A stretch of 64,000 bases of DNA. It comes from a virus. How positions within the stretch are numbered: the stretch's first letter is position 1; each line of letters begins with the position of its first letter. The translations under genes and the position numbers were made by a program. The stretch is taken from IMG/VR virus record IMGVR_UViG_3300013126_000011, one strand, 5' to 3'. The notes below the pieces were generated by a model. It was not told the DNA's origin. It did not search any database and saw nothing but the letters and a program-made list of their open reading frames with translations. Below, one piece after another: positions 1-64,000 of the stretch.

Positions 1-4
1 CGAT

Positions 5-1015
5 ATGGCAAAGCAGTTATTAAAAGAACGCTTGGGAGTTAAACATGTAATTTTGACGTGTAATGGCACTGCCGCAACATATTGTTTGGCCAAGGCGGTG
101 CAATATGTTAAGCCAAAGGCTGAAGAAGTGATTACGTCAAACAACAGTTATGTTGCATCCGTCAACAGTTTTCTGCATGATGATAAATACGATATTTTAG
201 CCTTGGATGCAGACAAAAACACTTGGAACATGGACTTATCAGCTGATTGGTTAGAAAGAGAGGGAATGCTAGCTTCAGGTGTTATTTTTGTAGTTCACAA
301 TATGGGCAATCCCGTAAATGTACCGGCGCTTCAGAGAAAGTTTCCAAATGCGTTGATTGTTGAAGATGCGTGCGAAGCTTTGTTTGGTGAATATGATGGA
401 AAGCCAGTTGGCTCTGCTGGTCTTTGTGCTTCTTTTTCTTTTTTTGCAAACAAAACAATAACCTCGGGCGAGGGAGATGCGTTCGTAACCAATGATGATA
501 CGATTGCGAAATATATTGCATCATACGTTAATCAGGGCAATACTTCAACCAGATTCGTGCATGATACGCTAGCTCATAATTTCAGAATGACGAATTTACA
601 GGCTGCAATGTTATGCGGTCAGCTTTTATCTGTCGATGAGATCCTAACATCCAAGCATGCCGTTTTTGAAGCGTATCGTGCCAAATTGAGCAGTTCAACA
701 AAGTTGAGCTATCAACAGAACGCCGAAAACACAAAAGCAGCAGAGTGGATGTTTGCAGTAAAATTAGAAAATTCTGGAACATATTTGCAGGCTGAATCTT
801 TCTTTTCAGAACGCAACATTGATATTAGACCAATGTTTTATCCGTATACTCGTCACGAACATTTGCGTTTAAATTCTAGAGTGTTCTGTCAGAAAGATGA
901 TGTAGCTAAAGAATTATCTGAAAAGGTGATTGTCTTGCCTTCATATCCGACATTGACACTTAACGAAATTGAGCATATCTGTGATACTTTACTTGAATTT
1001 GTGGAGAAATCATGA
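5..1015 (+). CDS. DegT/DnrJ/EryC1/StrS PLP-dependent sugar aminotransferase (GDP-perosamine synthase-like); probably 5'-truncated by the window edge
   Basis: Motifs NGTAA, IVEDACEA, SFSFFANKTITSGEG (PLP lysine), NFRMTNLQAA and LPSYPTL. Overlaps gmd (ATGA). Confidence 0.88.
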   Translation: MAKQLLKERLGVKHVILTCNGTAATYCLAKAVQYVKPKAEEVITSNNSYVASVNSFLHDDKYDILALDADKNTWNMDLSADWLEREGMLASGVIFVVHNMGNPVNVPALQRKFPNALIVEDACEALFGEYDGKPVGSAGLCASFSFFANKTITSGEGDAFVTNDDTIAKYIASYVNQGNTSTRFVHDTLAHNFRMTNLQAAMLCGQLLSVDEILTSKHAVFEAYRAKLSSSTKLSYQQNAENTKAAEWMFAVKLENSGTYLQAESFFSERNIDIRPMFYPYTRHEHLRLNSRVFCQKDDVAKELSEKVIVLPSYPTLTLNEIEHICDTLLEFVEKS

Positions 1016-2004
1016 GTAACAAACAAAAGCTAGCTATCATAACCGGCGTAAATGGACAAGATGGCTCTCATCTATCCGATCTTCTTTTGCAAAAAGGCTA
1101 TAGGGTTGTCGGATTGACTCGCCGCCGAGCCGTAGAGTGCGGCAGCAATCTCGAATCAGCGCTCAAAGATCCCAATTTTCAATTGGAATATGCCAACATG
1201 ACCGACTCTTCGAGTCTTTGGAATGCTCTGCATAAACACAGACCAGACGAAATCTACAATCTTGCTGCTCAATCTCACGTACATACTTCGTTTGAGGTGC
1301 CAGAAGAAACCATGAACGTTAATGCACTTGGTACGCTAAGACTTCTCGATGCAATGCGAAAGATTGTACCAGAAGCGAGATTTTATCAAGCCAGTACCAG
1401 TGAAATGTTTGGCAAAAATATTGCAGTGCCCCAAAATGAACAGAGCGCAATGCTTCCCGTTTCCCCTTATGCATGTGCAAAACTATGTGCTCATCAGCTT
1501 TGCGAAAGTTACAGAGAGGCATATGGAATGTTTATTGCGTGTGGCATTCTTTACAACCACGAGGGAGAACGTCGAGGTGAAAAATTTGTATCACGCAAAA
1601 TTACACAAGGCGTTGCGAGAATTAAACATGGGCTTCAGAACAAACTTGTACTTGGAAATTTACATGCAAAGCGCGATTGGGGTTATGCCGTAGATTATGT
1701 TAACGCCATGTACATGATGTTGCAACACGATAAACCAGACACTTTCGTAGTAGCCACCGGTATCACTCGTACTGTTTTTGATTTTGTATTGGAGACTTTC
1801 AGATGTGCTGGAATTGAAAATTGCGCGGATTATATTTCTCTCGATCCAACGCTCCAACGCCCAGCGGAAGTTCCATTACTGCTTGGTGATGCTAGTAAAA
1901 TTCAAAATGAACTTGGATGGCAACCAGAAGTGACTTTTGAACAATTGGTAGAATTAATGTATAATCATGATGAACAAGAAGTGTTGCGGTTAATTAAAAA
2001 CTAG
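1012..2004 (+). CDS. gmd: GDP-mannose 4,6-dehydratase
   Basis: Motifs ITGVNGQDGSHL, YNLAAQSHV, YQASTSEMFG, SPYACAK, GILYNHEG, FVSRKIT, RDWG. Confidence 0.96.
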   Translation: MSNKQKLAIITGVNGQDGSHLSDLLLQKGYRVVGLTRRRAVECGSNLESALKDPNFQLEYANMTDSSSLWNALHKHRPDEIYNLAAQSHVHTSFEVPEETMNVNALGTLRLLDAMRKIVPEARFYQASTSEMFGKNIAVPQNEQSAMLPVSPYACAKLCAHQLCESYREAYGMFIACGILYNHEGERRGEKFVSRKITQGVARIKHGLQNKLVLGNLHAKRDWGYAVDYVNAMYMMLQHDKPDTFVVATGITRTVFDFVLETFRCAGIENCADYISLDPTLQRPAEVPLLLGDASKIQNELGWQPEVTFEQLVELMYNHDEQEVLRLIKN

Positions 2005-2014
2005 GAGAAAAGAA

Positions 2015-2269
2015 ATGACAGAAGAGAAGACATTCAAGGTATCGGAACAGTTTGCAATGGCAATGTTGTTTGCGCTACAGAATTCGTTGGCAGAACAAAC
2101 AGACATTATGCCAGAATTGATGGGCTGGAAGCTCTTTATCAAGGACGATGAAGTTTGGATCGAGAATCCGCCTGTATTGCGCGTTTCATCAGATGCTAGC
2201 CCCTATGACGAGCAGCCAGAAGAAGTTAAGAAGGTAATGGATTCGATTCTTGTAGACTTTGAAGGGTAA
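2015..2269 (+). CDS. hypothetical protein
   Basis: ORF with an upstream AGGAG Shine-Dalgarno (SD) motif, in the operon. Confidence 0.75.
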   Translation: MTEEKTFKVSEQFAMAMLFALQNSLAEQTDIMPELMGWKLFIKDDEVWIENPPVLRVSSDASPYDEQPEEVKKVMDSILVDFEG

Positions 2270-2272
2270 GAA

Positions 2273-2527
2273 ATGCCATTTTATACGTATAAGTGTAAAG
2301 AGTGCAACAAACAATATACGGTTTCTCATGAAATGACAAAACCGTTAACTGCATGCCCGATGTGCAATGCAGATGCGCAGCAATTAATAAGAGTTCCAGT
2401 CATCAATCAAGTCAGATTGCAGAACGCTGCATCATCTACAAATCAAGATCGCAACTTGGAGATTCGACGAAAGAATTTAACATCTTATATTGAGTCAATG
2501 CGCGAGGAATTAAAAGGAAAACAATAA
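2273..2527 (+). CDS. FmdB-like zinc-ribbon protein
   Basis: MPFYTYKCKEC...CPMC pattern. Confidence 0.8.
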   Translation: MPFYTYKCKECNKQYTVSHEMTKPLTACPMCNADAQQLIRVPVINQVRLQNAASSTNQDRNLEIRRKNLTSYIESMREELKGKQ

Positions 2528-2528
2528 T

Positions 2529-2930
2529 ATGGGTTGGTTTTTTACAGTAGTTCTATTTGTTGTTGTGATTTTTTTTCTGCTTTATGTTAGAGCGCTCATG
2601 AAGCGTGTACAATCCTTAGTCTTGGGTTGGTTTTCAATTAGAGCAGAATTGAAAGATTATCAGCAACATTTAGAGCGCGTATACAAGATGCCGTCATATT
2701 ACAACGAACCGACTCTGGAAAAGCTTATCGAACATACAAAGTTTCTAGAATCTGCAATAGATGAATTTGAACATGACACATACTTGGTTGGCTTGTTTGA
2801 TCAAAAAGATGCGCTAGAGTATGATCGACAAACTTCAGAGTCCTCACAAGATGAGGAATTAGATATTGATCACAAAGAAGAGCAACAAGAAACAATCGAC
2901 AAAAGCGAAGTCGTCAGGCAAGTATACTAA
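2529..2930 (+). CDS. membrane-anchored hypothetical protein
   Basis: N-terminal hydrophobic helix WFFTVVLFVVVIFFLLYV followed by a helical acidic region. Confidence 0.7.
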   Translation: MGWFFTVVLFVVVIFFLLYVRALMKRVQSLVLGWFSIRAELKDYQQHLERVYKMPSYYNEPTLEKLIEHTKFLESAIDEFEHDTYLVGLFDQKDALEYDRQTSESSQDEELDIDHKEEQQETIDKSEVVRQVY

Positions 2931-3666
2931 CTCCGCTGGCAAGACTCCCAAAAACTATTACTTTACACAAATTCATGAAAATGCCATTATTCAATATGCA
3001 TCATCGACAAATAGAGATGAAAAGAATAAACTGTACAAAGATTTGTTACAGCCAGTATTTTCAGAGTTAGTCGACAAGATCGTATATACGTACAAGTATA
3101 CGTCACTTCCAAATATTGAAGAAAAGAAGCAAGAGTGTAAGATTTGGCTAATGACTATTCTTGATAAGTTCGATCCGGCTAAAGGTTCGAAGGCTTTTGC
3201 ATATTTTACAGTTATCACTCGTAATTGGTTTAGTCACGAACGAAAGCGTCACGTATCTCTGCTAAAGAGAGAGATGCACTATGAAGATGCTTCAAAGAAT
3301 GGTGTTGCTTTATCAGAACGCGAAGAATTGATTTCTGAATCGCTTCCGTATCTTGATAGCAGAGAACGTGACGAATTTTGGTCTACATTTTTAAAGGAAT
3401 TTGCTACTTGGGAAGATTCCGAAGAAGAATCAACCGCCAATCGCAAGAAGGTCTATGATGCCCTCAAAATTTTGTTTGACAGCAAAGAAGATATTGAAAT
3501 CTTCAATAAAAAGGCTATATATTTGTATCTAAGAGAGATCACAGGACTGAGTACCAAACAAATTGTATGTCATCTCAAAAAGTTTCGAGAGCAATATTTA
3601 GTTTGGAGAGGCATTTGGGATGAAGGGTATGAGGATTTTATCTATGACGAAGAGAATGAAATTTGA
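2866..3666 (+). CDS. phage sigma factor, T4 gp55-like (late transcription)
   Basis: KFDPAKGSKAFAYFTVITRNWF resembles sigma region 2 and the gp55 FAYFT motif; C-terminal HTH-like LREITGLSTKQI; TTG start with GAGGA upstream. Confidence 0.75.
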   Translation: MITKKSNKKQSTKAKSSGKYTNSAGKTPKNYYFTQIHENAIIQYASSTNRDEKNKLYKDLLQPVFSELVDKIVYTYKYTSLPNIEEKKQECKIWLMTILDKFDPAKGSKAFAYFTVITRNWFSHERKRHVSLLKREMHYEDASKNGVALSEREELISESLPYLDSRERDEFWSTFLKEFATWEDSEEESTANRKKVYDALKILFDSKEDIEIFNKKAIYLYLREITGLSTKQIVCHLKKFREQYLVWRGIWDEGYEDFIYDEENEI

Positions 3667-3958
3667 TTCAGGCGACCTAACCGCTAAAGCACTAAAGAAC
3701 ATTGACGATGATCGTATCAAGGTTGATGCGCTATTAAGCGATCTGATGATCCACATGAAGCAGCAGAGTCGGTTAGAACAGGGCGGCTTGGTTGCTGCCA
3801 AATATCTTGAGACTCTACAACGTTCAAATGAACAACTTATTAAAATCATTCACGGCATGCACAAGAACGATGCTGTTGCTGACGAGCCAATGACTCAAGA
3901 AGAAATTGATGCTCAATATGAAGAAATTGAACGTCAACGCGCGCTTAATCGTCAGTAA
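3656..3958 (+). CDS. hypothetical helical protein
   Basis: ORF coupled to the sigma gene; start uncertain (3644 or 3656). Confidence 0.65.
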   Translation: MKFDSGDLTAKALKNIDDDRIKVDALLSDLMIHMKQQSRLEQGGLVAAKYLETLQRSNEQLIKIIHGMHKNDAVADEPMTQEEIDAQYEEIERQRALNRQ

Positions 3959-3978
3959 ATAGAAAGCAAATAAGTCGT

Positions 3979-5124
3979 ATGGCTATTGAGGGTCGACAAG
4001 AATTCGCATATGGTGACCTAAATCCAATTGAACCGCCTATCATTCGAAGAAGAAGTGCGCCAACAAGCGCAATTAATGCTCTGGAGCGCTCTGTTCAAGA
4101 TTCGCAAACATTAGATTCTCTTAATAACACTGGAGCCTTTAAAGCGGTTGTACTTCGCGTTGAGCCAGAAGCAAATGGAGCCTCTTGGTTAAGTTGGGCA
4201 TTTTCTGACGATCCTCCAAATTTGGTCAGAATCAGAGCCAGAATTCCAGAGCTTCATGCAATGCTTCCAGAACCAAATGAATTAGAGGCTCGCGAAGGTG
4301 AAGATGCTAGAATTATTGAGATGTATCCAATATTTGAGGCTCAATCTGAAGATATAGAAGCTCCCAATGCTGGCGATATTGTCTGGGTAGACTACACTAA
4401 TAAAGTCAACGTTACTGGACCAATCTATCTAGGACCGGTACAGGGACAACCAGATGGTAATACCAACAATTTGAAAGCTGATGGTCCTGGCGGGTATACC
4501 AAACTAGATGGCAAATTTGTAGGAATCAAAGGAGTGGGCAATCAAATTTTGAATTCAATTTTTCCAGACGATCCAGATTTTGTTCCGTTGCAAGGTGTTA
4601 ATATGTCCGTTGAGTTTCAGCGATATATTTGGAATTTGGATCGTCAATTTGATAAGGTTTCTTCACAGTTATTTAAAGATTGGCCAGTTACAAGAGTTAA
4701 AGAAGAAGCTATCAAAGTATGTAAACGGCTTGGCATTGAAGATCCTGGCGCGTTTTGGACTGTAATTATGACAGAAGCTACTGGACGACCGGTTGGAGTC
4801 TATGGAAACAATTGGGAATCTGCCGTAAAAGCTCATAGCTCGGCATATGGCATTGGACAGAACACAAGAAATTCAAACTGGAAATATATGCAAGAAAAAT
4901 ATCCCGACATTGCGGGTAAAATTCCGCACGATCAGCTTTATTTGCCAGAGAACGGCATTTTGGCATGTGGTCTATATTGGAGACATATCGAGAAGTATAC
5001 CAAAGCCAACGGAGGGTACGATCTACTAACAAGTAGATTCAAGGCTTATACTGGTCGATGGAATACTGCGCAAGATAAAAAAACTGCTTATACAACGTGG
5101 AGTAAAGATATTAATGTCGCATAA
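3979..5124 (+). CDS. baseplate hub protein (gp5-like N-terminal OB-fold) fused to a lytic transglycosylase-like domain
   Basis: RIRARIPELH...PNAGDIVWVDY resembles the gp5/VgrG OB-fold. C-terminal MTEATG...SAYGIGQ...PENGILACGLYW resembles SLT motifs. Confidence 0.6.
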   Translation: MAIEGRQEFAYGDLNPIEPPIIRRRSAPTSAINALERSVQDSQTLDSLNNTGAFKAVVLRVEPEANGASWLSWAFSDDPPNLVRIRARIPELHAMLPEPNELEAREGEDARIIEMYPIFEAQSEDIEAPNAGDIVWVDYTNKVNVTGPIYLGPVQGQPDGNTNNLKADGPGGYTKLDGKFVGIKGVGNQILNSIFPDDPDFVPLQGVNMSVEFQRYIWNLDRQFDKVSSQLFKDWPVTRVKEEAIKVCKRLGIEDPGAFWTVIMTEATGRPVGVYGNNWESAVKAHSSAYGIGQNTRNSNWKYMQEKYPDIAGKIPHDQLYLPENGILACGLYWRHIEKYTKANGGYDLLTSRFKAYTGRWNTAQDKKTAYTTWSKDINVA

Positions 5125-5139
5125 CGGAGAAAGAGAAAT

Positions 5140-6075
5140 TTGACAACTCGCAAGCCAGTATTTGATATTAGTGGACTTTCGGATACTAAGAAAAGTACCG
5201 TTAATGATACAGACAATGTTGCCATTGTTACTTCTCGCGGAGTGTTCAACGATCAGTTGGTTGAACCTATTCCAAATTTCAACGAAGCGCCATGCGAAAC
5301 AGTCATTTCCGGTAAGAACAATGCATGGATCGTATTTGGTCGAGATCGACCGGCAGACCTAAAATCTGGCTACGGTGGTGAAGGTCACACGCAAGCTGGT
5401 AGTCTCGACATTGTTGTTGGCAGAGATTGTCCATCACCAAAGTTGGTAGACGAAAAGGGCGAAAAGAGAGTCGTTAATCCTGATTTTTTTCGAGATGCAG
5501 CGCGAATCCACATTAGTCAAAAAACAGATGTAGACAAGAACTTTAATTTAGTAGATGGAAATGTCGGGAACATTAAAGCTCATTCTGCCATTGCTTTAAA
5601 GGCAGATGGAATTCGAATAATTGCAAGAGATGGCGGAATTAAACTTGTTACAAGAACCGATAGATTTAATTCTCAAGGTGGAGAAGTAAAAGCAATTCGA
5701 GGTATTGAGCTTAACGCTGGAAATCAACCATCTGGCTTACAGTCAATGGTCAAGGGAGAAAATTTGGCCAGCGCCCTGAAATCAATGAATGAAAACATTT
5801 CAAAATTGACTGGAATTGTAGATAACGTTTTGACAGCCTTGATAGCGCTAGACGCTGCTCTAGCTGCACATACGCATATCTGTGCGGCTCCAGGTTCACC
5901 GACAACACCATCGGCAGACTTGGCGCCCTCGGTAGCAAAAGCGTTGTCAACATATTTGTCGGATGGTAAGATTCCACTGATTAATCAAAAGATCAATTTG
6001 GTGAATTGGTATTGGGACTATCTATCTCCAACTAGCAAAGAATATATCAACAGTCTGTACAATAAGGCTAACTAA
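5140..6075 (+). CDS. baseplate central spike-like protein
   Basis: Beta-rich IRIIARDGGIKL region and HTH(I) HxH apex motif followed by PGSPTTP; lies between the hub gene and gp25. Confidence 0.6.
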   Translation: MTTRKPVFDISGLSDTKKSTVNDTDNVAIVTSRGVFNDQLVEPIPNFNEAPCETVISGKNNAWIVFGRDRPADLKSGYGGEGHTQAGSLDIVVGRDCPSPKLVDEKGEKRVVNPDFFRDAARIHISQKTDVDKNFNLVDGNVGNIKAHSAIALKADGIRIIARDGGIKLVTRTDRFNSQGGEVKAIRGIELNAGNQPSGLQSMVKGENLASALKSMNENISKLTGIVDNVLTALIALDAALAAHTHICAAPGSPTTPSADLAPSVAKALSTYLSDGKIPLINQKINLVNWYWDYLSPTSKEYINSLYNKAN

Positions 6076-6076
6076 T

Positions 6077-9000
6077 ATGTCCAATCTAGACCCATTTGAA
6101 AATGTAGAGAAATGGACAGATCCTAGAGATAATTTTGCTCTAGCGTCAATGAATCCGGACGGTACGCCACATGTAATTACCCCGACAACAGCCCCTCAGG
6201 GTGAAACTGGTGTCACAGCGGATTGGTATTATCGAGAGCCTTGGACAGTTTGGGAACAAGATGGCAAGTGGAATATTGTAGTTTCGTCGGACAAGCAAAT
6301 TCCAAAAGAAAACGAAGAACTAGTCAATCCTCCACCACCAGAAGATGATCGCTTTGGAATTGATCTTGAAGATGATAGCACTACGACAGAATATGTCGCC
6401 TCTGGTTCTCAAGAACCGGCAACCACCGGTAAACCCGCTGGAGAAGCAGTTGAATCGGCTAAGAATCCGTTTATTGTCAAACAAGAAGCATCAGTAGAAA
6501 AGGCAAAAAATTCTTGGGATAAGTCAAAGCTCGAATTGTCCGATTTAGAACAGGAAAAGTATAAGCGCTCTGATGGAAAGGTTGTCAATCTTAGCGAAGA
6601 AATTAAGCACTTAGAGCAAGTACGCGATATTGATGTGTCGAATATGGAATCTGCAAATGCGCGTGTTCCTGTTGATGCCGATATTGTGGCAATGTATAAA
6701 GAAAAGATTGCCAAGCAAAACAAACAGATTGAGGACTTAAAGAAAAAGCGTTCTGATATTCACGAAAAAAAGATCCCGAAAGCCAAAGAAAAGGTAGCCA
6801 AGAAAGAAGCGGCATACAATCAAGCAATCAAAGATTCCAACACAAAAATAAAGCAATATATCGAAGAAAACAAGAGTCCTAGAGTCAAAGCACTAGAATC
6901 TTCTGTGCGTAAAGGTTTTCAAGCAATTCTAGATGAAGCCGGGAAGTATTACCCTCCAGATTTTTTTACGGATTACGATAAATTCGATCCATCGAATCCT
7001 GTAACTCGCTCATTAGTTTACGAAAAGGATTACAAGACCAGCGAATCTCCATTGATAAAAATGAGAGTACTAGTTGTTGCCAATAAAGCCTACGTTGATA
7101 TGTTTCCTGATAAAACAGATGCACAGGTCAATGAGGGTTTTGAGAAATATTACGAGCACGAAAAAGCTGCACGCTATAACGTTTCATATGAGCGCGCTAG
7201 ATTAAATACTGTCGTTGCGTCAGCTACAAGAATTCTTGAAGATAAACAGTATTTGTTGGATACTGGTTTTTCCGGTCGAGTAAACGGCATTAATATGAAC
7301 GATGATGCCGCTTTACTTCGAGAGATTCCGCAACACATTGAGAGTTTGATTCAAGAACAAACTAAGAATAAAATTTATGCTGATTATATGTCAAAGATGA
7401 CCAGTTTAGAAATGACTGGAGAACCGGCATATATCAATTTTTACCAGAACGAAGATCATGGATTTGTGACGTTCTCTTATGTTGTTGGCGATAGAGTCTT
7501 CTTTATGAGAAATGGGTTATCACGCTTTGCCAACCTGTCTCCGATTCAATCTAAGAAGATCATGTTCTTGTTTTATTATTTAGCTGATATTTTGGCTGAT
7601 GAAAATATGCAAGTGCTTGACTTTGTTGCGAAATATTACAGTGGCACAGAACTTCGACCATCTGATGATAAAGAAAATCCTGGCGATAATTTAGATTCAG
7701 ACTCGGAAAAATTTGACGATCTTGGTATTCGCAGAGAAAAGTTCAACAAGAATCGTAGGATTTCGAACGTAATTGATGAAGAAGAAAACAGTTATCTTCG
7801 AAGAGTCAAAGATCTTGCTTCAGCGTACAGCGACGCTATTTCGAAAATTGATATAGGCGAGCTTATTAAGGCTGCTGTAAGCTGTTTGCACCAAAAGCAA
7901 CTGGAACTCTCTTGGCCAAATCCTCCAAATTTGTTGGGCACTTGGACGTTTCCTAGTTTTGGAAAATTTGATTTTTTGGATTGGCTAGAGCGACTATCTG
8001 ATGCAGTCGATAAAGCCATTCGAGATGCGTTAGATCAGCAAGTTGTCGATATTATGAAAGAATTGATGCGACTTCTTGAAGAAGGTTGTCGCGATTCTGT
8101 TGATTATGGAAAACACAAGGCGAATGATTATCTGGTATGGCAGAAAGCCAAGGGAAATTCTTATGTCTCTAATTCCGTCGAAGAAGAAACAGGTACTCCG
8201 CTTGGAGAGATTGTATTGGCGTTAAATCATCCGGATGAAGTTGCACAAGCTAAAGCAGATCATCAAAAAGACATATATATTAATCAACCGGTAGCTGAAT
8301 TTAAGAGTGATGTTAATCAAGAAGCTCGTAATTTGCTCGATGATGTTTCAGCTACGTTGAATCCTACGAACATGTACTATATGCTCAACGGAAAACCAAC
8401 AGAAAGCACGACTATTCAAATTGTTGAGGTGGCTGACAACAAGTGGGTTGACAGTTTTGGTCACAAGTATTTGTATCTTCCAAAGCTATTAAATACCACT
8501 CAAAAATCTAAAGCTTTCTGCAAGGCTTTGCAGAAATACGTTGTACAAGAAAAGTTGTATGCGCTTGAGCAAGAAATTCAGAGTGAACCCAAAGAAGAAA
8601 CGGCTAGTTATCCACCAAAGAAGCGTTATATTTGCGGTGATAAACAATTTGTCAGCAAGAAAATAGAGCTTTACAAGAACAAGGGACTTTCTCAACAAGA
8701 AGCCGAAGAACAAGCCAATAAAGATCTTGAGCGAAACAAGCAACTGTTGATTAAGTATTCGGATATGTTAAAGAATCCGAATCGCAAACTTGTAACGCCA
8801 GTGTTGATGGACAAAAAGAACGAAGATGGCTCCGTAATAAAAGGCGTAATTTCATCAACACCCCCTGAACTGATGTACAGTGTTGAGAAAGTAATGGAGC
8901 CGATTTTCAAGTATGTCGTTGAAGAGTTGGTACAAGATACGCGCAAGTATTTTAATGCGACGATGGCTGTGACAAATCCACAAGAAATTGCAGAACTAAT

Positions 9001-10825
9001 GCTCGGAACTAGAACACAATTGACAATCACCATTTCGCAAGCATTGTCGTTAGCGGTTGATGAATTTTTGTTGGCAAACAAGTCTGAAAGAGTAAGTTTG
9101 TCGAATTATTCAATGTTAAAGACTGATACTGTTTCGTTTGGTATGCCCACTGAAGCATTTGATGGAGATACTTTATATGCCAGGGTTATACGAGGAACAG
9201 ACAGTATCGTTAGCGAAGTAAAATTATCCGAAGAACTTAAGCAACGAGTAATTGAGAAAACTCCAGATAGAATCAAGGGTGAGACTCCACTGTCGTTTCC
9301 AGAGAGATATTTTGGATTTTTATGTTCAGAAGCCTGGAAAGAAGTGATTTCAAATTCAGTAGATTTGGCAAAGCTTGAACAATATTATGCAGATAAAGTC
9401 TATCAAGGAATCTATGACGATTTATTTGGATTTGCTTTGGCTCAGGTAAAGCAAAATTTGTCTAGTGTTGCACGCCCAATTGAAGTAAAACCGTTTACAA
9501 TTCCAGGTGATGATGTTTTAGCTGCTGATTATACAAAACAGCTTGATGAATATCATGATTACCTTGAACAGCGTGATCATTATAATTTCGATGAAGATAA
9601 ATTGTCAATCAAGAATCTCGTAAAAAACGTATATGCGGAACATGCATTAGATAAGATTGCTCCTAATGCTCCAAGACCGATGGATATTGCTTTTGCTTCC
9701 GGAGTCGTATACGCCAGAATCAGAGCGATGATTATCGAAGTGCTGTTCAAAACGCTGTCTATTCAACGTGCTTTTGATGTTACCGAAGTGTCGATGCTTA
9801 AGAAAGGGTTGACAGATCGATTGCAAGAAGAGTTTGGCGATTCGACTGCTTGGTATTGTAGAGAAATTTTGCGCGCTCAATATAAAATAGCAGAAACATC
9901 TCAACCAATTCCTGACTTGATTGAGCAAATGTGGTCGACGACTATTGATGATGCCAAAGATGCGTTGTATCTCAAGAAGGCTAGCAGTTTCAACGCTGCA
10001 TTTGTACGTAATTTACCATTAGTGAGTATTGCCAGATCTGATGGTGGTACTCGTTCTAGATTGTTTGCCGCGAATACTACAGACACAAAAGCTATTGAAT
10101 TTAGTAGTATATTCAAGAAACCACAAAACAGCTTAACGAACGGGCAATTGATTCGTGAAAAATACGTTAAGCTTGTCGGCTTGGACGGTACTATTGAATG
10201 GATTGATCCGGAAAAAGTCATAACAATGTTTACGCTAGCAACTCCTACTGATAAGGTTAACAATTTCTATAGTGAAGCTTCATATGGTTTACGATTAGTT
10301 TATATACCGCCTGTATTACCAAGTGTATATGAAAATTTAAGCGAGCAAATGCCAAATGTTAATATTGTCGATTTTCAGAGCATGTTAAATGCAACGACAT
10401 TGCCAAAAACCGCTATAAATAAGAGGCTTTTTGTGGTTGCTGAGTTTTCAAAATGGTTTCCTGTTAGCGGAAATGCCACAGACGTTATGAGAAACATTTA
10501 TCCAATTTCTCTGGCACAATATGAATCTCCAATTGCAGCAGATTTGACATTGGCTCAAATGGTTGAAATCATTCAAAAACATGAAAGCAATCCGGCACAA
10601 TTGTCGTTCGAACTAGCCGATACGCCAGAATGGCAAGAGTTGTTTAAGTTCTGCTTTCCATTGGAACAAATTTTATCCGTAATTACCTTGTACGTGTATG
10701 ATAAAAATATCGAGCTTTATGGTAACTTTAAAAGAAACGCAGAAGCATGTATGAATCTATTTAAGGTGTACACCGAACAAGCCGGTAACAAAGAACAGAG
10801 CGAATACATAGAGAAAAATAAATGA
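6077..10825 (+). CDS. large putative virion (baseplate/tail-associated) protein, 1582 aa
   Basis: Long ORF inside the baseplate block with a Lys-rich coiled-coil segment; no enzyme motif recognised. Confidence 0.55.
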   Translation: MSNLDPFENVEKWTDPRDNFALASMNPDGTPHVITPTTAPQGETGVTADWYYREPWTVWEQDGKWNIVVSSDKQIPKENEELVNPPPPEDDRFGIDLEDDSTTTEYVASGSQEPATTGKPAGEAVESAKNPFIVKQEASVEKAKNSWDKSKLELSDLEQEKYKRSDGKVVNLSEEIKHLEQVRDIDVSNMESANARVPVDADIVAMYKEKIAKQNKQIEDLKKKRSDIHEKKIPKAKEKVAKKEAAYNQAIKDSNTKIKQYIEENKSPRVKALESSVRKGFQAILDEAGKYYPPDFFTDYDKFDPSNPVTRSLVYEKDYKTSESPLIKMRVLVVANKAYVDMFPDKTDAQVNEGFEKYYEHEKAARYNVSYERARLNTVVASATRILEDKQYLLDTGFSGRVNGINMNDDAALLREIPQHIESLIQEQTKNKIYADYMSKMTSLEMTGEPAYINFYQNEDHGFVTFSYVVGDRVFFMRNGLSRFANLSPIQSKKIMFLFYYLADILADENMQVLDFVAKYYSGTELRPSDDKENPGDNLDSDSEKFDDLGIRREKFNKNRRISNVIDEEENSYLRRVKDLASAYSDAISKIDIGELIKAAVSCLHQKQLELSWPNPPNLLGTWTFPSFGKFDFLDWLERLSDAVDKAIRDALDQQVVDIMKELMRLLEEGCRDSVDYGKHKANDYLVWQKAKGNSYVSNSVEEETGTPLGEIVLALNHPDEVAQAKADHQKDIYINQPVAEFKSDVNQEARNLLDDVSATLNPTNMYYMLNGKPTESTTIQIVEVADNKWVDSFGHKYLYLPKLLNTTQKSKAFCKALQKYVVQEKLYALEQEIQSEPKEETASYPPKKRYICGDKQFVSKKIELYKNKGLSQQEAEEQANKDLERNKQLLIKYSDMLKNPNRKLVTPVLMDKKNEDGSVIKGVISSTPPELMYSVEKVMEPIFKYVVEELVQDTRKYFNATMAVTNPQEIAELMLGTRTQLTITISQALSLAVDEFLLANKSERVSLSNYSMLKTDTVSFGMPTEAFDGDTLYARVIRGTDSIVSEVKLSEELKQRVIEKTPDRIKGETPLSFPERYFGFLCSEAWKEVISNSVDLAKLEQYYADKVYQGIYDDLFGFALAQVKQNLSSVARPIEVKPFTIPGDDVLAADYTKQLDEYHDYLEQRDHYNFDEDKLSIKNLVKNVYAEHALDKIAPNAPRPMDIAFASGVVYARIRAMIIEVLFKTLSIQRAFDVTEVSMLKKGLTDRLQEEFGDSTAWYCREILRAQYKIAETSQPIPDLIEQMWSTTIDDAKDALYLKKASSFNAAFVRNLPLVSIARSDGGTRSRLFAANTTDTKAIEFSSIFKKPQNSLTNGQLIREKYVKLVGLDGTIEWIDPEKVITMFTLATPTDKVNNFYSEASYGLRLVYIPPVLPSVYENLSEQMPNVNIVDFQSMLNATTLPKTAINKRLFVVAEFSKWFPVSGNATDVMRNIYPISLAQYESPIAADLTLAQMVEIIQKHESNPAQLSFELADTPEWQELFKFCFPLEQILSVITLYVYDKNIELYGNFKRNAEACMNLFKVYTEQAGNKEQSEYIEKNK

Positions 10826-11217
10826 GTTTGACACCTAGCTTTCCATTACGAGGCGATGAAACACAAGCTGGAGGATTCGCACAAGTAGAACAGTATCGAG
10901 ATCTTGTCAGACAAAATTTTCGAAATCTTTTGTTGACTGCCCCTGGTGAACGTGCAATGAATCCTGGGTTTGGAGTTGGTGTCAAGAATTTTCTGTTTGA
11001 GCAAAGCACTTTTGTAACTAAAGAAGCACTTAAGGCAAAAATTAATATGCAAGTGGCTTTATATTTAAAGTATATCAAGATTGAAAATATTGAATTTGTA
11101 GAAGAGAATGATCAATTGCTTCGTTTGCAGATTCAGTATTTTATTGAACCACTGGGAGCCAGCGATTTGATTAACGTCAACATTTCCGAAGAGGGAACAA
11201 ATACGAATGAGTTCTAA
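10822..11217 (+). CDS. baseplate wedge subunit, gp25-like
   Basis: NLLLTAPGERAMNPGFGVG is the gp25/GPW signature. Confidence 0.9.
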   Translation: MSLTPSFPLRGDETQAGGFAQVEQYRDLVRQNFRNLLLTAPGERAMNPGFGVGVKNFLFEQSTFVTKEALKAKINMQVALYLKYIKIENIEFVEENDQLLRLQIQYFIEPLGASDLINVNISEEGTNTNEF

Positions 11218-13006
11218 GAGAGTTGTTCCAATCAAATATATCAATAGAGATTATGCTTCAATTCGAGAAGCTTTGATTGAGCATGCAAAGAGATACTATC
11301 CAGATACGTACAAAGATTTTTCAGAACCCGGTCTAGGATCGTTGATAATTGATTCTGTTTCTTATGTTGGTGATGTACTTTCGTTTTATTTGGATTATCA
11401 GACTAACGAAAGCTTTCCAGATACAGCATTAGAGTACAATAATATTTTACGCCATGCAAAAAGTTATGGATATAGATTTTTGGGGAATCCATCATCTTAC
11501 GGAGCAGTTCAAGTGTTCGTGTTGGTTCCTGCACTAACGAATGCGTTAGGACCGGATTCAAGATATATGCCAGTACTTAAAAAGGGTAGCACGTTTAATT
11601 CGACTGCTGGTGCTAGTTTTATTCTCAACGAAGATGTTGATTTTTCGAGTTCTACGGATTTCGTTGCTGCTCAAGTCAACGCACAAACCGGAAAGCCAAC
11701 GTCATACGCAGTAAGATCTTCTGGACATGTTATTTCCGGAGCCTTGGGAGTCGAATATCAACAAATTGGTGCATATCAGAAATTTTTGAAGCTACAATTA
11801 ACTGCCAAAAATGTTTCTGAAATTATTTCTGTAATAGATGCCGAAGGTCATGAATATTTTGAGGTAACTCATCTTTCACAGAATACAGTTTTGCGTTCTA
11901 TTATTAACCATGACGAGAATACAAGAAATTATGCAAACAACTTGCTTCGTCCTTATATTGTGCCTCGCAGATTTGTTGTAGATAGAGATAGAACGTATAC
12001 AACATTGATGTTTGGTTCTGGCACTGATGCTACATTGTCTGAGTCATCTGTAGCAGAACCATCAAAAGTAGCGTTAAATTTATATGGAAAGCAATACGTT
12101 TCTGATACATCGTTTGATCCAACTAAGTTATTGGCGACTGACAAGTATGGCATTGTTCCAGCCAATACTGCCTTGCGAATTGTCTATCGTTATAATAACG
12201 TCGATAATGTTAATGTCTCTTCTGGAGCCTTGAGCGTAGTTGGCAAAACGGATTTTCAATTTCGAAATACCGTTGGACTAGATCGTTCTCAAATGCAAGC
12301 TGTACAAAGCAGCCTAGAAGTTAATAATGATGTTCCGATTGTTGGCGATGTTACATTACCGTCAGTTGAGGAAGTCAAAGTAAGAATGGTTGATTCTTTT
12401 GCGGCTCAGAGTCGTGCAGTTACAGAGCAAGATTACAAGGCTTTGGTATATGCAATGCCACAATCCTTTGGAGCTATTAAACGAGTTGGAGTAGCTAAGG
12501 GAAAGACAGATTCATCTACCAGAACATTAAATCTTTACGTTGTTTCGGAAGATGCTACTGGAGTATTGACGCAAACCAACGATGCAATTAAGGAAAATCT
12601 TCGTTTTTGGTTAATCAAGAATAAGATGATTAATGATGTTGTCGATATTCATGACGCTAAGATTATTAATTTGGCGATTGAATTCGAATTTATGGCTGCC
12701 TCAGATCGAGACAAATACGAAGTATACAAACGTGCAGTAGCGGCTTTGAAAGATTTTTTCTCAAATACGAGCAATGTTGGTGAAGATTTTTACATTACCG
12801 ATGTATACTCTGTTTTGCGCCAAGTAGATGATGTATTAGATGTTACGAAGGTCAAAGTGACACAAAAGACTGGTGCAAATTACTCTAGCGTACAGTTCGA
12901 TGTTGACTCGAATACGTCAGCCGATGGCAGAAGTATTCGTTGTCCAGCAAACTGTATTTTTGAAGTTAAATATGTGTGGGACGACGTGAAGGGGAATGTA
13001 ATTTAA
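11207..13006 (+). CDS. baseplate wedge subunit, gp6/baseplate J-like
   Basis: RDYASIREALI...YPDTYKDFSE, YLDYQTNESF, QSRAVTEQDYK; follows gp25. Confidence 0.88.
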   Translation: MSSKRVVPIKYINRDYASIREALIEHAKRYYPDTYKDFSEPGLGSLIIDSVSYVGDVLSFYLDYQTNESFPDTALEYNNILRHAKSYGYRFLGNPSSYGAVQVFVLVPALTNALGPDSRYMPVLKKGSTFNSTAGASFILNEDVDFSSSTDFVAAQVNAQTGKPTSYAVRSSGHVISGALGVEYQQIGAYQKFLKLQLTAKNVSEIISVIDAEGHEYFEVTHLSQNTVLRSIINHDENTRNYANNLLRPYIVPRRFVVDRDRTYTTLMFGSGTDATLSESSVAEPSKVALNLYGKQYVSDTSFDPTKLLATDKYGIVPANTALRIVYRYNNVDNVNVSSGALSVVGKTDFQFRNTVGLDRSQMQAVQSSLEVNNDVPIVGDVTLPSVEEVKVRMVDSFAAQSRAVTEQDYKALVYAMPQSFGAIKRVGVAKGKTDSSTRTLNLYVVSEDATGVLTQTNDAIKENLRFWLIKNKMINDVVDIHDAKIINLAIEFEFMAASDRDKYEVYKRAVAALKDFFSNTSNVGEDFYITDVYSVLRQVDDVLDVTKVKVTQKTGANYSSVQFDVDSNTSADGRSIRCPANCIFEVKYVWDDVKGNVI

Positions 13007-13007
13007 C

Positions 13008-14387
13008 ATGGCTATCAAGCGTTATTCTTGTACTAAAGATACTACAATTACCAATGCCTTCAAGGAAAACATGCTTGATAGAGGCGAAGAATCCAATATG
13101 GGTGCTAGCGATATCGCAGAAGTTTTTAGCATTTTTGGACAAGCCACATCTAGCTCAATTGAGAAATCTAGAGTGCTATTTCAATTTGATGTTGATTCGA
13201 TTATTGCAGATCGAGAAGCAACAAGCATTCCAACTAGCGGAAGTGTCAATTTCTATATGCGGGTTTTTAATGCTCCGCATGCTCAAACGTTGCCAAGACA
13301 ATTTACATTGCAGGTCTTGCCTGTATCAAGTTCATGGACAGAAGGGATCGGGCTTGATATGGAAACGTATTCAGACGAAGGGCAAGCTAGTTGGCTTAGT
13401 TCGTCGTTGAATATTTCGTGGACTTCAGAAGGAGGTGATTATCTAGGAAGTCCACAGTTTGAGCAATTCTTTGACGAAGGAACAGAAGATCTGGAGATTG
13501 ACATTACCAATTTAGTTGAAAGTTGGATTGACGAGACAACAGAAAACAAAGGAGTGTTAGTCAAGTTGTCTGGTAGTCAAGAGGATGGTTCTGAGGAACG
13601 TTCTTATTATACCAAACGATTTTTTGCCAGAGGAACAGAGTTCTTTTTCAAAAAACCGGTACTTGAGGCTCGTTGGCAATCTTCCAAGTCTGATGATCGT
13701 GGAGATTTCTACTTTAGTAGTTCTCTGGCTTCAGAAGAAGATAATACGAACAAGTTGTACCTTTACAATTATGTTCGTGGCATTGGCTTGAAAGATATTC
13801 CCGGCATGACAGGTTCCATTTATGTTGATCTATATGATGAAAACATGGAATGGTTGTCCGCTAGTTTTACCGGTTCTTGGGAATCGATTGGAATCTATGT
13901 TGTTGATGTAGCATTAGAGCCAACAACATCTAGTATCGTTTATGATGTTTGGGGTGATGGAAATGGTATTGAATTTTATACTGGAAGTTTTGTTCCCAAG
14001 ACATTGACGCCTAGCAATCACTTCGGTCCAGAGCAACACTTCACAAAGATTATCAATTTAAAGAACAGATATTCAACCGAAGAAACTAATGCAATGTTTA
14101 GATTGTTTATTCGAGACAAAAATTGGCAGCCAACGCTTTACACTGTTTCGAATGCCACGCAAGAATCACAAATTGCAAGAGAGGCTTGTTATCGCGTTTT
14201 TAGAGTGGTTGATAATTACGAAGTGATTGCATATGATAGCGCATATACCAAGTTATCATATGACGCCAATGGTAATTACTTTACATTCGATATTAGTCTT
14301 TTGGAGCCAGGATATATGTACGCATTCCAATTCAGATATAATGATGTTGAGCAGCCAGAGATCTTCAATTTCAAGGTTGAGGAATAA
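13008..14387 (+). CDS. baseplate/tail structural protein with DNRLRE-like beta domain
   Basis: SRVLFQFD, SWTEGIG, EGGDY, DLEIDITNLVESW, KPVLEARW. Confidence 0.6.
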   Translation: MAIKRYSCTKDTTITNAFKENMLDRGEESNMGASDIAEVFSIFGQATSSSIEKSRVLFQFDVDSIIADREATSIPTSGSVNFYMRVFNAPHAQTLPRQFTLQVLPVSSSWTEGIGLDMETYSDEGQASWLSSSLNISWTSEGGDYLGSPQFEQFFDEGTEDLEIDITNLVESWIDETTENKGVLVKLSGSQEDGSEERSYYTKRFFARGTEFFFKKPVLEARWQSSKSDDRGDFYFSSSLASEEDNTNKLYLYNYVRGIGLKDIPGMTGSIYVDLYDENMEWLSASFTGSWESIGIYVVDVALEPTTSSIVYDVWGDGNGIEFYTGSFVPKTLTPSNHFGPEQHFTKIINLKNRYSTEETNAMFRLFIRDKNWQPTLYTVSNATQESQIAREACYRVFRVVDNYEVIAYDSAYTKLSYDANGNYFTFDISLLEPGYMYAFQFRYNDVEQPEIFNFKVEE

Positions 14388-17300
14388 TGAGCAATCTTAA
14401 AAAATATTTCGAGAACAAGACAAGCCGTACATTAACTGTCGAGTCCGTCAATTCGATTGCAATTGATTCGGAATTGAACAAAGATGAGCGAATTATTCCA
14501 AGTGTCGATTTTTCCGACTATGCCAATTTCGTGCATTATGGTAGTGCGGAACTTTATGGGACTAGAGCCGTAAGCTGGATTTATGACAGCTATCCTTATG
14601 ATGGTTCTCGAAAAGAAAAAGAAACTTGGTATCAATCTGGAAGCGCTTACGATAATTACGTTTTTGATAGTGAATATCCAAAGACAACTGGATATGTGAA
14701 TTTTGATGGTACACAATGTGTTACTATTTTTGGTGGTCCAAGTGTCGATAATGTTTATCAATCTGGAACAAGAGAGGCGAATCTTGTTTATGATTTTGAT
14801 AAAGGCGTCACTATAGAGTTTTGGATGGATGAGGTTGCCGGGAGGACTGGCAGTGTCGTTGTATTTGATTCTTCAAATTCCGGTACGGCTGTTTATGGTA
14901 CTCCAGATTATTTTAGAGTATTGGCGTTGTTGAGTGGTACTGAAACAGATCCGGAATGGTTGATTTACGTTTTATATAACGATTCTTTGGATACTTTTTA
15001 TTGGCAACTGTCTGATGTTTCGCAAGCTTGGCAGCATTATGCTTTTACTTTTAAAAGTGAAGCTGGAATGTTGGTTCCGTATTTTTATCACAATGGACAG
15101 CTTGACGAATCTGCAAGTGGAATTGATTATGGCGTTACGCCAAGTTCGCCAATTCCATCAATTTCGAATGGATTGGCAGCTTCGGTTGGCGCAATGCTTG
15201 AAGCAGACGCTTGGGAATATTTTGGTTTTGGTACTGGAGGTTTAGGACAACTTGGTTTAGTTGGTTCTCTTGACGAATTCCGTTTTTGGAAGACTGCAAG
15301 AACCTTCGAAAAGATCGCTCAAAATTGGTTCACATCAGTTTATGGCGGAACAAATACTCAAGATGACAATCTAGATCTTGGAGTATATTTCAAGTTTAAC
15401 GAGGGAATTACTGGAACATCTTCGATTGATTCCGTTGTCCTTGATTATGCTGGTCGTGCATCAAATGGAACGTTCGTGAATTACAATACAAGTTGTCGTT
15501 CGACTGGCTCTGCAATGACAGACGAGATTCCAGATCCAATCATGTACGCTAATCACCCAGACGTGTTGGCTTTGTATGAGTCAAAGCAACAGAGCGGTAT
15601 TGTATACGATACACAGAATACTAATTCGTTCTATAAGTTGTTCCCGGGCTATTTGCTTGAAGAAGATGAAGAAGCAGGAAACAACTTCAAATATATTACT
15701 CAGATTATTTCAAGCTATCTTGATGAACTTCATATGTTTATCAATGAACTTCCGAAGGTTGGCAACGTAAATCATTTATATGATACTGGTGGAAAGCCTC
15801 TACCATTTGCAAAGCATCTTTTGGAATCGCATGGCTTGACAGTTGGAGAGTTATTTGCTGATGCCGAGTTACTTGAAAGCATTGGCAATCGTAACGATTC
15901 GATTATCTTCGAACAATCAGTAAAAGATATCAAGAACACAATTTATCATCGTCTTTACGACAATCTAACCAATATTTTCAAATCCAAAGGTACTGAAGAA
16001 GCGATTCGTCATGCATTGAGATGTTTTGGTGTTGATGATGAACTATATCGTTTGGTTGTTAATGCAGATAATCAGACAGTACGATTTGATGAATCGAAAG
16101 ATTATCAGACAGTTACAAGAAAGAAAGTTATTGACTTCTATAATGTTGATCGTTTTGAAGGCACAGTAATCCAGACAGCCAGCAACGCTGATGAGACAAA
16201 TTATGTCGCAGGCTACGAGCTAAACAAGCGTGGTGGCTTTACGGTAGAAGTTGATGTTATTGCTCCAGAAAAGCAATCGCAAGAGTCTGAATTTTGGATT
16301 TCGACAGACTTTTTGACTTCATCAATCTGCGGATATCGCGATGCAAGCAACACTGGCAGCTATGAATGGAACAACAATTCTGCTTCGTTTGACGTATTGA
16401 TTTATCGTGATGACTCAAACTCATCTTCTGGTCGATTTTGCTTGACAGGAACATTTGGTTCTCTAGAAAGCGATACAATCAACGACTTGTATGATGGTCG
16501 CAATTGGCATCTGTACGTACGAGCAAATACAGAACTACACAAAGAAACCGATAGTAGATATATCGAGTTTGGTGGATATAAATACGAAATCGATCAGTTG
16601 GCTGATTCGTTTGCACTGAGTGTCTCCTATCCTGCTGGTGACGTTTCTGGTTTGATTGCGCAACCAAAGCGATATTATGTTGGATCGTTGCATTCAGATT
16701 TTCTGAGTGCTAGTTTAATCTATAGAACCGATGTGCGAGTTGCAGATTTTAAGGTTTGGCAAGCATGTCTAGAAGATAATGAAATTATTAGTCACGCCAA
16801 AGACATTAATAGTTTTGGACGAGATTATGGTTCAGATTACGATTCCCTATTGTATTTGGATGGAATCAAAATCAAGAATAGTGCTATGTTGGCTTTACAT
16901 TGGGATTTCGAACTTGTCACTGGTTCAAACAATGTCGGTGAGTTGGAAGTACTTGACATTTCCAGTGGATCGGCAGACTTCTACGCAAATAATACATATG
17001 GATTTTTAAGTGAGTCACTTTGTTTGAAGCATCCTGGCTTGTGCATGTATATGCCAGCGGATTCAAGCGATGTGGTTGATGTAGAATATATCCAAATCGC
17101 CAAGAGTGAAATTCCTGGTAGTGTTGGTACGTCTGGAATGGTTGGCGTTTTTGATGAAAACTCAGAATCGATTCCAGCCTCGTTTAGACCGGTGCAGCAT
17201 TCGTTTTCGCTAGAAAAGAGTATGTGGAGAACAATCTCAGAAGAGATCTTAAAGACCTTCTCTGCAATCGTAGAGTTCAACAATCTGATCGGTATGCCGC

Positions 17301-20300
17301 TTGACAAATACAAGCCATCGTATGATCGATTGAGAACAGTAAGAGAAAAATACTTCGCAAATGTAACAGATCGCTCAACGATTGAGCGATTTACCTCATT
17401 CTATAAGTGGCTTGATGGAGCAGTTGTTGCCGTTATTTCGAATCTAGTACCAGCAGGAGCATCTTTCTCCGTCAAGATCGGTGATGTTATCGAAAGTCAC
17501 GTACTTGAGCGCAACAAAGTACAATATCAATTGCCCGTTTATCACTCGGCAAAGCAACGTGAAAATCTAGCAACTATTGATATGTCCGATGTTCAAGGAG
17601 ATCAACAATATTCAATCGAAGGCACAATTACGATGCCAACGATGACCGGACTTCCAAGAGCAGACGAAAGAAAGTATGCGTGCGTTCAGACTACTGGAAG
17701 AAAAGAGAATAATCTATGGCTTCGTGATCATCCAGAAGATTTCGGACAAAACTATATCGAATCACCATATGTCGAAGGGCTAGTTGACTATGCCGTTCCA
17801 GTAAGAGATCGTGTCGAAACGATTTTTGTTAATAAGTTTGCATCCCCTGGTGGAGCAGATACAATGGGCGTTGGAGCCTGTGATCCAGAAAGTGAAGAAT
17901 ATTCAGTTTATAACAGCTTGAATTATCGAAACCTTTCTGTTAGAATGCCACTTGATACTCTAATGAGCAAACACAGTGCTCAATTTGGATATGACTCTCA
18001 GTATGGTGCTCCAAGTGCATCATATTGTAAGGCAAATCGAAATACCAGATATGTTGCTATTGATGATAATACTCTAGAGCCTCGCTATGATAACGAATTT
18101 GTCGGTCACAGTATTCCGATGAACGACAAGCAATATGCTTGGATTACTGCCTCTGTTGAAACTGCTTCTGTCGGTTATGCGCCAGAAGACGGAATGGACA
18201 ATATTGACGGAGAATATGTACCATTCTTTGAATTCGGTACAGCATCTACTCTGCAAGACGCTTTGCATTATGATCGATTTGGTTATCCAACTTGGAAGCA
18301 ATTGCGCTCTGGTGATCATCTAGAAGCAAGATTACAGAAGAAAAACAACCAAATCGTCATTGAGCCATCAGACAACAATACAGCTAGCTATCACGAACCA
18401 GCCGTAAGCTGGAATTATCCATTGCGTCAGAGATTGGTTGATAATGAGACAGGCGATCCGGCTCATATAGTTTATCCATTCTCAAATCAGAGACAAAGAT
18501 TTGCTCAACCAGCATTGCAAGATCAACTATTGGGAGATTATCGACAAGACAATAGAACGTTGTATGATTCGTATAGTAAAATGTACTTGAATGACAGCAA
18601 AGAAGCAGAATTTGTTAGTCTTCACTACGAAGAACAAATTTTCCCTAGAGCGGTGAATGTCGGCTCAACAACTCAACGAGACAAACCAGATTATCAAGAA
18701 GTAGTTGGCACTGGATCAAACGGTTACGATCGAGGCGTGTTGGAGCGTAGAAAGATTTGGGCAACCAACAAGAGTGATCGCGGAAGATCGTTCCCTGCCG
18801 GTCACAATGCTTTTGACAAGGAAGATTTCAGGAATTCTGTTTGGCCATTGGACCTAAACGATGACGAATCCGAAGCTGGTTCTGTTGGTAAGGGAGGTGA
18901 ATTAAATAACACTTGGCAGGATGCTGCTGGTTATCGTTATACATCGTTTACCGGTCAAGATAACGATGCAAAAATGGCGACAGCCAGTTGTCTATATGCG
19001 CATAACGTCAGAATCAATAATGATAGCTACGAAGTTGGTATGCCAAACTGGACTTGCGGTTCTGAAGCTGGCAATGCTCCGTGGTACAATGATTATAATG
19101 AGTTTGCAGCAGATCTTCGACCAATGAGTCAGCGTTATGGATTTATTCCAGAATACCGTGTATCAGAATATATGGATTTCTTTGTCGATGATAATGGTGG
19201 AAACTTTAGAGCAACACAAAGAACGCTTCCAATCAAACTTGACGGAGTTGAACATTCTGCTAGCTCTGATTCTGTACTGTTCGCAGAACATACGTTCACA
19301 GATGATTTTGAATACTTTAATGAGTTGATGAAGGATCATGAGCAACACAAAGAGAACGCTCGTCTAAGTCTTAAGTGCAGTGGTCTTAAGAAGTTGTTGC
19401 CGTACAATGGATTCTATCCACAACACAGAACAGTGCAGTTGGCAAATTTGTTTTCAAGCAGCTTTGCTGAACACATCGAAGGACTAAGTGGCGCTGGTAC
19501 GGGAACAGAATCAATCGATCAACAAGATCAATGGAAGCTTCAATCTATGTTGCAACCTTGGTTCTCGCCAGGAATCGTATACAATACAATTAAATCTGGT
19601 ATTGCTGTTGATTGGCCAACATATTTGGGAGTTGGCGGATTTAACGGATCGGCTGGCGAAGCAGCAGGCGGAAAGGCAGTACATTTAGATGGTGTCAATG
19701 ATTGGATTATTATTCCCGATGATGGTGGATTAAATGCGGGTGTATCCGATTGGTTAGGAATTTCCTTTTGGTTTAAAGTTCCACCGGCAACCGTAAGGCA
19801 TAGCGATACGAAAGTTTTACTTTCCCGTTTTGATATATCTGATGTCACAAAAAGAATTTTTGAGATTGCTTATGAAGTTAGTAGTAATATTAGTACCGGC
19901 GCAGATCCATTATACGCTGTGTTTTATGATGGATTGGGTCATTCAGACTCTTTGTTTGGATATTTCGATGCCTATGATGGCGCATGGCATCATGTTGCAT
20001 TAATTTACAAAGCGGCAGTCGGTGCTAGCTTGTGGCTCGATGGTGTACAAGCTGATACGTTGACTACAAATTTGAATTCAACGTTGCCAAGTGGTAGTGT
20101 CGATATGGTAGTTGGTAATTTCCTGTCTGCCAGCACTGTACAGATATTAAATCCGGAGTTATGTTTTAATGGATATGTCGACGATCTTGCTTATTATACT
20201 GGTTCAGTTAGACTTCAACAAGCCGACGTTACACAGATTTATAATGCTGGTCGTTGTTCTTTGTTTGATTTGACCACTGTTGAACCCGCACCGGTTTATT

Positions 20301-22357
20301 GGTGGAAGATGGGTGACGGCTCTGGCTCTGGTCATGATGATGGGTACAATGGTTTAATTTATGATATGATTTCTGGAACTTTACCAGCCGAAATGACAGG
20401 CTCGACTATTGTTAACGCTTGTCCTGGTGGTGATTTTGGCTTTTTGTCGACAGAGCCAAACTTTAGAGTACCATTCGAATCAATGTTCTCGTTGAAAGAT
20501 TATGTACCGGCTTCATCTTCTGTTGCTGGCGTTGACAATAGCATGTATTTTGTTGCGCCAGAGTGGTATACTGGAAGCTCTGCAACAACTCGCTATCCAT
20601 ATTTTCTTTGGGATTCTGAGAAATCGAGTAATCTGTTTGAGATGGCTGCTCACAACTTCTTTGGAGAAGTCCCAAGATTTACATTGAAGAATGAAGGTCT
20701 TGCTTCGTATGTGTCAGCACCATCAAGCTTGTATAAGCCGATGGTTTCTGGAAGCACGTATTATATGGACGTGACCTTATATCAAACTGCTGATCATGAT
20801 ATGGTGTTCAGTACACATCACGGTCCTAGTGATAATTTGAGTTATGATGGTAGATATTTTGGACCCGCAATGCAAATGGTATCAGTTCCAGAGTTATATA
20901 CCGGCTCTGATAATCTCTATTCAATGTCAGCCGATCCGACATATGCAGCATATGCTCCACCTTATCTATATGGCAAGGCTGTTGCCCGTTTGTCATTTAC
21001 GCCAACACAGTCAAGACAATATTCACTTGATGAGATTCAAGCTGGAATGACTGTTGAATATATCAATGAAGGTCTTGTTGATATGGCTTCTGCTTCAATT
21101 GGTGAAGACATTCTAACAAACGGAAGTCCACTGTGGTCTTCTTCAATGCCGCTGGAATCATCTATTGAAATCAGAGGCAAGGCGAAAATTTCTGAGACAG
21201 AACATACTCTTGTTAGTGATGGCGTTTATGTGCCAACATCGATCAAAAACATCAATGATGCTGGATATTCTGCTTGGGCAATTTATCCAAAGTTTGAATG
21301 TCCTGTTTTGAACTTTGCGGATCTTCGTACAGCTTCTTTGGATACTGATTATGGTCCGTACGGAATGTGGTTGAATCATGGACGTTCATTGGAGCGTAAT
21401 GAAGGAATTTGGATTTCTCTTGAGGAAAGCTACAAGAAAAAGGGTGGTAGAGATATTGCTTCAAATACTGGTTCTTTGCTTGATGTTTGTGGCTTTATTC
21501 CGAGTACTCGCAAGATTGGTGAAGTAGCAGATAACAAGACGATTCACGAAGCTGTTGTGGCCATTCCGTTTGTCGACAATCCAACAAGAAGTGGCGCAAA
21601 GACAGTCAGCGTTGCCGGATATAATATGTTTGCAATCGATAAGACGATGTATTCTCTTCAGACCGCTTTCAAGACTGCTGGCAAACCAGCAGTACCAAAG
21701 GGTTCTTATGGAGCAGTAGAAGATATTCAGAATACAACGATTACAGATATGCACGATAAGATGAAGAAGTATTATCTACCACCAGCATTAGACTTTTCAA
21801 CCTATCCAGACATTAATCCATTTGCGATGTATATCTTTGAATTTACGAGCAATTTAAATCAAGGTGACATTGAGAATATTTGGCAGGGCTTGATGCCTTC
21901 GATTGCAATGAAGGTCGAAGGAGAAGATATCACAATCTCTCACAGCTTGAGCAAAGTTGAATTCTTTGGTGGAGAAAAACTGCCAGAAGGAGTGCGATGG
22001 TTATTGTTCCGAGTTAAACAAAGAGCAGAAAAGAGCTACTATAATCTTACTGCTGACTCTAAGGATGATGCAAGATTCCAGTTTGACTTCAAGGTAGGCA
22101 AGAAGGCACCAGAATACAATTACAACTGGCCATATGACTTCTTCTCGTTGGTAGAATCGGTTAAATTAGATGCCAGCTTGGATATTGTTCCAAGGGTCAA
22201 TCTAAATGTTGCTGCACCAGAAGTAATTGGTGATGTATCGAATATTGAAGCAAGACTTGGAGATGTTGCAATGAATGTATCGAAAGAAACAAAGCAACAG
22301 CTAAATATTGGTGGTAACATTGCAAACGTATTGCAAAAACAAGGAAGCAAATTATGA
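14387..22357 (+). CDS. giant baseplate/tail protein with LamG/concanavalin-like domains, 2656 aa
   Basis: Two LamG-like domains (TIEFWM...WQHYAF...GSLDEFRFWKTAR and AVHLDGVNDWI...WHHVAL...FNGYVDDLAYY); FKSKGTEEAIR resembles the tail protein I/gp7-type motif. Confidence 0.75.
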   Translation: MSNLKKYFENKTSRTLTVESVNSIAIDSELNKDERIIPSVDFSDYANFVHYGSAELYGTRAVSWIYDSYPYDGSRKEKETWYQSGSAYDNYVFDSEYPKTTGYVNFDGTQCVTIFGGPSVDNVYQSGTREANLVYDFDKGVTIEFWMDEVAGRTGSVVVFDSSNSGTAVYGTPDYFRVLALLSGTETDPEWLIYVLYNDSLDTFYWQLSDVSQAWQHYAFTFKSEAGMLVPYFYHNGQLDESASGIDYGVTPSSPIPSISNGLAASVGAMLEADAWEYFGFGTGGLGQLGLVGSLDEFRFWKTARTFEKIAQNWFTSVYGGTNTQDDNLDLGVYFKFNEGITGTSSIDSVVLDYAGRASNGTFVNYNTSCRSTGSAMTDEIPDPIMYANHPDVLALYESKQQSGIVYDTQNTNSFYKLFPGYLLEEDEEAGNNFKYITQIISSYLDELHMFINELPKVGNVNHLYDTGGKPLPFAKHLLESHGLTVGELFADAELLESIGNRNDSIIFEQSVKDIKNTIYHRLYDNLTNIFKSKGTEEAIRHALRCFGVDDELYRLVVNADNQTVRFDESKDYQTVTRKKVIDFYNVDRFEGTVIQTASNADETNYVAGYELNKRGGFTVEVDVIAPEKQSQESEFWISTDFLTSSICGYRDASNTGSYEWNNNSASFDVLIYRDDSNSSSGRFCLTGTFGSLESDTINDLYDGRNWHLYVRANTELHKETDSRYIEFGGYKYEIDQLADSFALSVSYPAGDVSGLIAQPKRYYVGSLHSDFLSASLIYRTDVRVADFKVWQACLEDNEIISHAKDINSFGRDYGSDYDSLLYLDGIKIKNSAMLALHWDFELVTGSNNVGELEVLDISSGSADFYANNTYGFLSESLCLKHPGLCMYMPADSSDVVDVEYIQIAKSEIPGSVGTSGMVGVFDENSESIPASFRPVQHSFSLEKSMWRTISEEILKTFSAIVEFNNLIGMPLDKYKPSYDRLRTVREKYFANVTDRSTIERFTSFYKWLDGAVVAVISNLVPAGASFSVKIGDVIESHVLERNKVQYQLPVYHSAKQRENLATIDMSDVQGDQQYSIEGTITMPTMTGLPRADERKYACVQTTGRKENNLWLRDHPEDFGQNYIESPYVEGLVDYAVPVRDRVETIFVNKFASPGGADTMGVGACDPESEEYSVYNSLNYRNLSVRMPLDTLMSKHSAQFGYDSQYGAPSASYCKANRNTRYVAIDDNTLEPRYDNEFVGHSIPMNDKQYAWITASVETASVGYAPEDGMDNIDGEYVPFFEFGTASTLQDALHYDRFGYPTWKQLRSGDHLEARLQKKNNQIVIEPSDNNTASYHEPAVSWNYPLRQRLVDNETGDPAHIVYPFSNQRQRFAQPALQDQLLGDYRQDNRTLYDSYSKMYLNDSKEAEFVSLHYEEQIFPRAVNVGSTTQRDKPDYQEVVGTGSNGYDRGVLERRKIWATNKSDRGRSFPAGHNAFDKEDFRNSVWPLDLNDDESEAGSVGKGGELNNTWQDAAGYRYTSFTGQDNDAKMATASCLYAHNVRINNDSYEVGMPNWTCGSEAGNAPWYNDYNEFAADLRPMSQRYGFIPEYRVSEYMDFFVDDNGGNFRATQRTLPIKLDGVEHSASSDSVLFAEHTFTDDFEYFNELMKDHEQHKENARLSLKCSGLKKLLPYNGFYPQHRTVQLANLFSSSFAEHIEGLSGAGTGTESIDQQDQWKLQSMLQPWFSPGIVYNTIKSGIAVDWPTYLGVGGFNGSAGEAAGGKAVHLDGVNDWIIIPDDGGLNAGVSDWLGISFWFKVPPATVRHSDTKVLLSRFDISDVTKRIFEIAYEVSSNISTGADPLYAVFYDGLGHSDSLFGYFDAYDGAWHHVALIYKAAVGASLWLDGVQADTLTTNLNSTLPSGSVDMVVGNFLSASTVQILNPELCFNGYVDDLAYYTGSVRLQQADVTQIYNAGRCSLFDLTTVEPAPVYWWKMGDGSGSGHDDGYNGLIYDMISGTLPAEMTGSTIVNACPGGDFGFLSTEPNFRVPFESMFSLKDYVPASSSVAGVDNSMYFVAPEWYTGSSATTRYPYFLWDSEKSSNLFEMAAHNFFGEVPRFTLKNEGLASYVSAPSSLYKPMVSGSTYYMDVTLYQTADHDMVFSTHHGPSDNLSYDGRYFGPAMQMVSVPELYTGSDNLYSMSADPTYAAYAPPYLYGKAVARLSFTPTQSRQYSLDEIQAGMTVEYINEGLVDMASASIGEDILTNGSPLWSSSMPLESSIEIRGKAKISETEHTLVSDGVYVPTSIKNINDAGYSAWAIYPKFECPVLNFADLRTASLDTDYGPYGMWLNHGRSLERNEGIWISLEESYKKKGGRDIASNTGSLLDVCGFIPSTRKIGEVADNKTIHEAVVAIPFVDNPTRSGAKTVSVAGYNMFAIDKTMYSLQTAFKTAGKPAVPKGSYGAVEDIQNTTITDMHDKMKKYYLPPALDFSTYPDINPFAMYIFEFTSNLNQGDIENIWQGLMPSIAMKVEGEDITISHSLSKVEFFGGEKLPEGVRWLLFRVKQRAEKSYYNLTADSKDDARFQFDFKVGKKAPEYNYNWPYDFFSLVESVKLDASLDIVPRVNLNVAAPEVIGDVSNIEARLGDVAMNVSKETKQQLNIGGNIANVLQKQGSKL

Positions 22358-22716
22358 AAAAGTTGGTAATGATTCTTGCGACAGTGATGTTGGTTTTATC
22401 AATGGTTGGTTGTCCGACTTACGTTATTCGTGATGAACGAGCGGTGAGAGTAGATTACATGATGCTAGATCGAGTTGCTAAAGAAAGCGCCAAGACTATT
22501 CAAGCGACTATGCAAGATTACTGTGCGTGTCAAAATGGCCATTGGGCAACTGTAAGCTGTGAGAATTCTGCAAAAACTTATCTGTTCTTGACAACTAGAT
22601 TAAATTGGCACTTGAGCATGATGTTATACAATAGCGGACTAACTGAAACTAGACCCGGAGAAGTACCAGAAATTCCAATGCCTGATACACTTTGCAATGG
22701 AGGTCTTTCGCAATGA
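22354..22716 (+). CDS. lipoprotein
   Basis: MKK plus hydrophobic stretch plus lipobox MVG-C; four further Cys residues. Confidence 0.75.
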   Translation: MKKLVMILATVMLVLSMVGCPTYVIRDERAVRVDYMMLDRVAKESAKTIQATMQDYCACQNGHWATVSCENSAKTYLFLTTRLNWHLSMMLYNSGLTETRPGEVPEIPMPDTLCNGGLSQ

Positions 22717-23090
22717 ATGAGCAACTAAAGAAAATCATTGAGTTAATCGGTACTGCTGGACTCAAGGAAGCAATCAAAGAGCTTCAAGAACTTTCTAGTA
22801 AGGCGACAGATCCAAGCAAGAAAGCAGTATTGGCAATCGTAATTAATGCTGTAGCGCTATATGGTGATAAAGGTATCGATATTGCTAAGGAAACAATTGA
22901 TAAGTTTTTTGGTGGTCAGGAAATTCCAGATACATCATTACTTTCATTAGAAGAGGCAAGCGATCTTTGGGCACAGATTCAGAATGATGAAGCAGATCAT
23001 AAAGAAGACGTAAATCGATTTGTGGCAATTACAACTTCAGTTGTCAGCAAGTTGTTTGCTGAGTTTGTAAAAGGACTGTTAGTAGTTTAA
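22713..23090 (+). CDS. hypothetical helical protein
   Basis: ATGA-coupled to the lipoprotein gene; GGAGG upstream. Confidence 0.65.
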   Translation: MNEQLKKIIELIGTAGLKEAIKELQELSSKATDPSKKAVLAIVINAVALYGDKGIDIAKETIDKFFGGQEIPDTSLLSLEEASDLWAQIQNDEADHKEDVNRFVAITTSVVSKLFAEFVKGLLVV

Positions 23091-23896
23091 TGGAATTATT
23101 CGATAAGAAATCAGAAGTAATAGATATCAAGCTTACGAAGTTCGGTAAGGAGCTTTTTGCTCAAGGCAAATTCAAGCCAGCCTATTACTTCTTTTCTGAT
23201 GATGATATTCTTTATGATTCTGGTTTTGTCAGCGGTTCAACTAGTTCAGAAGAGCAGAACGAGATCGTTCCTCGAATCGAAGAACAACCTCACGTCAAAT
23301 CCGTTCCTATGCGAACAGAAATGCCCTTTTTAAGCGTTTCGGACTCAACTAGCAACTACGCCCCATCTTGGAAGCTAAATGTACTACAGGGCAAAATAGA
23401 AGCTATAAAACGTGGTACGCAAGACACCAATAAAAATTTTGTGGATTCTGTCCTCAATACCAGAATTGATATGGAAGATGCGATAACGATTATTGCTTCT
23501 GATGGAACGATTAATCCAGCTGGTTACGTGTTCGAGTTCGAAGAAAAGAATGTTCCAAGCAGAACGGATATGTTTGACATTGAAGTATCGATGTTCGTTG
23601 AAAGTCCCAATCTATCTAATTCAAAATTCAAAGAAGGACAGTTTGTTCCGTTAAATTTTGCAAATATGGCACGTTCTGAAGTGATTGATGACATTTTGGT
23701 AGAATATCCTTTAAGGCATGTAGAATATTCCGATGATAATGTTGAGAGATTTTTAGATATAGCGATTGATCGAAAGGCTGAAGAATACAAGCCAATGGCT
23801 GTTACGCTAGCCGACAATCAAAAGTTGAAAATCGAATTAGCTGGTAAGATATATACTTCTCAGATAACCAACAAAGACATTGAGGAAAAGTGCTAA
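23090..23896 (+). CDS. tail/baseplate protein (N-terminus related to 28415..29326)
   Basis: VIDIKLTKFGKELFAQGKF...FSDDDILYD versus ILDAVLTDAGRKLLAKGD...FDDEIDY. Confidence 0.6.
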   Translation: MELFDKKSEVIDIKLTKFGKELFAQGKFKPAYYFFSDDDILYDSGFVSGSTSSEEQNEIVPRIEEQPHVKSVPMRTEMPFLSVSDSTSNYAPSWKLNVLQGKIEAIKRGTQDTNKNFVDSVLNTRIDMEDAITIIASDGTINPAGYVFEFEEKNVPSRTDMFDIEVSMFVESPNLSNSKFKEGQFVPLNFANMARSEVIDDILVEYPLRHVEYSDDNVERFLDIAIDRKAEEYKPMAVTLADNQKLKIELAGKIYTSQITNKDIEEKC

Positions 23897-23899
23897 CAC

Positions 23900-25990
23900 A
23901 TGCTGCCAACAATTGAAATTCGCGACATTAAACTGGAAAAGTCAAGGATAACAGTCGGTACGTTGATTTCTGAGACTATCAATGAACAGTCTTTATCTGG
24001 TCAGTGGTTAGGATCGAAGTACATTAACTACGTGACATTGAAGTTGGAGCAATATATCAATAACGCCTTCAATGGCAAGCTTGAATATAATCTCGGTTTA
24101 TTGACTGATTCTGATGTTGTTGAGACAATATTGACCGGTAATGGCCAAGAGTCAAAGAAATATTATGTTCAGCATGTGTTTTATCCAGAAGCAAACGTAT
24201 ATCCAATCAAGAATCTCAATTACAAATACTCAACAGCAATTGATTTAGAGTTGTTGATTCAAGACACTGGAATCAGTGCGAAAGTAAATCCGGCGCAACA
24301 GAAGAAGTTTACTAGTGGCGTCACTTCTGTCGATATCATGAAAGATTCAGAATACGTAGCCGGAATCAATATTCAAGATTTCGATAGTACGGCAACTTTA
24401 GTAGAAGAGAGAATGTTGGATTATACGTTATTCAATAACATGACGTATCATCCAAAAGATGTATTGACAGCATACAATTCAAATAATGTTGGAGGTTTCT
24501 TTTCTCCATTGCTAATGTCTGTCTCTGAGGATCGTGATGTACGAGCTATGTTCTTTGTGGATCTAAGAAATATATTGCTTGAACGTTCAAATTATAAGAG
24601 TTTGCTGGTTTCTTCTGATACGATTTTACAGAAAGTGCTCGATAGAAGCAAGATCGTTAGTATTCGAATTATGAGGTATCGTGATGGATTTGAAGAGCTT
24701 GACTCTCCAGTCTTAGTAATTGTTAGCAATGAAAATGGGTCTGTGACTGCTTCCGCTAGTTTGAAGAAAAATCAAGTTGCAACGACTTCATATCACGCTG
24801 GTTTGAGAGCGTTTGAATTTGTGGACAGTACAGTGCTTCAGAACACTTTTGGCAGTTATCGTTATGCTGTCGAGCTTCAAGTTGAAGATGGAGCCGTTGC
24901 CTTGTTGCAAGAGCAGAAAACAAAGCTCGAAAGTCACGTACAAGCTCTTCGAGATTATTCAGCAAAGTCACTTTCAGATACAAACTATATTGATTTTAAT
25001 GGATATTTTACGGCAGCATTTAACGATCAATATGTCGGAAGAACACAGCCTTGGATTTCAGCGATCCTAGATTATCTGGAAACCCTAAAATTTGTCACGA
25101 CAATCTCTACTGAAGAGTCAAACAAGCTAGCTGTTGCTTTGAATTTATTGGCTTCTTCGAATACTGGCAGTTTGGCAGGAGTCGAATATCTGATCGATTG
25201 GATTGTGTCGTTGATCCAAATGTTGCAGGATTTGAGTCTGTATCAACGAATTGACTTGACTTTTAATTTCTTGCGAGAACTAATTGATCCAGATAAGGTC
25301 GGCATGCCATCTGCTGTGTATCTTGAAGAATCACCTTCTGATGGTTTGTTGAACGCTAGCAGCAGAACGGTAATTACCTCGCTAGCACTAAATCAAAGAC
25401 AAGCCTCTTTAGAGCCAAAAGAAATTCAAGTAAACACAAGTAGTGTTACAAAAAGAACTACAAGTTTTGCAGAAGTTGAAGGCTCGGCGGAAATTAACAA
25501 GACCTTCGACTCTAGAAGTGCAGCGATGAACGTTTCGGAGTTGTCTTTGGAATTTACTTTGCAAGAGCTTGGATATGAAACGCTAGAAGAGTGGGCTGGT
25601 GCAATTGGTCTAGGATTCGTAGAACTTGAAGCTGGAACAACACAAATTACAGAAAAAGCAGCATACACTGATAATCAATTACAGAAGTCAAATACTGCTA
25701 GTAAGATTGCAGAACCATTTGTAAATTCGTTTGTTTCGAAGTTGCTAAAACTTCCAACAAGCTATCAACAGTTTCTTGAACGATTTGGATTGGAGAAGCA
25801 ACTTCAATTGTTGTCTGGTTTCAAGTTGAGCAATAATCGTACAGAACCAAGAGAAATGATTTGGGAAATATATACACCAGATTTATATGAACGACTCAAA
25901 GCAAAGAACGGTATGATTCTTTGTCGGTTATTGTCGATGAGAAATCCCGAGAGTGTGACCATTTATAATCGCTACTTCTTGATGAAATAA
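23900..25990 (+). CDS. putative virion structural protein
   Basis: Long ORF in the tail block; beta-rich FEFVDS...YRYAVELQV segment. Confidence 0.5.
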   Translation: MLPTIEIRDIKLEKSRITVGTLISETINEQSLSGQWLGSKYINYVTLKLEQYINNAFNGKLEYNLGLLTDSDVVETILTGNGQESKKYYVQHVFYPEANVYPIKNLNYKYSTAIDLELLIQDTGISAKVNPAQQKKFTSGVTSVDIMKDSEYVAGINIQDFDSTATLVEERMLDYTLFNNMTYHPKDVLTAYNSNNVGGFFSPLLMSVSEDRDVRAMFFVDLRNILLERSNYKSLLVSSDTILQKVLDRSKIVSIRIMRYRDGFEELDSPVLVIVSNENGSVTASASLKKNQVATTSYHAGLRAFEFVDSTVLQNTFGSYRYAVELQVEDGAVALLQEQKTKLESHVQALRDYSAKSLSDTNYIDFNGYFTAAFNDQYVGRTQPWISAILDYLETLKFVTTISTEESNKLAVALNLLASSNTGSLAGVEYLIDWIVSLIQMLQDLSLYQRIDLTFNFLRELIDPDKVGMPSAVYLEESPSDGLLNASSRTVITSLALNQRQASLEPKEIQVNTSSVTKRTTSFAEVEGSAEINKTFDSRSAAMNVSELSLEFTLQELGYETLEEWAGAIGLGFVELEAGTTQITEKAAYTDNQLQKSNTASKIAEPFVNSFVSKLLKLPTSYQQFLERFGLEKQLQLLSGFKLSNNRTEPREMIWEIYTPDLYERLKAKNGMILCRLLSMRNPESVTIYNRYFLMK

Positions 25991-26003
25991 GGGCTGACAA
26001 ACA

Positions 26004-28412
26004 ATGGCAGTGAATGTTACAAATCCAACACAATTCTCGGGACAATCAAATACAGCACCAGCCAACAGTGTTGTTCAGTCGGCAGCGCAACAAAATGTCA
26101 GCGGATTCTCGGAGACCGTTCAGCAGCTAGAAACCACAGAGTTACTTTCCAGTACGTTTGCTCTAAATGTTCAGAATGTGACAGATTTCCGAAAGCGACT
26201 TGGAAGATATAAGAGTTTTATCAAGAAAGGCGTATATGGTGTAGTACCAGAAAACATCATAGAAGAAAAGAAGAAATTTTTTGCTTCTGGTATTGATGAC
26301 GTTTTCCGAATGCAATTGGGAGCTTTCGTTACTGTTGTTGATGGAAAGCCTGTACATTACAATACCGTTACGCCATATGATGTATTTGAGAAGGTAGAGT
26401 TTATTCAAGGTGTTGATGGTCCGTTGATTCGAGTTGTTGCTAACAAGAAGTCAGTCTGGTTTTTAGAAAACGGAAAATTCAACGATAAAAAGTTTAGTGA
26501 TTTCGTCAAGAACAATACTTTTGAATCATTTAAGGATTTTTATTCTTCGTTTGCTGAGATGCTAGCACCAAATGATCGAAGTGAAGGATGGCAGACATAT
26601 CCAGAAGCTTCGGCAGAATCGGTATACAACTATTTCGACAAAGGATATGAGCTTGGTCGAAAAAACGAATATGTAGAACGAGCTTTGCCAAATGTTAACG
26701 TTCTTGCAGCCGAATTACAGAACGGCAAAGAAACTGGCACCAGTCTTGACTTTTTGGTAACGCTGGTCGAAGATGCTCACATTGATGAACGAAGAATTTG
26801 TCTAGAACAAGTCAGAAACGGAACATATTTCTCAAACTTTTCAAAGCGTTATGACAATGCAGTTGGCAGCAAGTTCGTCGACAAGGTGCAGAAGAAACAG
26901 AGAACGTTTGTGTTTTCCGGAGAAGATCAAAATCAACTCAAGTCTTTGGATTCTTTGAAGAATTCAATTCCAATGTATATTGCAATCGATTTGGACACGA
27001 ACGTTTCGACGTTCTCGAAGATTCTAGAAGATACGAAGTTTGACGATCAGTTGTTAGCTCAGTTGATTTCGGATACGTATTGGAAAAAAGATCAGTATTA
27101 TGTTTACGATACAAGCGATCCAAAGAACGCTGCATTTCAAGATACAAGAGTATTCGATCTGAAAGCTTGGTATGACGCCTATGATCAAGATCAAGAGATT
27201 CCAAAGATCACTATTCCCACTAACGAGCTAGTGTATTATGGTGAATATCTCAAACGTTACGCGGAATCATTATCTAAGAAAGATTCGTTAGAACGAGCTA
27301 TTAACTGGCTTGTGTTCTCTGAGAAGTATCAGCAGCTAGTTTTAGAAAATTCCAGAACATATCAACAGATGCTTGAGAACAGCAAGAAGCCATATACAGA
27401 AACAGTTGCTTATCGTATTGACAAGAAGAACAATGTGACTGGAGAAACGTTACAGAGCTTTTATTTCATGAATACTTCGAAGCAAGAAGTATTGCGATAC
27501 ATCGACAGCCAAGTCAAATATGGAATTCCGTATCGTTATGATATTATCGCTCTTCAGTTGGTTATCGGAGAAAAATACAATTATGGTGCTCCAAAGCCCG
27601 GCTATGGTAAAGATGATATGGTTGTGCCGTACAATTGCGAAACTATTGTACAGATTGTTGAAGTTTCAATTTATGCTGATGTCGCACAAGTACTCGACAA
27701 GCCTTCGGTTGGTCCAACGGTAAGGTTTTTGCCGCAAATCGGTATCGATAATCGTGTCAAAATTTTTGTAAATAGCTCTTTTGATCAAGTACGTTTAGAA
27801 CCAGTAACCATTCTGAATACTGATGCTGCGTATTGGAGAACGGTTATTGCTTCTCAGAAGTCGAAAGACAAGAAGGTTCAGTTCGGAACCGACGATAGAC
27901 CAATTCGTTTTCAAGTGTTTCGATTGGACAAAGAGCCGGTAAAATGGACAGACTTTCAAAGTGGACTGTTTTATGAAACAGAGAACAATTCAGCAATCTT
28001 TGAAGATAATATAGAGCCAAATATAACTTATTATTATTGCATTCGAAGTATCGATAATCATAATAATATTTCGATGCCATCAAATATTTTCAAAATTAAG
28101 GTAGTTAATGACGGTGGTACGGTCTATATGATGAATGATTTGTTTGAGTTTGCAGAGAAGCGAAAGAGCAAGAAAGACAAGAGCTTTAAGAGGACTCTTT
28201 CAATTAGTCCAGCTTTCTTGCAGACTGTATTGAAGCAAGAAGACTCTGGAAAATATACCGGAACGGGAATTGATGATTTTTCGATTTGGAACAAGCCAAT
28301 TAGGGTTCGAATTACTTCGAAAAATACCGGCAGGAAGCTCGATGTGTATTGTAAGTTTACTTTGGACGATAAACTAGTTATTGGGAAAACATTGAACAAT
28401 GGAGTACAATAG
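26004..28412 (+). CDS. putative virion structural protein with FN3/Ig-like C-terminal domains
   Basis: YIDSQVKYGIPYRYDI and FEDNIEPNITYYYCIRSIDNHNNIS are FN3-like. Confidence 0.55.
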   Translation: MAVNVTNPTQFSGQSNTAPANSVVQSAAQQNVSGFSETVQQLETTELLSSTFALNVQNVTDFRKRLGRYKSFIKKGVYGVVPENIIEEKKKFFASGIDDVFRMQLGAFVTVVDGKPVHYNTVTPYDVFEKVEFIQGVDGPLIRVVANKKSVWFLENGKFNDKKFSDFVKNNTFESFKDFYSSFAEMLAPNDRSEGWQTYPEASAESVYNYFDKGYELGRKNEYVERALPNVNVLAAELQNGKETGTSLDFLVTLVEDAHIDERRICLEQVRNGTYFSNFSKRYDNAVGSKFVDKVQKKQRTFVFSGEDQNQLKSLDSLKNSIPMYIAIDLDTNVSTFSKILEDTKFDDQLLAQLISDTYWKKDQYYVYDTSDPKNAAFQDTRVFDLKAWYDAYDQDQEIPKITIPTNELVYYGEYLKRYAESLSKKDSLERAINWLVFSEKYQQLVLENSRTYQQMLENSKKPYTETVAYRIDKKNNVTGETLQSFYFMNTSKQEVLRYIDSQVKYGIPYRYDIIALQLVIGEKYNYGAPKPGYGKDDMVVPYNCETIVQIVEVSIYADVAQVLDKPSVGPTVRFLPQIGIDNRVKIFVNSSFDQVRLEPVTILNTDAAYWRTVIASQKSKDKKVQFGTDDRPIRFQVFRLDKEPVKWTDFQSGLFYETENNSAIFEDNIEPNITYYYCIRSIDNHNNISMPSNIFKIKVVNDGGTVYMMNDLFEFAEKRKSKKDKSFKRTLSISPAFLQTVLKQEDSGKYTGTGIDDFSIWNKPIRVRITSKNTGRKLDVYCKFTLDDKLVIGKTLNNGVQ

Positions 28413-28414
28413 TT

Positions 28415-29326
28415 ATGGGATTTTTAGATAATTCAGGTGACATTATTCTCGATGCCGTATTGACGGATGCTGGTCGAAAGTTGCTGGCAAAAGGAGATGG
28501 TTCTTTCCGAATCACTCAGTTTGCTTTGTTTGATGATGAAATTGATTACGGTCTGTATGATAGTTCTCATCCATCTGGAAGTGCTTATTACGACTTGGAG
28601 ATCATGAGAACGCCAATCTTTGAGGCGTTTACGAACAATGCTTCTTCTGGCAAGTCGAGGCTCATGACGATCCCTAGAACAAATTTGCTATATCTGCCAG
28701 TTATGAAGATTAATGATACAAGGCACCCGACAACGATTGACAGCAAAGACGTTTATGTTGTTGCAGTTGATACAGACACGTTTACGGCTGTACGCGATGA
28801 TCTAGGTGCTTTGAATTTGACAGCTTTGATTATGGACGGATCGAAGAATTTTGGCCAAGGTGGTGTACAAGTTGATCAAGGACTCGACACGACAGCGATA
28901 TCTCCAGTCAATCCACTAGATGCGGATTTGACAGAGACAGCTTATATTGTCGAGATGGATAATCGCTTTGGAGCAGTATTGAAGATCAGCAATACGGAAA
29001 ATCCAACGGCAGTATCATCTTATATTGACGATGACGATATGGCAAGTTATTATTTGTCAAGCAATGATCCAGATTACGTGTTCCCCAACAAGGACACAAC
29101 AGTATCGAATGGTCAGGTGATCGCCGGTCCTCGTGGAAATTCTCTGCAATTCAGAATCAAGTCTTCAGTTAATCTTCAAGAGAGCGATTATTATTTTACT
29201 CGATATGGTAAGACAATTACGATTAATGACAGCAATTATTATATCATTGAAACAAATGTTCGCGTATCTGGTGCAACTACAGGTGGAAGCGTTGTTGTTC
29301 CACTTACTTACATTAAGCAAGTATAA
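28415..29326 (+). CDS. tail/baseplate structural protein
   Basis: MGFLDNSGDIILDAVLTDAGRKLLA...FALFDDEIDYGLY, a tail-collar/fibre-attachment-like N-terminus. Confidence 0.7.
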   Translation: MGFLDNSGDIILDAVLTDAGRKLLAKGDGSFRITQFALFDDEIDYGLYDSSHPSGSAYYDLEIMRTPIFEAFTNNASSGKSRLMTIPRTNLLYLPVMKINDTRHPTTIDSKDVYVVAVDTDTFTAVRDDLGALNLTALIMDGSKNFGQGGVQVDQGLDTTAISPVNPLDADLTETAYIVEMDNRFGAVLKISNTENPTAVSSYIDDDDMASYYLSSNDPDYVFPNKDTTVSNGQVIAGPRGNSLQFRIKSSVNLQESDYYFTRYGKTITINDSNYYIIETNVRVSGATTGGSVVVPLTYIKQV

Positions 29327-29345
29327 GAAATAAGGAGAGAATATA

Positions 29346-30359
29346 ATGGCTTCTATGTTTAAGCAATTATTAGCTAGCGATAAGGCGACCGTAAGAACGC
29401 CTTTGTATGAAGGAATTCCAATGACGGGAACTTTGTTCAATGGTACTGACTATGCTGGCTTTCCAGATGAAGAGAATATTAAGAAGTATTCTCATGGTAT
29501 TTTTGAATCGGTATATGATTATCCTTATTTGAGTTCCTCAGCGAATCATTTGTTTGATTTGTCGTTTGGCTTTGCATCAAGCTCAATTTACAATACGACT
29601 GGTGTTGTTGATGCAGACAAGAAAATTAACATGTACAATCAAATGTGTCAGATGTTGATGGGATTTGACGATGATGGAAAGGTAAAACCATTGAAAAATC
29701 CCGAGACTGGTGCAGAAATGAAGGAAGTCTTCCTTATCGATCTTTCTCGATTAGTTTACAAGGATGAAATTAAGAAGGGCTCAGTGAATCTGTATTATTT
29801 TGACGATACCTCTTATTCTACGTCCTGTGATTCGGGAGAAATTTGTCACGGTTATGAAGCCGGTAGTATTTATATTGATTCACCGGTTGGTGAATATTCT
29901 TCAATATATGTCACAATATCGCCCGAGGATAATTGTGGAATGGTATTTTATCAGGCTGGTGCGATATTGTTGTCGGGCTCTAGTTGGGCTATAGAAGAGG
30001 CTAACGGTTCGGCTGACACGTTTGCAGATCTCTTTACTTCCGGCAGTATCGAAGAGATTTGTGACGGTTTCAGACACCGAATTTGTAATCTTCAACTAAC
30101 AAACACTACAGAGCTTTTTAGTCAGATGTATTTCTGCCGGGCAAATAATAACGAGTTTAACTATTCTAGTAATCCCACGTATCTTTCTAGTAGCCAGATT
30201 GTCACAAAAGACGTGGCTAGCGATCCAGCAGTTTCGTATTTAACGGGAGTTGGTCTTTTCTCTGCTAAAGGAGAACTGTTAGCCACAGCTAAGTTATCGG
30301 AACCATTGAAGAAAACAAGCAGTACAGAGTTAAACATTAAAATCAGGCTCGATTGGTAA
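29346..30359 (+). CDS. tail/baseplate structural protein (paralog of 30824..31933)
   Basis: IKKGSVNL, GMVFYQAGAILL, NEFNYSSNPTY, VGLFSAKGELLATAKLSEPLKK. Confidence 0.65.
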   Translation: MASMFKQLLASDKATVRTPLYEGIPMTGTLFNGTDYAGFPDEENIKKYSHGIFESVYDYPYLSSSANHLFDLSFGFASSSIYNTTGVVDADKKINMYNQMCQMLMGFDDDGKVKPLKNPETGAEMKEVFLIDLSRLVYKDEIKKGSVNLYYFDDTSYSTSCDSGEICHGYEAGSIYIDSPVGEYSSIYVTISPEDNCGMVFYQAGAILLSGSSWAIEEANGSADTFADLFTSGSIEEICDGFRHRICNLQLTNTTELFSQMYFCRANNNEFNYSSNPTYLSSSQIVTKDVASDPAVSYLTGVGLFSAKGELLATAKLSEPLKKTSSTELNIKIRLDW

Positions 30360-30360
30360 T

Positions 30361-30380
30361 TTAAGGAAATTTAAGGAAAT
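30361..30380 (+). repeat. 10-bp tandem duplication TTAAGGAAAT x2 (duplicated SD-like element)
   Basis: Read directly from the sequence, upstream of ORF 30390. Confidence 0.85.
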
Positions 30381-30389
30381 CAACGATTT

Positions 30390-30821
30390 ATGAATCTTAA
30401 AAAGATGATAAACGAGGCTTTCGAAGATCACATTAAGCAAGCCCAAGAAAAGCAACCAGAAATTATTCGTCATATCAAGTTGCAACTTCAAAGATTCGTT
30501 GAAGATGAATCGGTATTCACAGATATGATCGATGCTTTTGAACGCATTATCCGTATGGCTATGGCAGATAATACTTCTGATTCTGTTGACAAGATTGCAA
30601 GAGATCTAGACTTAGCTCCAGCTTTTGTCAGTTTTCATACCAGAATAGCGAAGAGAGATAAGAGCGATGGTTTACTGAATAAGTCGATTGACGTTAAACA
30701 GATTGCTTCAACAATTCAGAAACCAAAAGCCAGAGAATATGTACCTTCCTATCGTGATGAGAATGAAATGATTTATGGCAATTCTTATTCAGAGCCCGGT
30801 GGACATAGAACGGGAGATTAA
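30390..30821 (+). CDS. small protein with N-terminal LKKMIxE tag (putative internal head protein)
   Basis: MNLKKMINEAFE. Confidence 0.6.
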   Translation: MNLKKMINEAFEDHIKQAQEKQPEIIRHIKLQLQRFVEDESVFTDMIDAFERIIRMAMADNTSDSVDKIARDLDLAPAFVSFHTRIAKRDKSDGLLNKSIDVKQIASTIQKPKAREYVPSYRDENEMIYGNSYSEPGGHRTGD

Positions 30822-30823
30822 TT

Positions 30824-31933
30824 TTGTCATATCTTTTTCAGTTCGATCAAGATGATATTATTCATTCAACAAACGAGGCGCATCCTCGTTCAGAGATGAT
30901 AATCTTGTCAGATGGAACAAAACAATGTTCTTGGGAGCCTTCTGAAAGAAATGCCGATGGTTATTTGACCTATGGGCTGTCTGCTTCAAGTGGACAGTTT
31001 GTATATAAAGATTCTTCGAATGCTGATAGTTTTCCGACAGCATCATACGGAGAACAGATTCAATTAAATTCTGGAATGACAACTGCTTCGATTTCTTTAT
31101 ACAAATATTGGACAGGTTTCGATACTTCAAGCTACGAACAATATTTGTCAGCCATCAAGTCAACACTAAAGTACAACACTCTTCTAAGTCCTCATTTTGC
31201 TTTTAGCTCGTCCTATGGTGACAAGAGCGCTCAAGAGATGCTGATGATCAGCATTCCAGAGGCATTTTACGGAAGCAAAATACAAAAAGGATCTGTCAAG
31301 TTAAGTTTTCTTGAAACTGAAGTGCTGTTTGGTACTCTAGAAGATTCAAATCAAAATGGCGAATTAATTCAGACGTTTGGTGCAACCGGATCTGGATTAG
31401 TAGCTGGAGTTGTACTATATGATGAAGGCATTATCCTATTGACTGGTTCTTGGATCATTGATGACAGCATCGATGGATTGACTTATTCCGGAACATATCC
31501 GACTTGGAACACAGATGGCAAGCCTAGGTGGTGTTATTGGGGCGCAGACAATACAGATGAAAGTTTTCCATCATATACTTTGGAGTTTAATGGAACAGTA
31601 CAGACGCCAGTGATTTTGATGTATGCTCATGCACCAAAAGGATCGTTGAACCATTCCAATAATCCATCGTTTGTTGATCGAAATGATATGACAAGATATT
31701 TGAATTTTGCTAGCAGTTCTCATGGTTTTTATGAAGATGAGAAGGTAGGCTTAACCAACTCTATTTATTCAGAGTACAACGATGTACACAAAGATTTTCG
31801 AAAGCAAACATATATTTCGAAAGTTGCCGTTCTCGATGAAGACAAGAACGTAATTGCAATTGCCAGTTTAGCAGAGCCATTACGCAAACTTCAAGAGCGA
31901 GAGTACACGATAAAGATTTCGATTGACGGATAA
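30824..31933 (+). CDS. tail/baseplate structural protein (paralog of 29346..30359)
   Basis: IQKGSVKL, GVVLYDEGIILL, LNHSNNPSF, VAVLDEDKNVIAIASLAEPLRK. Confidence 0.65.
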   Translation: MSYLFQFDQDDIIHSTNEAHPRSEMIILSDGTKQCSWEPSERNADGYLTYGLSASSGQFVYKDSSNADSFPTASYGEQIQLNSGMTTASISLYKYWTGFDTSSYEQYLSAIKSTLKYNTLLSPHFAFSSSYGDKSAQEMLMISIPEAFYGSKIQKGSVKLSFLETEVLFGTLEDSNQNGELIQTFGATGSGLVAGVVLYDEGIILLTGSWIIDDSIDGLTYSGTYPTWNTDGKPRWCYWGADNTDESFPSYTLEFNGTVQTPVILMYAHAPKGSLNHSNNPSFVDRNDMTRYLNFASSSHGFYEDEKVGLTNSIYSEYNDVHKDFRKQTYISKVAVLDEDKNVIAIASLAEPLRKLQEREYTIKISIDG

Positions 31934-31946
31934 GGAAGCAAATACA

Positions 31947-32123
31947 ATGAATTTAGCCAAAGAACAACTTAAGAAAATGATTCAAGAAGCTTTGAGCGAG
32001 GTTCTTTCAGAAGCCACCTTTCAAGATAAAGTGAACGCTATCAAGAGAAGCGGAAAGTCAGAAGAGAGTGCTAAAAAGATTGCCGGTGCAATGGTAAGGG
32101 ATGAAAAGAAAAAGGGCAAATAG
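31947..32123 (+). CDS. small basic protein with N-terminal tag (putative internal head protein)
   Basis: MNLAKEQLKKMIQEALSEVLSE followed by a Lys-rich body; AAGGA SD upstream of the ATG at 31947. Confidence 0.7.
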   Translation: MNLAKEQLKKMIQEALSEVLSEATFQDKVNAIKRSGKSEESAKKIAGAMVRDEKKKGK

Positions 32124-32125
32124 CA

Positions 32126-32329
32126 ATGCAAATTACTCGTGAAGAATTAAAAAGAATCATTTGGAAGACTCTTCAAGAGATTTTGGATGATAAGAAAGAG
32201 GCTGCTCAGACAACCGTTGGCATTGTTCAAGATGTAAGTCAATTGTATGCTCAGAAACAGAAGAATTATCGCAAGGATGCTGAAACAAAGCCCAAGAAAG
32301 AAAAGAAGTGTGATTGCGATGGCAAATAA
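32126..32329 (+). CDS. small protein with N-terminal tag
   Basis: MQITREELKRIIWKTLQEILDD. Confidence 0.65.
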   Translation: MQITREELKRIIWKTLQEILDDKKEAAQTTVGIVQDVSQLYAQKQKNYRKDAETKPKKEKKCDCDGK

Positions 32330-32537
32330 ACGAGTTTTAATAGAAGCAGAGCAAAGACAAGTGCTGTCTGGATTTACAAAGTCAACTCTTAATGCTCTTA
32401 GGATTGCAATGGATAATGGCGTAACTGCTAGCCAACTAACAAGTGTTTTAACGAAGCTGTCAAGTCCAGATACAATCAATAGATTAAAAGCCACAGCTGG
32501 TGGCACAGATTCTATGTCAAGAGAGATTAATTCATGA
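32319..32537 (+). CDS. hypothetical protein
   Basis: ATG at 32319 overlaps the previous gene end; MANKRVLIEAE. Confidence 0.55.
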   Translation: MANKRVLIEAEQRQVLSGFTKSTLNALRIAMDNGVTASQLTSVLTKLSSPDTINRLKATAGGTDSMSREINS

Positions 32538-32577
32538 AATTAGAAGAAATAGTTTTATCTTAAAAGAGTAAAAACAA

Positions 32578-33132
32578 ATGCTTTTAGGTGCTGATCTTTC
32601 AACTAGCATATGCGGTATATCTGTTCTTGACGATGATGGCAAATTAGTTCTCTCAGAAGCCATCGATCTTCGCAATAAAAACAAATACAAAACATTAAAC
32701 GAAAAAGCAGATTGTGTACGCAAGCACTTAACTGATATTGCTACAATCTATCCAATCGAAAAAGTCTATATCGAAAAGTCTCTGTTTATGTTCACAAGTG
32801 GGAAATCTTCTGTGACAACACTGTTTCTGTTGGCAGGATTTAACACGCTTGTCAGCTATTTTTGCTATGATATCTTCAAGGTAGAGCCAGAATATATTTC
32901 AGCTACCACTGCCAGAAAAAGAGTCGGAATCGTGCTTGACAAATCTCAAGACACCAAAAAGCAGATTGTTGATTTTGCTAGACAGGAACCCGGTTTTAGT
33001 GTATCTTGGACTCCAAGTGGAAACTACGTACCATCGTGTGCTGACAGAGCAGATGCCTGGGTAGTTGCCAAAGCCTGTTGGATGGGTTCTAAGAGTGCAA
33101 AATCAAGCAGAAAAGCTAAAGATACTGACTGA
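32578..33132 (+). CDS. RuvC-like Holliday junction resolvase
   Basis: LGADLST, YIEK and DRADA provide the catalytic D/E/D/D pattern. Confidence 0.85.
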   Translation: MLLGADLSTSICGISVLDDDGKLVLSEAIDLRNKNKYKTLNEKADCVRKHLTDIATIYPIEKVYIEKSLFMFTSGKSSVTTLFLLAGFNTLVSYFCYDIFKVEPEYISATTARKRVGIVLDKSQDTKKQIVDFARQEPGFSVSWTPSGNYVPSCADRADAWVVAKACWMGSKSAKSSRKAKDTD

Positions 33133-34045
33133 CATTTTAGGCGATTTCTATCTTACTGGAGTCGAGAGGCTTTTCGCTTGTCCTAAGTGTCAGCACGATA
33201 AACGAAAACTTAGCATCAATCTTCAAAAATCAAAATTTAAATGTTGGCACTGCGACTGGAGAGGAAATCTCAATCGTCTTGTCAAGCAACTTGGTAATCA
33301 AACTCAAAGAACTGTTTGGAAAGAATTGACTGGACAAGTCGATTACGATCTCGGTTCTGTCAATGAAGATATGTTCTCGGAGCATATCGAAGAAGAAATA
33401 ATCGAACCAATCGAGTTGCCAACAGATTTCGTTAGTTTAGTTAAGAACACATATACATCAAGTGATAAAGCCGCCCTGAAGTATCTCAAATCGAGAGGGT
33501 TAACAACCAGAGATATTTTTCAATGGAAAATTGGGTACTGTGCCAAGGGTGATTACAAGCAACGAATTATTGTACCTTCTTTTGATTGTCAGGGAGAGCT
33601 AAACTACTTTGTCGGAAGAACCTATGTCGACAGCAATTACAAGTATTGGAATCCAAAAGTTCCAAAGAACATGATTTTTAATGAGCTTTATGTTGACTGG
33701 AAAAAAGAGATTGTTTTGGTCGAAGGCGTCTTCGATCAATTCGTGGCTGGCACTAATTCGATTGCCCTCTTGGGAAGCTCTCTAGACGAACACAACGCCC
33801 TATTCCAGCGTGTTGCGATGTCAGAGACTAGAGTTATAGTGGGTCTTGATCCTGATGCTGAGAAAAAGGCAAATAGGCTCATTTCTGAAATGTTGAAATA
33901 CGGAATCGAAATTTATAAAATGCAAATTGAGAACAAAAAGGATATTGGAGAGATGACCAAGGAAGAATTTCTGGAATGTAAGCGAGAAGCAAAGCCAATG
34001 TCAAACGACAACTATCTTTTGTATCTAATTGAGAGGATTAAGTAA
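33095..34045 (+). CDS. DNA primase (T4 gp61/DnaG-like)
   Basis: Zn finger CPKC...CWHC, YLKSRG, TOPRIM EGVFD and LDPD; start probably the GTG at 33095. Confidence 0.9.
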   Translation: MQNQAEKLKILTDILGDFYLTGVERLFACPKCQHDKRKLSINLQKSKFKCWHCDWRGNLNRLVKQLGNQTQRTVWKELTGQVDYDLGSVNEDMFSEHIEEEIIEPIELPTDFVSLVKNTYTSSDKAALKYLKSRGLTTRDIFQWKIGYCAKGDYKQRIIVPSFDCQGELNYFVGRTYVDSNYKYWNPKVPKNMIFNELYVDWKKEIVLVEGVFDQFVAGTNSIALLGSSLDEHNALFQRVAMSETRVIVGLDPDAEKKANRLISEMLKYGIEIYKMQIENKKDIGEMTKEEFLECKREAKPMSNDNYLLYLIERIK

Positions 34046-34050
34046 TAACA

Positions 34051-37000
34051 ATGAAGATAGCAGCTTTTTCAGATCTCCACGTAAAGACTCTCAAGTATCA
34101 TGAAGAATATCTTGCCGTATTTCAGGAGTTTTATAAGGATCTTCGAGAACAAAAGCCTGACGTAATTGTATGCGCTGGCGACATTGCTCACTCAAAGGTT
34201 GTGCTGTCGCCAGAATACTTCTCTATTGCCGCCAAGCTGTTCAAAGAGTTGGCTTCTATTGCGCCATTGTATATCCTAGCTGGTAATCATGATGCTTCCT
34301 TTCGTGGCATGACGCTTCGCAATGCTTCTAGACTTGATGCTATTACTCCAATCATCGAAGCTCTTGATAATTCAAATATTCACTATATGAAGCAGTCTGG
34401 AGAATACAACATCAATGACAATATAGTCTTAAATGCAATGTCGTTGTTTGATGTAGATGGTTGGATGCAGCCAACAGATCCAAGCAAGATCAATGTAGCA
34501 GTTTTTCATGGAGCGATCATCGACGCTTCAACAGACGTTGGCTATACGGTTGATCGTAGTTCTGGAATTGATCTGAGTTATTTTGATTCGTTTGATGCAG
34601 CAATTTTTGGAGACATTCATCGTCGTCAATTCTTTTCGAACACCCGAGGATATGTCGGTAGTTTGATTCAGCAGAATCATGGGGAAGGCGTAGAGAAAGG
34701 CTATAGTATTTGGCTCATTAAAAACAAGAATGATATCAGCGTAGAATTTAGACCTCTTCGCAATCCAAAGCCATTCATTACTGTCAATTTGGATCTGGCA
34801 GGTAATGTTCCTGCAAATCTAGAGATTCCAGTTGGTTCACATGTGCGTGTGGTTGCTCATTCTTATATCAGTCTAGACAAGATGCGAAAGTCTCTCGATG
34901 TTGTCAAATCGAAGTATTTGCCAGAAGATATTTCCTTTGTTAACAAGATTGACGAGACAAAGTTACAAGAGAGTGTTGCTGTATCTTCTGTTGTTCGCGG
35001 TGAAAATCTTCGTTATGATGAAGTACAAGAACGAATGATTCGAGATTATCTGAAAGATTTTAAGCCTGATGATGAAACCATGACTTCGATTTTGAAGTTA
35101 AATAATCAATATAATGCTGCAATTAAGAACGATGAAGAAGTCGCTCGTAATGTTCAGTGGTCTGTCAAAAAGATTGAATGGGATAATTTGTTCAATTACG
35201 GTTCTGGCAACTATATGAATTATGAGCAATTAAGCGGAGTTGCAGCTTTACTAGGAAAAAGTTTTGTAGGAAAAACTTCTACCATTGATGCCCTATTGTT
35301 CGGATTATTCAATACTACTTCAAAGAACGAAAGAAAGAATGTCAACGTAGTCAATCAACACAAGAATGATGCCGTTGTTCGTCTATGGCTTGAAGCAAAT
35401 GGAATCTCTTATCGTATTGAAAGACGAGTAGAAAAGTACGTTAAGCGGCTTCATGGAGTTGAAACAATCGAAGCTAAGACGGACGTTGATTTTTGGGAAA
35501 TGCAAGCTGATGGAATAGAAATTTCAAGAAATGGAGATACCAGAAGCGATACAGATAGGAACATTCGTACAATTTTTGGAACGGTTGAAGATTTTCTTTT
35601 GACTTCGTTATCTTCTCAGCATGGAGGTTTGCAGTATATCTTTGAGGGTTCAACGAAGCGCAAGGAAATTCTTGCTCGCTTTTTGGATCTTGACAGCTTT
35701 GACAAGAAGTTCAAGTTAGCCAAAGAAGATTCTTCGACCATCAAGGGAGCCTTGAAGCGCGTTGAAGGAATCGATTATGATACGACACTTTCACATGCCA
35801 GAACAAAGCTGCACCTCAATGAAAAAGAAGCTCAAAGAGTCGAGAACAAGCTGACAGAAATCAACAAGACTATTGCGGACAACCAGAATCAGATTGATTC
35901 ATTTAAGCAGCAGTTGGCTTTGATTCCAAAGGATATCAAGGAAATTACTGAGACAGAAGAAGAACTAGCTAAGAAGCTAATTCAACAAGATGCATTGACT
36001 TCGGAAAGAGATTCTTTGCTGGATCGCAATGAAGAGCTTAACAAGCTTATCGCGAAGTTGAATCATTTGCTTGATACGTTTGATATTGAAGGTTGTCGAA
36101 AGCAACAAGATTTAATCGAGCAACTATCTTCTGAAGCCAGGAAGATTGAAGAAAAAGTTGCAGAACTTAATAGAAACAAGTTGACAAATGATAAGAAGAC
36201 TCAATTGCTTCTTGAGGTTCCTTGTGGAGAACAGTTTCCTGCGTGCAAGTTTATTCGAGATGCGTTCAAGGCAAAGACAGAGAACGAGTACGTTTGTAAT
36301 AATCTAAAGTTGCAGTCAGAACAGCTTGAAAAATTGACAGCAGACAAGGAAGCATTGCAGCCAACAAAAATTGAGGATCTACTATACAAATATGCCGAAT
36401 TAGCCTCTCAGAAGACAGAGTTTGAGCAGGAGGTACTAACTAACCAGACTCTAATTGAAAAGGATGAAAACGCCCTTTCTGTGCTTATAGGATACGTTTC
36501 TGAGTTGCAGCAGAGAATTGCAAAGAGCAAGGCAGATCAAAAGCTGATTGATAGCGCCAAGAGTCTGCTTGAGCAATTATCTGAAGCGGAAAAGTTGTCA
36601 ATCAAATATGCTAAAGAACTCAGTAGGCTAACAACACAACGTCTTGAAGCCTATAAGACACATGGTAAACTTGAAGGTGAAATCAACTCTGTAACCGAAA
36701 AGATCGAAGAGCGAGAAACATTAAGAAATGAATTTGCGTCTTATGATTTGTTCATGCGTTGTATGCATTCTAACGGTATCAGTTACGACATTATCAAGAG
36801 TATGCTTCCAGTTTTAAATAATGAAGTTGCGAAGGTTCTAGCAAATATTGTTGATTTTGAAGTGTTTTTCGAAAATAATGATGATCGGTTGGACATTTTC
36901 ATTAAGCATCCAAAGCATGAGTCTCGTCCAATTGAGATGGGTTCTGGAGCAGAGAAAACAATTGCTGCAATGGCAATTCGATTGGCTTTAACGAAGATTG

Positions 37001-37212
37001 GCAATTTACCAAAATTTTCAACCTTTATTTTGGACGAGCCTGCTACCGGACTTGATGAAGAACGAATGGAAGGGTTTATTCGTGTTTTCGACTTGTTGAA
37101 GCTTCAATTTAGGTTGGTGATTCTCATTTCTCACCTTGATAGTCTCAAAGATGTAGCCGATTTGATCATCACGATTGATAAGGTTGATGGCTACGCCTCC
37201 GTTCGGATCTGA
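34051..37212 (+). CDS. fused Mre11/SbcD-Rad50/SbcC recombination nuclease (gp47-gp46 fusion)
   Basis: Phosphoesterase motifs SDLH, GDIAH, GNHD, GDIH; then Walker A GKSFVGKT, coiled coil, signature GSGAEK, Walker B ILDEP and ISH, all in one frame. Confidence 0.92.
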   Translation: MKIAAFSDLHVKTLKYHEEYLAVFQEFYKDLREQKPDVIVCAGDIAHSKVVLSPEYFSIAAKLFKELASIAPLYILAGNHDASFRGMTLRNASRLDAITPIIEALDNSNIHYMKQSGEYNINDNIVLNAMSLFDVDGWMQPTDPSKINVAVFHGAIIDASTDVGYTVDRSSGIDLSYFDSFDAAIFGDIHRRQFFSNTRGYVGSLIQQNHGEGVEKGYSIWLIKNKNDISVEFRPLRNPKPFITVNLDLAGNVPANLEIPVGSHVRVVAHSYISLDKMRKSLDVVKSKYLPEDISFVNKIDETKLQESVAVSSVVRGENLRYDEVQERMIRDYLKDFKPDDETMTSILKLNNQYNAAIKNDEEVARNVQWSVKKIEWDNLFNYGSGNYMNYEQLSGVAALLGKSFVGKTSTIDALLFGLFNTTSKNERKNVNVVNQHKNDAVVRLWLEANGISYRIERRVEKYVKRLHGVETIEAKTDVDFWEMQADGIEISRNGDTRSDTDRNIRTIFGTVEDFLLTSLSSQHGGLQYIFEGSTKRKEILARFLDLDSFDKKFKLAKEDSSTIKGALKRVEGIDYDTTLSHARTKLHLNEKEAQRVENKLTEINKTIADNQNQIDSFKQQLALIPKDIKEITETEEELAKKLIQQDALTSERDSLLDRNEELNKLIAKLNHLLDTFDIEGCRKQQDLIEQLSSEARKIEEKVAELNRNKLTNDKKTQLLLEVPCGEQFPACKFIRDAFKAKTENEYVCNNLKLQSEQLEKLTADKEALQPTKIEDLLYKYAELASQKTEFEQEVLTNQTLIEKDENALSVLIGYVSELQQRIAKSKADQKLIDSAKSLLEQLSEAEKLSIKYAKELSRLTTQRLEAYKTHGKLEGEINSVTEKIEERETLRNEFASYDLFMRCMHSNGISYDIIKSMLPVLNNEVAKVLANIVDFEVFFENNDDRLDIFIKHPKHESRPIEMGSGAEKTIAAMAIRLALTKIGNLPKFSTFILDEPATGLDEERMEGFIRVFDLLKLQFRLVILISHLDSLKDVADLIITIDKVDGYASVRI

Positions 37213-37232
37213 GTCGCTCACATTCTAGCCCT

Positions 37233-37239
37233 CTAATTA
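37233..37239 (+). promoter_or_regulatory. candidate late promoter CTAATTA
   Basis: The motif CTA[A/G/T]TTA recurs 28-34 nt upstream of several late starts. Confidence 0.55.
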
Positions 37240-37267
37240 CAATAGAATTCGATTAAGGAACTTTCAA

Positions 37268-37570
37268 ATGAACGATAAGATCCATCTTAAGCAAGAACAG
37301 CTAACAGTACTAATCAAGGAGGCTTTGAAAGAAATCGTCGACGATCATCTTAATGAAGAAGCTGGAGAATTATACGGATATGATAGGTATTATTCGGCTG
37401 GTATTCTTGATGGTTCAGTTGGCAAGGAAATGAATGATTCGGTTTCTCGTGGATTAAAGGGTGGTACTGCGAAAAAGGCTTATGAAGAGGGCTATGCTGT
37501 AGGGCTTAAACAATGGGTAGCTCGACAGCCAATTAAGAAAGTTCAACAAGCTCCAAGGTGGGAGGAATAA
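37268..37570 (+). CDS. small protein with N-terminal tag
   Basis: IHLKQEQLTVLIKEALKEIVDDHLNEE, then YxxG repeats (YSAG, YEEG, YAVG). Confidence 0.7.
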   Translation: MNDKIHLKQEQLTVLIKEALKEIVDDHLNEEAGELYGYDRYYSAGILDGSVGKEMNDSVSRGLKGGTAKKAYEEGYAVGLKQWVARQPIKKVQQAPRWEE

Positions 37571-37729
37571 ATGTTCATGAAGTTTATGTCAAGAAAATTA
37601 TTGGTATTGGTGGCTGCAACGGCACTGCTATATTTTGGTAAAATTACTCCGGATTTATGGAGTTATGTTGCCATGACTTATCTTGGCGCACAAGCATTGC
37701 TAGACTCGAAAGTTTCAAAAAAGCAGTAG
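37571..37729 (+). CDS. holin-like two-TM membrane protein, 52 aa (absent from the ORF track)
   Basis: MFMKFMSRKLLVLVAATALLYFGKITPDLWSYVAMTYLGAQALLDSKVSKKQ; GGAGG upstream; SRK plus two hydrophobic helices and a basic tail. Confidence 0.65.
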   Translation: MFMKFMSRKLLVLVAATALLYFGKITPDLWSYVAMTYLGAQALLDSKVSKKQ

Positions 37730-37734
37730 GATAA

Positions 37735-38100
37735 ATGAACACCGAGAAGAAAATCGATTATGATTATGCTGCTAGAGTAGAGAAGGAAGTTGCCAAGAAA
37801 TACGGCAACGATGCCATCGATCATCCAAAAGCAAATTGGAATATTGAGAAAGAAAAACAATATATTCAACAAGCAAGAGAGATGGCAATAAAGGAAGCGC
37901 AGAACGTTGTTGTTCGTAAAGAACTAGAACAAGACGTTTTAATTGATGAAAAGCTATTTAAAAAGACAGATTCGTCAATGCTTTTTGGAAAAAAGTGTCC
38001 AATTTGTGAGAAGAGAAGTCAACACGCAAGAGATGAAGTTTACTTCAAACTGTATGGATGCTGTTATATTTGCTCGATTAAAAAAGGAGTGGTAAGATGA
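37735..38100 (+). CDS. hypothetical protein with C-terminal Zn finger
   Basis: CPIC...CYIC. Confidence 0.7.
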   Translation: MNTEKKIDYDYAARVEKEVAKKYGNDAIDHPKANWNIEKEKQYIQQAREMAIKEAQNVVVRKELEQDVLIDEKLFKKTDSSMLFGKKCPICEKRSQHARDEVYFKLYGCCYICSIKKGVVR

Positions 38101-38405
38101 CAACTATCAACATTGATCGTCGAAAATTGATTGAGGCTGCAACAGCAAAGGCTCTGAGAGAAGCTGAAGAAGCCTTTAAAGCAAAGAAGCTGGCAAAGCA
38201 AAGTCCCGTTGGAAATGTTGCAAAGCCATGTGGTTGCAAGGATAAGATGAAGAATCTTCAGAAAGAAGAGATCGATCCTGTACCTACTCCAAGACAAAGC
38301 AAGAGTCCACTAAGTACGTTACCTCCTGAAGAGAGAGCGAAGCGTCAATACGAGCGAATGACCGGTAGAAAATGGAGCGATAAACAAGGTGGAGATACAC
38401 TATAA
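38097..38405 (+). CDS. small basic protein with tag-like N-terminus
   Basis: INIDRRKLIEAATAKALRE; AAGGAG SD. Confidence 0.65.
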   Translation: MTTINIDRRKLIEAATAKALREAEEAFKAKKLAKQSPVGNVAKPCGCKDKMKNLQKEEIDPVPTPRQSKSPLSTLPPEERAKRQYERMTGRKWSDKQGGDTL

Positions 38406-38953
38406 TGGCTGATATTCTTGACGTAGTACAAACTATTGCACAGGTTGCACAGGCTAACGCTCACTATGGCGCTACTGATGCAGAAGGCAAGCCAATCAAG
38501 GTTGGTCTTAGACGCGAAGAAGAAATGACAATTCACGATCCAAGATTGGTTGATGGATTCAAGGTAAAATTTTCTGGAGATAAGATGATTCTGACCTATC
38601 AAGCAGAAGTGTTGATTCAGGAAGTACACGAGCCAGGATTTGAAGGAGAAGTAAAGCAGACCCTATCTGACATTCTTTCCTATATCAAGAAAGAGTACAA
38701 GAAGATTGCCAATAAGGCTCTGACAATTTCTAGAGATGGTGATCCTGATATTCAAGTGCAGAACATTTCCAGAATCAGAACCATTCTAACGGCTACTCAG
38801 GTTTTCAATCTTAAGGGAACAGAAGCAGATTCAGTAAGTGCCGAAGAGTCCTCGAATGACAAGCTTAAGAAGGCAATGAAGAGTTTTCTAGCGTTTGGTA
38901 AGGAAGAATTTCCAGGCGTCGAGAAGCCAAAGAACGTAACTCGTAAAGATTAA
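38405..38953 (+). CDS. hypothetical protein upstream of terminase
   Basis: TAATG-coupled ORF with GGAG SD. Confidence 0.7.
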   Translation: MADILDVVQTIAQVAQANAHYGATDAEGKPIKVGLRREEEMTIHDPRLVDGFKVKFSGDKMILTYQAEVLIQEVHEPGFEGEVKQTLSDILSYIKKEYKKIANKALTISRDGDPDIQVQNISRIRTILTATQVFNLKGTEADSVSAEESSNDKLKKAMKSFLAFGKEEFPGVEKPKNVTRKD

Positions 38954-38956
38954 TGA

Positions 38957-41020
38957 ATGCCAAAGTATGTTCCAACAAAAGCAGAGATTCAGAAAGAGAT
39001 AATTCGTTGCGGTAACGATCCAAGCTATTTTCTTAAAAATTACGTAAAGATCGTTCACCCAACCAAGGGTCTAGTGCCATTTCTTCTCTACCCGTTTCAG
39101 GAAGAGACTTTAAAAAAGTTTGAAGATCATAGATTCAACATCGTTCTGAAATCAAGACAGATGGGTCTGTCAACATTAACATCTGCTTATGTGGCTTGGT
39201 TTATGTTGTTTCAGAAGAACCGAAACATTCTTGGTATAGCAACCAAATTGTCTGTTGCTGTCAACCTTGTAAGAAAAGTCAAGACAATCTTTTCAAATCT
39301 TCCAGGTTGGTTAGTTGATAATACGGCACAGATTTCTGTTGACAATAAGCAATCTTTGGAACTAACAAATGGTTCTCGATTTGTTGCTTCTGCCAAATCT
39401 GAAGATGCTGGTCGTTCTGAAGCTCTGTCGTTGTTGGTAGTTGACGAGTGTGTTGCCGGAAGTACAAAAGTAACTGTTCGAAGCAAAAAGACTGGCGAGA
39501 TCAGAGAAATCGAAATTCAAGAGCTATACGATTTGTATACGATCAAAAGTATAACAGAGTGGGAAGTCTTAACGCCTTCTGGTTGGAGTATTTTTTCTGG
39601 TGTCAAGAAAGTCTCTAAAAAGTGTTTTTATCGTATCAATACCACTAGAGGCGAGTTAGTTTGCTCTTATGAGCATAAACTTAAAATTTATGATGGTCGC
39701 TTTATGGCAGCTAATAAATTGCAAGTTGGTCAACTTCTATCTGAACAAGTAGAAATATTAGAGATTAAATATTTTGAAGAGGACATCGAGCTTTATGATC
39801 TGCTTGAAGTCGAAAAAGATCATGAATTTTATGCAAATGGAATTGTAAGTTCGAATTGCGCACACATCGAAGGTATGTCTGATATATGGACTTCGATTGG
39901 TCCTACAATCACATTGGGTGGTCGATGCATTGCTCTTAGTTCTCCCAATGGTGCTCAAGGTTGGTTCTACAAGTATTACGTTGACGGTGAGGCTGGAAGA
40001 AACGATTTTTGTGCAACCAAGTTACATTGGCGATTGCATCCTGATCGTGATGATGAGTGGTTTGAAAAAGAAACTCGCAATATGTCAAAACGCGAGGTAT
40101 CTCAAGAGTATTCATGCGGATTTTTATCTTCTGGTGCCACGCTCATTGATGGTGAAGATATCAAGAGAATGGAAGATTCGCAAGTACGCGATCCTGTTGA
40201 ACGAATTGCTTTTGACAGAAACTTGTGGATCTGGCAACATTACGATCCTGTTGCAAATTATTTGATTTCCGCTGACGTTGCCAGAGGTGACGGAGAAGAC
40301 TATTCTGTTTTTCATATTCTCCGATTGGATACGATGGAAGTGATCGGAGAATATCAAGGGAAATTAACTCCAGATCTCTTTGCAGATCTGTTAGCAAATA
40401 CTGGCAGAATGTATGGTGGCTGCATGATCGTTGTTGAGAATAATAACTTGGGTTGGATGGTGGCGAACAGGCTTAAAGATGCAATTCAATACAAGAATCT
40501 GTATTATGAATTAAAAGGCACTCACGATCACGTTGATCCAATCAGAGCCTCAAGAAACGATAAGGCTCATTGTGGCTTCAATACTGCTCCAAACGGTTTG
40601 GGCAATAGAACACACATTCTTGGTAAGCTGGAAGAGTTTGTTCGAAACAGGCAGATAACAATTCGTTCTGTACGTTTATTGAACGAAATGAAGACCTTCA
40701 TCTACAAAGAGACTGGCAAAGCAGAAGCAGCAAAAGGATATAACGACGATCTTGTAATGGCTCTGGCAATTGCTTGTTGGGTACGCGAGACAGCATTAAC
40801 ACAAAATGTAAAAGAATTGGCATATGCGAAAGCTCTATTGACTTCTATCTATGTATCTACAGCAACGATGGATACGAGAATTGAAGGACAAATTGGGTAT
40901 GGTTCTGGTCATGACTCGAAAGAGATAATGCAGAAGAGAAAAGAAGCCAGAGGACAACTTGATATATCAAAAGATGAAGTTATTCCAGGCGGCATGATGT
41001 TTCCAGTTTTTGTTGGATAG
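38957..41020 (+). CDS. terminase large subunit (gp17-like) with mini-intein
   Basis: KSRQMGLST (Walker A), LLVVDE (Walker B), SSPNG, ADVARG and NDDLVMA nuclease motifs. Confidence 0.95.
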   Translation: MPKYVPTKAEIQKEIIRCGNDPSYFLKNYVKIVHPTKGLVPFLLYPFQEETLKKFEDHRFNIVLKSRQMGLSTLTSAYVAWFMLFQKNRNILGIATKLSVAVNLVRKVKTIFSNLPGWLVDNTAQISVDNKQSLELTNGSRFVASAKSEDAGRSEALSLLVVDECVAGSTKVTVRSKKTGEIREIEIQELYDLYTIKSITEWEVLTPSGWSIFSGVKKVSKKCFYRINTTRGELVCSYEHKLKIYDGRFMAANKLQVGQLLSEQVEILEIKYFEEDIELYDLLEVEKDHEFYANGIVSSNCAHIEGMSDIWTSIGPTITLGGRCIALSSPNGAQGWFYKYYVDGEAGRNDFCATKLHWRLHPDRDDEWFEKETRNMSKREVSQEYSCGFLSSGATLIDGEDIKRMEDSQVRDPVERIAFDRNLWIWQHYDPVANYLISADVARGDGEDYSVFHILRLDTMEVIGEYQGKLTPDLFADLLANTGRMYGGCMIVVENNNLGWMVANRLKDAIQYKNLYYELKGTHDHVDPIRASRNDKAHCGFNTAPNGLGNRTHILGKLEEFVRNRQITIRSVRLLNEMKTFIYKETGKAEAAKGYNDDLVMALAIACWVRETALTQNVKELAYAKALLTSIYVSTATMDTRIEGQIGYGSGHDSKEIMQKRKEARGQLDISKDEVIPGGMMFPVFVG
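39449..39856 (+). mobile_element. mini-intein (136 aa) in terminase, immediately after Walker B
   Basis: VVDE|CVAGSTKV...CSYEHKL...LYDLLEVEKDHEFYANGIVSSN|CAHI; no endonuclease domain. Confidence 0.9.
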
Positions 41021-41030
41021 GAGAGGCTGA

Positions 41031-41825
41031 ATGCATTTATCGGAAAGCAAAATACGAGATCTGAAGCAAAAGTATCCGCAATTGGCAGATATGATTGATT
41101 ATATCTCGAAAAATGATCCGTCAGGCAATAACAAATATCTTGTTTGGATTTTGAAAGAATGGCAAGCCAGAACTGATAAGTCCGAGGAAAGTTTACGAGA
41201 AGTTATACGGTTTGTTAGAATTTTTCATGCCTTGATTAAAAAGAATGCGAAACGCGAGGGGGATGAGTTTGATATTTACAAGCTTCAATATTCAAAAAAA
41301 ATGGAATATTCACTGGGAGATAAATTAGAGCGCCTTGCTATAGCGCATCGCAAAAATCCACAATTGAAGGCAAAGCACAAGAAGATATACGTTGATGATA
41401 AAGGTAATCGAGTATTTCATATTGCAAGTCCCGGTTCTGCTAGAATTCTTGGTAAAGACGCGCATTGGTGCGTTGCTGGTTATGAAGACAGGGATAAATG
41501 GCATGCTTGCGCGGCATGGGAGTATATAACGGGCTTTGGAATGAGAATGTATATACTTCTTACGAGAGAAAGTAAAGCAATTTTGTGTATGTGCGGTAAG
41601 TCCAGTTATCAAAATGTTACAGATGTTTGCAAAGAACAGTTGAGTCACTTCTCTCCATATAAATGCGATAAACATGATGAACATGCAAAGCCTATGATTC
41701 TTACCGCACAGCACGTAGATCTTTGCGATTCTGATGATCCAATCAGAGAAAATCCAAAATTACTTGATATGATTAATGCTGTCATTAAGTATCATAATCA
41801 AAACGTTGATAAGAAAGAGATATAA
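41031..41825 (+). CDS. accessory protein between terminase and portal
   Basis: MHLSE start, DPSGNNKYLVW, ARILGKDAHWCVA (PcfJ-like WC motif, tentative); GGAGAGG SD. Confidence 0.6.
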   Translation: MHLSESKIRDLKQKYPQLADMIDYISKNDPSGNNKYLVWILKEWQARTDKSEESLREVIRFVRIFHALIKKNAKREGDEFDIYKLQYSKKMEYSLGDKLERLAIAHRKNPQLKAKHKKIYVDDKGNRVFHIASPGSARILGKDAHWCVAGYEDRDKWHACAAWEYITGFGMRMYILLTRESKAILCMCGKSSYQNVTDVCKEQLSHFSPYKCDKHDEHAKPMILTAQHVDLCDSDDPIRENPKLLDMINAVIKYHNQNVDKKEI

Positions 41826-41827
41826 AG

Positions 41828-43756
41828 ATGGCTACAAATACTCGCAATCCGTATAATAATGAGAATGAGCTATTCAAGAGATTAACGAGACTGTTCAGTG
41901 GTCCAATTATCAATCTCAAAGCTCAGACTTATCATGATCTAAAGCGAAAGCAACTTGATAAATACAAGTTCAAGAGTGCTTCAGGAAAGAGTTTCAAGAG
42001 AGCAGAGTACAACCCATTTGAGAGTATTCAGTTAGCACAACTAAGCAATCAAAACAGAACGAGCAGATATATTGATTATGATCAAATGGAGTATGAGCCA
42101 ATTATTGCTTCAGCATTGAATTTGTATATGGACAGCATTACATTTAGTACGGATATGAATGAAATGTTACGTATTCAATGTTCAAATGCTCAAATCAAAA
42201 GCGCATTACATACGTTATTTTATGATATTCTAAATATCGAATTAAATGGTTCCGGTTGGGTGCGAAGTACAATTAAATATGGTGATTTTTTCCTGTATCT
42301 CGATATCGATGAAAAGACTGGTATCCGAAATGCTATAGCTTTGCCAGCGCATGAAATCGAACGCCTTGAGGGCGAAGATCCAACCAATCCTAACTATGTG
42401 CAATATCAATGGAACTCTGGTGGTCTAACGTTTGAATCTTGGCAAATGGCACACTTCAGACTGCTTGGTAATGATAAGATGGCACCGTACGGTACGTCAA
42501 TATTAGAACCCGCACGGCGTATCTGGAGACAATTAAATTTGTTAGAAGATTACATGCTTTCATATCGTATTGTTCGTTCTTCCGGTCGAAGAGTCATTTA
42601 TCTTGATGTTGGACATATTGCTCCAGAAGACGTAGAACAGTACGTATTGAACGTTCAAAATGTAATGAAGAAGAATCAGGTACTAGATCAAACTTCTGGT
42701 CGATTCGATCTCCGTTACAATGCTCACTATGCAGTTGAAAATGATTTCTATGTTCCTATTCACGGTGATTCCAAGACGAGAATTGATGAACTAAACGGTT
42801 CGTCCTATAATGGCGGAATTGATGATGTAAAATATCTGAAAGACAAACTGTTTGCTGCTCTTCAAGTTCCTCAATCGTATTTGTTCAGAGGTGAAGGTGG
42901 CGATGAAGATAAGACCACCCTGGCAACAAAAGATGTAAGATTTGCTCAAACAGTATTGAGACTTCAGAAGAATTTCCTTTCGGAGCTTTATCTGATTGCA
43001 ATTGCTCATCTTTACGTTTTGGGATTCAGAGACAAAGATCTTATCGACTTCAAACTAAGCTTCAACAACCCTTCCAGAATTGCAGAGCTACAAGAACTTG
43101 AATATATGAAGACCAAGTTTGATGTTGGTGCTTCAGCTACAGAAAATATGTTCTCTCGACGTTATGTTGCCAAGAATATTTTTGCATTGTCTGAAGAAGA
43201 GTTTGAACGTAATCAAAGAGAACGTTACTATGATGCTGTACAAGATGCAGCCATTGCAGCTATTTCAGAAGGCGAAGAAGGTGGAATGGGTGGCGGATCT
43301 GGTGGAGATCTCTTTGGTGATATGGGTGGTGAAGGAGATGCAGATATTGACGAACTAACCGATGATGTAATGGGAGATGCGGGAGAAGGTGAAGCTGGAG
43401 GTGGAACAGATGAAGATTCAATGCTTCTTGCTGCACCAGCCAAGAGAGAAGAAACAACCACTCCAAGATCAAATGGCAAGATGTATCGACCAGAAGTTGT
43501 TGATAAGCGTTCAATTGGAGCAAGAGCAAGAAACATGAACGCTCAATGGGGCTCTTCCAGCACCAAGAACACAACTCGTAATGTTTGGAAGGGTTATCCA
43601 GAACTCAAGAGTCTTTCTCGTGGAATCGCTGAGAAGCAAGACACTAGTTATGAACGAGAAGAAACGGATCTTTTGCGAACTAGTGTTCAAACAAGAAGAT
43701 TGGTCGAAGCATTTGAAAAGAGAACAAAGAAGAATGAGAACGAAACAGCACAATAA
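41828..43756 (+). CDS. portal protein (gp20-like)
   Basis: YDQMEYEPIIASAL, KYGDFF, PYGTSILEPARRIWRQLNLLED, DDVKYLKDKLFAALQVP; Gly/acidic C-terminal tail. Confidence 0.93.
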   Translation: MATNTRNPYNNENELFKRLTRLFSGPIINLKAQTYHDLKRKQLDKYKFKSASGKSFKRAEYNPFESIQLAQLSNQNRTSRYIDYDQMEYEPIIASALNLYMDSITFSTDMNEMLRIQCSNAQIKSALHTLFYDILNIELNGSGWVRSTIKYGDFFLYLDIDEKTGIRNAIALPAHEIERLEGEDPTNPNYVQYQWNSGGLTFESWQMAHFRLLGNDKMAPYGTSILEPARRIWRQLNLLEDYMLSYRIVRSSGRRVIYLDVGHIAPEDVEQYVLNVQNVMKKNQVLDQTSGRFDLRYNAHYAVENDFYVPIHGDSKTRIDELNGSSYNGGIDDVKYLKDKLFAALQVPQSYLFRGEGGDEDKTTLATKDVRFAQTVLRLQKNFLSELYLIAIAHLYVLGFRDKDLIDFKLSFNNPSRIAELQELEYMKTKFDVGASATENMFSRRYVAKNIFALSEEEFERNQRERYYDAVQDAAIAAISEGEEGGMGGGSGGDLFGDMGGEGDADIDELTDDVMGDAGEGEAGGGTDEDSMLLAAPAKREETTTPRSNGKMYRPEVVDKRSIGARARNMNAQWGSSSTKNTTRNVWKGYPELKSLSRGIAEKQDTSYEREETDLLRTSVQTRRLVEAFEKRTKKNENETAQ

Positions 43757-44564
43757 GAAACGAAATACAGCCTTTCTATTTGAGGTTCTTGTTCGTGAAT
43801 ATACTAAGGCAGCGATGAACAAGGACGAGAGCTATAGAAAAGATCTGCTAAAGATCATTCAAGAGTCATTCAATAAGAAGACTTTGCTTGGACAAGAGCT
43901 TTATCTATATCGTCTACTATCAAAAGAGACTGGTGTATCTCGTAGGATTGCCGAGAAGTTTCTTGCTGAAGCCAAGCGTGTACGAGGCTTATTGAATCCT
44001 GGCATGCTTTATGCAGAACAATCGAAATTGCTTGCTGATATTCATGATCTTGAGACAAAAAAGAACAGTAGAATCATGGACAATTTTGTTCCAAACTACA
44101 AGAACTTAGCAACGATTGCTCAGATTTTTGGTAGAGCGCCAGTCATGACAGTAAAATCAAGGATTGTGCTGGAAGAAGCCGTAATTAAGACGATGACACA
44201 AAGCGAGAGAGTTTTGGAAGAATCGATTCTTGAGCCAGTTGATTCGTTGACATACAAGACGTTCTCAAAGAAATTTGAAGACACCTATGCTCCAAAGCTG
44301 CTCTCAGAACAAAAGCAACTATTGAACAAGCTGATCTTTTCGTTCACTGATAATGGAGTTGGATTCAAGGCTTATCTTAATGAAGAACTAGGAAGATTGA
44401 AGAACGCTTTGACTGCTGCGTTCAATGAAGAGAAAGACTCAGCAATGCTTGAGAATGCAAACAAAGTAACAAAGCTTGTTGAATCGTTTGCCAAGAAACC
44501 AATTGATGAAGAGATGTTGACAACTGTAATGCAAATTCAGGAGTTGGTTAAGGAGTTAGCGTAA
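43734..44564 (+). CDS. head-module protein (probable prohead core component)
   Basis: MRTKQHNKKRNTAFLFEVLVRE; directly after portal; contains LxE sites. Confidence 0.6.
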   Translation: MRTKQHNKKRNTAFLFEVLVREYTKAAMNKDESYRKDLLKIIQESFNKKTLLGQELYLYRLLSKETGVSRRIAEKFLAEAKRVRGLLNPGMLYAEQSKLLADIHDLETKKNSRIMDNFVPNYKNLATIAQIFGRAPVMTVKSRIVLEEAVIKTMTQSERVLEESILEPVDSLTYKTFSKKFEDTYAPKLLSEQKQLLNKLIFSFTDNGVGFKAYLNEELGRLKNALTAAFNEEKDSAMLENANKVTKLVESFAKKPIDEEMLTTVMQIQELVKELA

Positions 44565-44642
44565 TTGGCAATTTCCGACACAAAGCTAAGAAATTATATT
44601 GTGAAGGTTCTCTTGGAATTAACGAAGGATTTGGAACACTAA
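44565..44642 (+). CDS. 25-aa micro-ORF consisting of the N-terminal tag only
   Basis: TTG start right after the upstream stop, AAGGAG 9 nt upstream, stop overlaps the next ATG (TAATG); MAISDTKLRNYIVKVLLELTKDLEH. Confidence 0.55.
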   Translation: MAISDTKLRNYIVKVLLELTKDLEH

Positions 44643-45193
44643 TGCCAGCAACCATTCAAATAAGAGTCGGCAATAACAACAATGCCGAAGAACAAAAACC
44701 TGAAGTTGCACCATTGACGATTAAGCTCAATGCTCGAAAGACAATGGATGGCAATATTATGGTAAATGATCATACAGACGTTTATATCATGTTGATGCCA
44801 TCACAAAAGAAGGTTTTGACGTTCGCCAAAGAAGAATTCGGAGATCATGTTTACGACACACAGAATCGCTTGTTCAAATTCTTGACAGCGAAGGGTGTTA
44901 TTCTTCCAGATTCGATTCATGCGGGAAATATCTATAGTTCAATGGAAGCAACATATCCAGAATCATCAAAAGATTATGATCCTGCAAAGATGGTCTTGTT
45001 CATGATTGCCAAGTGGATTGAGGAAGAAAAACCCTATCTATCTTGGGGGCAATCATTAGAAGATGCTCAAGAAGAACAATTGCTTGAGCCTGATGCAGAG
45101 AATAGTACGGAATTGGGTGAGGTGCCACAAAAGGAACGAAAGGGTTCCATCAATGCATATACGTCAATGGGGCGTTATATGTACGGGATTTAA
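44642..45193 (+). CDS. hypothetical head-module protein
   Basis: ORF in the head operon; PDAENSTELGEVP tail. Confidence 0.7.
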   Translation: MPATIQIRVGNNNNAEEQKPEVAPLTIKLNARKTMDGNIMVNDHTDVYIMLMPSQKKVLTFAKEEFGDHVYDTQNRLFKFLTAKGVILPDSIHAGNIYSSMEATYPESSKDYDPAKMVLFMIAKWIEEEKPYLSWGQSLEDAQEEQLLEPDAENSTELGEVPQKERKGSINAYTSMGRYMYGI

Positions 45194-45207
45194 GGAGATA
45201 ACGATAG

Positions 45208-45915
45208 ATGATTAACGAACAGCAAAAAAGAGCAATTTTAGAGCCAGAGCAAGTATTCAATCCCGTTCCGTCTTTGCAAGAGCGCGTTGTTGTATTGGAA
45301 ACGGAAGAGGAAACAGCCGATCAAAAGGCGGCTTTGAATGCTGCCAATAGTCCTGATGCAGAAAATCCATTTGTGACAATTGAAGATTTAAATGGAATCA
45401 CTGGAAGCGCAGGCGATGTAAACTTGTTATTAGAGAATTTGATTTCATTATATACGTATCATAATATAGATGCCATTTCTTCTGGTTCTGCATTTGAGCT
45501 AGCAATTTTAAAAGATGGAAATTGGGGCTTCGTATCAGATTTTAACGAAGACTATAGTTTTATGTTTGTGTATGAGACTGGTTCTTCAGCGTCAATTCCG
45601 GTATATACTAGTAGTTTAGCTTTAATGGCTACTGATGTTTACATTAGAAACGCTGACGATACGTTCATATTTAATAATGATTCGTTTACCTTTTCTACTA
45701 TTCCGGTTTATTTGTCGGATGGTAGATGTATTGAAGTTGCAAAGGATCTTGATTGCACTGGCTCGTCTGAACAATTTTCAAAAGTCTATATAACAAGTCC
45801 AAATTGGGAAACGTTTACGTTATCTACGCTCTTGGCGAATATTCCGACAGCTGAAAATAAGAGAATTTATACGAACAACAGTATTTCTTTGGGATTTGAA
45901 CGAACTGTAGTTTAG
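45208..45915 (+). CDS. putative fibre/decoration protein
   Basis: DQKAALNAANSPDAENPFVTIEDL fibre-like motif and a beta-rich C-terminus; AAGGAG SD. Confidence 0.5.
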   Translation: MINEQQKRAILEPEQVFNPVPSLQERVVVLETEEETADQKAALNAANSPDAENPFVTIEDLNGITGSAGDVNLLLENLISLYTYHNIDAISSGSAFELAILKDGNWGFVSDFNEDYSFMFVYETGSSASIPVYTSSLALMATDVYIRNADDTFIFNNDSFTFSTIPVYLSDGRCIEVAKDLDCTGSSEQFSKVYITSPNWETFTLSTLLANIPTAENKRIYTNNSISLGFERTVV

Positions 45916-45927
45916 TGGAGTTCTTAT

Positions 45928-46149
45928 ATGAAGCTGGCAGAATTAATTCTTAAGAAGATGATTCGCGAAGCAGTTGAGGATGTCAAGAAAGATAGCGATC
46001 AAAAAGACTCTTGGCAGGCAATGAACGCGCTTGAATTATCAGAATATATGCAGGCTTTGAGAGCTAGGGTGCGATCTGAAGTGCAAGAGATTGAGCGGAT
46101 AAATCAACGTTTGCGAAAGTTAGGATATACAATTGATGGAAAACATTAA
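45928..46149 (+). CDS. small protein with N-terminal tag
   Basis: MKLAELILKKMIREAVE. Confidence 0.7.
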   Translation: MKLAELILKKMIREAVEDVKKDSDQKDSWQAMNALELSEYMQALRARVRSEVQEIERINQRLRKLGYTIDGKH

Positions 46150-47866
46150 AAGCCAGATAACAGATCAAGTAGCTGGCAAGTTTCTTCTGACAGAGTGGTT
46201 TGGTCTTTGTCCTGGCGGCGTTTGCCAAGATTTACTAACTGAAGCCGAGAAGCTTGATATCAAAAACAATAAAGCTGTTTATCTTACTGGCATTATGCAA
46301 AGAGCAGATGCCAAGAATGGTAATGGTCGAGTATATCCATATGAAACACTTAAGCGAGAGATGGACGTTTATCAGAAAATGATCAATGAACATCGAGCGT
46401 TAGGTGAGTGTGTTGATGGGGAAACAGAGTGCTTGACGAAGGATGGCTGGAAATCGATTGTTGACGTTAAAGAAAATGAAGAAATTTATACATTTAATGT
46501 CGACACGGAAGAAATGCAACTTCAGCCAGTCTTAATCAAGACTGAACGACTGCATCAAGGAAAAATGATTCATATTCATAACAAGAACAAGATTGATATG
46601 TTGCTCACTCCAGAGCATAAAATGATTTTGTGGGATCGATACGATAAGTCGTTTGAAATCACTGCTGGAGAGTTTGCTGAGAATTTCGAGACAGATTCGG
46701 GACTTCAACATTCATATTTTAGACGTGGCGGCATGAAGTGGAATGGAAAGCAAGCTGACACTGTTACAATTGGTTCTCATACGTATGATGCTGATCTTTG
46801 GGCAGCTTTTCTTGGTATTTATTTAGCAGAGGGTTTTACTTCTTATGACAAGAAAAATTGGGCAGAAGGTTGGAGAGTTTTTGTAGTTCAAACAAAAGAA
46901 GACACCAAAAATGAAATTCGAAAATTATTTAATGCATTATTCGCTAGCGAGAGAATTTATGAGACTACAAATAAAATTTCCAATAAGACTTCTTTTTCTG
47001 TTGTAAACAAAGACGTATTCGATTATGTAAGACCATTGGGGAAATCGTGGGAGAAATACATTCCAGAGGAAGTTAAAGAATGGGACGTTCGTAGACTTGA
47101 AATTTTGCTCGAATGGATGCTTAAGGGCGATGGCAGAAATCGACACAACAAAAAAGGCGAATTGATGAGGGAGTTGCACACAACTTCTTATCGATTAGCA
47201 AATGATGTGTCTGAAATCTTTCTGAAATTGGGTAGTGGTTCTGTAATGTCCGAGAGAACACAAAAAGATCGGATGATTGAGGGTAGGTTGATTGAAACCA
47301 AGAATTGTAGAAAATTGTACATTTCGTCTGAAAGTGTTACAAATCGTTCTTATTTTTATAAGAAATTTTTGAATATTAACGAAGTGGAATATGACGATAA
47401 TGTATACTGTGTAACGGTTGAGAACAAAACTTGGATTGCTCGTAAAAATGGTAGAATATTTATTACCCATAATTGTGATCACCCGACCTCAGAATTAGTC
47501 GAATTAAAAAATGCTTCTCATATGATCACAAGAACTTGGTGGAACGGAAAGGACGTTATGGGGACGCTTAAAGTGCTTTCCACGCCTTCCGGTAAAATTC
47601 TGGAAGCATTAGTGCGTGATGGCGTTCAGGTTGGAATCTCTTCCAGAGGTCTTGGAACGCTAACAGAAACCAGTGAAGGTTTGATGGTTGAAGATGATTT
47701 TGAGCTTGTTTGTTTTGATATTGTATCGGAACCATCAACTACCGGAGCTTTCATGAAGCCGACAATGTTGCATGAATCAAAAGTTCGTTTTAGCGACGTA
47801 TATACAAAAGCAGATCGAATTAATCGAATGATGATCAAAATTTTGAACGGAGTAAACAATAAATGA
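46133..47866 (+). CDS. prohead core protease (gp21-like) with LAGLIDADG intein
   Basis: NGNGRVYP, RALGE|...|CDHP, GISSRGLG, FDIVSEPST. Confidence 0.93.
   Translation: MMENIKSQITDQVAGKFLLTEWFGLCPGGVCQDLLTEAEKLDIKNNKAVYLTGIMQRADAKNGNGRVYPYETLKREMDVYQKMINEHRALGECVDGETECLTKDGWKSIVDVKENEEIYTFNVDTEEMQLQPVLIKTERLHQGKMIHIHNKNKIDMLLTPEHKMILWDRYDKSFEITAGEFAENFETDSGLQHSYFRRGGMKWNGKQADTVTIGSHTYDADLWAAFLGIYLAEGFTSYDKKNWAEGWRVFVVQTKEDTKNEIRKLFNALFASERIYETTNKISNKTSFSVVNKDVFDYVRPLGKSWEKYIPEEVKEWDVRRLEILLEWMLKGDGRNRHNKKGELMRELHTTSYRLANDVSEIFLKLGSGSVMSERTQKDRMIEGRLIETKNCRKLYISSESVTNRSYFYKKFLNINEVEYDDNVYCVTVENKTWIARKNGRIFITHNCDHPTSELVELKNASHMITRTWWNGKDVMGTLKVLSTPSGKILEALVRDGVQVGISSRGLGTLTETSEGLMVEDDFELVCFDIVSEPSTTGAFMKPTMLHESKVRFSDVYTKADRINRMMIKILNGVNNK
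46409..47473 (+). mobile_element. intein (355 aa) with LAGLIDADG homing endonuclease, in the prohead protease
   Basis: CVDGETECLT...LTPEHKM; FLGIYLAEG and LLEWMLKGDG blocks; VYCVTV...FITHN|C. Confidence 0.93.
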
Positions 47867-48171
47867 AATTAACTGAATCTCAATTAAAGCAAATTATTAG
47901 AGAGATCATCAAGGAAACTTGGAGAGATTTTCCATCTGACACTTATGCTAGCTCTGGCAACGGGCATTCTGTTAATAGAGAAGTAGATTGGCTTAAAAAT
48001 CAGCAAGATGCTAGTGCAAATGATGTTTCGTCTTGGCAAATCGTATCTTATGGAAAAAAGGTAGCCAAAGTGAATGCGTCGAACGAACGACAGGCTTTGC
48101 AAAAGTTCTTCGTGCAAAACAAGATCGATTTTAAAAATCAAAAACTATATGACGTGGTGCCAGCATCATGA
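47863..48171 (+). CDS. small protein with N-terminal tag
   Basis: MKLTESQLKQIIREIIKETWRD. Confidence 0.75.
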   Translation: MKLTESQLKQIIREIIKETWRDFPSDTYASSGNGHSVNREVDWLKNQQDASANDVSSWQIVSYGKKVAKVNASNERQALQKFFVQNKIDFKNQKLYDVVPAS

Positions 48172-48719
48172 AATTAACTGAAGCAGTATTAAAGAAAATC
48201 ATCCTTAAAGAGATTGCCGATCTTGATCTGCCTTTTGTAAATGAAGATGAGACAGTTCCGAATCCACAAATTGAACAGTGCATTGAAACATTGACTGATA
48301 CTTTGATCGATACATATGTTTCTCAGCATTCTGATTATCCAGGTGAATATGAGCATGAATCATTATCTGACAAGATTGAGCAGATTGTTCGCTCGCATGT
48401 TCAAGAAGCAATTCGACAAGTACAAGACTTTGCAAAGCATCATGGACCAAAAGAGTTTGCATTGGAGGAAGGATTTTTGGGATTTGGAAAGAAAGATCCG
48501 GCAGATAAGCTGCTGAAAGACCCTGGATTTAGAGCCGCTTGTCACAGTTTTAGACAGTCGCCTCCGGGTGAATTGGGAATGATTAGTCGAAAGATGCGAA
48601 TTGTAGCGGCACAAGTTTTATCTGATCAGGATATTGCTTTTACATCTGATGGCGAAGACGGCTTGGACATATTGGTGACTAAAGCCTATCAGCGATATGT
48701 TCGAGAAAATTCAATCTAA
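48168..48719 (+). CDS. protein with N-terminal tag and internal LxE sites
   Basis: MKLTEAVLKKIILKEI...FVNE...ALEEGFLG. Confidence 0.7.
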   Translation: MKLTEAVLKKIILKEIADLDLPFVNEDETVPNPQIEQCIETLTDTLIDTYVSQHSDYPGEYEHESLSDKIEQIVRSHVQEAIRQVQDFAKHHGPKEFALEEGFLGFGKKDPADKLLKDPGFRAACHSFRQSPPGELGMISRKMRIVAAQVLSDQDIAFTSDGEDGLDILVTKAYQRYVRENSI

Positions 48720-48735
48720 GAGAAACGAGGAAGAA

Positions 48736-49266
48736 ATGGATCGCAATAAATTAAAGGCACTTTTGAAGCCATTAATCAAGGAAGCGTTAAAAGAATGCAT
48801 TCTTGAAGAAGGTGTAATTTCAACGATTATTCGAGAGTCAATGAGTTTGACTGTCAATGATGTTGCCCCTCGTCAAGTTGTCAGAGAACAGAGAGCAAAG
48901 CCTTCTTCTGGAAAGAACAAGTTTGCGGAAGCATATGAAAGTCATTCTCTTGGAGAAGACGATCCTTCGGAAAATAGTGAAGTAGATGATGACGCTTTGA
49001 TTGCCAAGCAAGAAGAGATTGCAGCTTCCAGAAGAAGAATCGCTGAATCTCTTCGAAGTAGAATTGGTGCAGACATATTCGAAGGAACAGAAGCAATTGG
49101 CGGCGATCCAATGCAAGAACTAGCTGCTGGTAATAATCCTGGCGTTGCTGCCGCAAAGGGTCCATTGGCTGATGTAGATCCAAATGACGAAGGAGTCAAT
49201 TTAGGTCTAATTACAGAGATTGCCGGTGGCAGAAAAAACTGGAAGCAAGTAATGGAGAGAGTATAA
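48736..49266 (+). CDS. head-module protein with N-terminal tag
   Basis: MDRNKLKALLKPLIKEALKECILEE; GAGG SD upstream of 48736. Confidence 0.7.
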   Translation: MDRNKLKALLKPLIKEALKECILEEGVISTIIRESMSLTVNDVAPRQVVREQRAKPSSGKNKFAEAYESHSLGEDDPSENSEVDDDALIAKQEEIAASRRRIAESLRSRIGADIFEGTEAIGGDPMQELAAGNNPGVAAAKGPLADVDPNDEGVNLGLITEIAGGRKNWKQVMERV

Positions 49267-49634
49267 TGAGTGATATTTATCAACCAAAGAACGGCTTAGG
49301 AAACGTAGGAAGTTATCAGGTTTCTGGAATTCCTTTTGCCTCTAGTTCGATTGCATGTACAAGTGGATCGATTACAGAAATTGATTTTCCAAAAGTAACC
49401 AGATTTGTTTGTGTGCGTTGTGATTCTGGTTCTCTTGATGTAGGTTTTTCCGAGAACGGAATGAGCAATGGAAACTATTTCAGTTTAGCTACTTCTGAAA
49501 GCTTTACGGGAGATTGGCGAATTGTAAGGCTTTATCTCGGAGGTGATGCAGAGGCTACTGTAATCGCTGGTATGGCAAACATTGAAGCAGAGATGCTCAA
49601 TGATAACTGGTCAGGAACAGTAGGAGTCGGTTAA
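49266..49634 (+). CDS. putative capsid decoration/structural beta protein
   Basis: GLGNVGSYQVSGIPF, beta-rich, in the head operon. Confidence 0.5.
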   Translation: MSDIYQPKNGLGNVGSYQVSGIPFASSSIACTSGSITEIDFPKVTRFVCVRCDSGSLDVGFSENGMSNGNYFSLATSESFTGDWRIVRLYLGGDAEATVIAGMANIEAEMLNDNWSGTVGVG

Positions 49635-49637
49635 TAA

Positions 49638-49907
49638 ATGCAGAACTTGATTGTTGAGTATGCGACAGGAAGCGATGAAAAAGAGAATGTTGTGTTGCAA
49701 AATAAAATGAAAATTGTGCAAGAAGAGTATCGCTTTGTGCATGTGTGTGAAGTCCCTCTTGATAATGTTGCCCTCTTCAGAGAAAAGCATGGTATTTTAG
49801 ATGAGGCTCCCTGTACTCTTTTCTGGAAAGAGGGACAGGTTATTCTTTCGATTATTGGTGTACCGACAATGAAATATTTGCTGGATGAAGTAGAAAAGCA
49901 CTATTAA
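49638..49907 (+). CDS. degenerate thioredoxin-like protein
   Basis: HGI...PCTLFWKEGQ...IIG resembles the thioredoxin C-terminal half; no CxxC. Confidence 0.45.
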   Translation: MQNLIVEYATGSDEKENVVLQNKMKIVQEEYRFVHVCEVPLDNVALFREKHGILDEAPCTLFWKEGQVILSIIGVPTMKYLLDEVEKHY

Positions 49908-49910
49908 AAT

Positions 49911-51161
49911 ATGTCAAATTTTCTCAAAGGTGGCAAAGGCGATAAGCTTTCCAAAAAGGACGTTGATCCTGTTCAATTAAAGATGGGAATCAAGGTCGAA
50001 ATGGAGCATGCGTCCGACCCTAGAAAAGCTGCTGAAATTGCGCTCGATCACCTTTCGGAAGATCCAAAGTACTATAGCAAGTTAAAGGCTGCTGGATTGG
50101 CTGATGAACTTGATGAATCTAGTCAAGCTTCACAAGATTTAGAAAAGATTTCCATTCAATATAAACCAAATTTTTCTCCTTTTAAAACGTTAAAGTTTGT
50201 ACGTTGTGGTGGAAAAAATTTCAAGAAAAATGCTTATTATAGAAGTTCGAAAAATACCGGTCATCAACCGCCAGAAATGCATGGTTTTTATGCTTTTCCG
50301 GAAAATTATGTTGAACGATTTTTGGTTGTTAATCCTGGCGATTGTGGAGTATTTAATTATTCTGGTTTGTTGTGGACATATTTGACTGTTGCGTTACCAA
50401 AGGATGCAAAAATTTATGATAGAAAAAATGGTTGGGTATTAGTCAGTACTGATACATATGAGAAAATTCTAACAAAGTACAATGCATTAAAAAATGTTGA
50501 TGCGGCGAAAAATTATACGGATTACGGAAAGAAAACAAAGACAGATCCTTCTAGGAGAAGTGGGCATAGAATATTCAGTAAGGACAATTACGAAGTATTC
50601 ATTCCCGAGAAGAACTTTCATCGCAGATCTGAATTAAGCGAAGAGAACAATAGTCACGTCACTTTTATAGAAGCGACCAAACAAGATCTTCCAGGGCTTA
50701 TGAAAGTTGATCACGAAGTTTTTGAGTTTCCGTATTCTCAAAACACGTGGAACAAATTTTTTATCGATACAAAAAAACACGTCGTCATGAAGATGGTTGA
50801 TGGAGACAATATCTGTGGTTTTATGATTATGGACAAATATCCAGAGCATCTTCTCTTCAATAAGATGGGAATCGATAAGGCTCATCGAAGGCAAGGTCTT
50901 GGTGAACGAGCAATGTACTATGTTGATGATTATGCTCGAAAGAGTGGATATGACACAGTTCTTGGGCATGTACGACACAACAATATTGCTTCGTTGGCAA
51001 TGCACAAAAAGACTGGTTCAGACTGTCAAGAAACAGACGGAACATATCAAAACGGCGATAAAGTGATTCGGTGTGTGCGAAATCTAAAGAAAAAGAATAA
51101 TCAGCTTTCAGAAATGATTCTTGAAGCGGTTAATGTAGCGTTAAACAAATTTTCTAGGTAG
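49911..51161 (+). CDS. multidomain protein: DUF5661-like + unknown domain + GNAT (RimI-like) acetyltransferase
   Basis: QLKMGIKVEMEH...EIALDHLSEDPKYYSKL; GNAT motif A MGIDKAHRRQGLG and VRHNNIASLAMHKKTG; domains separated by LDE and LSEE. Confidence 0.75.
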   Translation: MSNFLKGGKGDKLSKKDVDPVQLKMGIKVEMEHASDPRKAAEIALDHLSEDPKYYSKLKAAGLADELDESSQASQDLEKISIQYKPNFSPFKTLKFVRCGGKNFKKNAYYRSSKNTGHQPPEMHGFYAFPENYVERFLVVNPGDCGVFNYSGLLWTYLTVALPKDAKIYDRKNGWVLVSTDTYEKILTKYNALKNVDAAKNYTDYGKKTKTDPSRRSGHRIFSKDNYEVFIPEKNFHRRSELSEENNSHVTFIEATKQDLPGLMKVDHEVFEFPYSQNTWNKFFIDTKKHVVMKMVDGDNICGFMIMDKYPEHLLFNKMGIDKAHRRQGLGERAMYYVDDYARKSGYDTVLGHVRHNNIASLAMHKKTGSDCQETDGTYQNGDKVIRCVRNLKKKNNQLSEMILEAVNVALNKFSR

Positions 51162-51168
51162 GTGATAA

Positions 51169-51396
51169 ATGCGTCCAGTTAATGTGCATGTAGAACGTCG
51201 ACCAGATGAACCCATTGAGACTATGCTCAAGCGCTTTACGAGATTGGTTAAGAAAAACGAGATCTTAGATGAAGTAAGAGAGCGTATGTTTTATGTGAAG
51301 CCTTCAAAGCTTAAGCATCAACATGACTGTCATATTAAGCATGTATTCAGAATGCAGAAGCTTCAGAAGCAAGAGGAAGATAAGGCTCGCAAGTAA
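51169..51396 (+). CDS. rpsU: phage-encoded ribosomal protein bS21
   Basis: DEPIETMLKRFTRLVKKNEILDEVRERMFYVKPS matches the bS21 pattern (LRRFKR...E.R.R.FYEKPS). Confidence 0.85.
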   Translation: MRPVNVHVERRPDEPIETMLKRFTRLVKKNEILDEVRERMFYVKPSKLKHQHDCHIKHVFRMQKLQKQEEDKARK

Positions 51397-51413
51397 CTTG
51401 CTGAATATTCACA

Positions 51414-51420
51414 CTAGTTA
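51414..51420 (+). promoter_or_regulatory. candidate late promoter CTAGTTA
   Basis: 31 nt upstream of the scaffold ATG; recurrent motif. Confidence 0.55.
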
Positions 51421-51451
51421 TTAGCGATTCTGAGTCAAGGAGTTATATTGA

Positions 51452-53095
51452 ATGTCTGATTTGTATAAGAGCGCAATTGCTGATGCCAAGCTTCTAAGAG
51501 AAGCTGCAATCAAGAGCGTCGAATCGGTTATTTTAGAAAAATATAGTGGAGATATTAAGCAAGCTGTTGATGAAGTGCTATCTGGTAATTCAGATGAGCT
51601 TTATGAAGCTAATGAAACAGAAGATGAAAATGTCGACAAGAAGAGCGACAAGAATCTTTTTGGACCCAATGGTGATGGTTCTCCAACAAATGATTTGCCA
51701 AATCCAGACAATCTTGGTTCCCTGACAGATACAGCCGACGTTGGAACAGATCTTTCGGCAAACTCGGATGATCCTGATTCGCAAGATCCAATGACTGCTG
51801 ATGTTATGAATTCTTCTGGAGATGCAGAAGCAAAACAAGATGCAACAGCAGAAGATGATAGCTTTCCTGATATGCCCGATCAAGCAATGGATGGTGAATC
51901 TGTTAGTGGAGCCGTTCAGACAAACGGAGAAATCGAGATCGATCTTTCCGAGCTAGAAGCAATGGCAAATTCGAAGCCAAATAAAGTACAAGATGTAAGT
52001 CAAGATACACAATCTCATGAATCGATCCTTCCAGATATGGGCGGTAGTGAGAATTCAATGGAAGAGCCGCTGAAGGAAGCAATTGATTCTGATGAAGAAG
52101 CTCCTAAAGAAGATCATAATGGTCGAAAGCTTATCATTGATGATGAAGTATTAGAACAACTTGCAGAAGCACTAATGAACGAAACAGATGATACTGGTGC
52201 TAGTGAAGCAGGTGCTTTAATTGAGCGTTATAATACCAATAATGAATATGATGATTCTGATGAAAGAGAAGAACGTCGTAGAGCCAAAGAAGAGTATGAT
52301 GAAGGTTGGGCAGATCGTGAACATGATCGACACAAAGAGGGTGACGATGAGTACGACGATCTTGACGAGTCCGTTGAAGATGAACTAAGTGCAGATAAAC
52401 CATCGAATACACAGCTTGTCGAAGACTATAAAGAGAATCTATTAGAAGATATTGACTTTGATTTTGAGGAAGTGCCTTCCGGAAATATCAATGGAAATTT
52501 TGGTGGTGTTCCAGAACCAGAAAAGCGATTTGAAAAAGATCGTATGGCTGCTGCCAAGAATCTAAAAGATAAGAAAGACGAAGAAACGAAAAGAGCGGCT
52601 TTAATGGAAGCCGTTTCAAAAGAAGTTGACAAGAAGGTTAAGAAGCTTTCAGTACGTTTGAATGCATTGGAGCAAAAGAATCAAGATTTAGTCAACGAAA
52701 ATCAGAAGCTAGCAACTGATCTGAAAAATACTAGCACAAAGCTATTGGAAACCATTACGAACAATAGCAAGCTTCACTATGCAAATCGTATTTTAAGAGA
52801 TGGCTCCTTGAATGAGCAACAGCGCAATAAGCTTGTAGAGTCTTTAAAGAAAGCGAATAGTGCAGAAGAAGCAAAGTCGATTTTTGAAACAGCAAAGAGT
52901 CTTGTTGAGTCTGTCGGAAGCACCCGAGGAAGCGTCATGACTGGAAAAGCACCGTCACTCAATGAGGTTTTAGCTAATCGAAATCGAACAAAGACCTTTA
53001 ATAGTTCGGGGCAAAATGATCGAGAAGAGGAAGGCAATCCGATTTCTTCATCAATTAGAGAGAGTTGGAAGAAAATTGCCGGAATTAAGAACTAA
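51452..53095 (+). CDS. prohead scaffold/core protein (gp22-like)
   Basis: Directly upstream of the major capsid gene; AIADAKLLREAA N-terminus, long acidic region with many LxE sites, coiled coil, NSKLHYANRI, ends WKKIAGIKN. Confidence 0.8.
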   Translation: MSDLYKSAIADAKLLREAAIKSVESVILEKYSGDIKQAVDEVLSGNSDELYEANETEDENVDKKSDKNLFGPNGDGSPTNDLPNPDNLGSLTDTADVGTDLSANSDDPDSQDPMTADVMNSSGDAEAKQDATAEDDSFPDMPDQAMDGESVSGAVQTNGEIEIDLSELEAMANSKPNKVQDVSQDTQSHESILPDMGGSENSMEEPLKEAIDSDEEAPKEDHNGRKLIIDDEVLEQLAEALMNETDDTGASEAGALIERYNTNNEYDDSDEREERRRAKEEYDEGWADREHDRHKEGDDEYDDLDESVEDELSADKPSNTQLVEDYKENLLEDIDFDFEEVPSGNINGNFGGVPEPEKRFEKDRMAAAKNLKDKKDEETKRAALMEAVSKEVDKKVKKLSVRLNALEQKNQDLVNENQKLATDLKNTSTKLLETITNNSKLHYANRILRDGSLNEQQRNKLVESLKKANSAEEAKSIFETAKSLVESVGSTRGSVMTGKAPSLNEVLANRNRTKTFNSSGQNDREEEGNPISSSIRESWKKIAGIKN

Positions 53096-53098
53096 TTA
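53092..53098 (+). promoter_or_regulatory. candidate late promoter CTAATTA upstream of the major capsid gene
   Basis: 29 nt upstream of the ATG, followed by an AAGGAG SD. Confidence 0.55.
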
Positions 53099-53127
53099 AT
53101 CAATGAAAATAGCAAGGAGAAGATAAA

Positions 53128-54837
53128 ATGAGTTCAATTCTACAGAAACTAACAGAAGGCGTGACTCACCGTTCTGTCCGTAAAGAAGGTGCTGCACTTC
53201 TAAAGAAGTGGGAACGTACTGGTCTTTTGGAAGGTCTAAAGTCAGAGCGTGAGCGAGAGAATATGTCACGTCTACTTGAGAACCAAGCCAAGGAACTGCT
53301 TCGTGAAGCTTCGACAATGCAGTCTGGTGAAGTTGAGGGCTTTGCGGCTGTCGCCTTCCCAATCGTTCGTCGTATTTTCGGTAATCTTATTGCTCAAGAT
53401 CTAGTATCCGTACAGCCAATGAGTCTACCAAACGGTTTGATTTTCTTCATGGACTTCACTCACACTCATGAGAAGCTGAATGCCGGTGCTGCCGCTGCAA
53501 CTTCTGTCTACGGTGGTGGTGTGACTGCCCGTGATATCACAACCGGTGTTGATCTGTCAGGCAAGAATGCCGAGCGTGGTTTCTATAACTTCGCCAACGG
53601 TTATTCAAGCCCAACAGGTTCACAGTCACTAACCGATCAGAGAACAACCGATCCTGATAATCTAGGTGACAATGAGTACGTATTCCTATGGACCGGTTCA
53701 ACAGTAGGTACTGCCCTAACTGATTCCGATAAGGCTGCTGTGCGTTTTGACGTTGACGTAACCCAGGATGATGTTGGCAAGTACATTCCTATCGTTCTGC
53801 AACTATCAGAAGCCACGTGGAACAAGGTAAACCTTGATAACCTAGTAGCTTGTGATCTAGAGTCTGGTACAGAAGCGAATGGCGTGTTTAGCGTTCGACG
53901 CCTAACCGATATTTACAATCGTACCAATCGTCAGATTTATACGATTGCTCGTGTAACTGGTACTGGTTCTATTGATACTGGCAGCTTCGTTTATCCCTAC
54001 AAGGATCAGTTTACGACTGCTGATGCGCTTGGTGCAATGAAGGGAACTTCACAATGGCCATTCGAATCAACATTCTCTGATACTGATCAGACTCTTCCTG
54101 AGATCGACATCAAGGTCAACTCGATTGACATTCGTGCTGTGACCAAGAAGCTCAAGGCTAAGTGGACACCAGAATTGGGTCAGGATATCGATGCTTATCA
54201 CAACACCGATATCGAAGTTGAGCTAACCGGCGTTCTCTCTGAGTACGTTGCGCTAGAAGTCAACAACGAAATTCTAGAAGATCTAGTAGTTGGTGCTACC
54301 GCTGGTACACTATACTGGAGCCGTATCCCTGGTCAGTTTGTGAATCGTGAGACTGGTGCTGTAACTGGTGTTGGCGACTTCACTGGTAACGTCAGCATGT
54401 GGTATGAGACACTAGTTGAGACAATCAACGATGTTTCTGCTCGTATTCACCGTAAGACTCTTCGTGGTGGTGCAAACTTCCTCGTGACCTCTCCCGAGAT
54501 TGCCAACGTTCTTGAGATGACTGCTGGCTTCCGAGCTAACATCACTCATGACGACGAGAAGGGCACTGTTTCCGTAATGTCAACCGGTAGTCTGAACAAG
54601 AAGTGGGACGTGTGGGTTAGCCCTTACTTCCCTCGTAACTTGATTCTCATTGGTCGTAAGGGTTCTTCGTTCCTTGAGAGTGGTTATGTGTATGCACCTT
54701 ATGTGCCTCTGCAAGTTACACCAACCATCTTCGGAGTGGAAGATTTTACACCTCGTAAAATGGTTATGACTCGATATGGAAAGAAAATGGTACGTTCGGA
54801 TATGTACGGATTATGCGTGGTCAGAGATCTTGTGTAA
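53128..54837 (+). CDS. major capsid protein (gp23-like)
   Basis: KWERTGLLEG, LLENQ, PIVRR, VSVQPMSLPNGLIF, KLKAKWTPELGQD, YAPYVPL, MTRYG. Confidence 0.96.
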   Translation: MSSILQKLTEGVTHRSVRKEGAALLKKWERTGLLEGLKSERERENMSRLLENQAKELLREASTMQSGEVEGFAAVAFPIVRRIFGNLIAQDLVSVQPMSLPNGLIFFMDFTHTHEKLNAGAAAATSVYGGGVTARDITTGVDLSGKNAERGFYNFANGYSSPTGSQSLTDQRTTDPDNLGDNEYVFLWTGSTVGTALTDSDKAAVRFDVDVTQDDVGKYIPIVLQLSEATWNKVNLDNLVACDLESGTEANGVFSVRRLTDIYNRTNRQIYTIARVTGTGSIDTGSFVYPYKDQFTTADALGAMKGTSQWPFESTFSDTDQTLPEIDIKVNSIDIRAVTKKLKAKWTPELGQDIDAYHNTDIEVELTGVLSEYVALEVNNEILEDLVVGATAGTLYWSRIPGQFVNRETGAVTGVGDFTGNVSMWYETLVETINDVSARIHRKTLRGGANFLVTSPEIANVLEMTAGFRANITHDDEKGTVSVMSTGSLNKKWDVWVSPYFPRNLILIGRKGSSFLESGYVYAPYVPLQVTPTIFGVEDFTPRKMVMTRYGKKMVRSDMYGLCVVRDLV

Positions 54838-54862
54838 TCTATCAATCTAATTGATGCAGAAG

Positions 54863-54892
54863 AGCCGTCGAAAGACGGCTTTTTTGTTTTTT
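54863..54892 (+). terminator. Rho-independent terminator after the capsid gene
   Basis: AGCCGTC-GAAA-GACGGCT hairpin followed by a T-tract. Confidence 0.9.
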
Positions 54893-54950
54893 GTGTAAAT
54901 CCCGCACTATATATATTTGAAGATGGATAAACTGTAGTGGAGGGATTTAA

Positions 54951-55856
54951 ATGGAAAGTGGAGTATACATTATTCGAAATTTGATCAATGGAAAAGTTTA
55001 TATTGGAAGTTCTGTAAATTTAAAAAATCGACAGCGAGAACATTGGAGTCATCTGCAAAAAGGAAATCATCATAACGTTCACCTTCAACATGCTTGGAAT
55101 AAGTACGGAGAAAAAGCGTTTGTTTTTGAAACCGTTGAATATGTTGAAGAATCTTGGCTTTTATTGTTTGAGCAAAAATATATCGATCAATATTGCAGCT
55201 ATGATGGTGAGCGCGGATACAATATTTGCAAAGTAGCTGGAAATACATTAGGTTTTCATCACTCTTCGGAAACGAAAGAGCAGATTTCTAATCTCAACAA
55301 GGGTCGAGTTATGCCAGAAGACGCTAAAAGACGAATTAGCGAGGCGAATTCCGGCTCTGGTAATTATTTTTATGGCAAGCATCATACTGACGAAACAAAA
55401 CGAAAGATAAGCGAGGCAAATAAAGGACGTAAAAGAACTGAAGAGCAAAGGGCAAGATTGCGAGGACTTCAAGTTGGAGAAAAAAGTGCAGTGGCAAAAC
55501 ATACCTGGGAAGAAGTGAGAGAGGCTAGAAAGCTATATTCTTCTGAAGAAATGACAGCAACGCAATTAAAAGAAAAATACAATTGGCCAGGAATTTCTAT
55601 CATGCTTGAAAATAAGACTTGGTACGACAAAGAGTATTCTCCACCAATTAAAGTTGTTGATAACCAGCCAAAACTTTCGATAGATGTCGCTAAAGAGATT
55701 CGTCAAAAATATGGTAATCCAGACAATAGACCTAATACGGCAGAAATTTCTAAAATCTATGGTATTCAAATTGCTGCTCTAAATAAATTGCTTAGAAATG
55801 ATACGTATTTCGATCCGGATTATCGCCCAATTCAAGTACGCCCTCGACGAAAATAG
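54951..55856 (+). CDS. free-standing GIY-YIG homing endonuclease with NUMOD3 repeats
   Basis: GVYIIRNLINGKVYIGSS, EQKYID, GYN; HHSSETKEQIS and GKHHTDETKRKISEA. Confidence 0.93.
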   Translation: MESGVYIIRNLINGKVYIGSSVNLKNRQREHWSHLQKGNHHNVHLQHAWNKYGEKAFVFETVEYVEESWLLLFEQKYIDQYCSYDGERGYNICKVAGNTLGFHHSSETKEQISNLNKGRVMPEDAKRRISEANSGSGNYFYGKHHTDETKRKISEANKGRKRTEEQRARLRGLQVGEKSAVAKHTWEEVREARKLYSSEEMTATQLKEKYNWPGISIMLENKTWYDKEYSPPIKVVDNQPKLSIDVAKEIRQKYGNPDNRPNTAEISKIYGIQIAALNKLLRNDTYFDPDYRPIQVRPRRK

Positions 55857-55866
55857 TCGATTTTGT

Positions 55867-55894
55867 TTTACAGTCCTCCTATATATGTTATACT
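55867..55894 (+). promoter_or_regulatory. sigma70-type promoter with extended -10
   Basis: TTTACA-16 nt-TATACT with TG at the extended -10 position. Confidence 0.55.
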
Positions 55895-55953
55895 GTAGCT
55901 ACAATCCACGGAAGATGGATATATGGTAATGACTTGGTACGACAAACAGGAGA

Positions 55954-57405
55954 TTGAAAATGGAAAAATGTAAAGCATGTAACAAGGTGCTTGATTCTGT
56001 TCCGGAACTGGTCAGACACATTATGACAGATCATAAAATGACAACCGAAGCGTATACTGTGAAATATCTTTATGACGGAAAGCGTCCGGTTTGTCCTGAA
56101 TGCGGTAAGACGACGCGCTATGTTCAATTTCAATTTCGAACATATTGCAAAGAACACGCAAATTTAGCTAGAGCCAAATCCTGTAAAGAAGTTGGAAAGC
56201 TTCCGTCATGGAACAAAGGTCAGACTAAAGAAACAAATGAAATATTGCGTAAGCAAGCAGAATCTTTTAAAGGTGAAGGCAATCATTTTTTTGGCAAACA
56301 TCATTCTGAAGAAACAATCGAAAAGCTTCGTAATCAAAAGCTTCTTACTGAAGAAGAATACTATGCGCGCACTTTAACCAGATGTAGTTTACCGAATGAA
56401 GAGAAAAAGAAAGAATTTGTGCTGCTGACGCCCTACTCTGAATACCTTTCCAGACAACATCAATGTTTGCAATTGCAGTGTACAAAGTGCGGTACTGTCG
56501 ATAAAAAGACTTTGCAAGCGTTTGAACGTCAATCAAAGTGCAAAGTATGTTATCCGATTCAGAAAAATTCAAGAGAAGAGCAAGAAGTAAAAGATTTCGT
56601 AAGATCTGTTTGCGCTTGTGAATTGATTGAAAATTCTAAGCAAGTTATACCTCCAGTTGAATTAGATCTCTATGTACCAGAAAAGAAGCTAGCTATCGAA
56701 TATAATGGTCTATACTGGCACACAGAGGAAAGTAAATCAAAATCCTATCACAAAGACAAAACCGTCGCCTGTGCTGCCAAAGGAATCAGATTGTTTCATA
56801 TTTTTTCTGATGAGTGGCGGGATAAACAGCCAATTTTAAAATCAATGATTGCTTATCGCCTGGGGGTGCTAACGAATCGTGTATCTGCTCGTAACTGTGA
56901 AATCAGACAATTGACGACTGCTGAAGCGAAGCAGTTTTTTGATTTAACGCATATTTCTGGCTGGACTCATTCAAGAATTGTTTTTGGTCTTATCGATGAT
57001 GATAATTCTGTTGTGGCTGCTCTTGGTCTTCGAGTACCACAACAAAAAGCAAAGTATCCAAATGCTTTAGAGATCTCCAGATTTTCAAACAAGCTTGATA
57101 CCATTGTTAATGGTTCTTTTGCTAAATTACTTGAAAAAGCTAAAGCATACGCAGTCGAAAACGATTTTACCAGTTTAATCACTTATGCAGATCTTCGGTT
57201 TGGAGATGGCTCAGTATATGTTCGTAACGGTTTTGAAGAATTGCAAGAGTCTGTGCTAGATTATTGGTATACTGATGGAGCAGAAAGATATCCAAGGTTT
57301 TCGTTTAGAGCGACAAAAGAGAAATCAGAAAAAGTGCTTGCTCTTGAGGCAAATGTCAGTAAAATCTACGGTTGTGGTTCTAAAAGATATCGATTGAAGC
57401 TTTGA
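55954..57405 (+). CDS. Hef-like homing endonuclease (Zn ribbons, NUMOD3, DUF559/Vsr-like nuclease, C-terminal GNAT-like domain)
   Basis: CPECG, GKHHSEET, ELDLYVPEKKLAIEYNGLYWH, HIFSDEW, EISRF, TYADLRFGDG, KIYGCG. Confidence 0.8.
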   Translation: MKMEKCKACNKVLDSVPELVRHIMTDHKMTTEAYTVKYLYDGKRPVCPECGKTTRYVQFQFRTYCKEHANLARAKSCKEVGKLPSWNKGQTKETNEILRKQAESFKGEGNHFFGKHHSEETIEKLRNQKLLTEEEYYARTLTRCSLPNEEKKKEFVLLTPYSEYLSRQHQCLQLQCTKCGTVDKKTLQAFERQSKCKVCYPIQKNSREEQEVKDFVRSVCACELIENSKQVIPPVELDLYVPEKKLAIEYNGLYWHTEESKSKSYHKDKTVACAAKGIRLFHIFSDEWRDKQPILKSMIAYRLGVLTNRVSARNCEIRQLTTAEAKQFFDLTHISGWTHSRIVFGLIDDDNSVVAALGLRVPQQKAKYPNALEISRFSNKLDTIVNGSFAKLLEKAKAYAVENDFTSLITYADLRFGDGSVYVRNGFEELQESVLDYWYTDGAERYPRFSFRATKEKSEKVLALEANVSKIYGCGSKRYRLKL

Positions 57406-57406
57406 T

Positions 57407-58285
57407 TTATGGTCTTTTAACCAATTCTTGATACGAACCATTCGTATCTTTTTGGAAGTGAATGTCTGCTGAAAGCATTTGGACATTTCCGTTATATGTA
57501 TCAGTCCCACCGACTCTTGATAGCTGTACTTGAATAATGCTCGATATCCCCATCCCGACTCCAGTCAGCGAACCTGTTCCTATAATCTCAAATAGATAAT
57601 GTTTATTTGAAGCTCCTGGCGTGGGGATGGGCATCGATATCGAACCAATGGTAAAAGCTGGAATAACTCCGTTTATCTCAATCCATCGATATGCATAATT
57701 CCAAGTCACATTTCCGGTATTTGCGTCTGAGCATTTGTAGTGAATGTGAAATTCTGCTGCACTTCCAGTCATATAACCATGAGGCAATTGCCATACAAAA
57801 TCACATCTTTGCGTTGAGCCATTTTCAAAGTCAAGCGTAGAATTTGTTGTATTGATAACTGCTGGACCAACTGATCCTGGCGGGTTAACAGCTACCGCAG
57901 ATATAACAAGATCATCCCACATAGGGATAAAATATGAACTTGATATATTCTGGAATGTTGTATGTTCATTTTCTGTTAAATGATAATGTTCACTTGTTGT
58001 TCCACCGAGAAGACCTTGCAAGGATTCATGAGAACCGGTCAATGGAAAATAGTTAATATCCGACTCAGTTTTTGTATAATAATCATTTGCGAGAGAAGAA
58101 GAAACATTATCAAGAGAACCGGATGTTAAACTATAATCAGTCCATAGTTCATCCAATGATGATGACACAGCAACGAAATCAACTTCTGCCAACGATTCTG
58201 AAAGTATAGCTACGTCTTCTAGCGCTTGTGCCATTGATTCAGATAAAGCCGGAATGTCTCCAAGTGCAAGTACTTGATCTTCCAA
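57407..58285 (-). CDS. putative fibre/decoration protein; the only minus-strand gene; true start probably the ATG at 58329 across a 1-nt frameshift
   Basis: Coiled-coil N-terminus, YYTKTESD and HESLQGLLGGTTSEHYHLT fibre-like motifs, jelly-roll-like C-terminus. Confidence 0.65.
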   Translation of the reverse strand: MEDQVLALGDIPALSESMAQALEDVAILSESLAEVDFVAVSSSLDELWTDYSLTSGSLDNVSSSLANDYYTKTESDINYFPLTGSHESLQGLLGGTTSEHYHLTENEHTTFQNISSSYFIPMWDDLVISAVAVNPPGSVGPAVINTTNSTLDFENGSTQRCDFVWQLPHGYMTGSAAEFHIHYKCSDANTGNVTWNYAYRWIEINGVIPAFTIGSISMPIPTPGASNKHYLFEIIGTGSLTGVGMGISSIIQVQLSRVGGTDTYNGNVQMLSADIHFQKDTNGSYQELVKRP

Positions 58286-58357
58286 TCCTTCTACTCTTGG
58301 GTTAAATTAACGTAAAATCCTTGGCTCATTTTTAAAATTCCTTATACAGTGCCGTAT

Positions 58358-58364
58358 TAAATAG
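58358..58364 (-). promoter_or_regulatory. candidate late promoter CTATTTA on the minus strand
   Basis: 28 nt upstream of the ATG at 58329; same motif as the + strand late genes. Confidence 0.55.
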
Positions 58365-58366
58365 GC

Positions 58367-58395
58367 TTGACTTGCTCTTGAGAGTCCGGTATACT
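58367..58395 (+). promoter_or_regulatory. sigma70-type promoter
   Basis: TTGACT-17 nt-TATACT; AAGGAGG SD downstream. Confidence 0.8.
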
Positions 58396-58423
58396 ACATA
58401 TTGTTTTATAAGGAGGTTCTTTT

Positions 58424-58948
58424 ATGGTACCGAGTTTTGTTAAGGTATTTTTGTTTCTATTTTTCTCGTGTACTCAAAGTCAATATGCAATCAAGCAATC
58501 GATGTGTCCAACGTTTTCCGAGATGATCACAATCAGTTATCAAATTGCAAGAGAATCAATCGAACAACAGTTTCCATATCCAGTCGTTGTTGCTGCGATT
58601 GTCTGGAAAGAATCGAAGATTAAGAGATTGGCAACTGGAATGGATCGCGATCTTGGACTAATGCAGGTTCGATGGCCAAAGAAGGGCAATACATATGCTA
58701 CTCACAAGCAAAACAAAGATCGAACGCCAAACCTATATGACTCTGAAGAGAACCTTAAAGAAGGAATTGCTCGATTGGTCGAATGGCGCAGAAGCGACAA
58801 GGTGAACTATACAGCCCATTTCAATTGCGGATCGAATTTAAAGAGCAAACTTTGCAGAAAGAAGAATCACGGACTCGATTATCAACAGCAAGTATATGCA
58901 TCTATTTCTAGGTTTCTTCGAACGTTGAGGGCTTCCGATTTGTCTTGA
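58424..58948 (+). CDS. lytic transglycosylase (SLT) with N-terminal signal/anchor
   Basis: AIVWKES, DLGLMQV, ENLKEGIARL, HFNCG; hydrophobic N-terminus ending FFSC. Confidence 0.8.
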   Translation: MVPSFVKVFLFLFFSCTQSQYAIKQSMCPTFSEMITISYQIARESIEQQFPYPVVVAAIVWKESKIKRLATGMDRDLGLMQVRWPKKGNTYATHKQNKDRTPNLYDSEENLKEGIARLVEWRRSDKVNYTAHFNCGSNLKSKLCRKKNHGLDYQQQVYASISRFLRTLRASDLS

Positions 58949-58973
58949 CAATCGATCTTGGTAAGTGTAAACT
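58945..58973 (+). promoter_or_regulatory. sigma70-type promoter
   Basis: TTGACA-17 nt-TAAACT. Confidence 0.7.
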
Positions 58974-58979
58974 GTTTAC

Positions 58980-59303
58980 GTGAAGACAAAGAACACCAAA
59001 AAAAAGAATCGTTTTGGGACCAAACTCAAGGTTGGCGATCTAGTTTGTGTAACAAAAGCTGGAGTAATATTCTTATACAGAGATCATCGTGGTTGGCTAA
59101 ATCGTCGATATGTTTTGAAAGGACCAGCCTGGGCTTCAGATGATCATATATTACCAGAGATTGTCGGAATTATCACTCAGATTATGTGGCGTGGTCCCTA
59201 TATGCTTTCGTTGTCTCTTTGGGATATCGAAAGACAAACTGAAGGTTGGTTTGAACAGCCATTTACAGAAACAGATATGGCAAGTGTTAGGTTTGTAGCA
59301 TGA
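58980..59303 (+). CDS. small KOW/SH3-like protein
   Basis: LKVGDLV...GIITQI. Confidence 0.55.
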   Translation: MKTKNTKKKNRFGTKLKVGDLVCVTKAGVIFLYRDHRGWLNRRYVLKGPAWASDDHILPEIVGIITQIMWRGPYMLSLSLWDIERQTEGWFEQPFTETDMASVRFVA

Positions 59304-59626
59304 ACAGCAGTCCACTTCCAGTTTTGAATGAAATGACGGCAGAACAGTTAAAGTCTGGTGATTTGTGTCGATGGGAAACGACTAATTGGAATTCAGATGT
59401 GAGAGTGCCTTATTCTGATACGCTTCTTTTGCTGCTTCTCGAAAATCCAAAAGTAACCAACGTTAAGCAAGATGTTCAAGAGCACCGTACACTTGACGGT
59501 CTTACAATGATGTATCCTGGCAAACGATGGGTAACTTATACTGTTGATGCTTATGTGATGGATTGGAATCGAATTTATACGTTCAATGTTGGTCCAGGCT
59601 GTACTGGATATACAGAAAAGCTATGA
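59300..59626 (+). CDS. small KOW/SH3-like protein
   Basis: LKSGDLCR; ATGA-coupled. Confidence 0.6.
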   Translation: MNSSPLPVLNEMTAEQLKSGDLCRWETTNWNSDVRVPYSDTLLLLLLENPKVTNVKQDVQEHRTLDGLTMMYPGKRWVTYTVDAYVMDWNRIYTFNVGPGCTGYTEKL

Positions 59627-59841
59627 AATCATACAGAGACTTAGAAGTTGGAAGTATTTATAAGTTTGGCGTACAGAGTCGAGGATTATTGTGGTTGTAC
59701 TTAGGGTTTATGCCTTCGGCTGATGGTTGTGTTGCACACAATTACTTTCTTAGTATGGAAAAGTATTATGTTGATTGTTTCTCTATTAGAGAGTTAAATA
59801 ATGACATTCGGCGTGGACGAATTAGAAAGATCTTGTCATGA
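59623..59841 (+). CDS. small KOW/SH3-like protein
   Basis: MKSYRDLEVGSIYK...LYLG; ATGA-coupled start at 59623. Confidence 0.6.
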   Translation: MKSYRDLEVGSIYKFGVQSRGLLWLYLGFMPSADGCVAHNYFLSMEKYYVDCFSIRELNNDIRRGRIRKILS

Positions 59842-60128
59842 ATTCCGATTTTGATAGTTTGCCGATTCTTGATAAAGAATCGTTCAAAACGGTTAAGACT
59901 GGCGAGTTATATCGACTTCAAGAGCTTGGTCCTACGATTTTTGATAGTACCACGTTTGAGCCACATAGAAAAGTATTAAAAGATCGATATTTGTTGGTTC
60001 AAGTGGTCGACGAAGTTAAGAAATTTGGTACTAACTACAGTGCTCCCTGTATAGATCTCAATTCTGGCGTAACGATAATCGTAAATTATGCGATGTCAAG
60101 CGGAAAGCTAGATTATTACAATTACTAG
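59838..60128 (+). CDS. small KOW/SH3-like protein
   Basis: VKTGELYR; N-terminus similar to 59300 (LPIL versus LPVL). Confidence 0.6.
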   Translation: MNSDFDSLPILDKESFKTVKTGELYRLQELGPTIFDSTTFEPHRKVLKDRYLLVQVVDEVKKFGTNYSAPCIDLNSGVTIIVNYAMSSGKLDYYNY

Positions 60129-60157
60129 CTACTAGTTGCCTCTCCTTTCTCCAACGC

Positions 60158-60164
60158 CTATTTA
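60158..60164 (+). promoter_or_regulatory. candidate late promoter CTATTTA
   Basis: 33 nt upstream of the neck gene ATG. Confidence 0.55.
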
Positions 60165-60197
60165 TGACTGAACAGTACTGTTGGAGAAATCCCAAAT

Positions 60198-61460
60198 ATG
60201 CCACCTTCTTATCTTCCACAATCGAGCTATAATCAATATATCCTGCCAGCTACAGGCACAATTGAGAATGTTGTTGATGCACTGTCTCTAGGTGTATACG
60301 CTTCTTCTACAGAATTCCTAAGTGGTGCTGCTGCACAGGTTTCATATGTCTACAATGAGCTTGGTGGTGAAATTCTCGATCAAGAATTAACTGAAAAGCA
60401 AGTTTATGAGAGCTATGAACGTGCAACTACAGAATATTCTTATATTCTCAACCTTCATCAAGGCAAAAACGTGCTTATGCAGGCTCTTGGAAGCCCAACA
60501 GCCTCATTTGATCACGAAGGAACCGTTGTTGACGGTCCAGAAGGAGCAAATTTAACCTATCCTCGTTTTGATTTTGGCTATATGCGAAGAACGGCTGAAG
60601 GATATTCGGCAGAATTATCAATGGGAGGCACACAGACTGTCTATTCAGCCTCTTTTGACGTGGAAATTGATAAACAAGACTATGATTTACAGCAAATCTT
60701 GTATTCTGCAAGTCTAAATGCTGATTGTCCTTGGAGTGGATCGTTTGCTGACGGCGCAACAAACACATTGATTCGTGTAAAACGTGTATTTTACAAGACT
60801 CCGAGAGCAACTTGGAGATATTTTGGTTATTATGGTTTGGGAGGTCTTGATACAGTTGGAGCGTTGTCAAGCTATGGTCAGTTTGCAAGTGCTTCAACGT
60901 TCCAGTTGGTTCCTGTGTGGCAAAATAAGCTTCAGGCGATGCATTATAGTGATGCTTTGTACACTCGTTTGGCTCATTATTCGTATGAGTTGAGAAACAA
61001 CAAGCTTAGAATTTTTCCAATTCCAAGAGAACCATTTGCAACAAGTAAAATGTGGTTTGAGTTCATTATTCCAAAAGGATCATTCGAGGATGGTGAACGA
61101 GAAAACGGAATGCATGGTGTTAACAACCTTGGAACGTTACCATTTGACAATCTTCCTTATGAAGCAATCAATGCAATTGGTAAGCATTGGATTCGAAGGT
61201 TCTCTCTGGCTCTCTGCAAGATGCGAATGGGATATACTCGCTCAAAGCTTCGTTCAATTCCAATTCCAGGTAATGAACTGACCCTAAATGGCGCGGAATT
61301 GTTGACTGAGGGCAAAGAAGAGGTAAAAGATCTGCGAGAAGAGCTAAAGAAAATCCTTGATGAACTAACCTATCAGAAATTAGCCGAGATGCAAGCAGAT
61401 ACGGCAGAAAAGACAATGAGCGTATTGAATAAGATTCCTCTTGGCATTTACGTTGGATAA
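60198..61460 (+). CDS. neck protein (gp13-like head-tail adaptor)
   Basis: ELGGEILDQELT; WIRRFSLALCKMRMGYTRSKLRSIPIPGNELTLNGAELLTEG. Confidence 0.8.
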   Translation: MPPSYLPQSSYNQYILPATGTIENVVDALSLGVYASSTEFLSGAAAQVSYVYNELGGEILDQELTEKQVYESYERATTEYSYILNLHQGKNVLMQALGSPTASFDHEGTVVDGPEGANLTYPRFDFGYMRRTAEGYSAELSMGGTQTVYSASFDVEIDKQDYDLQQILYSASLNADCPWSGSFADGATNTLIRVKRVFYKTPRATWRYFGYYGLGGLDTVGALSSYGQFASASTFQLVPVWQNKLQAMHYSDALYTRLAHYSYELRNNKLRIFPIPREPFATSKMWFEFIIPKGSFEDGERENGMHGVNNLGTLPFDNLPYEAINAIGKHWIRRFSLALCKMRMGYTRSKLRSIPIPGNELTLNGAELLTEGKEEVKDLREELKKILDELTYQKLAEMQADTAEKTMSVLNKIPLGIYVG

Positions 61461-61463
61461 GTA

Positions 61464-62288
61464 ATGAATACACCTTCAATCAATTATGCTCAAATAGAAG
61501 CGGTCTTCAAGTATTTTCACGTTTCCGACACAAAGTTGGGTAAAAGAGATACGTTTATTTTTAATCCTCGCGTTCCAAGAACACCATATGTTCATAACAA
61601 CTATCGAATTGAGGATGATTTTACCGAAAGAGTATCTTTGGCTCCTAGAATTGTCGATGCAATGCAGGCTGGTGCTGATGGAAGATACGTTTATGCTGGT
61701 GACTTCAAGATTTTCAATGACGACGATATTAAAGCTATTGATTTGATGAAATATTGGCGAAAATGTCCATTTGCGGTTGGTGGCGTTGAAGATTTCAATA
61801 TGAGAACTTGGCTTGAAGACATTTACAAAGAAAGATTCAACGACGATTCGATTCGAGTGATTATGCGAAATGGTGATGCAGCCGTACATGGAAATGCTGG
61901 TGCAGTTGATACAGCCAACGCAAATCGCTACATTCAAGTTTATAGCGACAAGAAAGATAAGACGCTTCTCAGACTTCCAGTGAAAACTGGATTGATGGGC
62001 TATTTTGGTCCTCGTGACCTTCCAGATGATTTGCAAAAATTATGGTATGCTTGTGTACCAGACGCAGATGAAACGCATGAAAAGTGGTCTACAGACGATG
62101 TGAAGATGGTATTTGTCGGCATGCGCGATTCAGGAACAATTCACCTGTCTGAAACTGCCACAGAAATTTTGATGAAGCTTGGGTATCTCAATAAATCTGG
62201 TAAATTTACCAACTTGGCAGTGCCGACCGTTGGTTCTACAGAGAAGCTATATGAAAGTTGGCGCGATTGGAGCAAACGAGGATGGTAA
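61464..62288 (+). CDS. accessory protein with a putative ADP-ribosyltransferase-fold domain
   Basis: YFHVS...PRVP...EDDFTERVSLAP...YVY...VPDADETHEKW; paralogous to the C-terminal domain of 62770; C-terminal LYESWRDW. Confidence 0.5.
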   Translation: MNTPSINYAQIEAVFKYFHVSDTKLGKRDTFIFNPRVPRTPYVHNNYRIEDDFTERVSLAPRIVDAMQAGADGRYVYAGDFKIFNDDDIKAIDLMKYWRKCPFAVGGVEDFNMRTWLEDIYKERFNDDSIRVIMRNGDAAVHGNAGAVDTANANRYIQVYSDKKDKTLLRLPVKTGLMGYFGPRDLPDDLQKLWYACVPDADETHEKWSTDDVKMVFVGMRDSGTIHLSETATEILMKLGYLNKSGKFTNLAVPTVGSTEKLYESWRDWSKRGW

Positions 62289-62773
62289 GCGACAATAAAT
62301 TCACACCATTAACAACTGCTCCACCTCCTTTGTTCGTTGGTAAGAAAGAACGTGATTTTGTTGCTCATATTACACTTGAAACAGAAGAAAGAATCATTGG
62401 ACAATCGATCTTGTATTATCCAATCGACATTATGACGACAAACTATCATTCAGTATACGGTGAAGCGATAAAGAAGAACTTTTTACCTCCAATTCAAGTG
62501 TACGTGGCTATTGAATGGGAAGGCTACAAGACGGATACCGAAAAGATGGGAGTTGATCGATATGCTAGCATGAAGGTCCACTTTTTCAAACGAAGATTGA
62601 CAGAAGAAAAGGATCTTGAGGTGCAAACAGGCGATTACGTTTTGTACGGAGAACAATATTACGAAATTGTCGAATTAAATGAGCCAAGAGAACTGTTTGG
62701 TCAAGTTTTTGCCGACAAAGTAGAGATTGAAGCAAAATGCATCAGAGCTAGAGAGGGATTGTTTAAGGGATGA
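62282..62773 (+). CDS. neck/head-closure protein (gp14-like)
   Basis: PLFVGKKERDF, ILYYPID, HSVYGEAIKKNFLPP, GDYVLYGEQYYEI. Confidence 0.75.
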   Translation: MVSDNKFTPLTTAPPPLFVGKKERDFVAHITLETEERIIGQSILYYPIDIMTTNYHSVYGEAIKKNFLPPIQVYVAIEWEGYKTDTEKMGVDRYASMKVHFFKRRLTEEKDLEVQTGDYVLYGEQYYEIVELNEPRELFGQVFADKVEIEAKCIRAREGLFKG

Positions 62774-63999
62774 AGTTATATGAAGCTGAAAGAGAATATT
62801 GGGGCAACAAAGCTGCTGGAGTCTTATGCGTAAGCGCTCAATCTGGTAGATTTTTGGTAATGCTTCGTTCTGATGAAGTAAATGAACCTAATACTTGGGG
62901 CGTTCTATCTGGCAAGGTCGACGGCAAAGAATCATTTGAACAAGCAGCTACCAGAGAAGCAAGAGAAGAGACAGGATACACAGGCAAAGTGTCATTGACT
63001 CCAATGTATAAGTTTAAAGACAATGACTTTACGTTTCAGAACTTTTTGGGCATTGTTGACCAAGAGTTTGAACCAAAATTGAATTGGGAATCAGAGGATT
63101 CTCGTTGGCTTACATTACAACAACTAGAAAAACTACCAAGAAAGCACTTTGGATTGACTGCTCTTCTCAAAGACCAAAAGTCATATGATTTGCTCAAGAA
63201 ATATGAGAACAAGACCGCTTCAGAGCTTCAAAAAGGCTGGAAAAGTTATATCGGAGAGGCAAAGCAAACAATTATTCCAGATAGAATAACATTCGAACAA
63301 GCAGAATCAATTTTCAAGTACTTTCATCTTAGCTGGAAAAAATTAGGAGAAGATACGTTTACTTTTAGTGCGAGAATACCAAATGGTCCTGCACCTTGGG
63401 AAGATGATTTTACCAAGCGTGTTTCTTTGGGACCAACAATCAATGACTGCTTGGTTGCTGGTGCTGATGGTCCTTATGTTTACGCAGGAGATCTCAAATT
63501 TACTCCAAAAGATGATATTCCAATTGTTGATGTTGAAGAAACTTGGGACGATTGCCCATATAAGAAGTTTGCAAAGAAAGCTTATCGTGGAATAATGAGT
63601 TCAGCTGAAGCCTTTCAGTGGTTTTTAAAAGAGTTACGCAAAAACGGTGAGACTTTGTACTATTATTCGAGAAACGCTAAAGGATGGAAAAAGGTGCCAG
63701 AAAACGATATTGAGAAACAAAATAGTATCGTATATTATAGTTTGCCAATATCGCTTGAACAGAATGGTCATAATTATTGGGTATTTGGCAACGATCCATC
63801 TATTTCTTTGCCTGAAAAATACCAAAAGGCTTGGTATTCATGTGTACCAGATGCAAAGATTACTCACGAGAAGTGGAGTCCAAAAGACGTTAAATTAATG
63901 TATGTTGGAGCAATGGATAGTCGAAACAAGGATATTATTCTCACCGATCATATGAAGCAGTTCTTGATTAAAGTTGGAGTTGTTTTTAATGAAGAATAA
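62770..63999 (+). CDS. Nudix hydrolase fused to a putative ART-fold domain
   Basis: Nudix box GKVDGKESFEQAATREAREETG; linker LQKGWKSYIGE; then YFHLS...EDDFTKRVSLGP...VPDAKITHEKW. Confidence 0.75.
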   Translation: MKLYEAEREYWGNKAAGVLCVSAQSGRFLVMLRSDEVNEPNTWGVLSGKVDGKESFEQAATREAREETGYTGKVSLTPMYKFKDNDFTFQNFLGIVDQEFEPKLNWESEDSRWLTLQQLEKLPRKHFGLTALLKDQKSYDLLKKYENKTASELQKGWKSYIGEAKQTIIPDRITFEQAESIFKYFHLSWKKLGEDTFTFSARIPNGPAPWEDDFTKRVSLGPTINDCLVAGADGPYVYAGDLKFTPKDDIPIVDVEETWDDCPYKKFAKKAYRGIMSSAEAFQWFLKELRKNGETLYYYSRNAKGWKKVPENDIEKQNSIVYYSLPISLEQNGHNYWVFGNDPSISLPEKYQKAWYSCVPDAKITHEKWSPKDVKLMYVGAMDSRNKDIILTDHMKQFLIKVGVVFNEE

Positions 64000-64000
64000 T

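Follow-up and report, generated by a model that had tools for sequence, protein, structure and literature searches.

An N-Terminal Motif Shared by Small Proteins of the Window

The stretch of viral DNA analysed here (64,000 nucleotides, hereafter the window) raises the question of whether small proteins with otherwise unrelated sequences carry a common N-terminal address and, if so, whether it might send them into the phage head. A preliminary description had listed at least ten such ORFs, here named by their first position. All the peptides it quoted were found at their coordinates, the first 15 nt of ORFs 47863 and 48168 were indeed identical (ATGAAATTAACTGAA), and an I/L-x-E motif lay within residues 9–22 in eight of the ten listed peptides. 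The bodies behind the peptides were also unrelated as described: an all-against-all BLASTP of the bodies gave nothing better than E 0.1, and similarity among the tagged ORFs was limited to approximately the first 22 residues. The count of ten was too high, however, as the tag profiles supported five solid members (31947, 32126, 45928, 47863, and 48168) and three variants (37268, 30390, and 48736), but not 38097 or 44565. These ORFs are given below, with 48736 placed among the head genes further on; slashes mark cut positions, which for the window are predicted.

31947..32123, plus strand: tagged small protein, 58 aa, class A tag MNLAKEQLKKMIQE/ALSE/VLSE/A
32126..32329, plus strand: tagged small protein, 67 aa, tag MQITREELKRIIWKTLQE/, with K replacing E at column 14
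45928..46149, plus strand: tagged protein, 73 aa, immediately 5' of the head protease gene, in the place of T4 gp67/gp68
47863..48171, plus strand: tagged protein, 102 aa, immediately 3' of the protease gene, tag MKLTESQLKQIIRE/IIKE/TW
48168..48719, plus strand: tagged acidic protein, 183 aa, tag MKLTEAVLKKIILKE/
37268..37570, plus strand: variant tag, 100 aa, tag behind a 4-residue extension, MNDK-IHLKQEQLTVLIKE/ALKE/...LNE/E
30390..30821, plus strand: truncated tag form, 143 aa, MN-LKKMINE/AFED, equal to tag columns 8–17, the first six tag residues missing
38097..38405, plus strand: non-member from the earlier list, undetected by every tag profile, homologue absent from relatives
44565..44642, plus strand: TTG micro-ORF, 25 aa, non-member from the earlier list, undetected by every tag profile

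The repeated N-terminal motif is genuine, on fewer ORFs than the ten claimed. HMMs built from seven window tags were tested by leaving one out at a time, and six of these seven ORFs, when held out, took rank 1 or 2 of 1,832 six-frame ORFs, including 37268 (rank 1, E 0.018) and 32126 (rank 2). An independent profile was made from 16 tags, all from other contigs and none from the window, and its top five matches in the window were 31947 (E 2e-6), 48168 (E 7e-6), 45928 and 47863 (each E 3e-5), and 32126 (E 3e-3). In all five of these core ORFs, model position 1 fell on the start Met; ORF 31947 truly begins with the ATG at that position and not with an upstream TTG. The variants scored lower with this relatives-only profile, at E 0.12 for 30390, E 0.41 for 48736, and E 1.5 for 37268, with 30390 giving E 0.03–0.13 across all profiles and always being the best non-training match.

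An AT-rich genome could be expected to yield N-termini rich in Lys, Glu, Ile, and Leu by composition alone, and the window has a G+C content of 38–40%. Indeed, 38097 and 44565 were indistinguishable from background. For the five core members, however, chance is already refuted: a profile from other contigs retrieved them at Met1 from among 1,832 ORFs, matches inside long genes reached no better than E 5, apart from a single weak and partial stretch in 48168, and the tag matched 2,739 protein clusters at E <= 1e-3 among 1.84 billion representatives. We regard composition as an extremely improbable source of the motif.

Analyses of the bodies of the tagged proteins provided few leads. Pfam and PHROG scans of the ten listed ORFs gave no match. 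A word-indexed search of 5.8 billion proteins returned only 47863 itself, and for the body of 48168, whose start overlaps the stop of 47863 (ATGA), no homologue was found, the word-indexed protein search again giving only a self-match and the ESM Atlas no usable lead. The body of 30390 showed no conservation in five relatives. We also considered whether 44565 was a frameshifted leader of the adjacent ORF 44642. This was rejected because 29 orthologues of 44642 begin directly at MAITIKI..., without a leader.

Conservation and Distribution of the Tag

Among 80 related head loci, the same tag was present on approximately 22 distinct ORFs with unrelated bodies. The tag is helical, 15–30 residues long and centred on Ile-x-Glu, and the class A consensus is M-K-[ILV]-T-K-x-Q-L-K-Q-I-I-K-E-E-[LIV], often with a second [LIV]-x-E about eight residues on. 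Column conservation over 179 distinct tags was highest at Ile12 (91%, with a further 7% Val) and Glu14 (95%, with Asp in only 1%), and the other polar columns varied freely. The residue after Glu14 was Glu in most tags, versus Ala or Ser at the T4-type sites examined. The invariant Leu8 and Ile12 were encoded by several synonymous codons, which indicates that selection acts at the protein level and rules out an RNA-level signal.

With its 2,739 clusters and about 1–12 copies per genome, the tag marks a whole uncultured aquatic T4-like lineage, to which the phage of the window, from a lake, belongs. Its position was almost always the extreme N-terminus, with Met1 equal to model position 1 in 145 of the 150 best database matches. 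Some proteins were multi-tagged, and many carried internal or near-C-terminal copies, 59% of which start with Met. In the multi-tag proteins, [LIVMF]xE occurred no more than eight residues ahead of the internal tags in 55% of cases, versus 8% of background windows. A purely N-terminal address does not require such internal and near-C-terminal copies, and they count against one.

Pfam and PHROG searches gave no match for ten tagged proteins of relatives and only sporadic hits for the 150 best database matches. The tag was absent from Syn9, S-PM2, P-SSM2, and HTVC008M. Searches by tblastn of 50,697 GenBank phage records with 48736, 47863, a tag of a relative, and a two-tag protein gave no match, to which the low-complexity filter may contribute, and identified no cultured phage with the tag. 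Megablast of the head region was also negative. Flavobacterium phage immuto gave only three weak matches to the tag. A literature search found the tag motif in no paper, and nothing on the virions of phages immuto or Mel-JY01, and neither it nor GenBank yielded a virion proteome of any phage that carries the tag.

Head Genes and the Cutting Rule

Several genes in the second half of the window are relevant to the assembly and maturation of the head.

46133..47866, plus strand: prohead protease of the T4 gp21 family (S77), with Intein_splicing and LAGLIDADG_3 matches
48736..49266, plus strand: class B core-like protein, 176 aa, start ATG at 48736, N-terminal helix LKPLIKE/ALKE/CILE/E
51452..53095, plus strand: probable major scaffold protein, 547 aa, directly 5' of the capsid gene
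53128..54837, plus strand: gp23-type major capsid protein (phrog_138, E 5e-66)

The gp21-like protease noted previously at 46133 was confirmed (PF03420, E 1e-23). Its gene is split by a LAGLIDADG intein beside the catalytic His, and the exteins align with T4 gp21 and relatives, with ALGE[intein]CDHP and GISSRG retained; in relatives the coding sequence is found without an intein. The S77 protease was identified in all four tag-bearing IMG/VR contigs that were at least 79% complete, and in 12 of 20 overall, the others being fragments. The scaffold candidate shares its position and N-terminus with a gene of phages immuto and Mel-JY01 that likewise lies just before the one for the capsid protein.

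The (L/I)-x-E cutting rule seems to have been kept in this clade, as judged from sites in the capsid protein and the protease. The capsid protein has a predicted maturation site at L58-R59-E60/A61, and the T4 gp23 cut, LTE65/A, aligns with the clade-conserved L-[RK]-E/[AS] of this protein. In addition, the N-terminal LLTE of the protease aligns with LLIE-9 of the T4 enzyme.

ORF 48736 had been listed as cargo; it fits a conserved core or scaffold-like protein better. Class B is a conserved family of its own, with an N-terminal helix related to the tag, and is single-copy, located one to three genes 3' of the protease across the clade and adjacent to it in 13 of 17 relatives. The AF2 model has a helix at 3–40, a disordered stretch, and a helix at 85–110 (mean pLDDT 61). 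We also compared the class B alignment with T4 gp22, gp67, and gp68 by hhalign, which gave probabilities of 0.05–0.33% and thus no homology.

Comparison with Known Targeting Peptides

The T4 internal proteins IPI, IPII, IPIII, and Alt carry a targeting sequence for the capsid, the CTS (Mullaney and Black 1996, reviewed in PMC9026906 and PMC5694885). The T4 gp21 protease cuts after L/I-x-E, Asp at the Glu position blocks processing, and the CTS positions named in review are 4 and 7 for targeting and 8 and 10 for processing (PMC9026906). The tag and the CTS share several features. Both are short N-terminal peptides with an M-K start on unrelated small proteins, both have the pattern hydrophobic-x-x-hydrophobic-I-x-E, ending in the L/I-x-E rule of the gp21-family protease of the same genome, and in both systems the cargo genes are variable and dispersed. 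When the IPII/IPIII tag MKTYQEFIAE/A is set against the class A tag, Y4/F7/I8/E10 correspond to L8/I11/I12/E14. The likeness is at the level of pattern, however, as the tag has no detectable sequence homology to the CTS (MKTYQEFIAE or MKTFKEF...), and the tag profile gave no match to the T4 core proteins. The tag is also the longer of the two, reaching its first Glu at residue 14 and its last site often at 22–30, versus 10–19 in the CTS, and unlike the CTS it occurs on about 1–12 genes per genome, in conserved islands, and internally in multi-module proteins.

Long N-terminal propeptides are also found on head and ejection proteins of the giant phages phiKZ, 201phi2-1, and SPN3US (PMC5694885). 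In likeness to the role proposed for the tag, these are removed after Glu by the prohead protease and are thought to direct proteins into the head, and they have multiple cut sites and paralogues with near-identical N-termini (PMC5694885). They differ in being mostly longer than 100 residues, in having the cut motif A/S-x-E, and in bearing no sequence relation to the tag.

We consider it probable that the class A tag forms an amphipathic helix at the N-terminus, serves as a capsid-targeting propeptide, and is cut off by the head protease. For the earlier capsid-targeting interpretation, the support is indirect: the S77 protease, the I-x-E core of the tag, and several further tests fit, but two of the ten ORFs put forward are non-members. 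Removal of a targeting propeptide at (L/I)-x-E is not a new mechanism, being well established for T4 (PMC9026906), and the tag is a new sequence variant of this known T4-type mechanism.

During prohead assembly, the tag helix would dock the protein onto the scaffolding core, which would include the scaffold candidate 51452 and class B, whose N-terminus resembles the tag. Once the shell had closed, the S77 protease, with its intein spliced out, would cut after the conserved Glu, releasing a small mature protein that would then reside within the head. Meanwhile the scaffold and class B, given their many copies of this motif, would be chopped up and expelled, and the mature proteins would ultimately be ejected into the host.

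Tag Islands and Their Neighbours

The tags cluster in islands that are hypervariable in content but conserved in position, and two of these islands flank the S77 protease gene. Tagged ORFs occupy the slot between the portal-side genes and the protease, as well as the slot right after it. Between ORF 44642 and the protease there were one or two tagged ORFs in 13 of 17 relatives, and this pre-protease slot is the place of the T4 core genes 67 and 68. T4 gp67, gp68, and gp22, whose genes neighbour that of the protease, are small and helical, have several L/I-x-E sites, and are cut up in maturation, and 45928, 47863, 48168, and class B are in equivalent positions.

A different fate for the tagged proteins would be as accessory parts of the prohead core or scaffold, analogous to gp67 and gp68, which would co-assemble with the scaffold through the shared helix, be degraded and expelled in maturation, and be neither stored nor ejected. 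Consistent with such a fate, the tag slots with the best conservation are immediately on either side of the protease gene, the tags are similar to the N-terminus of class B, itself rich in cut motifs, and the slot proteins of some relatives are low-complexity helices rich in Ala, Gly, and Lys, with a tag-like C-terminus. Class B does resemble the T4 core proteins in lying beside the protease gene, between the portal and capsid genes, and in its richness in cut motifs. The class A bodies, in contrast, are wholly unconserved, without homologues even between close relatives, which is unlike assembly factors, and many tagged genes are distant from the head genes. Together with the motif frequencies given below, these findings make a core role for the tagged proteins unlikely.

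Two further tag islands, numbered 1 and 2, flank genes of replication and recombination, a primase gene and one of Mre11/Rad50 type, and 37268 is in an island between the Mre11/Rad50-like gene and terminase. The tagged genes are small, evolve fast, and follow one another in tandem, a layout that is also typical of early host-takeover regions. Only four copies of the T4 late promoter TATAAATA were present in the window, all of them away from the tagged genes, and the sequence CTATTTAYT, which was seen 5' of some tagged genes in marine relatives, was not enriched in the window. The two islands and the negative promoter search lent no support to the anticipated restriction of the tag to late genes. 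The island locations, the early-region-like arrays, the promoter result, and the Glu that follows Glu14 in most tags also run against a capsid reading.

The island locations and the arrays could be accommodated if the tag had no relation to the capsid and were a docking helix (with a chaperone, the membrane, a modifying enzyme, or the protein itself as its partner) or else a conserved cassette border for recombinational shuffling of small early genes, with I-x-E merely part of the helix. The internal and C-terminal tag copies would also be in accord with this. However, the near-absolute Glu, not Asp, two residues after Ile suits a Glu-specific protease over a generic helix, the tag co-occurs with the S77 protease in all near-complete contigs, and no radical-SAM or other candidate partner enzyme was present among the neighbours tested. 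The skews in motif frequency in the scaffold, class B, and the tagged bodies are, in addition, what exposure to the protease predicts. We consider a function unconnected with the head quite improbable.

Frequency of the Cut Motif in Tagged and Scaffold-Like Proteins

The observed/expected ratio of [LI]xE was 2.26 (z +4.2) in the scaffold candidate and 3.12 in class B, relative to 1.34 in 35 untagged proteins of the window. For the bodies of the 150 best tagged proteins, taken as 259 segments, the ratio was 0.72 (z -5.9), versus 1.30 for [LI]xD and 1.22 for [LI]xK in the same segments. A second set, comprising 63 bodies, showed less depletion (1.07 versus 1.50 in controls), and the 731 body residues of the window itself gave 0.88, which was not significant. 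Avoidance of the motif in the bodies of the best-scoring tagged proteins is the opposite of its enrichment in the scaffold and class B, and argues against the tagged proteins being core components.

If the tag is a capsid-targeting propeptide, a broader speculation is that it defines lineage-wide cassettes: thousands of fast-evolving small proteins, some of them tag-punctuated polyproteins, encoded in four conserved islands of this abundant clade, which would be loaded into the head by one helix, trimmed by a protease to which their mature parts have become resistant, and injected as a diversifying arsenal for host takeover or anti-defence. We hold this larger picture only tentatively. The use of such a peptide as a packaging signal, which had been suggested for the tag, is already established for the T4 CTS and is not new. 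Were the capsid-targeting role correct, a simple profile would suffice to recognise which proteins of a large group of uncultured lake and ocean myoviruses are packaged, and probably injected. These would comprise thousands of proteins of unassigned function, whose action probably falls within seconds of the onset of infection. The T4 capsid-targeting principle would then extend beyond the laboratory T-even phages, using an address that differs from theirs and is longer. A scaffold rich in [LI]xE set against cargo poor in it provides a sequence-only test of protease exposure that could be carried over to other phages.

Genomic Setting of the Tagged Genes

The window comes from an uncultured T4-like myovirus, and its + strand carries every long ORF (ORFs are named here by start position), including the following:

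38957, +, large terminase, apparently intein-bearing
41828, +, portal (phrog_213)
46133 (46133-47866), +, S77 prohead protease of the T4 gp21 family, with a LAGLIDADG intein inside (PF03420, E 1e-23)
51452, +, probable scaffold
53128, +, gp23-type capsid protein (phrog_138, E 5e-66)

The PF03420 match upheld the gp21-like protease that the preliminary description had placed at 46133. The nearest cultured phages were distant, with capsid identities of 45% (Microcystis phage Mel-JY01), 43% (Flavobacterium phage immuto) and 33% (Rhodothermus phage RM378). At least 144 related capsid loci with ~50-57% identity were present in IMG/VR, and 80 were fetched. Gene order in this clade was terminase, portal, g43734, g44642, a variable slot, protease, class B (a conserved core-like protein), bS21, others, scaffold and capsid, with class B sometimes preceded by one or two genes. 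Two clade-conserved proteins of 276 aa and 183 aa (43734-45193), encoded after the portal and ahead of the variable slot in the window and relatives L001-L080, were without match to any family; the 276-aa protein was also present in immuto and Mel-JY01. A bS21-like ribosomal protein gene lay between the class B and scaffold genes in the window and many relatives (L015, L028, L040, L049, L053, L056).

Identification of the Tagged ORFs

The preliminary description proposed that at least ten ORFs with unrelated bodies share an N-terminal tag. Every peptide it quoted was found in place, the identity of the first 15 nucleotides of 47863 and 48168 was confirmed, and the bodies were indeed unrelated, as all-against-all BLASTP after removal of 25 residues produced no match below E 0.1. 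Full-length BLASTP alignments among these ORFs were all confined to the first ~22 residues. Leave-one-out analysis of seven hand-aligned tags placed six held-out ORFs at rank 1 or 2 among the window's 1,832 six-frame ORFs. A stricter profile, built solely from 16 tags of other contigs, had as its top five window matches 31947, 48168, 45928, 47863 and 32126 (E 2e-6 to 3e-3), with model position 1 being the initiator Met in each. Chance resemblance is excluded for the core members. ORF 30390 has a shortened form of the tag (E ~0.1), the motif of 37268 sits behind four extra residues, 48736 is a member of the separate family that we named class B, and 38097 and 44565 had no match with any tag profile. 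Based on these profile tests, five of the ten listed ORFs are solid members, three are variants and two are unsupported.

The peptide of 44565 is tag-like by eye. This 25-codon TTG micro-ORF (44565-44642) occupies the space ahead of 44642, has an AAGGAG Shine-Dalgarno sequence and ends in a stop codon that overlaps the 44642 ATG. That it is a detached tag of gene 44642 was rejected because 29 orthologues of 44642 start without a leader.

Several weaker resemblances were also observed. The ORF at 22713-23090, among tail and baseplate genes, begins MNEQLKKIIELIG and has a shortened-tag look similar to 30390, but with E 0.2-16. A three-domain GNAT protein (49911-51161) has a weak C-terminal tag-like helix, NQLSEMILEAVNVALNKFSR (E 5.5), and a half-tag, …AITEAILKRIIQKR, also ends some of the relatives' tagged proteins. 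The neighboring genes 29346-30359 and 30824-31933 are possible paralogues, with similar C-terminal peptides (…NIKIRLDW and …TIKISIDG); directly 3' of them lie the tagged genes 30390 and 31947, respectively.

The Tag as a Candidate Capsid Targeting Sequence

The internal proteins of T4 have an N-terminal capsid targeting sequence (CTS) of 10-19 residues which attaches them to the scaffolding core and is removed by gp21 after L/I-x-E; in IPIII, positions 4 and 7 are needed for targeting and 8 and 10 for processing, with Asp at 10 stopping cutting (PMC9026906; PMC5694885). A review has already suggested that the CTS is an evolutionary means of loading a variety of proteins (PMC9026906). The tag is most likely a targeting peptide of this kind, predicted to be removed by the head protease.

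The conservation (%) of each consensus position in 179 distinct tags was M98 K86 [I/L/V]97 T88 K76 x Q56 L97 K72 Q56 I70 I91 K59 E95 E84 L55. The most conserved element was I-x-E, position 14 being Glu in 95% and Asp in 1% while adjacent polar columns vary freely, and a second [LIV]-x-E often followed ~8 residues past the first. The invariant Leu8 and Ile12 are each encoded by three or four synonymous codons, indicating that constraint is on the peptide and not the mRNA. The hydrophobic residues have the spacing of a predicted amphipathic helix, and AlphaFold modeled the tag-related N-terminus of class B as a helix (residues 3-40), with its highest confidence there. T4 IPII and IPIII start MKTYQEFIAE|A, in which Y4, F7, I8 and E10 align with tag L8, I11, I12 and E14, a likeness of pattern and not of homology.

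The T4 cutting rule seems to have been kept in the clade. A conserved L-[RK]-E|[AS] at capsid residue 60 aligns with the T4 gp23 cut LTE65|A, and the protease has LLTE where gp21 has LLIE-9, with its catalytic His and Ser motifs intact around the intein. The slot before the protease lies where T4 has its core genes 67 and 68, and a second slot lies directly after the protease. An S77 protease was encoded in 4/4 tag-bearing contigs that were at least 79% complete, and in 8/16 tag-bearing fragments (estimated full sizes ~180-240 kb, mostly 180-190 kb). The targeting system envisaged in the preliminary description is partly supported, with several independent observations that fit a T4-type mechanism. 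The proposed mechanism is that of the T4 CTS. New here are the tag sequence and its length, its lineage-wide use in conserved islands, the proteins with several tags and the motif skews.

Distribution of the Tag

The tag is used throughout an uncultured aquatic T4-like lineage. All profile matches in the 80 related head loci were on the capsid-gene strand, and ~22 distinct ORFs (85-342 residues, unrelated bodies) had the tag exactly at Met1. Of 17 relatives, 13 had one or two tagged ORFs in the variable slot before the protease, and two others had a diverged form there. Tag counts were 1-7 per contig across five long contigs from the closest relatives (CheckV completeness 70-100%) and 5-12 per genome in another five genomes from the same capsid clade. 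The tags clustered at four conserved places, namely 5' of an Mre11/Rad50-type gene, in the interval from that gene to the terminase, and on either side of the protease, and these four islands also contain the window's tagged ORFs.

Two of these islands flank a DnaG-type primase and the Mre11/Rad50-type gene. A helix serving another partner, or acting as a recombination border, is improbable in our judgment.

Searching 1.84 billion representative proteins with the profile identified 2,739 clusters at E <= 1e-3, and the ten matches looked up were all from metagenomes, the marine GOS set included. In the best 150 of the 2,739, the tag was at residue 1 in 145, and 136 had two to four copies, multi-copy proteins being favored by the total-score ranking. 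At least 120 IMG/VR stretches contained the exact consensus DNA pattern, frequently within tandem arrays of small genes. The tag was absent from cyanophages Syn9, S-PM2 and P-SSM2 and pelagiphage HTVC008M, immuto had three weak matches, and a literature search found the motif in no paper. Pfam domains were almost absent from tagged bodies, and those of the window had zero homologues in the relatives or among 5.8 billion proteins. A tagged 279-aa protein in one relative (L238; G009:165500-166600) combines a second, diverged tag with a DVWPSAYASGAVVRCRKG motif and a region rich in Lys and Cys, and may be nucleic-acid- or metal-binding cargo.

Early host-takeover regions likewise look like tandem arrays of tiny orphan genes, and no late promoter was identified at the tagged genes. 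A possible promoter element, CTATTTAYT, occurs ~35-45 nt 5' of several tagged genes in marine relatives L236, L237, L241 and L242; the window showed no enrichment of it.

Motif Skew and Multi-Tag Proteins

The ratio of observed to shuffled [LI]xE counts was 2.26 in the scaffold, 3.12 in class B (computed over homologous rows, so that its z-score is inflated) and 1.34 in 35 untagged window proteins. It was 0.72 (z -5.9) in 259 body segments of the best 150 tagged proteins, and 0.88 (not significant) in the window's own 731 body residues. Other motifs in the 259 segments were above 1 ([LI]xD 1.30, [LI]xK 1.22, Ex[LI] 1.27). Such class differences fit the prediction from protease exposure, in which proteins destined for destruction are [LI]xE-rich and surviving ones avoid the motif. 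The depletion was weaker in a second sample, with 1.07 in 63 bodies of the fetched loci versus 1.50 in the control ORFs of the same loci. We consider it unlikely that the tagged proteins are expendable core components and not stored cargo.

Within eight residues before internal tags, [LIVMF]xE occurred in 55% of cases versus 8% of background windows, and would allow the protease to split polyprotein modules. Met began 59% of internal tags, which points to internal starts or genes that fused recently, and is not needed by a purely N-terminal address. Of two internal tags starting at ATG, one had a Shine-Dalgarno-like sequence and the other none; a third example was a diverged copy.

An Intein in the Head Protease and an Apparent One in the Terminase

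The protease intein is inserted at ALGE|C...HN|CDHP, beside the catalytic His (T4 gp21 His85), and the relatives' protease is intein-free (ALGELDHP). As the intein splits the head protease, head maturation would depend on protein splicing. An apparent intein was also seen by eye in the translation of the large terminase (38957-41020; …VVDE|CVAGSTKV … VSSN|CAHIEG).

Follow-up and report, generated by a model that had tools for sequence, protein, structure and literature searches.

Between the head-protease and scaffold genes of an uncultured T4-like phage (IMG/VR virus record IMGVR_UViG_3300013126_000011, of which a stretch of 64,000 nucleotides, hereafter "the window", was analysed) lies one uninterrupted 416-aa open reading frame (positions 49911–51161, + strand) that encodes a DUF5661 module, a middle domain of an undescribed virus-only family and a RimI-like acetyltransferase of the GNAT type. 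This product (the "target") is best explained, with a probability of roughly 0.45, as a polyvalent or cargo-type effector that is probably packaged in the virion and cut there.

According to this reading, a lineage-specific, late-expressed multi-enzyme effector would have entered, by insertion, a variable slot in a head operon of conserved, T4-like type, three mobile modules being joined in it, namely DUF5661, a probable minimal ADP-ribosyltransferase (ART)-like enzyme of a virus-only family and a divergent acetyltransferase of the RimI clade. The protein would be made alongside the head proteins and would enter the prohead core, perhaps via a leader-like C-terminal tail or via DUF5661; the gp21-type protease would then cut after the Glu of the (L/I)-x-E motifs (LxE) present in both linkers and in the tail, and the freed enzymes, leaving the capsid together with the DNA, would act on host proteins at an early stage of the following infection in the manner of T4 Alt. 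The features concerned are the following.

46133–47866, + strand: gp21-type prohead protease (Peptidase_S77) with an inserted intein; presumed to process the target
49638–49907, + strand: 89-aa ORF directly 5′ of the target, whose insertion it shares
49911–51161, + strand: whole target ORF, 416 aa, three modules and a tail
49911–50108, + strand: DUF5661 module, aa 1–66 (PF18905, 46.9 bits; alignment A4; 120 partners)
50109–50189, + strand: linker 1, aa 67–93, bearing LDE at aa 67–69 (nt 50109–50117)
50190–50615, + strand: middle domain, aa 94–235 (119 homologues; alignments A1/A2; AF2 pLDDT 84.8; VIA-align and Atlas leads)
50616–50675, + strand: linker 2, aa 236–255, bearing LSE at aa 242–244
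50676–51086, + strand: RimI-like GNAT domain, aa 256–392 (Pfam; RimI alignment)
51087–51158, + strand: C-terminal tail, aa 393–416, leader-like and amphipathic, with LSE at aa 399–401 and ILE at aa 403–405
51169–51396, + strand: phage bS21, next gene of the operon (PF01165, 44.3 bits; TIGR00030, 36.7 bits)
51452–53095, + strand: acidic scaffold-like core protein, with 18 LxE vs 8 expected
53128–54837, + strand: gp23-type major capsid protein, whose N-terminal propeptide has four invariant LxE sites

The borders of the modules were set from family alignments, independently of the LxE motifs. The DUF5661 module runs from residue 1, where it opens with a conserved GG-x-GD motif, to a conserved acidic end (G-L-x-x-E-L) near aa 66; Pfam places the family at aa 18–60, the 46.9 bits standing against a cut-off of 27, and the motifs G-I-K-V-E-M-E-H and D-H-L-x-E-x-P-x-Y-Y are invariant in alignment A4. 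The middle family, with its F-V-R-x-G-G strand at aa 96, spans aa 94–235, its stand-alone members ending at most a few residues beyond the E-V-F-I strand (aa 228–231). The RimI alignment begins at aa 256 and Pfam recognises Acetyltransf_1 (PF00583) at aa 274–369 with 45.3 bits vs a cut-off of 20.7, the acetyl-CoA loop R-R-Q-G-L-G being found at aa 326–331. The Pfam, middle-family and RimI alignments thus bear out the layout proposed in the earlier note, i.e., three domains in one ORF, the third a GNAT, directly upstream of bS21, which starts 7 nt 3′ of the target; the term "polyprotein", also used there, is an interpretation, not an observation. Prediction of the whole protein by AF2 without an alignment gave no usable model (pLDDT 33), and the GNAT alone, again with no alignment, folds poorly. 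Neither the middle domain nor DUF5661 has a second copy elsewhere in the window, and no RNA family (Rfam), notable repeat or convincing opposite-strand gene was found overlapping the target.

The surrounding genes follow the order of a T4-type head module, in which a Portal_T4 portal is followed by the S77 protease, small proteins, the target, bS21, the scaffold-like protein and the gp23-type capsid protein; this location, in a head operon that also encodes the protease, supports the earlier interpretation. Since no promoter- or terminator-like site is found on the + strand from about 46011 to a strong terminator at 54856–54887, a transcript shared by the target and the genes for protease, scaffold and capsid protein is probable; no enrichment of the T4 late-promoter motif TATAAATA was seen. 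The succession portal / 43581 / 44642 / protease / 48697 / 49266 / bS21 / scaffold / capsid protein is found again in 80 related contigs, and all of these are devoid of the target, of any of its domains and of the preceding 89-aa ORF. The latter is in frame with the target, a TAA stop and one further codon lying between them; it opens with M-Q-N-L-I-V-E, a leader-like LxE, and has no Pfam match. In the relatives L100, L104, L116–L120 and L125–L128 the slot between bS21 and scaffold (~4.5–8 kb 5′ of the capsid gene) holds large variable proteins of 500–1100 aa with Gly/Ser-rich N-termini and 0–5 LxE, vs 12–21 in about 430 aa for scaffolds; these slot proteins may be head decoration or fibre proteins selected against protease sites.

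In T4, gp21 cleaves after L/I-x-E; the core proteins are degraded by it, and Alt is trimmed of a propeptide at each terminus (PMC9026906). A comparable specificity is predicted for the protease in the window, whose intein carries a LAGLIDADG domain, and is well supported by analogy with T4 and by the conserved sites of the capsid protein. Indeed, when the latter was aligned with its homologues from the 80 related contigs (81 sequences, 50–57% identity), the propeptide (window 53128–53310, aa 1–60) displayed four LxE columns, each kept in 80–81 of the 81 sequences; the last site, L-[RK]-E followed by A or S, is located ~23 residues before a conserved V-R-R motif and corresponds to the maturation site of T4 gp23. 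Because the four sites are invariant, a T4-type LxE specificity of the S77 protease is likely, and the propeptide provides a clean in-silico read-out of protease specificity for this phage group.

Within the target, LDE (nt 50109–50117) and LSE (inside nt 50631–50645) are present at the two junctions where the earlier note had located them, and the family-defined borders place both in linkers, outside the folded domains, and the LSE and ILE of the C-terminus in the 24-aa tail that follows the GNAT. The three in-domain occurrences (aa 48–50, 231–233 and 330–332) are parts of conserved family motifs and so carry no information on cleavage. In the whole protein 7 motifs are seen vs 2.6 expected by shuffling (P about 0.008); linkers and tail account for 4 vs 1.2 expected (P = 0.014), the domains for 3 vs 1.5, which is not significant. 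Elsewhere in the window a marked excess (P of 0.01 or less) characterises the head-core protein 43581, the protease, 48697 and the scaffold, as well as 28415; in the capsid protein it is less pronounced (P about 0.04), and most tail proteins, the large ones included, have none. The excess is confined mostly to the head-core proteins and the target.

These motifs can be read in another way. The target could be an intact cytoplasmic late enzyme whose three modules act in one polypeptide, for instance by modifying host or phage proteins during head assembly, the LxE being incidental in acidic linkers. An enrichment of only P about 0.01 is compatible with such an enzyme; the fact that the motifs cluster exactly at the module borders and in the tail speaks against it. 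The absence of an N-terminal capsid-targeting leader, the N-terminus being the very start of DUF5661, also favours an intact enzyme and weakens the packaging reading, the neighbours 45928, 47863 and 48168 being endowed with such a leader. A further weakening comes from bS21, which is no known virion protein and is conserved in the same operon, so that non-structural late genes do occur there. The leaders of 45928 and of the small ORFs 47863–48171 and 48168–48719 are near-identical (M-K-L-[TA]-E), and 47863 and 48168 are absent from the relatives, marking a second variable cargo slot right after the protease.

On the side of packaging, the C-terminus, already described as tag-like in the earlier note, was found to resemble a leader not only for its LSE and ILE; it fits the pattern [KQRN]-L-[STA]-E-x-x-[LI]-[KEQ], derived post hoc, whose only other occurrences in the 20,603 residues of window proteins scanned are at position 2 in the leaders of 45928, 47863 and 48168. 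Moreover, the same modules are found in other phages either leader-tagged or inside head proteins. [quoted passage not shown] In contig L058 separate adjacent genes encode an NT5C/HAD-like protein, the middle module, DUF2608 (PF11019), DUF5661, a CCA-adding enzyme and an ART-PolyVal-like protein, and each of the six products begins with a similar M-I/K-K-L-K...LxE leader. The array (L058:6707–12113), of which L057 has a near-identical copy, also holds a lysozyme and a nucleoside deoxyribosyltransferase/TIR-like protein devoid of leader, and a 2H phosphoesterase is encoded nearby.

DUF5661, small and made of two helices, turns up repeatedly among the multi-domain and head-assembly proteins of phages. 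Of the 120 proteins collected, 90 have it in an internal position; it occurs also alone, and no member of the set combines it with the remaining parts of the target. Among the modules fused to it are 2H/LigT-type domains, a phosphatase, and ImmA-like and nucleotidyltransferase modules. An LxE follows within 16 residues in 38% of these proteins vs 20% of background windows, and in the cultured Vibrio phage VPs20 the gene for a head-module protein that joins DUF2213 and DUF5661 directly precedes those for the cement and major capsid proteins. Searched against the PDB, the profile gave only chance matches to P-type ATPases. Both the middle and the DUF5661 modules are thus predicted to be, in other phages, leader-tagged capsid cargo or parts of head proteins. 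Given these occurrences, the position of the motifs and the nature of the tail, we consider an intact cytoplasmic enzyme a serious, if somewhat doubtful, explanation.

To return to the packaged effector, its middle domain had been left unassigned by the earlier note and can now be attributed, by sequence comparison, to an undescribed virus-only family. When 1.84 billion representatives were searched in full with HMMER, the family was found to comprise 119 homologues (representative clusters at 50% identity; best E = 4e-10), nearly all of them stand-alone proteins of 130–260 aa in which the whole domain is covered; 35 loci are present in IMG/VR and, in 185,579 cellular genomes, the family is essentially absent, being found in one MAG contig only. 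A Pfam search of 113 members found no model for the family and a PDB sequence-profile search no relative. The near-invariant residues, which the target retains, are an R and a G of strand 1, H-x-P-P and G-x-Y-A-F around strand 2, two Trp, one His and the D-x-x-E-V-F-I of the last strand. With alignment A2 a confident fold is predicted by AF2 (pLDDT 84.8, pTM 0.80); the Foldseek comparison that the earlier note had proposed yielded no match with E below 0.2 in the PDB and BFVD. What has been gained is a family and, tentatively, an ART-like fold. The family is sizeable (119 clusters), its fold is predicted with confidence and no solved structure is clearly related to it; it may well represent a new enzyme that modifies the host, probably NAD+-dependent and in some phages capsid-addressed.

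Weak structure matches and language-model neighbours point to ADP-ribosyltransferases, whereas sequence profiles do not, and on balance we slightly favour the middle domain being a candidate ART-like enzyme. In VIA-align, ART-fold proteins make up 15 of the 22 matches, all weak, and TreTu and RES recur, again weakly, in a second comparison. The nearest named ESM-Atlas clusters, determined for the domain of the target and for its homologue P0123, are the AcrIF11 ART and ART-PolyVal (scores 0.88–0.91), the former (PF26151) having been seen only as nearest named Atlas cluster (0.91 and 0.88). In solved ARTs the NAD+ pocket has R/H in strand 1, S/Y in strand 2 and E/D where the catalytic strand begins; candidates for such residues, judged from sequence conservation, are the near-invariant R of the F-V-R-x-G-G strand, the H and the Y of the G-I-Y-A-F strand and the D-x-x-E of the last strand. 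The size of about 140–160 aa is shared with AcrIF11 and ART-PolyVal, and the layout would resemble that of AcrIF11, with N-terminal strands bearing a basic residue or His and a Tyr, a helical central part that varies and, close to the C-terminus, a conserved acidic pair in the final strand (for the H/Y and D-E pairs of AcrIF11, see bioRxiv 10.1101/2024.08.26.609590). The polyvalent ART (PF18760) has H-Y-D, to be compared with the R/H...Y...D-x-x-E pattern of the middle domain, which by sequence is not PF18760.

Membership in ART-PolyVal was in fact rejected. The domain of the target gave no match to PF18760, and this model is not one of the 25 listed families, out of 69, that were hit by the 113 members (E up to 1); hhalign of A2 against either the ART-PolyVal domain, located in the vRNAP of Roseovarius podovirus RPP1, or the ART-PolyVal-like protein of L058 gave a probability of 0.1%. 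An attempt to build an ART-PolyVal profile from the RPP1 domain yielded no homologue in a word-indexed search and only the domain itself in an IMG/VR scan.

The GNAT is RimI-like at the level of the clade only, so that the RimI-like character attributed to it in the earlier note stands as regards its best matches and does not extend to equivalence. It scores 41.3 bits with TIGR01575 vs an equivalog cut-off of 86.4 and 25.7 bits with NF007025 vs 173; the match to PDB 2CNM has E = 4e-7, and no homologue of 228–728 aa was retrieved when the GNAT region alone was searched with. Compared with RimI, the bS18 alanine N-acetyltransferase (PDB 2CNM, 5ISV), the likeness extends over ~113 residues, acetyl-CoA loop included; the differences are the score, the fusion to two modules, the phage origin and, in the phmmer alignment to 2CNM, a His (His353 and His365, respectively) at the positions of both Glu103 and Tyr115 (Salmonella numbering), the catalytic residues of RimI. 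The target GNAT was accordingly rejected as a RimI equivalog.

What, then, of the neighbouring ribosomal protein? The acetyltransferase, with or without the middle enzyme, might modify the small ribosomal subunit or phage bS21, thus forming a unit with the bS21 gene. This alternative can invoke the kinship of the GNAT with the enzyme that acetylates bS18, the position of the target immediately before bS21 in the same operon and the case of T4 ModB, an ART that targets ribosomal protein S1. Of the 80 related contigs, however, at least 14 have a detectable bS21 in the head module and none has the target, so that the adjacency of GNAT and bS21 is a one-off, lineage-specific insertion into a variable slot beside a resident bS21 and is no evidence of a functional link. 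As to the kinship, RimI-like GNATs appear, in the survey of polyvalent proteins (PMC5512222), as a generic protein-modifying clade that typically adjoins an ART; a likeness to RimI is thus to be expected and is no specific pointer to the ribosome, and both the score far under the equivalog cut-off and the replacement of the two catalytic residues tell against ribosome modification as well. We regard it as very unlikely, and the tempting link between acetyltransferase and bS21, which the earlier note had drawn, is removed as unsupported.

The presence of bS21 in the head module and its conservation across the phage group agree with what is seen for phage bS21 in structural clusters; it is a feature of the neighbouring gene, and no conserved partnership of bS21 with the target exists. 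In relatives L076–L152 bS21 resides between the core proteins and the scaffold (e.g., L107:8567, L094:8523, L125:4218–4421), and further short S21-like ORFs (e.g., L104:3242–3445) were missed at the tblastn threshold. Exact patterns retrieved no close bS21 relatives from IMG/VR; they were found instead via the capsid-protein loci.

That the target is a decaying or inert fusion, i.e., a recent moron with lost GNAT catalysis and a middle domain that binds and is not an enzyme, is suggested by the His at both RimI catalytic positions, by the uniqueness of the fusion and by the lack of a sequence-level tie between the middle domain and any enzyme family, and is nevertheless highly improbable in view of the intact reading frame, the kept invariant residues of the middle domain, the intact acetyl-CoA loop, the capacity of His to act as general acid or base and a GC content (0.37) similar to that of the neighbours.

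The closest known kinds of protein are the phage polyvalent proteins and the Alt/IP cargo of T4. For the polyvalent proteins of phages and conjugative elements, the survey (Iyer, Burroughs, Anand, de Souza, Aravind 2017, PMC5512222) describes the recurrence of an ART next to a RimI-like GNAT and postulates processing into separate units; DUF5661 was not seen among the domains named there. The target resembles them in that unrelated effector domains, at least the two by which the class is recognised, are strung in one polypeptide encoded among late and structural phage genes. It differs in its small size (416 aa) and in having, according to Pfam and PHROGs, neither a MuF/portal anchor nor a self-processing metallopeptidase, so that its processing, unlike theirs, would rely on the LxE sites of the head protease.

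With T4 Alt and IPI–III the target shares the setting, a T4-type head module with homologues of gp20, gp21, gp22 and gp23, and the L/I-x-E motif. The T4 precedents comprise Alt, an ART trimmed at both ends, and a hypervariable set of cargo proteins having only a leader in common (PMC3012670, PMC9026906). Unlike these, the target has no N-terminal leader, its leader-like element being at the C-terminus only, for which the C-terminal propeptide of Alt offers a precedent (PMC9026906); furthermore, its gene is located inside the head operon itself, and cuts between folded enzymes are not known for T4 cargo. The novelty thus consists of the combination of domains, of the virus-only family, hitherto undescribed, whose fold may be ART-like, and of a possible capsid address other than N-terminal. 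If the packaged-effector reading is correct, the T4 principle of an address tag plus protease sites would extend from single-domain internal proteins to strings of enzymes, which in uncultured T4-like phages would be separated within the capsid by cleavage at the LxE sites between their domains. A far bolder version, in which a capsid-delivered and protease-released pair of enzymes (a new minimal ART-like family and a His/His variant of RimI) would retarget host translation at the start of infection together with phage bS21, DUF5661 or the C-terminal leader representing a new non-N-terminal capsid address, is a long shot.

A few additional observations concern the surroundings of the middle family. 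A small number of its members carry a C-terminal Pol-beta nucleotidyltransferase; the one in L054, a 250-kb contig, is encoded among tail-sheath, baseplate, Nudix, NT5C and cytidylyltransferase-like genes, and nearby a stand-alone Nudix protein (L054:3622–4116) is 42% identical to that at 62770–63999 of the window, which consists of a Nudix domain and of a C-terminal region without Pfam hit, called ART-like by the earlier note. Finally, the window encodes at 55954–57405 a 483-aa protein with a zinc-finger-like N-terminus, a NUMOD3 motif and a conserved 330-aa C-terminal domain, whose homologues convergently adjoin middle-domain genes in 13 fetched loci belonging to few independent lineages (loci L042, L043, L046, L048, L054 and L064 are listed), and one such homologue is found ~0.2 kb downstream of the capsid gene in the relative L143.

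Follow-up and report, generated by a model that had tools for sequence, protein, structure and literature searches.

Two copies of a phage protein domain with a predicted ADP-ribosyltransferase fold beside neck genes, one of them joined to a Nudix domain

To our knowledge, T4 Alt, the known packaged example, and the catalogued viral ADP-ribosyltransferase (ART) families were all found by sequence. Alt is an ADP-ribosyltransferase carried in the phage head (PMC9026906, PMC9503650), and the T4 capsid-targeting sequence is cut by the gp21 protease (PMC9026906). For myoviruses, packaging in the head has been predicted for ARTs and Nudix enzymes whose genes stand among those for morphogenesis, and Nudix domains fused to head proteins are also described (Iyer et al. 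2022, PMC9503650). Here we analysed a 64,000-nt stretch of viral DNA (the window), for which an ART-like domain, duplicated on either side of gp14 and fused in one copy to Nudix, had been predicted from sequence alone. We call this domain X. The X family is invisible to Pfam, and BLAST does not find it in cultured-phage records; in metagenomes it nevertheless makes up 128 clusters. Our preferred reading, to which we give an even chance, is a lineage-specific expansion of ART-fold, NAD+-using transferases that are packaged in the head, with a protease-separable Nudix partner. Within this reading we infer catalysis, target, packaging, cleavage and the Nudix substrate.

Two copies of domain X among neck genes

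The first copy, X1, is a free-standing protein of 274 aa (61464..62288, + strand), delimited as an ART-fold domain protein by an AF2 model and conservation counts. The second, X2, occupies residues 173-403 (63286..63978, +; BLASTP and family HMM) of a 409-aa Nudix-X2 fusion protein (62770..63999, +; ORF list). The predicted duplication is borne out: X1 and X2 are paralogs with 94 identities over 251 positions (37%; BLASTP of 61464-62285 versus 62770-63996, E 7e-43), X1 residues 6-240 aligning with fusion residues 173-403. The family HMM scores X2 at E 5.6e-59 and finds X1, X2 and no further copy in the six-frame translation of the window. All motifs quoted for the pair were recovered, namely FKYFH(V/L)S, EDDFT(E/K)RVSL, AGADG(R/P)YVYAGD and WY(A/S)CVPDA..THEKWS. 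So were the matching DNA words, GATGATTTTACC at 61614 and 63403 and TGTGTACCAGA at 62052 and 63841, each present in exactly two copies in the window (expected 0.00-0.01). A protein identical to Nudix-X2 (P0014) is recorded from 3 contigs, and the stretch carrying Nudix-X2 is present in 4 lake-water metagenome runs; a search for sequencing runs with it listed none of RNA.

X1 has an ortholog, P0002. A third paralog, P0003 (305 aa), is 50% identical to X2 (E 5e-85) and is probably encoded beyond the window on that same contig, since the longest contig on record is 165,727 bp for each of P0003, X1 and the Nudix-X2 protein. Within X1, a conserved N-core (residues 6-100) and a conserved C-core (183-240) enclose a hypervariable insert (101-182). 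Identity between the three paralogs is 39-73% in the cores and 5-10% in the insert, a contrast that we read as an arms-race signature.

The gene that ends 3 nt before X1 (60198..61460, +) encodes a gp13-like neck protein of 420 aa. It matches PHROG 211 (head-tail adaptor, E 5e-7), and its residues 292-384 match T4 gp13 chains 9mkb/9lu4 in the PDB (phmmer, E 4.5e-4). Between X1 and the fusion lies a further neck-module gene, assigned by synteny (62282..62773, +). In the ORF list it begins at TTG 62258 (171 aa); ATG 62282 fits orthologs of 162-164 aa, has GAGG just 5' and overlaps the X1 stop as ATGGTAA. The ATG of Nudix-X2 in turn overlaps the stop of this gene (ATGA). The gene junctions thus overlap or are 3 nt apart, and no terminator-like site was predicted in the stretch from X1 to Nudix-X2, the single one lying inside the gp13-like ORF. 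The X genes would appear to be embedded in a late neck operon and translationally coupled to it.

The name gp14 holds for the middle gene as far as its position after a gp13 homolog and synteny go; homology to gp14 was not found, as searches of Pfam, PHROG, PDB sequences and phages (tblastn) gave no match and none was seen to T4 gp14. Orthologs 56% and 49% identical to it stand beside gp13-like genes in the related phage contigs L001 and L014, and the gene directly after the gp13-like gene of Microcystis phage Mel-JY01 is 25% identical (E 2e-9). L001 repeats the arrangement of a gp13-like gene, X and a gp14-position gene in that order, and in L014 and L015 X has these genes in its neighbourhood. 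Such a conserved place between two neck genes would suit a catalytically dead ART-like module (compare pseudo-PARPs) that serves as a neck or head accessory or carries Nudix or GNAT domains into the particle. The fusion of X to unrelated enzymes on either side would suit it as well. We nevertheless think this very improbable. X is found outside the neck module in L016 and L005. The cultured phages most closely related to ours, Mel-JY01 and immuto, do not have it, so X is not a core structural part; this absence also weighs against our preferred reading.

The X family and its predicted fold

The representatives of the 128 clusters are all metagenomic and all labelled "hypothetical" (79 at E<=1e-10). 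X1 has no match in Pfam or PHROG. No ART family was returned by Pfam hmmscan for any of 119 X members at E<=10, and no ART by the family profile against PDB sequences (phmmer/hmmsearch, E<=10). Blastn and tblastn searches of 50,697 phage records with the locus, X1 and two other members gave no match, a pattern scan over 185,579 prokaryote genomes found no X relative, and a search of BFVD with X retrieved uncharacterised phage proteins only. A viral contig scan with one X protein as query likewise found none; the scan with a 22-row X alignment gave matches. A suspected hidden X domain in a 416-aa DUF5661/GNAT protein of the window (49911-51161) was ruled out (hhalign probability 0.2%).

PHROG matches of the family were only to 25542, 5043 and 10766 (39, 25 and 13 of 119 members). 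These PHROGs of unknown function represent remote X homologs, and they place relatives of the family in well-studied jumbo phages: Salmonella phage SPN3US (gp246), Erwinia phage Ea35-70 (gp168) and Pseudomonas phage Noxifer (gp128). The Erwinia protein, Ea357_168, matches the X family profile with an hhalign probability of 95%. The relatives share FH(I/V)ST, E(D/N)RSV.R(I/V)S and T(E/D)E.W with X, lack its CVPDA motif and are undetectable from X by tblastn. In SPN3US, the gp246 gene adjoins the prohead protease gene gp245. An equivalent role for Ea357_167, encoded upstream of the Ea35-70 relative, was unsupported (E 0.047). Neither a fold nor a function has been assigned to these jumbo-phage proteins, so they add no functional knowledge.

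The ART fold, which the original prediction had taken from an H...S...E layout, was examined with AlphaFold and Foldseek. The AF2 model of X1 reached pLDDT 89 and pTM 0.85, and that of a compact relative, P0028, pLDDT 94.8. In an exhaustive VIA search the P0028 model gave Z>=2 with only 73 of 48,161 chains. The best 50 of these 73 are almost all ARTs, with a top Z of 5.7 over 103 aa (rmsd 3.4), a range (Z <8) in which, as the search tool cautions, a match may mean merely a common arrangement. Among the matches listed are TreX (Z 5.7), EcPltA (5.2), pertussis S1 (5.0), Scabin (4.9) and Arr (4.8), together with LT, ParT, RES toxins, DarT, Tpt1, PARPs and diphtheria-like toxins. For the X1 model, the core-spanning matches are all ARTs (TreX Z 4.6, pertussis S1 3.9, Arr 3.8), and the remaining ones cover only the insert (residues 113-177). 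Foldseek with the compact model placed Arr first (E 0.44), followed by cholera, LT and pertussis chains, none of them significant; neither model gave anything at E<=0.001 against the PDB. The ESM Atlas held no useful neighbour for X1, and its own X1 model is poor (pTM 0.27). Two AF2 models that retrieve almost only ARTs, at modest scores, thus support the prediction of an ART fold for X, a previously unannotated and apparently phage-restricted family.

Near-invariant residues (X1 numbering) are H19, E50, D51, R56, S58, Y77, C101, C197, D200, E206 and W208. His19 is kept in 114/115 members, Ser58 in 112/119, Tyr77 in 117/119 and Glu206 in 118/119; E50, D51 and R56 (119/119 each) are invariants specific to the family. 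H19 falls on strand 1, S58 on strand 2 (with Y77) and E206 before strand 5, the predicted strands that carry the ART triad. Supposing an ungapped first strand, offsets between alignment ranges would bring H19 onto the catalytic Arg of LT, pertussis S1, PltA and Scabin, and E206 to within a few residues of TreX E101/E103. The R-S-E signature of T4 Alt/Mod-type ARTs (strand-1 Arg, S-T-S, E-x-E) is absent from the X family, which has His, R-(V/I)-S-L-A and T-x-E-x-W in those places. Because of His for Arg and T-x-E for E-x-E, X chemistry may differ from that of the nearest structures. We propose that X1 and X2 are NAD+-using transferases with a triad of His19, Ser58 (backed by Tyr77) and Glu206. 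E50-D51 and R56 would stand beside the triad, and the hypervariable insert, 21-99 aa long across the family between both halves of the fold, would select the target.

The same motifs bear on whether X is a catalytically dead module. They depart from canonical R-S-ExE and H-Y-E, and pseudo-ART domains such as TASOR are among the matches listed. Against this, an invariant polar cluster (H, E-D, R, S, Y, D, E) is kept in 119 divergent sequences, and its N-terminal H / E-D / R-x-S block is also present in a remote phrog_5043 relative. Polar conservation of this kind is what one expects at an active or ligand-binding site.

The Nudix partner and other fusions

The predicted fusion of one copy to Nudix is confirmed by a PF00293 match of 55.8 bits (cut-off 21.1; E 6e-15) and a match to PHROG 1198 MutT/NUDIX (E 5.5e-22), which place the domain at residues 14-125 (62809..63144, +). 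Its Nudix box, G48-Y70 (62911-62979, +), reads GKVDGKESFEQAATREAREETGY, and every position of GX5EX7REUXEEXGU is present in the 62770 translation. The closest phage relatives of this part are jumbo-phage Nudix proteins (BcepSauron, 41.5%). Among solved proteins, MutT, Ap4A hydrolase, NudJ and DCP2 come closest to it (E>=7.7e-5 in every case), and no close similarity to a characterised ADPRase was found. The marker of the ADP-ribose Nudix subfamily, which Dunn and colleagues reportedly defined in 1999, is said to be a Pro about 15-16 residues past the box; the sole Pro nearby in our protein comes 8 residues after it. We picture a Nudix pyrophosphatase joined upstream of a leader-bearing X gene. 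It would cut the pyrophosphate bond of ADP-ribose, whether in free ADPr, an NAD-derived signal or an ADPr adduct.

A second, independent fusion, P0057, is arranged the other way round, as X-Nudix, with an X part from another clade and a Nudix part 42% identical to that of the window. ART-Nudix pairing, if X is an ART, would thus occur naturally in both domain orders. The same Nudix subfamily also occurs far from X in two other phage genomes, which counts against our preferred reading. Fusions among the 128 representatives involve Nudix, GNAT and, in the single protein P0080 (3111 aa), a LigD 3'-phosphoesterase, an NT5C nucleotidase and an ATP-dependent DNA ligase. A search for longer fused X forms returned P0063 only.

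The partners of X in P0080 are all end-healing or end-sealing enzymes. They suggest that X might use its ART fold for nucleic-acid or small-molecule NAD chemistry and not for modifying host proteins. X could ADP-ribosylate or cap DNA or RNA ends, remove 2'-phosphates in the manner of Tpt1/KptA or cleave NAD+, and Nudix would clear the ADP-ribose-derived product. His at the first position is consistent with this, as it is shared with the H-H-h and H-Y-[EDQ] clades (Tpt1, DarT, Arr), all among the matches listed; RES and Tne2 NADases are among the listed structural neighbours too. Phage KptA and Nudix enzymes have also been described in RNA-repair contexts (PMC9503650). We consider this alternative unlikely. 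P0080 is the sole such fusion in 128 representatives, the others being to Nudix or GNAT, and the best structural neighbours among the matches listed are protein-modifying R-S-E toxins. The Tpt1 pattern is Arg-His-Arg-Arg, and it is not evident in X. A hypervariable insert, moreover, looks more like a device for recognising a macromolecular target.

Leaders, the prohead protease and relation to known systems

Returning to the reading of X as a packaged transferase, we looked at the protein ends. Of 106 members, 75 have the pattern hydrophobic-hydrophobic-x-E within their first 30 aa, versus 30.8 +/- 4.5 in shuffles (maximum 45), a 2.4-fold excess. Similar leaders head unrelated small ORFs that follow the protease gene and lie near the protease and scaffold genes. 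That protease gene (46133..47866, +), interrupted by an intein, encodes a T4 gp21-type prohead protease (PF03420 Peptidase_S77, 84 bits; PHROG 207 head maturation protease, E 1.9e-45), and Intein_splicing and LAGLIDADG_3 match as well. The short amphipathic leader of most relatives would act like the T4 capsid-targeting sequence, with the gp21-type protease as the enzyme expected to process it. Given T4-like leaders and a gp21-type protease, X proteins probably enter the prohead, undergo trimming and reach the host together with the DNA, like T4 Alt.

X1 itself has no N-terminal leader. Its C-terminal tail carries a tag-like LYESWRDW (62247..62285, +; pattern count), with relatives at the C-terminus of a scaffold-like protein (IRESWKK) and in N-leaders (LLENWK/R). 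The underlying pattern, hydrophobic-x-E-x-W-[KRN], is present in 13/106 N-leaders versus 0.48 in shuffles and 3 times among all + strand ORFs of the window; at the C-terminus it is found, within the X family, only in X1 and its ortholog P0002.

In Nudix-X2, a leader appears to be retained as the linker ELQKGWKSYIGE (residues 152-163; 63223..63258, +; family HMM), a candidate cleavage site. Leader positions of the family HMM (from model position 7) align from fusion residue 151, and the linker ends in I-x-E (IGE) and resembles the P0003 leader ...WIKWRSFISE. It had been proposed that Nudix and X2 are separable at WKSYIGE. This is plausible from the alignment with the P0003 leader, the I-x-E end and the presence of a gp21-family protease. 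The retained leader (...WKSYIGE, cut before A) could let the protease part both enzymes inside the head.

The missing leader of X1 can also be taken to mean that X is a late enzyme acting in the infected cell, for example on phage or host components at assembly, and is neither packaged nor injected. The N-terminal helix of its relatives would then be structural or generically amphipathic; the P0028 leader does form a helix in the AF2 model (pLDDT 69-85), and SPN3US gp246, the remote relative, is not mentioned in the text of the SPN3US head-proteome paper. We rate this, too, as unlikely. The leader motif exceeds shuffles with a Glu end as in gp21 sites, it recurs on small ORFs unrelated to X, X1 and its ortholog bear a related tag at the other end that matches the scaffold C-terminus, and the phage encodes a gp21-family protease.

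Gene context, leader tags and the two X/Nudix fusions are also what suggests that X and Nudix may be injected and may form a writer/eraser or anti-defence pair. At its boldest, the packaged-transferase reading would make X a new ART clade with the signature His / Glu-Asp...Arg-x-Ser / Tyr / Glu, used by T4-like and jumbo phages as interchangeable, tag-addressed head cargo. In the Nudix fusions, the ART would attach ADP-ribose and Nudix would then cleave its pyrophosphate on one and the same target. This would leave a phosphoribosyl mark beyond the reach of host macrodomain/ARH erasers, a phage counterpart of two-step SidE chemistry. In this full form we think it quite improbable. If X is active as an ART, it would represent a new clade of effectors, one whose catalytic signature is unusual and whose hypervariable insert recognises the target. 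With this family one could also test directly whether uncultivated freshwater phages use capsid-targeting tags of the T4 kind as a general means of cargo loading.

Among known systems, T4 Alt shares with X the ART fold, predicted in the case of X, and a T4-type myovirus setting with a gp21-family protease. The X termini look like gp21-processed targeting peptides, and the expected role is likewise that of an effector arriving with the DNA. However, X has no detectable sequence similarity to Alt, with His for the strand-1 Arg and T-x-E for E-x-E. It is also much smaller (a core of ~180 aa), lies in a neck operon, is probably triplicated, with one copy fused to Nudix, and its packaging is a prediction.

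Phage Nudix hydrolases of late or virion clusters (T4 NudE-type and others) have the intact Nudix box and the late-operon place in common with ours, as well as a predicted role against NAD/ADPr-derived molecules (PMC9503650). The window's Nudix differs in having an ART-fold domain as its partner, in both orders, and is not demonstrably NudE.

The small R-S-E toxins TreX/Tre1, Scabin, pertussis S1, PltA and LT are the best structural counterparts among the matches listed (Z 4.3-5.7 over 98-117 residues, rmsd 3.4-4.7 A). A Ser strand followed by a helix and a Glu before strand 5 come in equivalent order in these toxins and in X. Identity is only 8-13%, however; X is without the catalytic Arg and has a large variable insert at the ARTT region, and its E-D...R-x-S block and CVPDA motif have no identifiable counterpart in the toxins. 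Arr, like X, has His at position 1, and it is a small single-domain ART, as X is predicted to be. It heads the Foldseek matches, although not significantly (E 0.44), and reaches Z 4.8 with VIA among the matches listed; the Arr-ms Pfam model matches no X member. Arr comes from bacteria and has an antibiotic as its target; X is confined to phages.

An apparent late operon with two copies of the X domain

The window ends in four closely packed + strand genes (60198-63999): a gp13-like gene (60198-61460, 420 aa), the free-standing X1 (61464-62288, 274 aa), a gp14-position gene (62258/62282-62773, 171 or 163 aa by choice of start codon) and the Nudix-X2 fusion (62770-63999, 409 aa). They are joined by 3-nt gaps or overlaps, including ATGGTAA at 62282-62288, with GAGG just 5', and ATGA at 62770-62773. 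The sole terminator-like site predicted in 59800-64000 falls within the gp13-like ORF, hence none is predicted from X1 to Nudix-X2, and the group has the look of a single late operon. The 420-aa protein resembles T4 neck protein gp13 (PHROG 211 match; gp13 PDB chains, E 4.5e-4). The gene between the X copies, called gp14 in the original prediction, has no match in Pfam, PHROG, PDB sequences or phage tblastn; its homolog in Microcystis phage Mel-JY01 (25% identity, E 2e-9) lies directly 3' of the gp13-like gene there. The name gp14 therefore holds as a positional label only, with no sequence match to gp14 behind it.

The predicted duplication, with one copy fused to a Nudix domain, was confirmed. 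X1 and residues 173-403 (X2) of the 409-aa protein share 37% identity in a 251-aa alignment (E 7e-43); all quoted motifs were found, and the two DNA words noticed earlier each occur exactly twice in the window versus about 0 expected. The family HMM detected only X1 and X2 in the six-frame translation of the window, and no third copy. The Nudix domain comprises the N-terminal 125 residues of the fusion (PF00293, 55.8 bits; cut-off 21.1), and its Nudix box is complete at every position from G48 to Y70. Among solved structures MutT, Ap4A hydrolase, NudJ and DCP2 come closest, each with only weak similarity; among phage proteins the closest are Nudix proteins of jumbo phages.

Large terminase, portal, Peptidase_S77 protease, acidic scaffold-like protein and gp23-type capsid protein are all encoded on one strand. 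The prohead protease, of the T4 gp21 family (Peptidase_S77; 46133-47866), is split by an intein that bears a LAGLIDADG endonuclease (Pfam Intein_splicing, residues 107-447; LAGLIDADG_3, 330-396), and the very acidic scaffold-like protein (51452-53095, 547 aa) is encoded 5' of the capsid gene. A nucleotide search of 50,697 phage records gave no match to the locus; four lake-water metagenome runs contain the stretch at 97-100% of sampled words. By neck gene, the closest cultured relatives are Mel-JY01 and Flavobacterium phage immuto.

Several other features of the window were recorded. Directly 3' of the capsid gene, two homing endonuclease genes (GIY-YIG and HNH type) lie back to back (54951-57405); similar endonucleases occur close to capsid-gene fragments or neck genes in four related viral contigs (L005, L006, L013, L014). 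The stretch from the capsid region to the neck genes includes a gene (58424-58948) whose 174-aa product has an SLT lytic transglycosylase domain. One 1053-aa ORF (34051-37212) resembles an SbcD-like nuclease at its N-terminus and an SbcC-like ATPase in the remainder; contig L016 encodes them as two separate ORFs of 220 and 869 aa. A 416-aa head-module protein (49911-51161) combines an N-terminal DUF5661 with a C-terminal GNAT acetyltransferase, and a hidden X domain in it was excluded (hhalign probability 0.2%).

Conservation and predicted fold of the X family

An exhaustive HMMER search yielded 128 cluster representatives (79 with E ≤ 1e-10), mostly 180-280 aa long and always named "hypothetical protein" at source. 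Pfam models gave no match to 119 members, even at E ≤ 10, and PHROG matches are confined to three unknown-function families: phrog_25542 (39 members), phrog_5043 (25) and phrog_10766 (13). Phrog_5043 contains SPN3US gp246, Ea35-70 gp168 and Noxifer gp128. Ea357_168 matches the X-family profile with an hhalign probability of 95% and shares FH(I/V)S, E(D/N)..R(I/V)S and T.E.W with it. A remote relative, gp246 of Salmonella phage SPN3US (221616-222245; E 9.5e-90 to the phrog_5043 model), has its gene directly 3' of that for gp245, a prohead protease characterised by experiment; the SPN3US head-proteome paper makes no mention of gp246. A pattern scan of 185,579 prokaryote genomes found no member, and within the limits of these searches the family appears to be viral.

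Among 119 sequences, E50, D51 and R56 (X1 numbering) are invariant (119/119), followed by E206 (118/119), Y77 (117/119), T54 and W208 (116/119 each), H19 (114/115) and S58 (112/119); C197-V-P-D200 is conserved in 108-117 of 118-119. The two conserved halves are separated by an insert of 21-99 aa, and X1, X2 and the third paralog P0003 are 39-73% identical in their cores and 5-10% in the insert. Two cysteines, X1 residues 101 (KCP) and 197 (CVPDA), are kept in 99/116 and 108/119 members, which suggests a possible disulfide or metal/redox site. Several ADP-ribosyltransferase (ART) toxins rely on disulfides or thioredoxin.

AlphaFold2 models built on the family alignment reached pLDDT 89 and pTM 0.85 for X1, and 94.8 and 0.86 for the compact member P0028 (208 aa). 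Exhaustive comparison of the P0028 model with 48,161 PDB representatives returned only 73 chains at Z ≥ 2, and almost all of the 50 chains listed are ART-superfamily proteins. TreX leads (Z 5.7, 103 aa, rmsd 3.4), followed by EcPltA (5.2), pertussis S1 (5.0), Scabin (4.9) and Arr (4.8), all scores that fall under the level the search tool deems safe; LT, ParT, RES toxins, DarT, MbcT, pierisin, Tpt1, PARPs and diphtheria-like toxins rank lower. Core-spanning matches of the X1 model are the same ART proteins, its other rows covering the 113-177 insert alone. Foldseek, an independent method, placed Arr first and second, then cholera, LT, PltA and pertussis chains, none of them significant. The assignment is credible because, across both models and both programs, the listed matches are near-exclusively ART. 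The ART-like reading is thus supported by structure prediction, and the X domain very probably has this fold.

Aligned ranges in the structural matches begin 3-6 residues ahead of the conserved His19, which, given a first strand free of gaps, would occupy the catalytic Arg position of LT, pertussis S1, PltA and Scabin. Counted back from alignment ends, that is, from ranges and not superposition, E206 would fall within a few residues of TreX E101/E103, its ExE residues (PMC11606950). The R-V-S-L-A strand and following helix may be the topological counterpart of the S-T-S strand; in the model, Y-V-Y-A-x-D is the strand after R-V-S-L-A. The signature would then be His / Ser (+ Tyr) / Glu, plus an extra invariant Glu-Asp...Arg, which fits neither the R-S-ExE pattern nor that of classical H-Y-E ARTs.

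Leaders, terminal tags and fusions

IPIII of T4 has as its first 10 residues a capsid targeting sequence that routes proteins into the prohead and is removed by gp21; residues 8 and 10 govern processing, the cut follows a glutamyl residue, and trimming of Alt takes place at both termini (PMC9026906). We found hydrophobic-hydrophobic-x-Glu within the first 30 residues of 75/106 X-family members with an N-terminal extension, versus 30.8 ± 4.5 (maximum 45) in composition-preserving shuffles. Typical leaders are MKTLLENWKTYLKE and MKLLREYIRQILKE; X1 has no leader at its N-terminus. Small ORFs directly 3' of the protease gene open in the same style (MKLTESQLKQIIRE, MKLTEAVLKKIILKE). Small late ORFs at 47863-49266, 30390-30821 and 37268-37570 have unrelated bodies and amphipathic leaders ending in hydrophobic-x-E (the same two and MNLKKMINE).

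A related motif, hydrophobic-x-E-x-W-[KRN], occurs in 13/106 leaders versus 0.48 expected, and among all + strand ORFs of the window only three times, each no more than about 20 residues from a protein terminus. The C-termini read LYESWRDW in X1, FESWRNW in its ortholog P0002 and IRESWKK in the scaffold-like protein, whose C-terminus, IRESWKKIAGIKN, has the short motif common to the X1 C-terminus and many X-family N-leaders. Aligned to the family HMM, the fusion linker ELQKGWKSYIGE falls on the leader positions, and it is similar to WIKWRSFISE, the leader of P0003. In the simplest history, a Nudix gene would have fused 5' of an X gene that had its own leader, so that an I-x-E site became internal. 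From these sequence patterns, we infer that X proteins may be packaged in the head and their leaders cleaved.

X and Nudix modules are also joined in P0057, in X-Nudix order; by its X part P0057 is closest to a different clade (P0038, P0032), and its Nudix part is 42% identical to that of the window, so that it is an independent fusion of these two modules. Two other X-bearing phage genomes encode the same Nudix subfamily, but far from X. Other architectures are X-GNAT (P0066, P0076), X-X (P0013) and the metagenomic P0080 (3111 aa), in which X (about residues 1884-2002) accompanies a LigD 3'-phosphoesterase, an NT5C nucleotidase and an ATP-dependent DNA ligase with OB domain; P0080 resembles phage 'polyvalent proteins'. 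In P0087 (513 aa, also metagenomic), PARP-like stretches were seen by eye N-terminal to the X domain (327-487; LWHVG..., GDGIYFAS...), with no Pfam or PDB sequence match.

Genomic context and comparison with known systems

The 201-kb IMG/VR contig L001 has the window order of capsid gene, gp13-like gene, X and gp14-position gene, and in L014 and L015 X likewise adjoins gp13-like/gp14-position genes; in other contigs it lies close to capsid-gene fragments or elsewhere in the late region. In Mel-JY01 the two neck genes are adjacent without X between them, and X is absent from the whole genomes of both Mel-JY01 and immuto, which marks X as an accessory gene that has entered late operons. Four other phage genomes each have a single copy of it. 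A quick maximum-likelihood tree unites the sister pairs (X1, P0002) and (P0003, X2) in one clade (SH-aLRT 99, 96, 96), with P0003 and X2 50% identical; this grouping indicates a lineage-specific expansion. The longest recorded contig for P0003 measures 165,727 bp, the same as for X1 and for the fusion.

The published view (PMC9503650) is that ARTs and Nudix enzymes are packaged in the head when myoviruses encode them among their morphogenesis genes. In accord with it, the predicted role of X and Nudix as an enzymatic, injected writer/eraser pair is a reasonable hypothesis. Overall, X is best described, on the predicted fold, as a new, sequence-invisible family of the known ART superfamily with an atypical signature, probably deployed in the same known style as T4 Alt.
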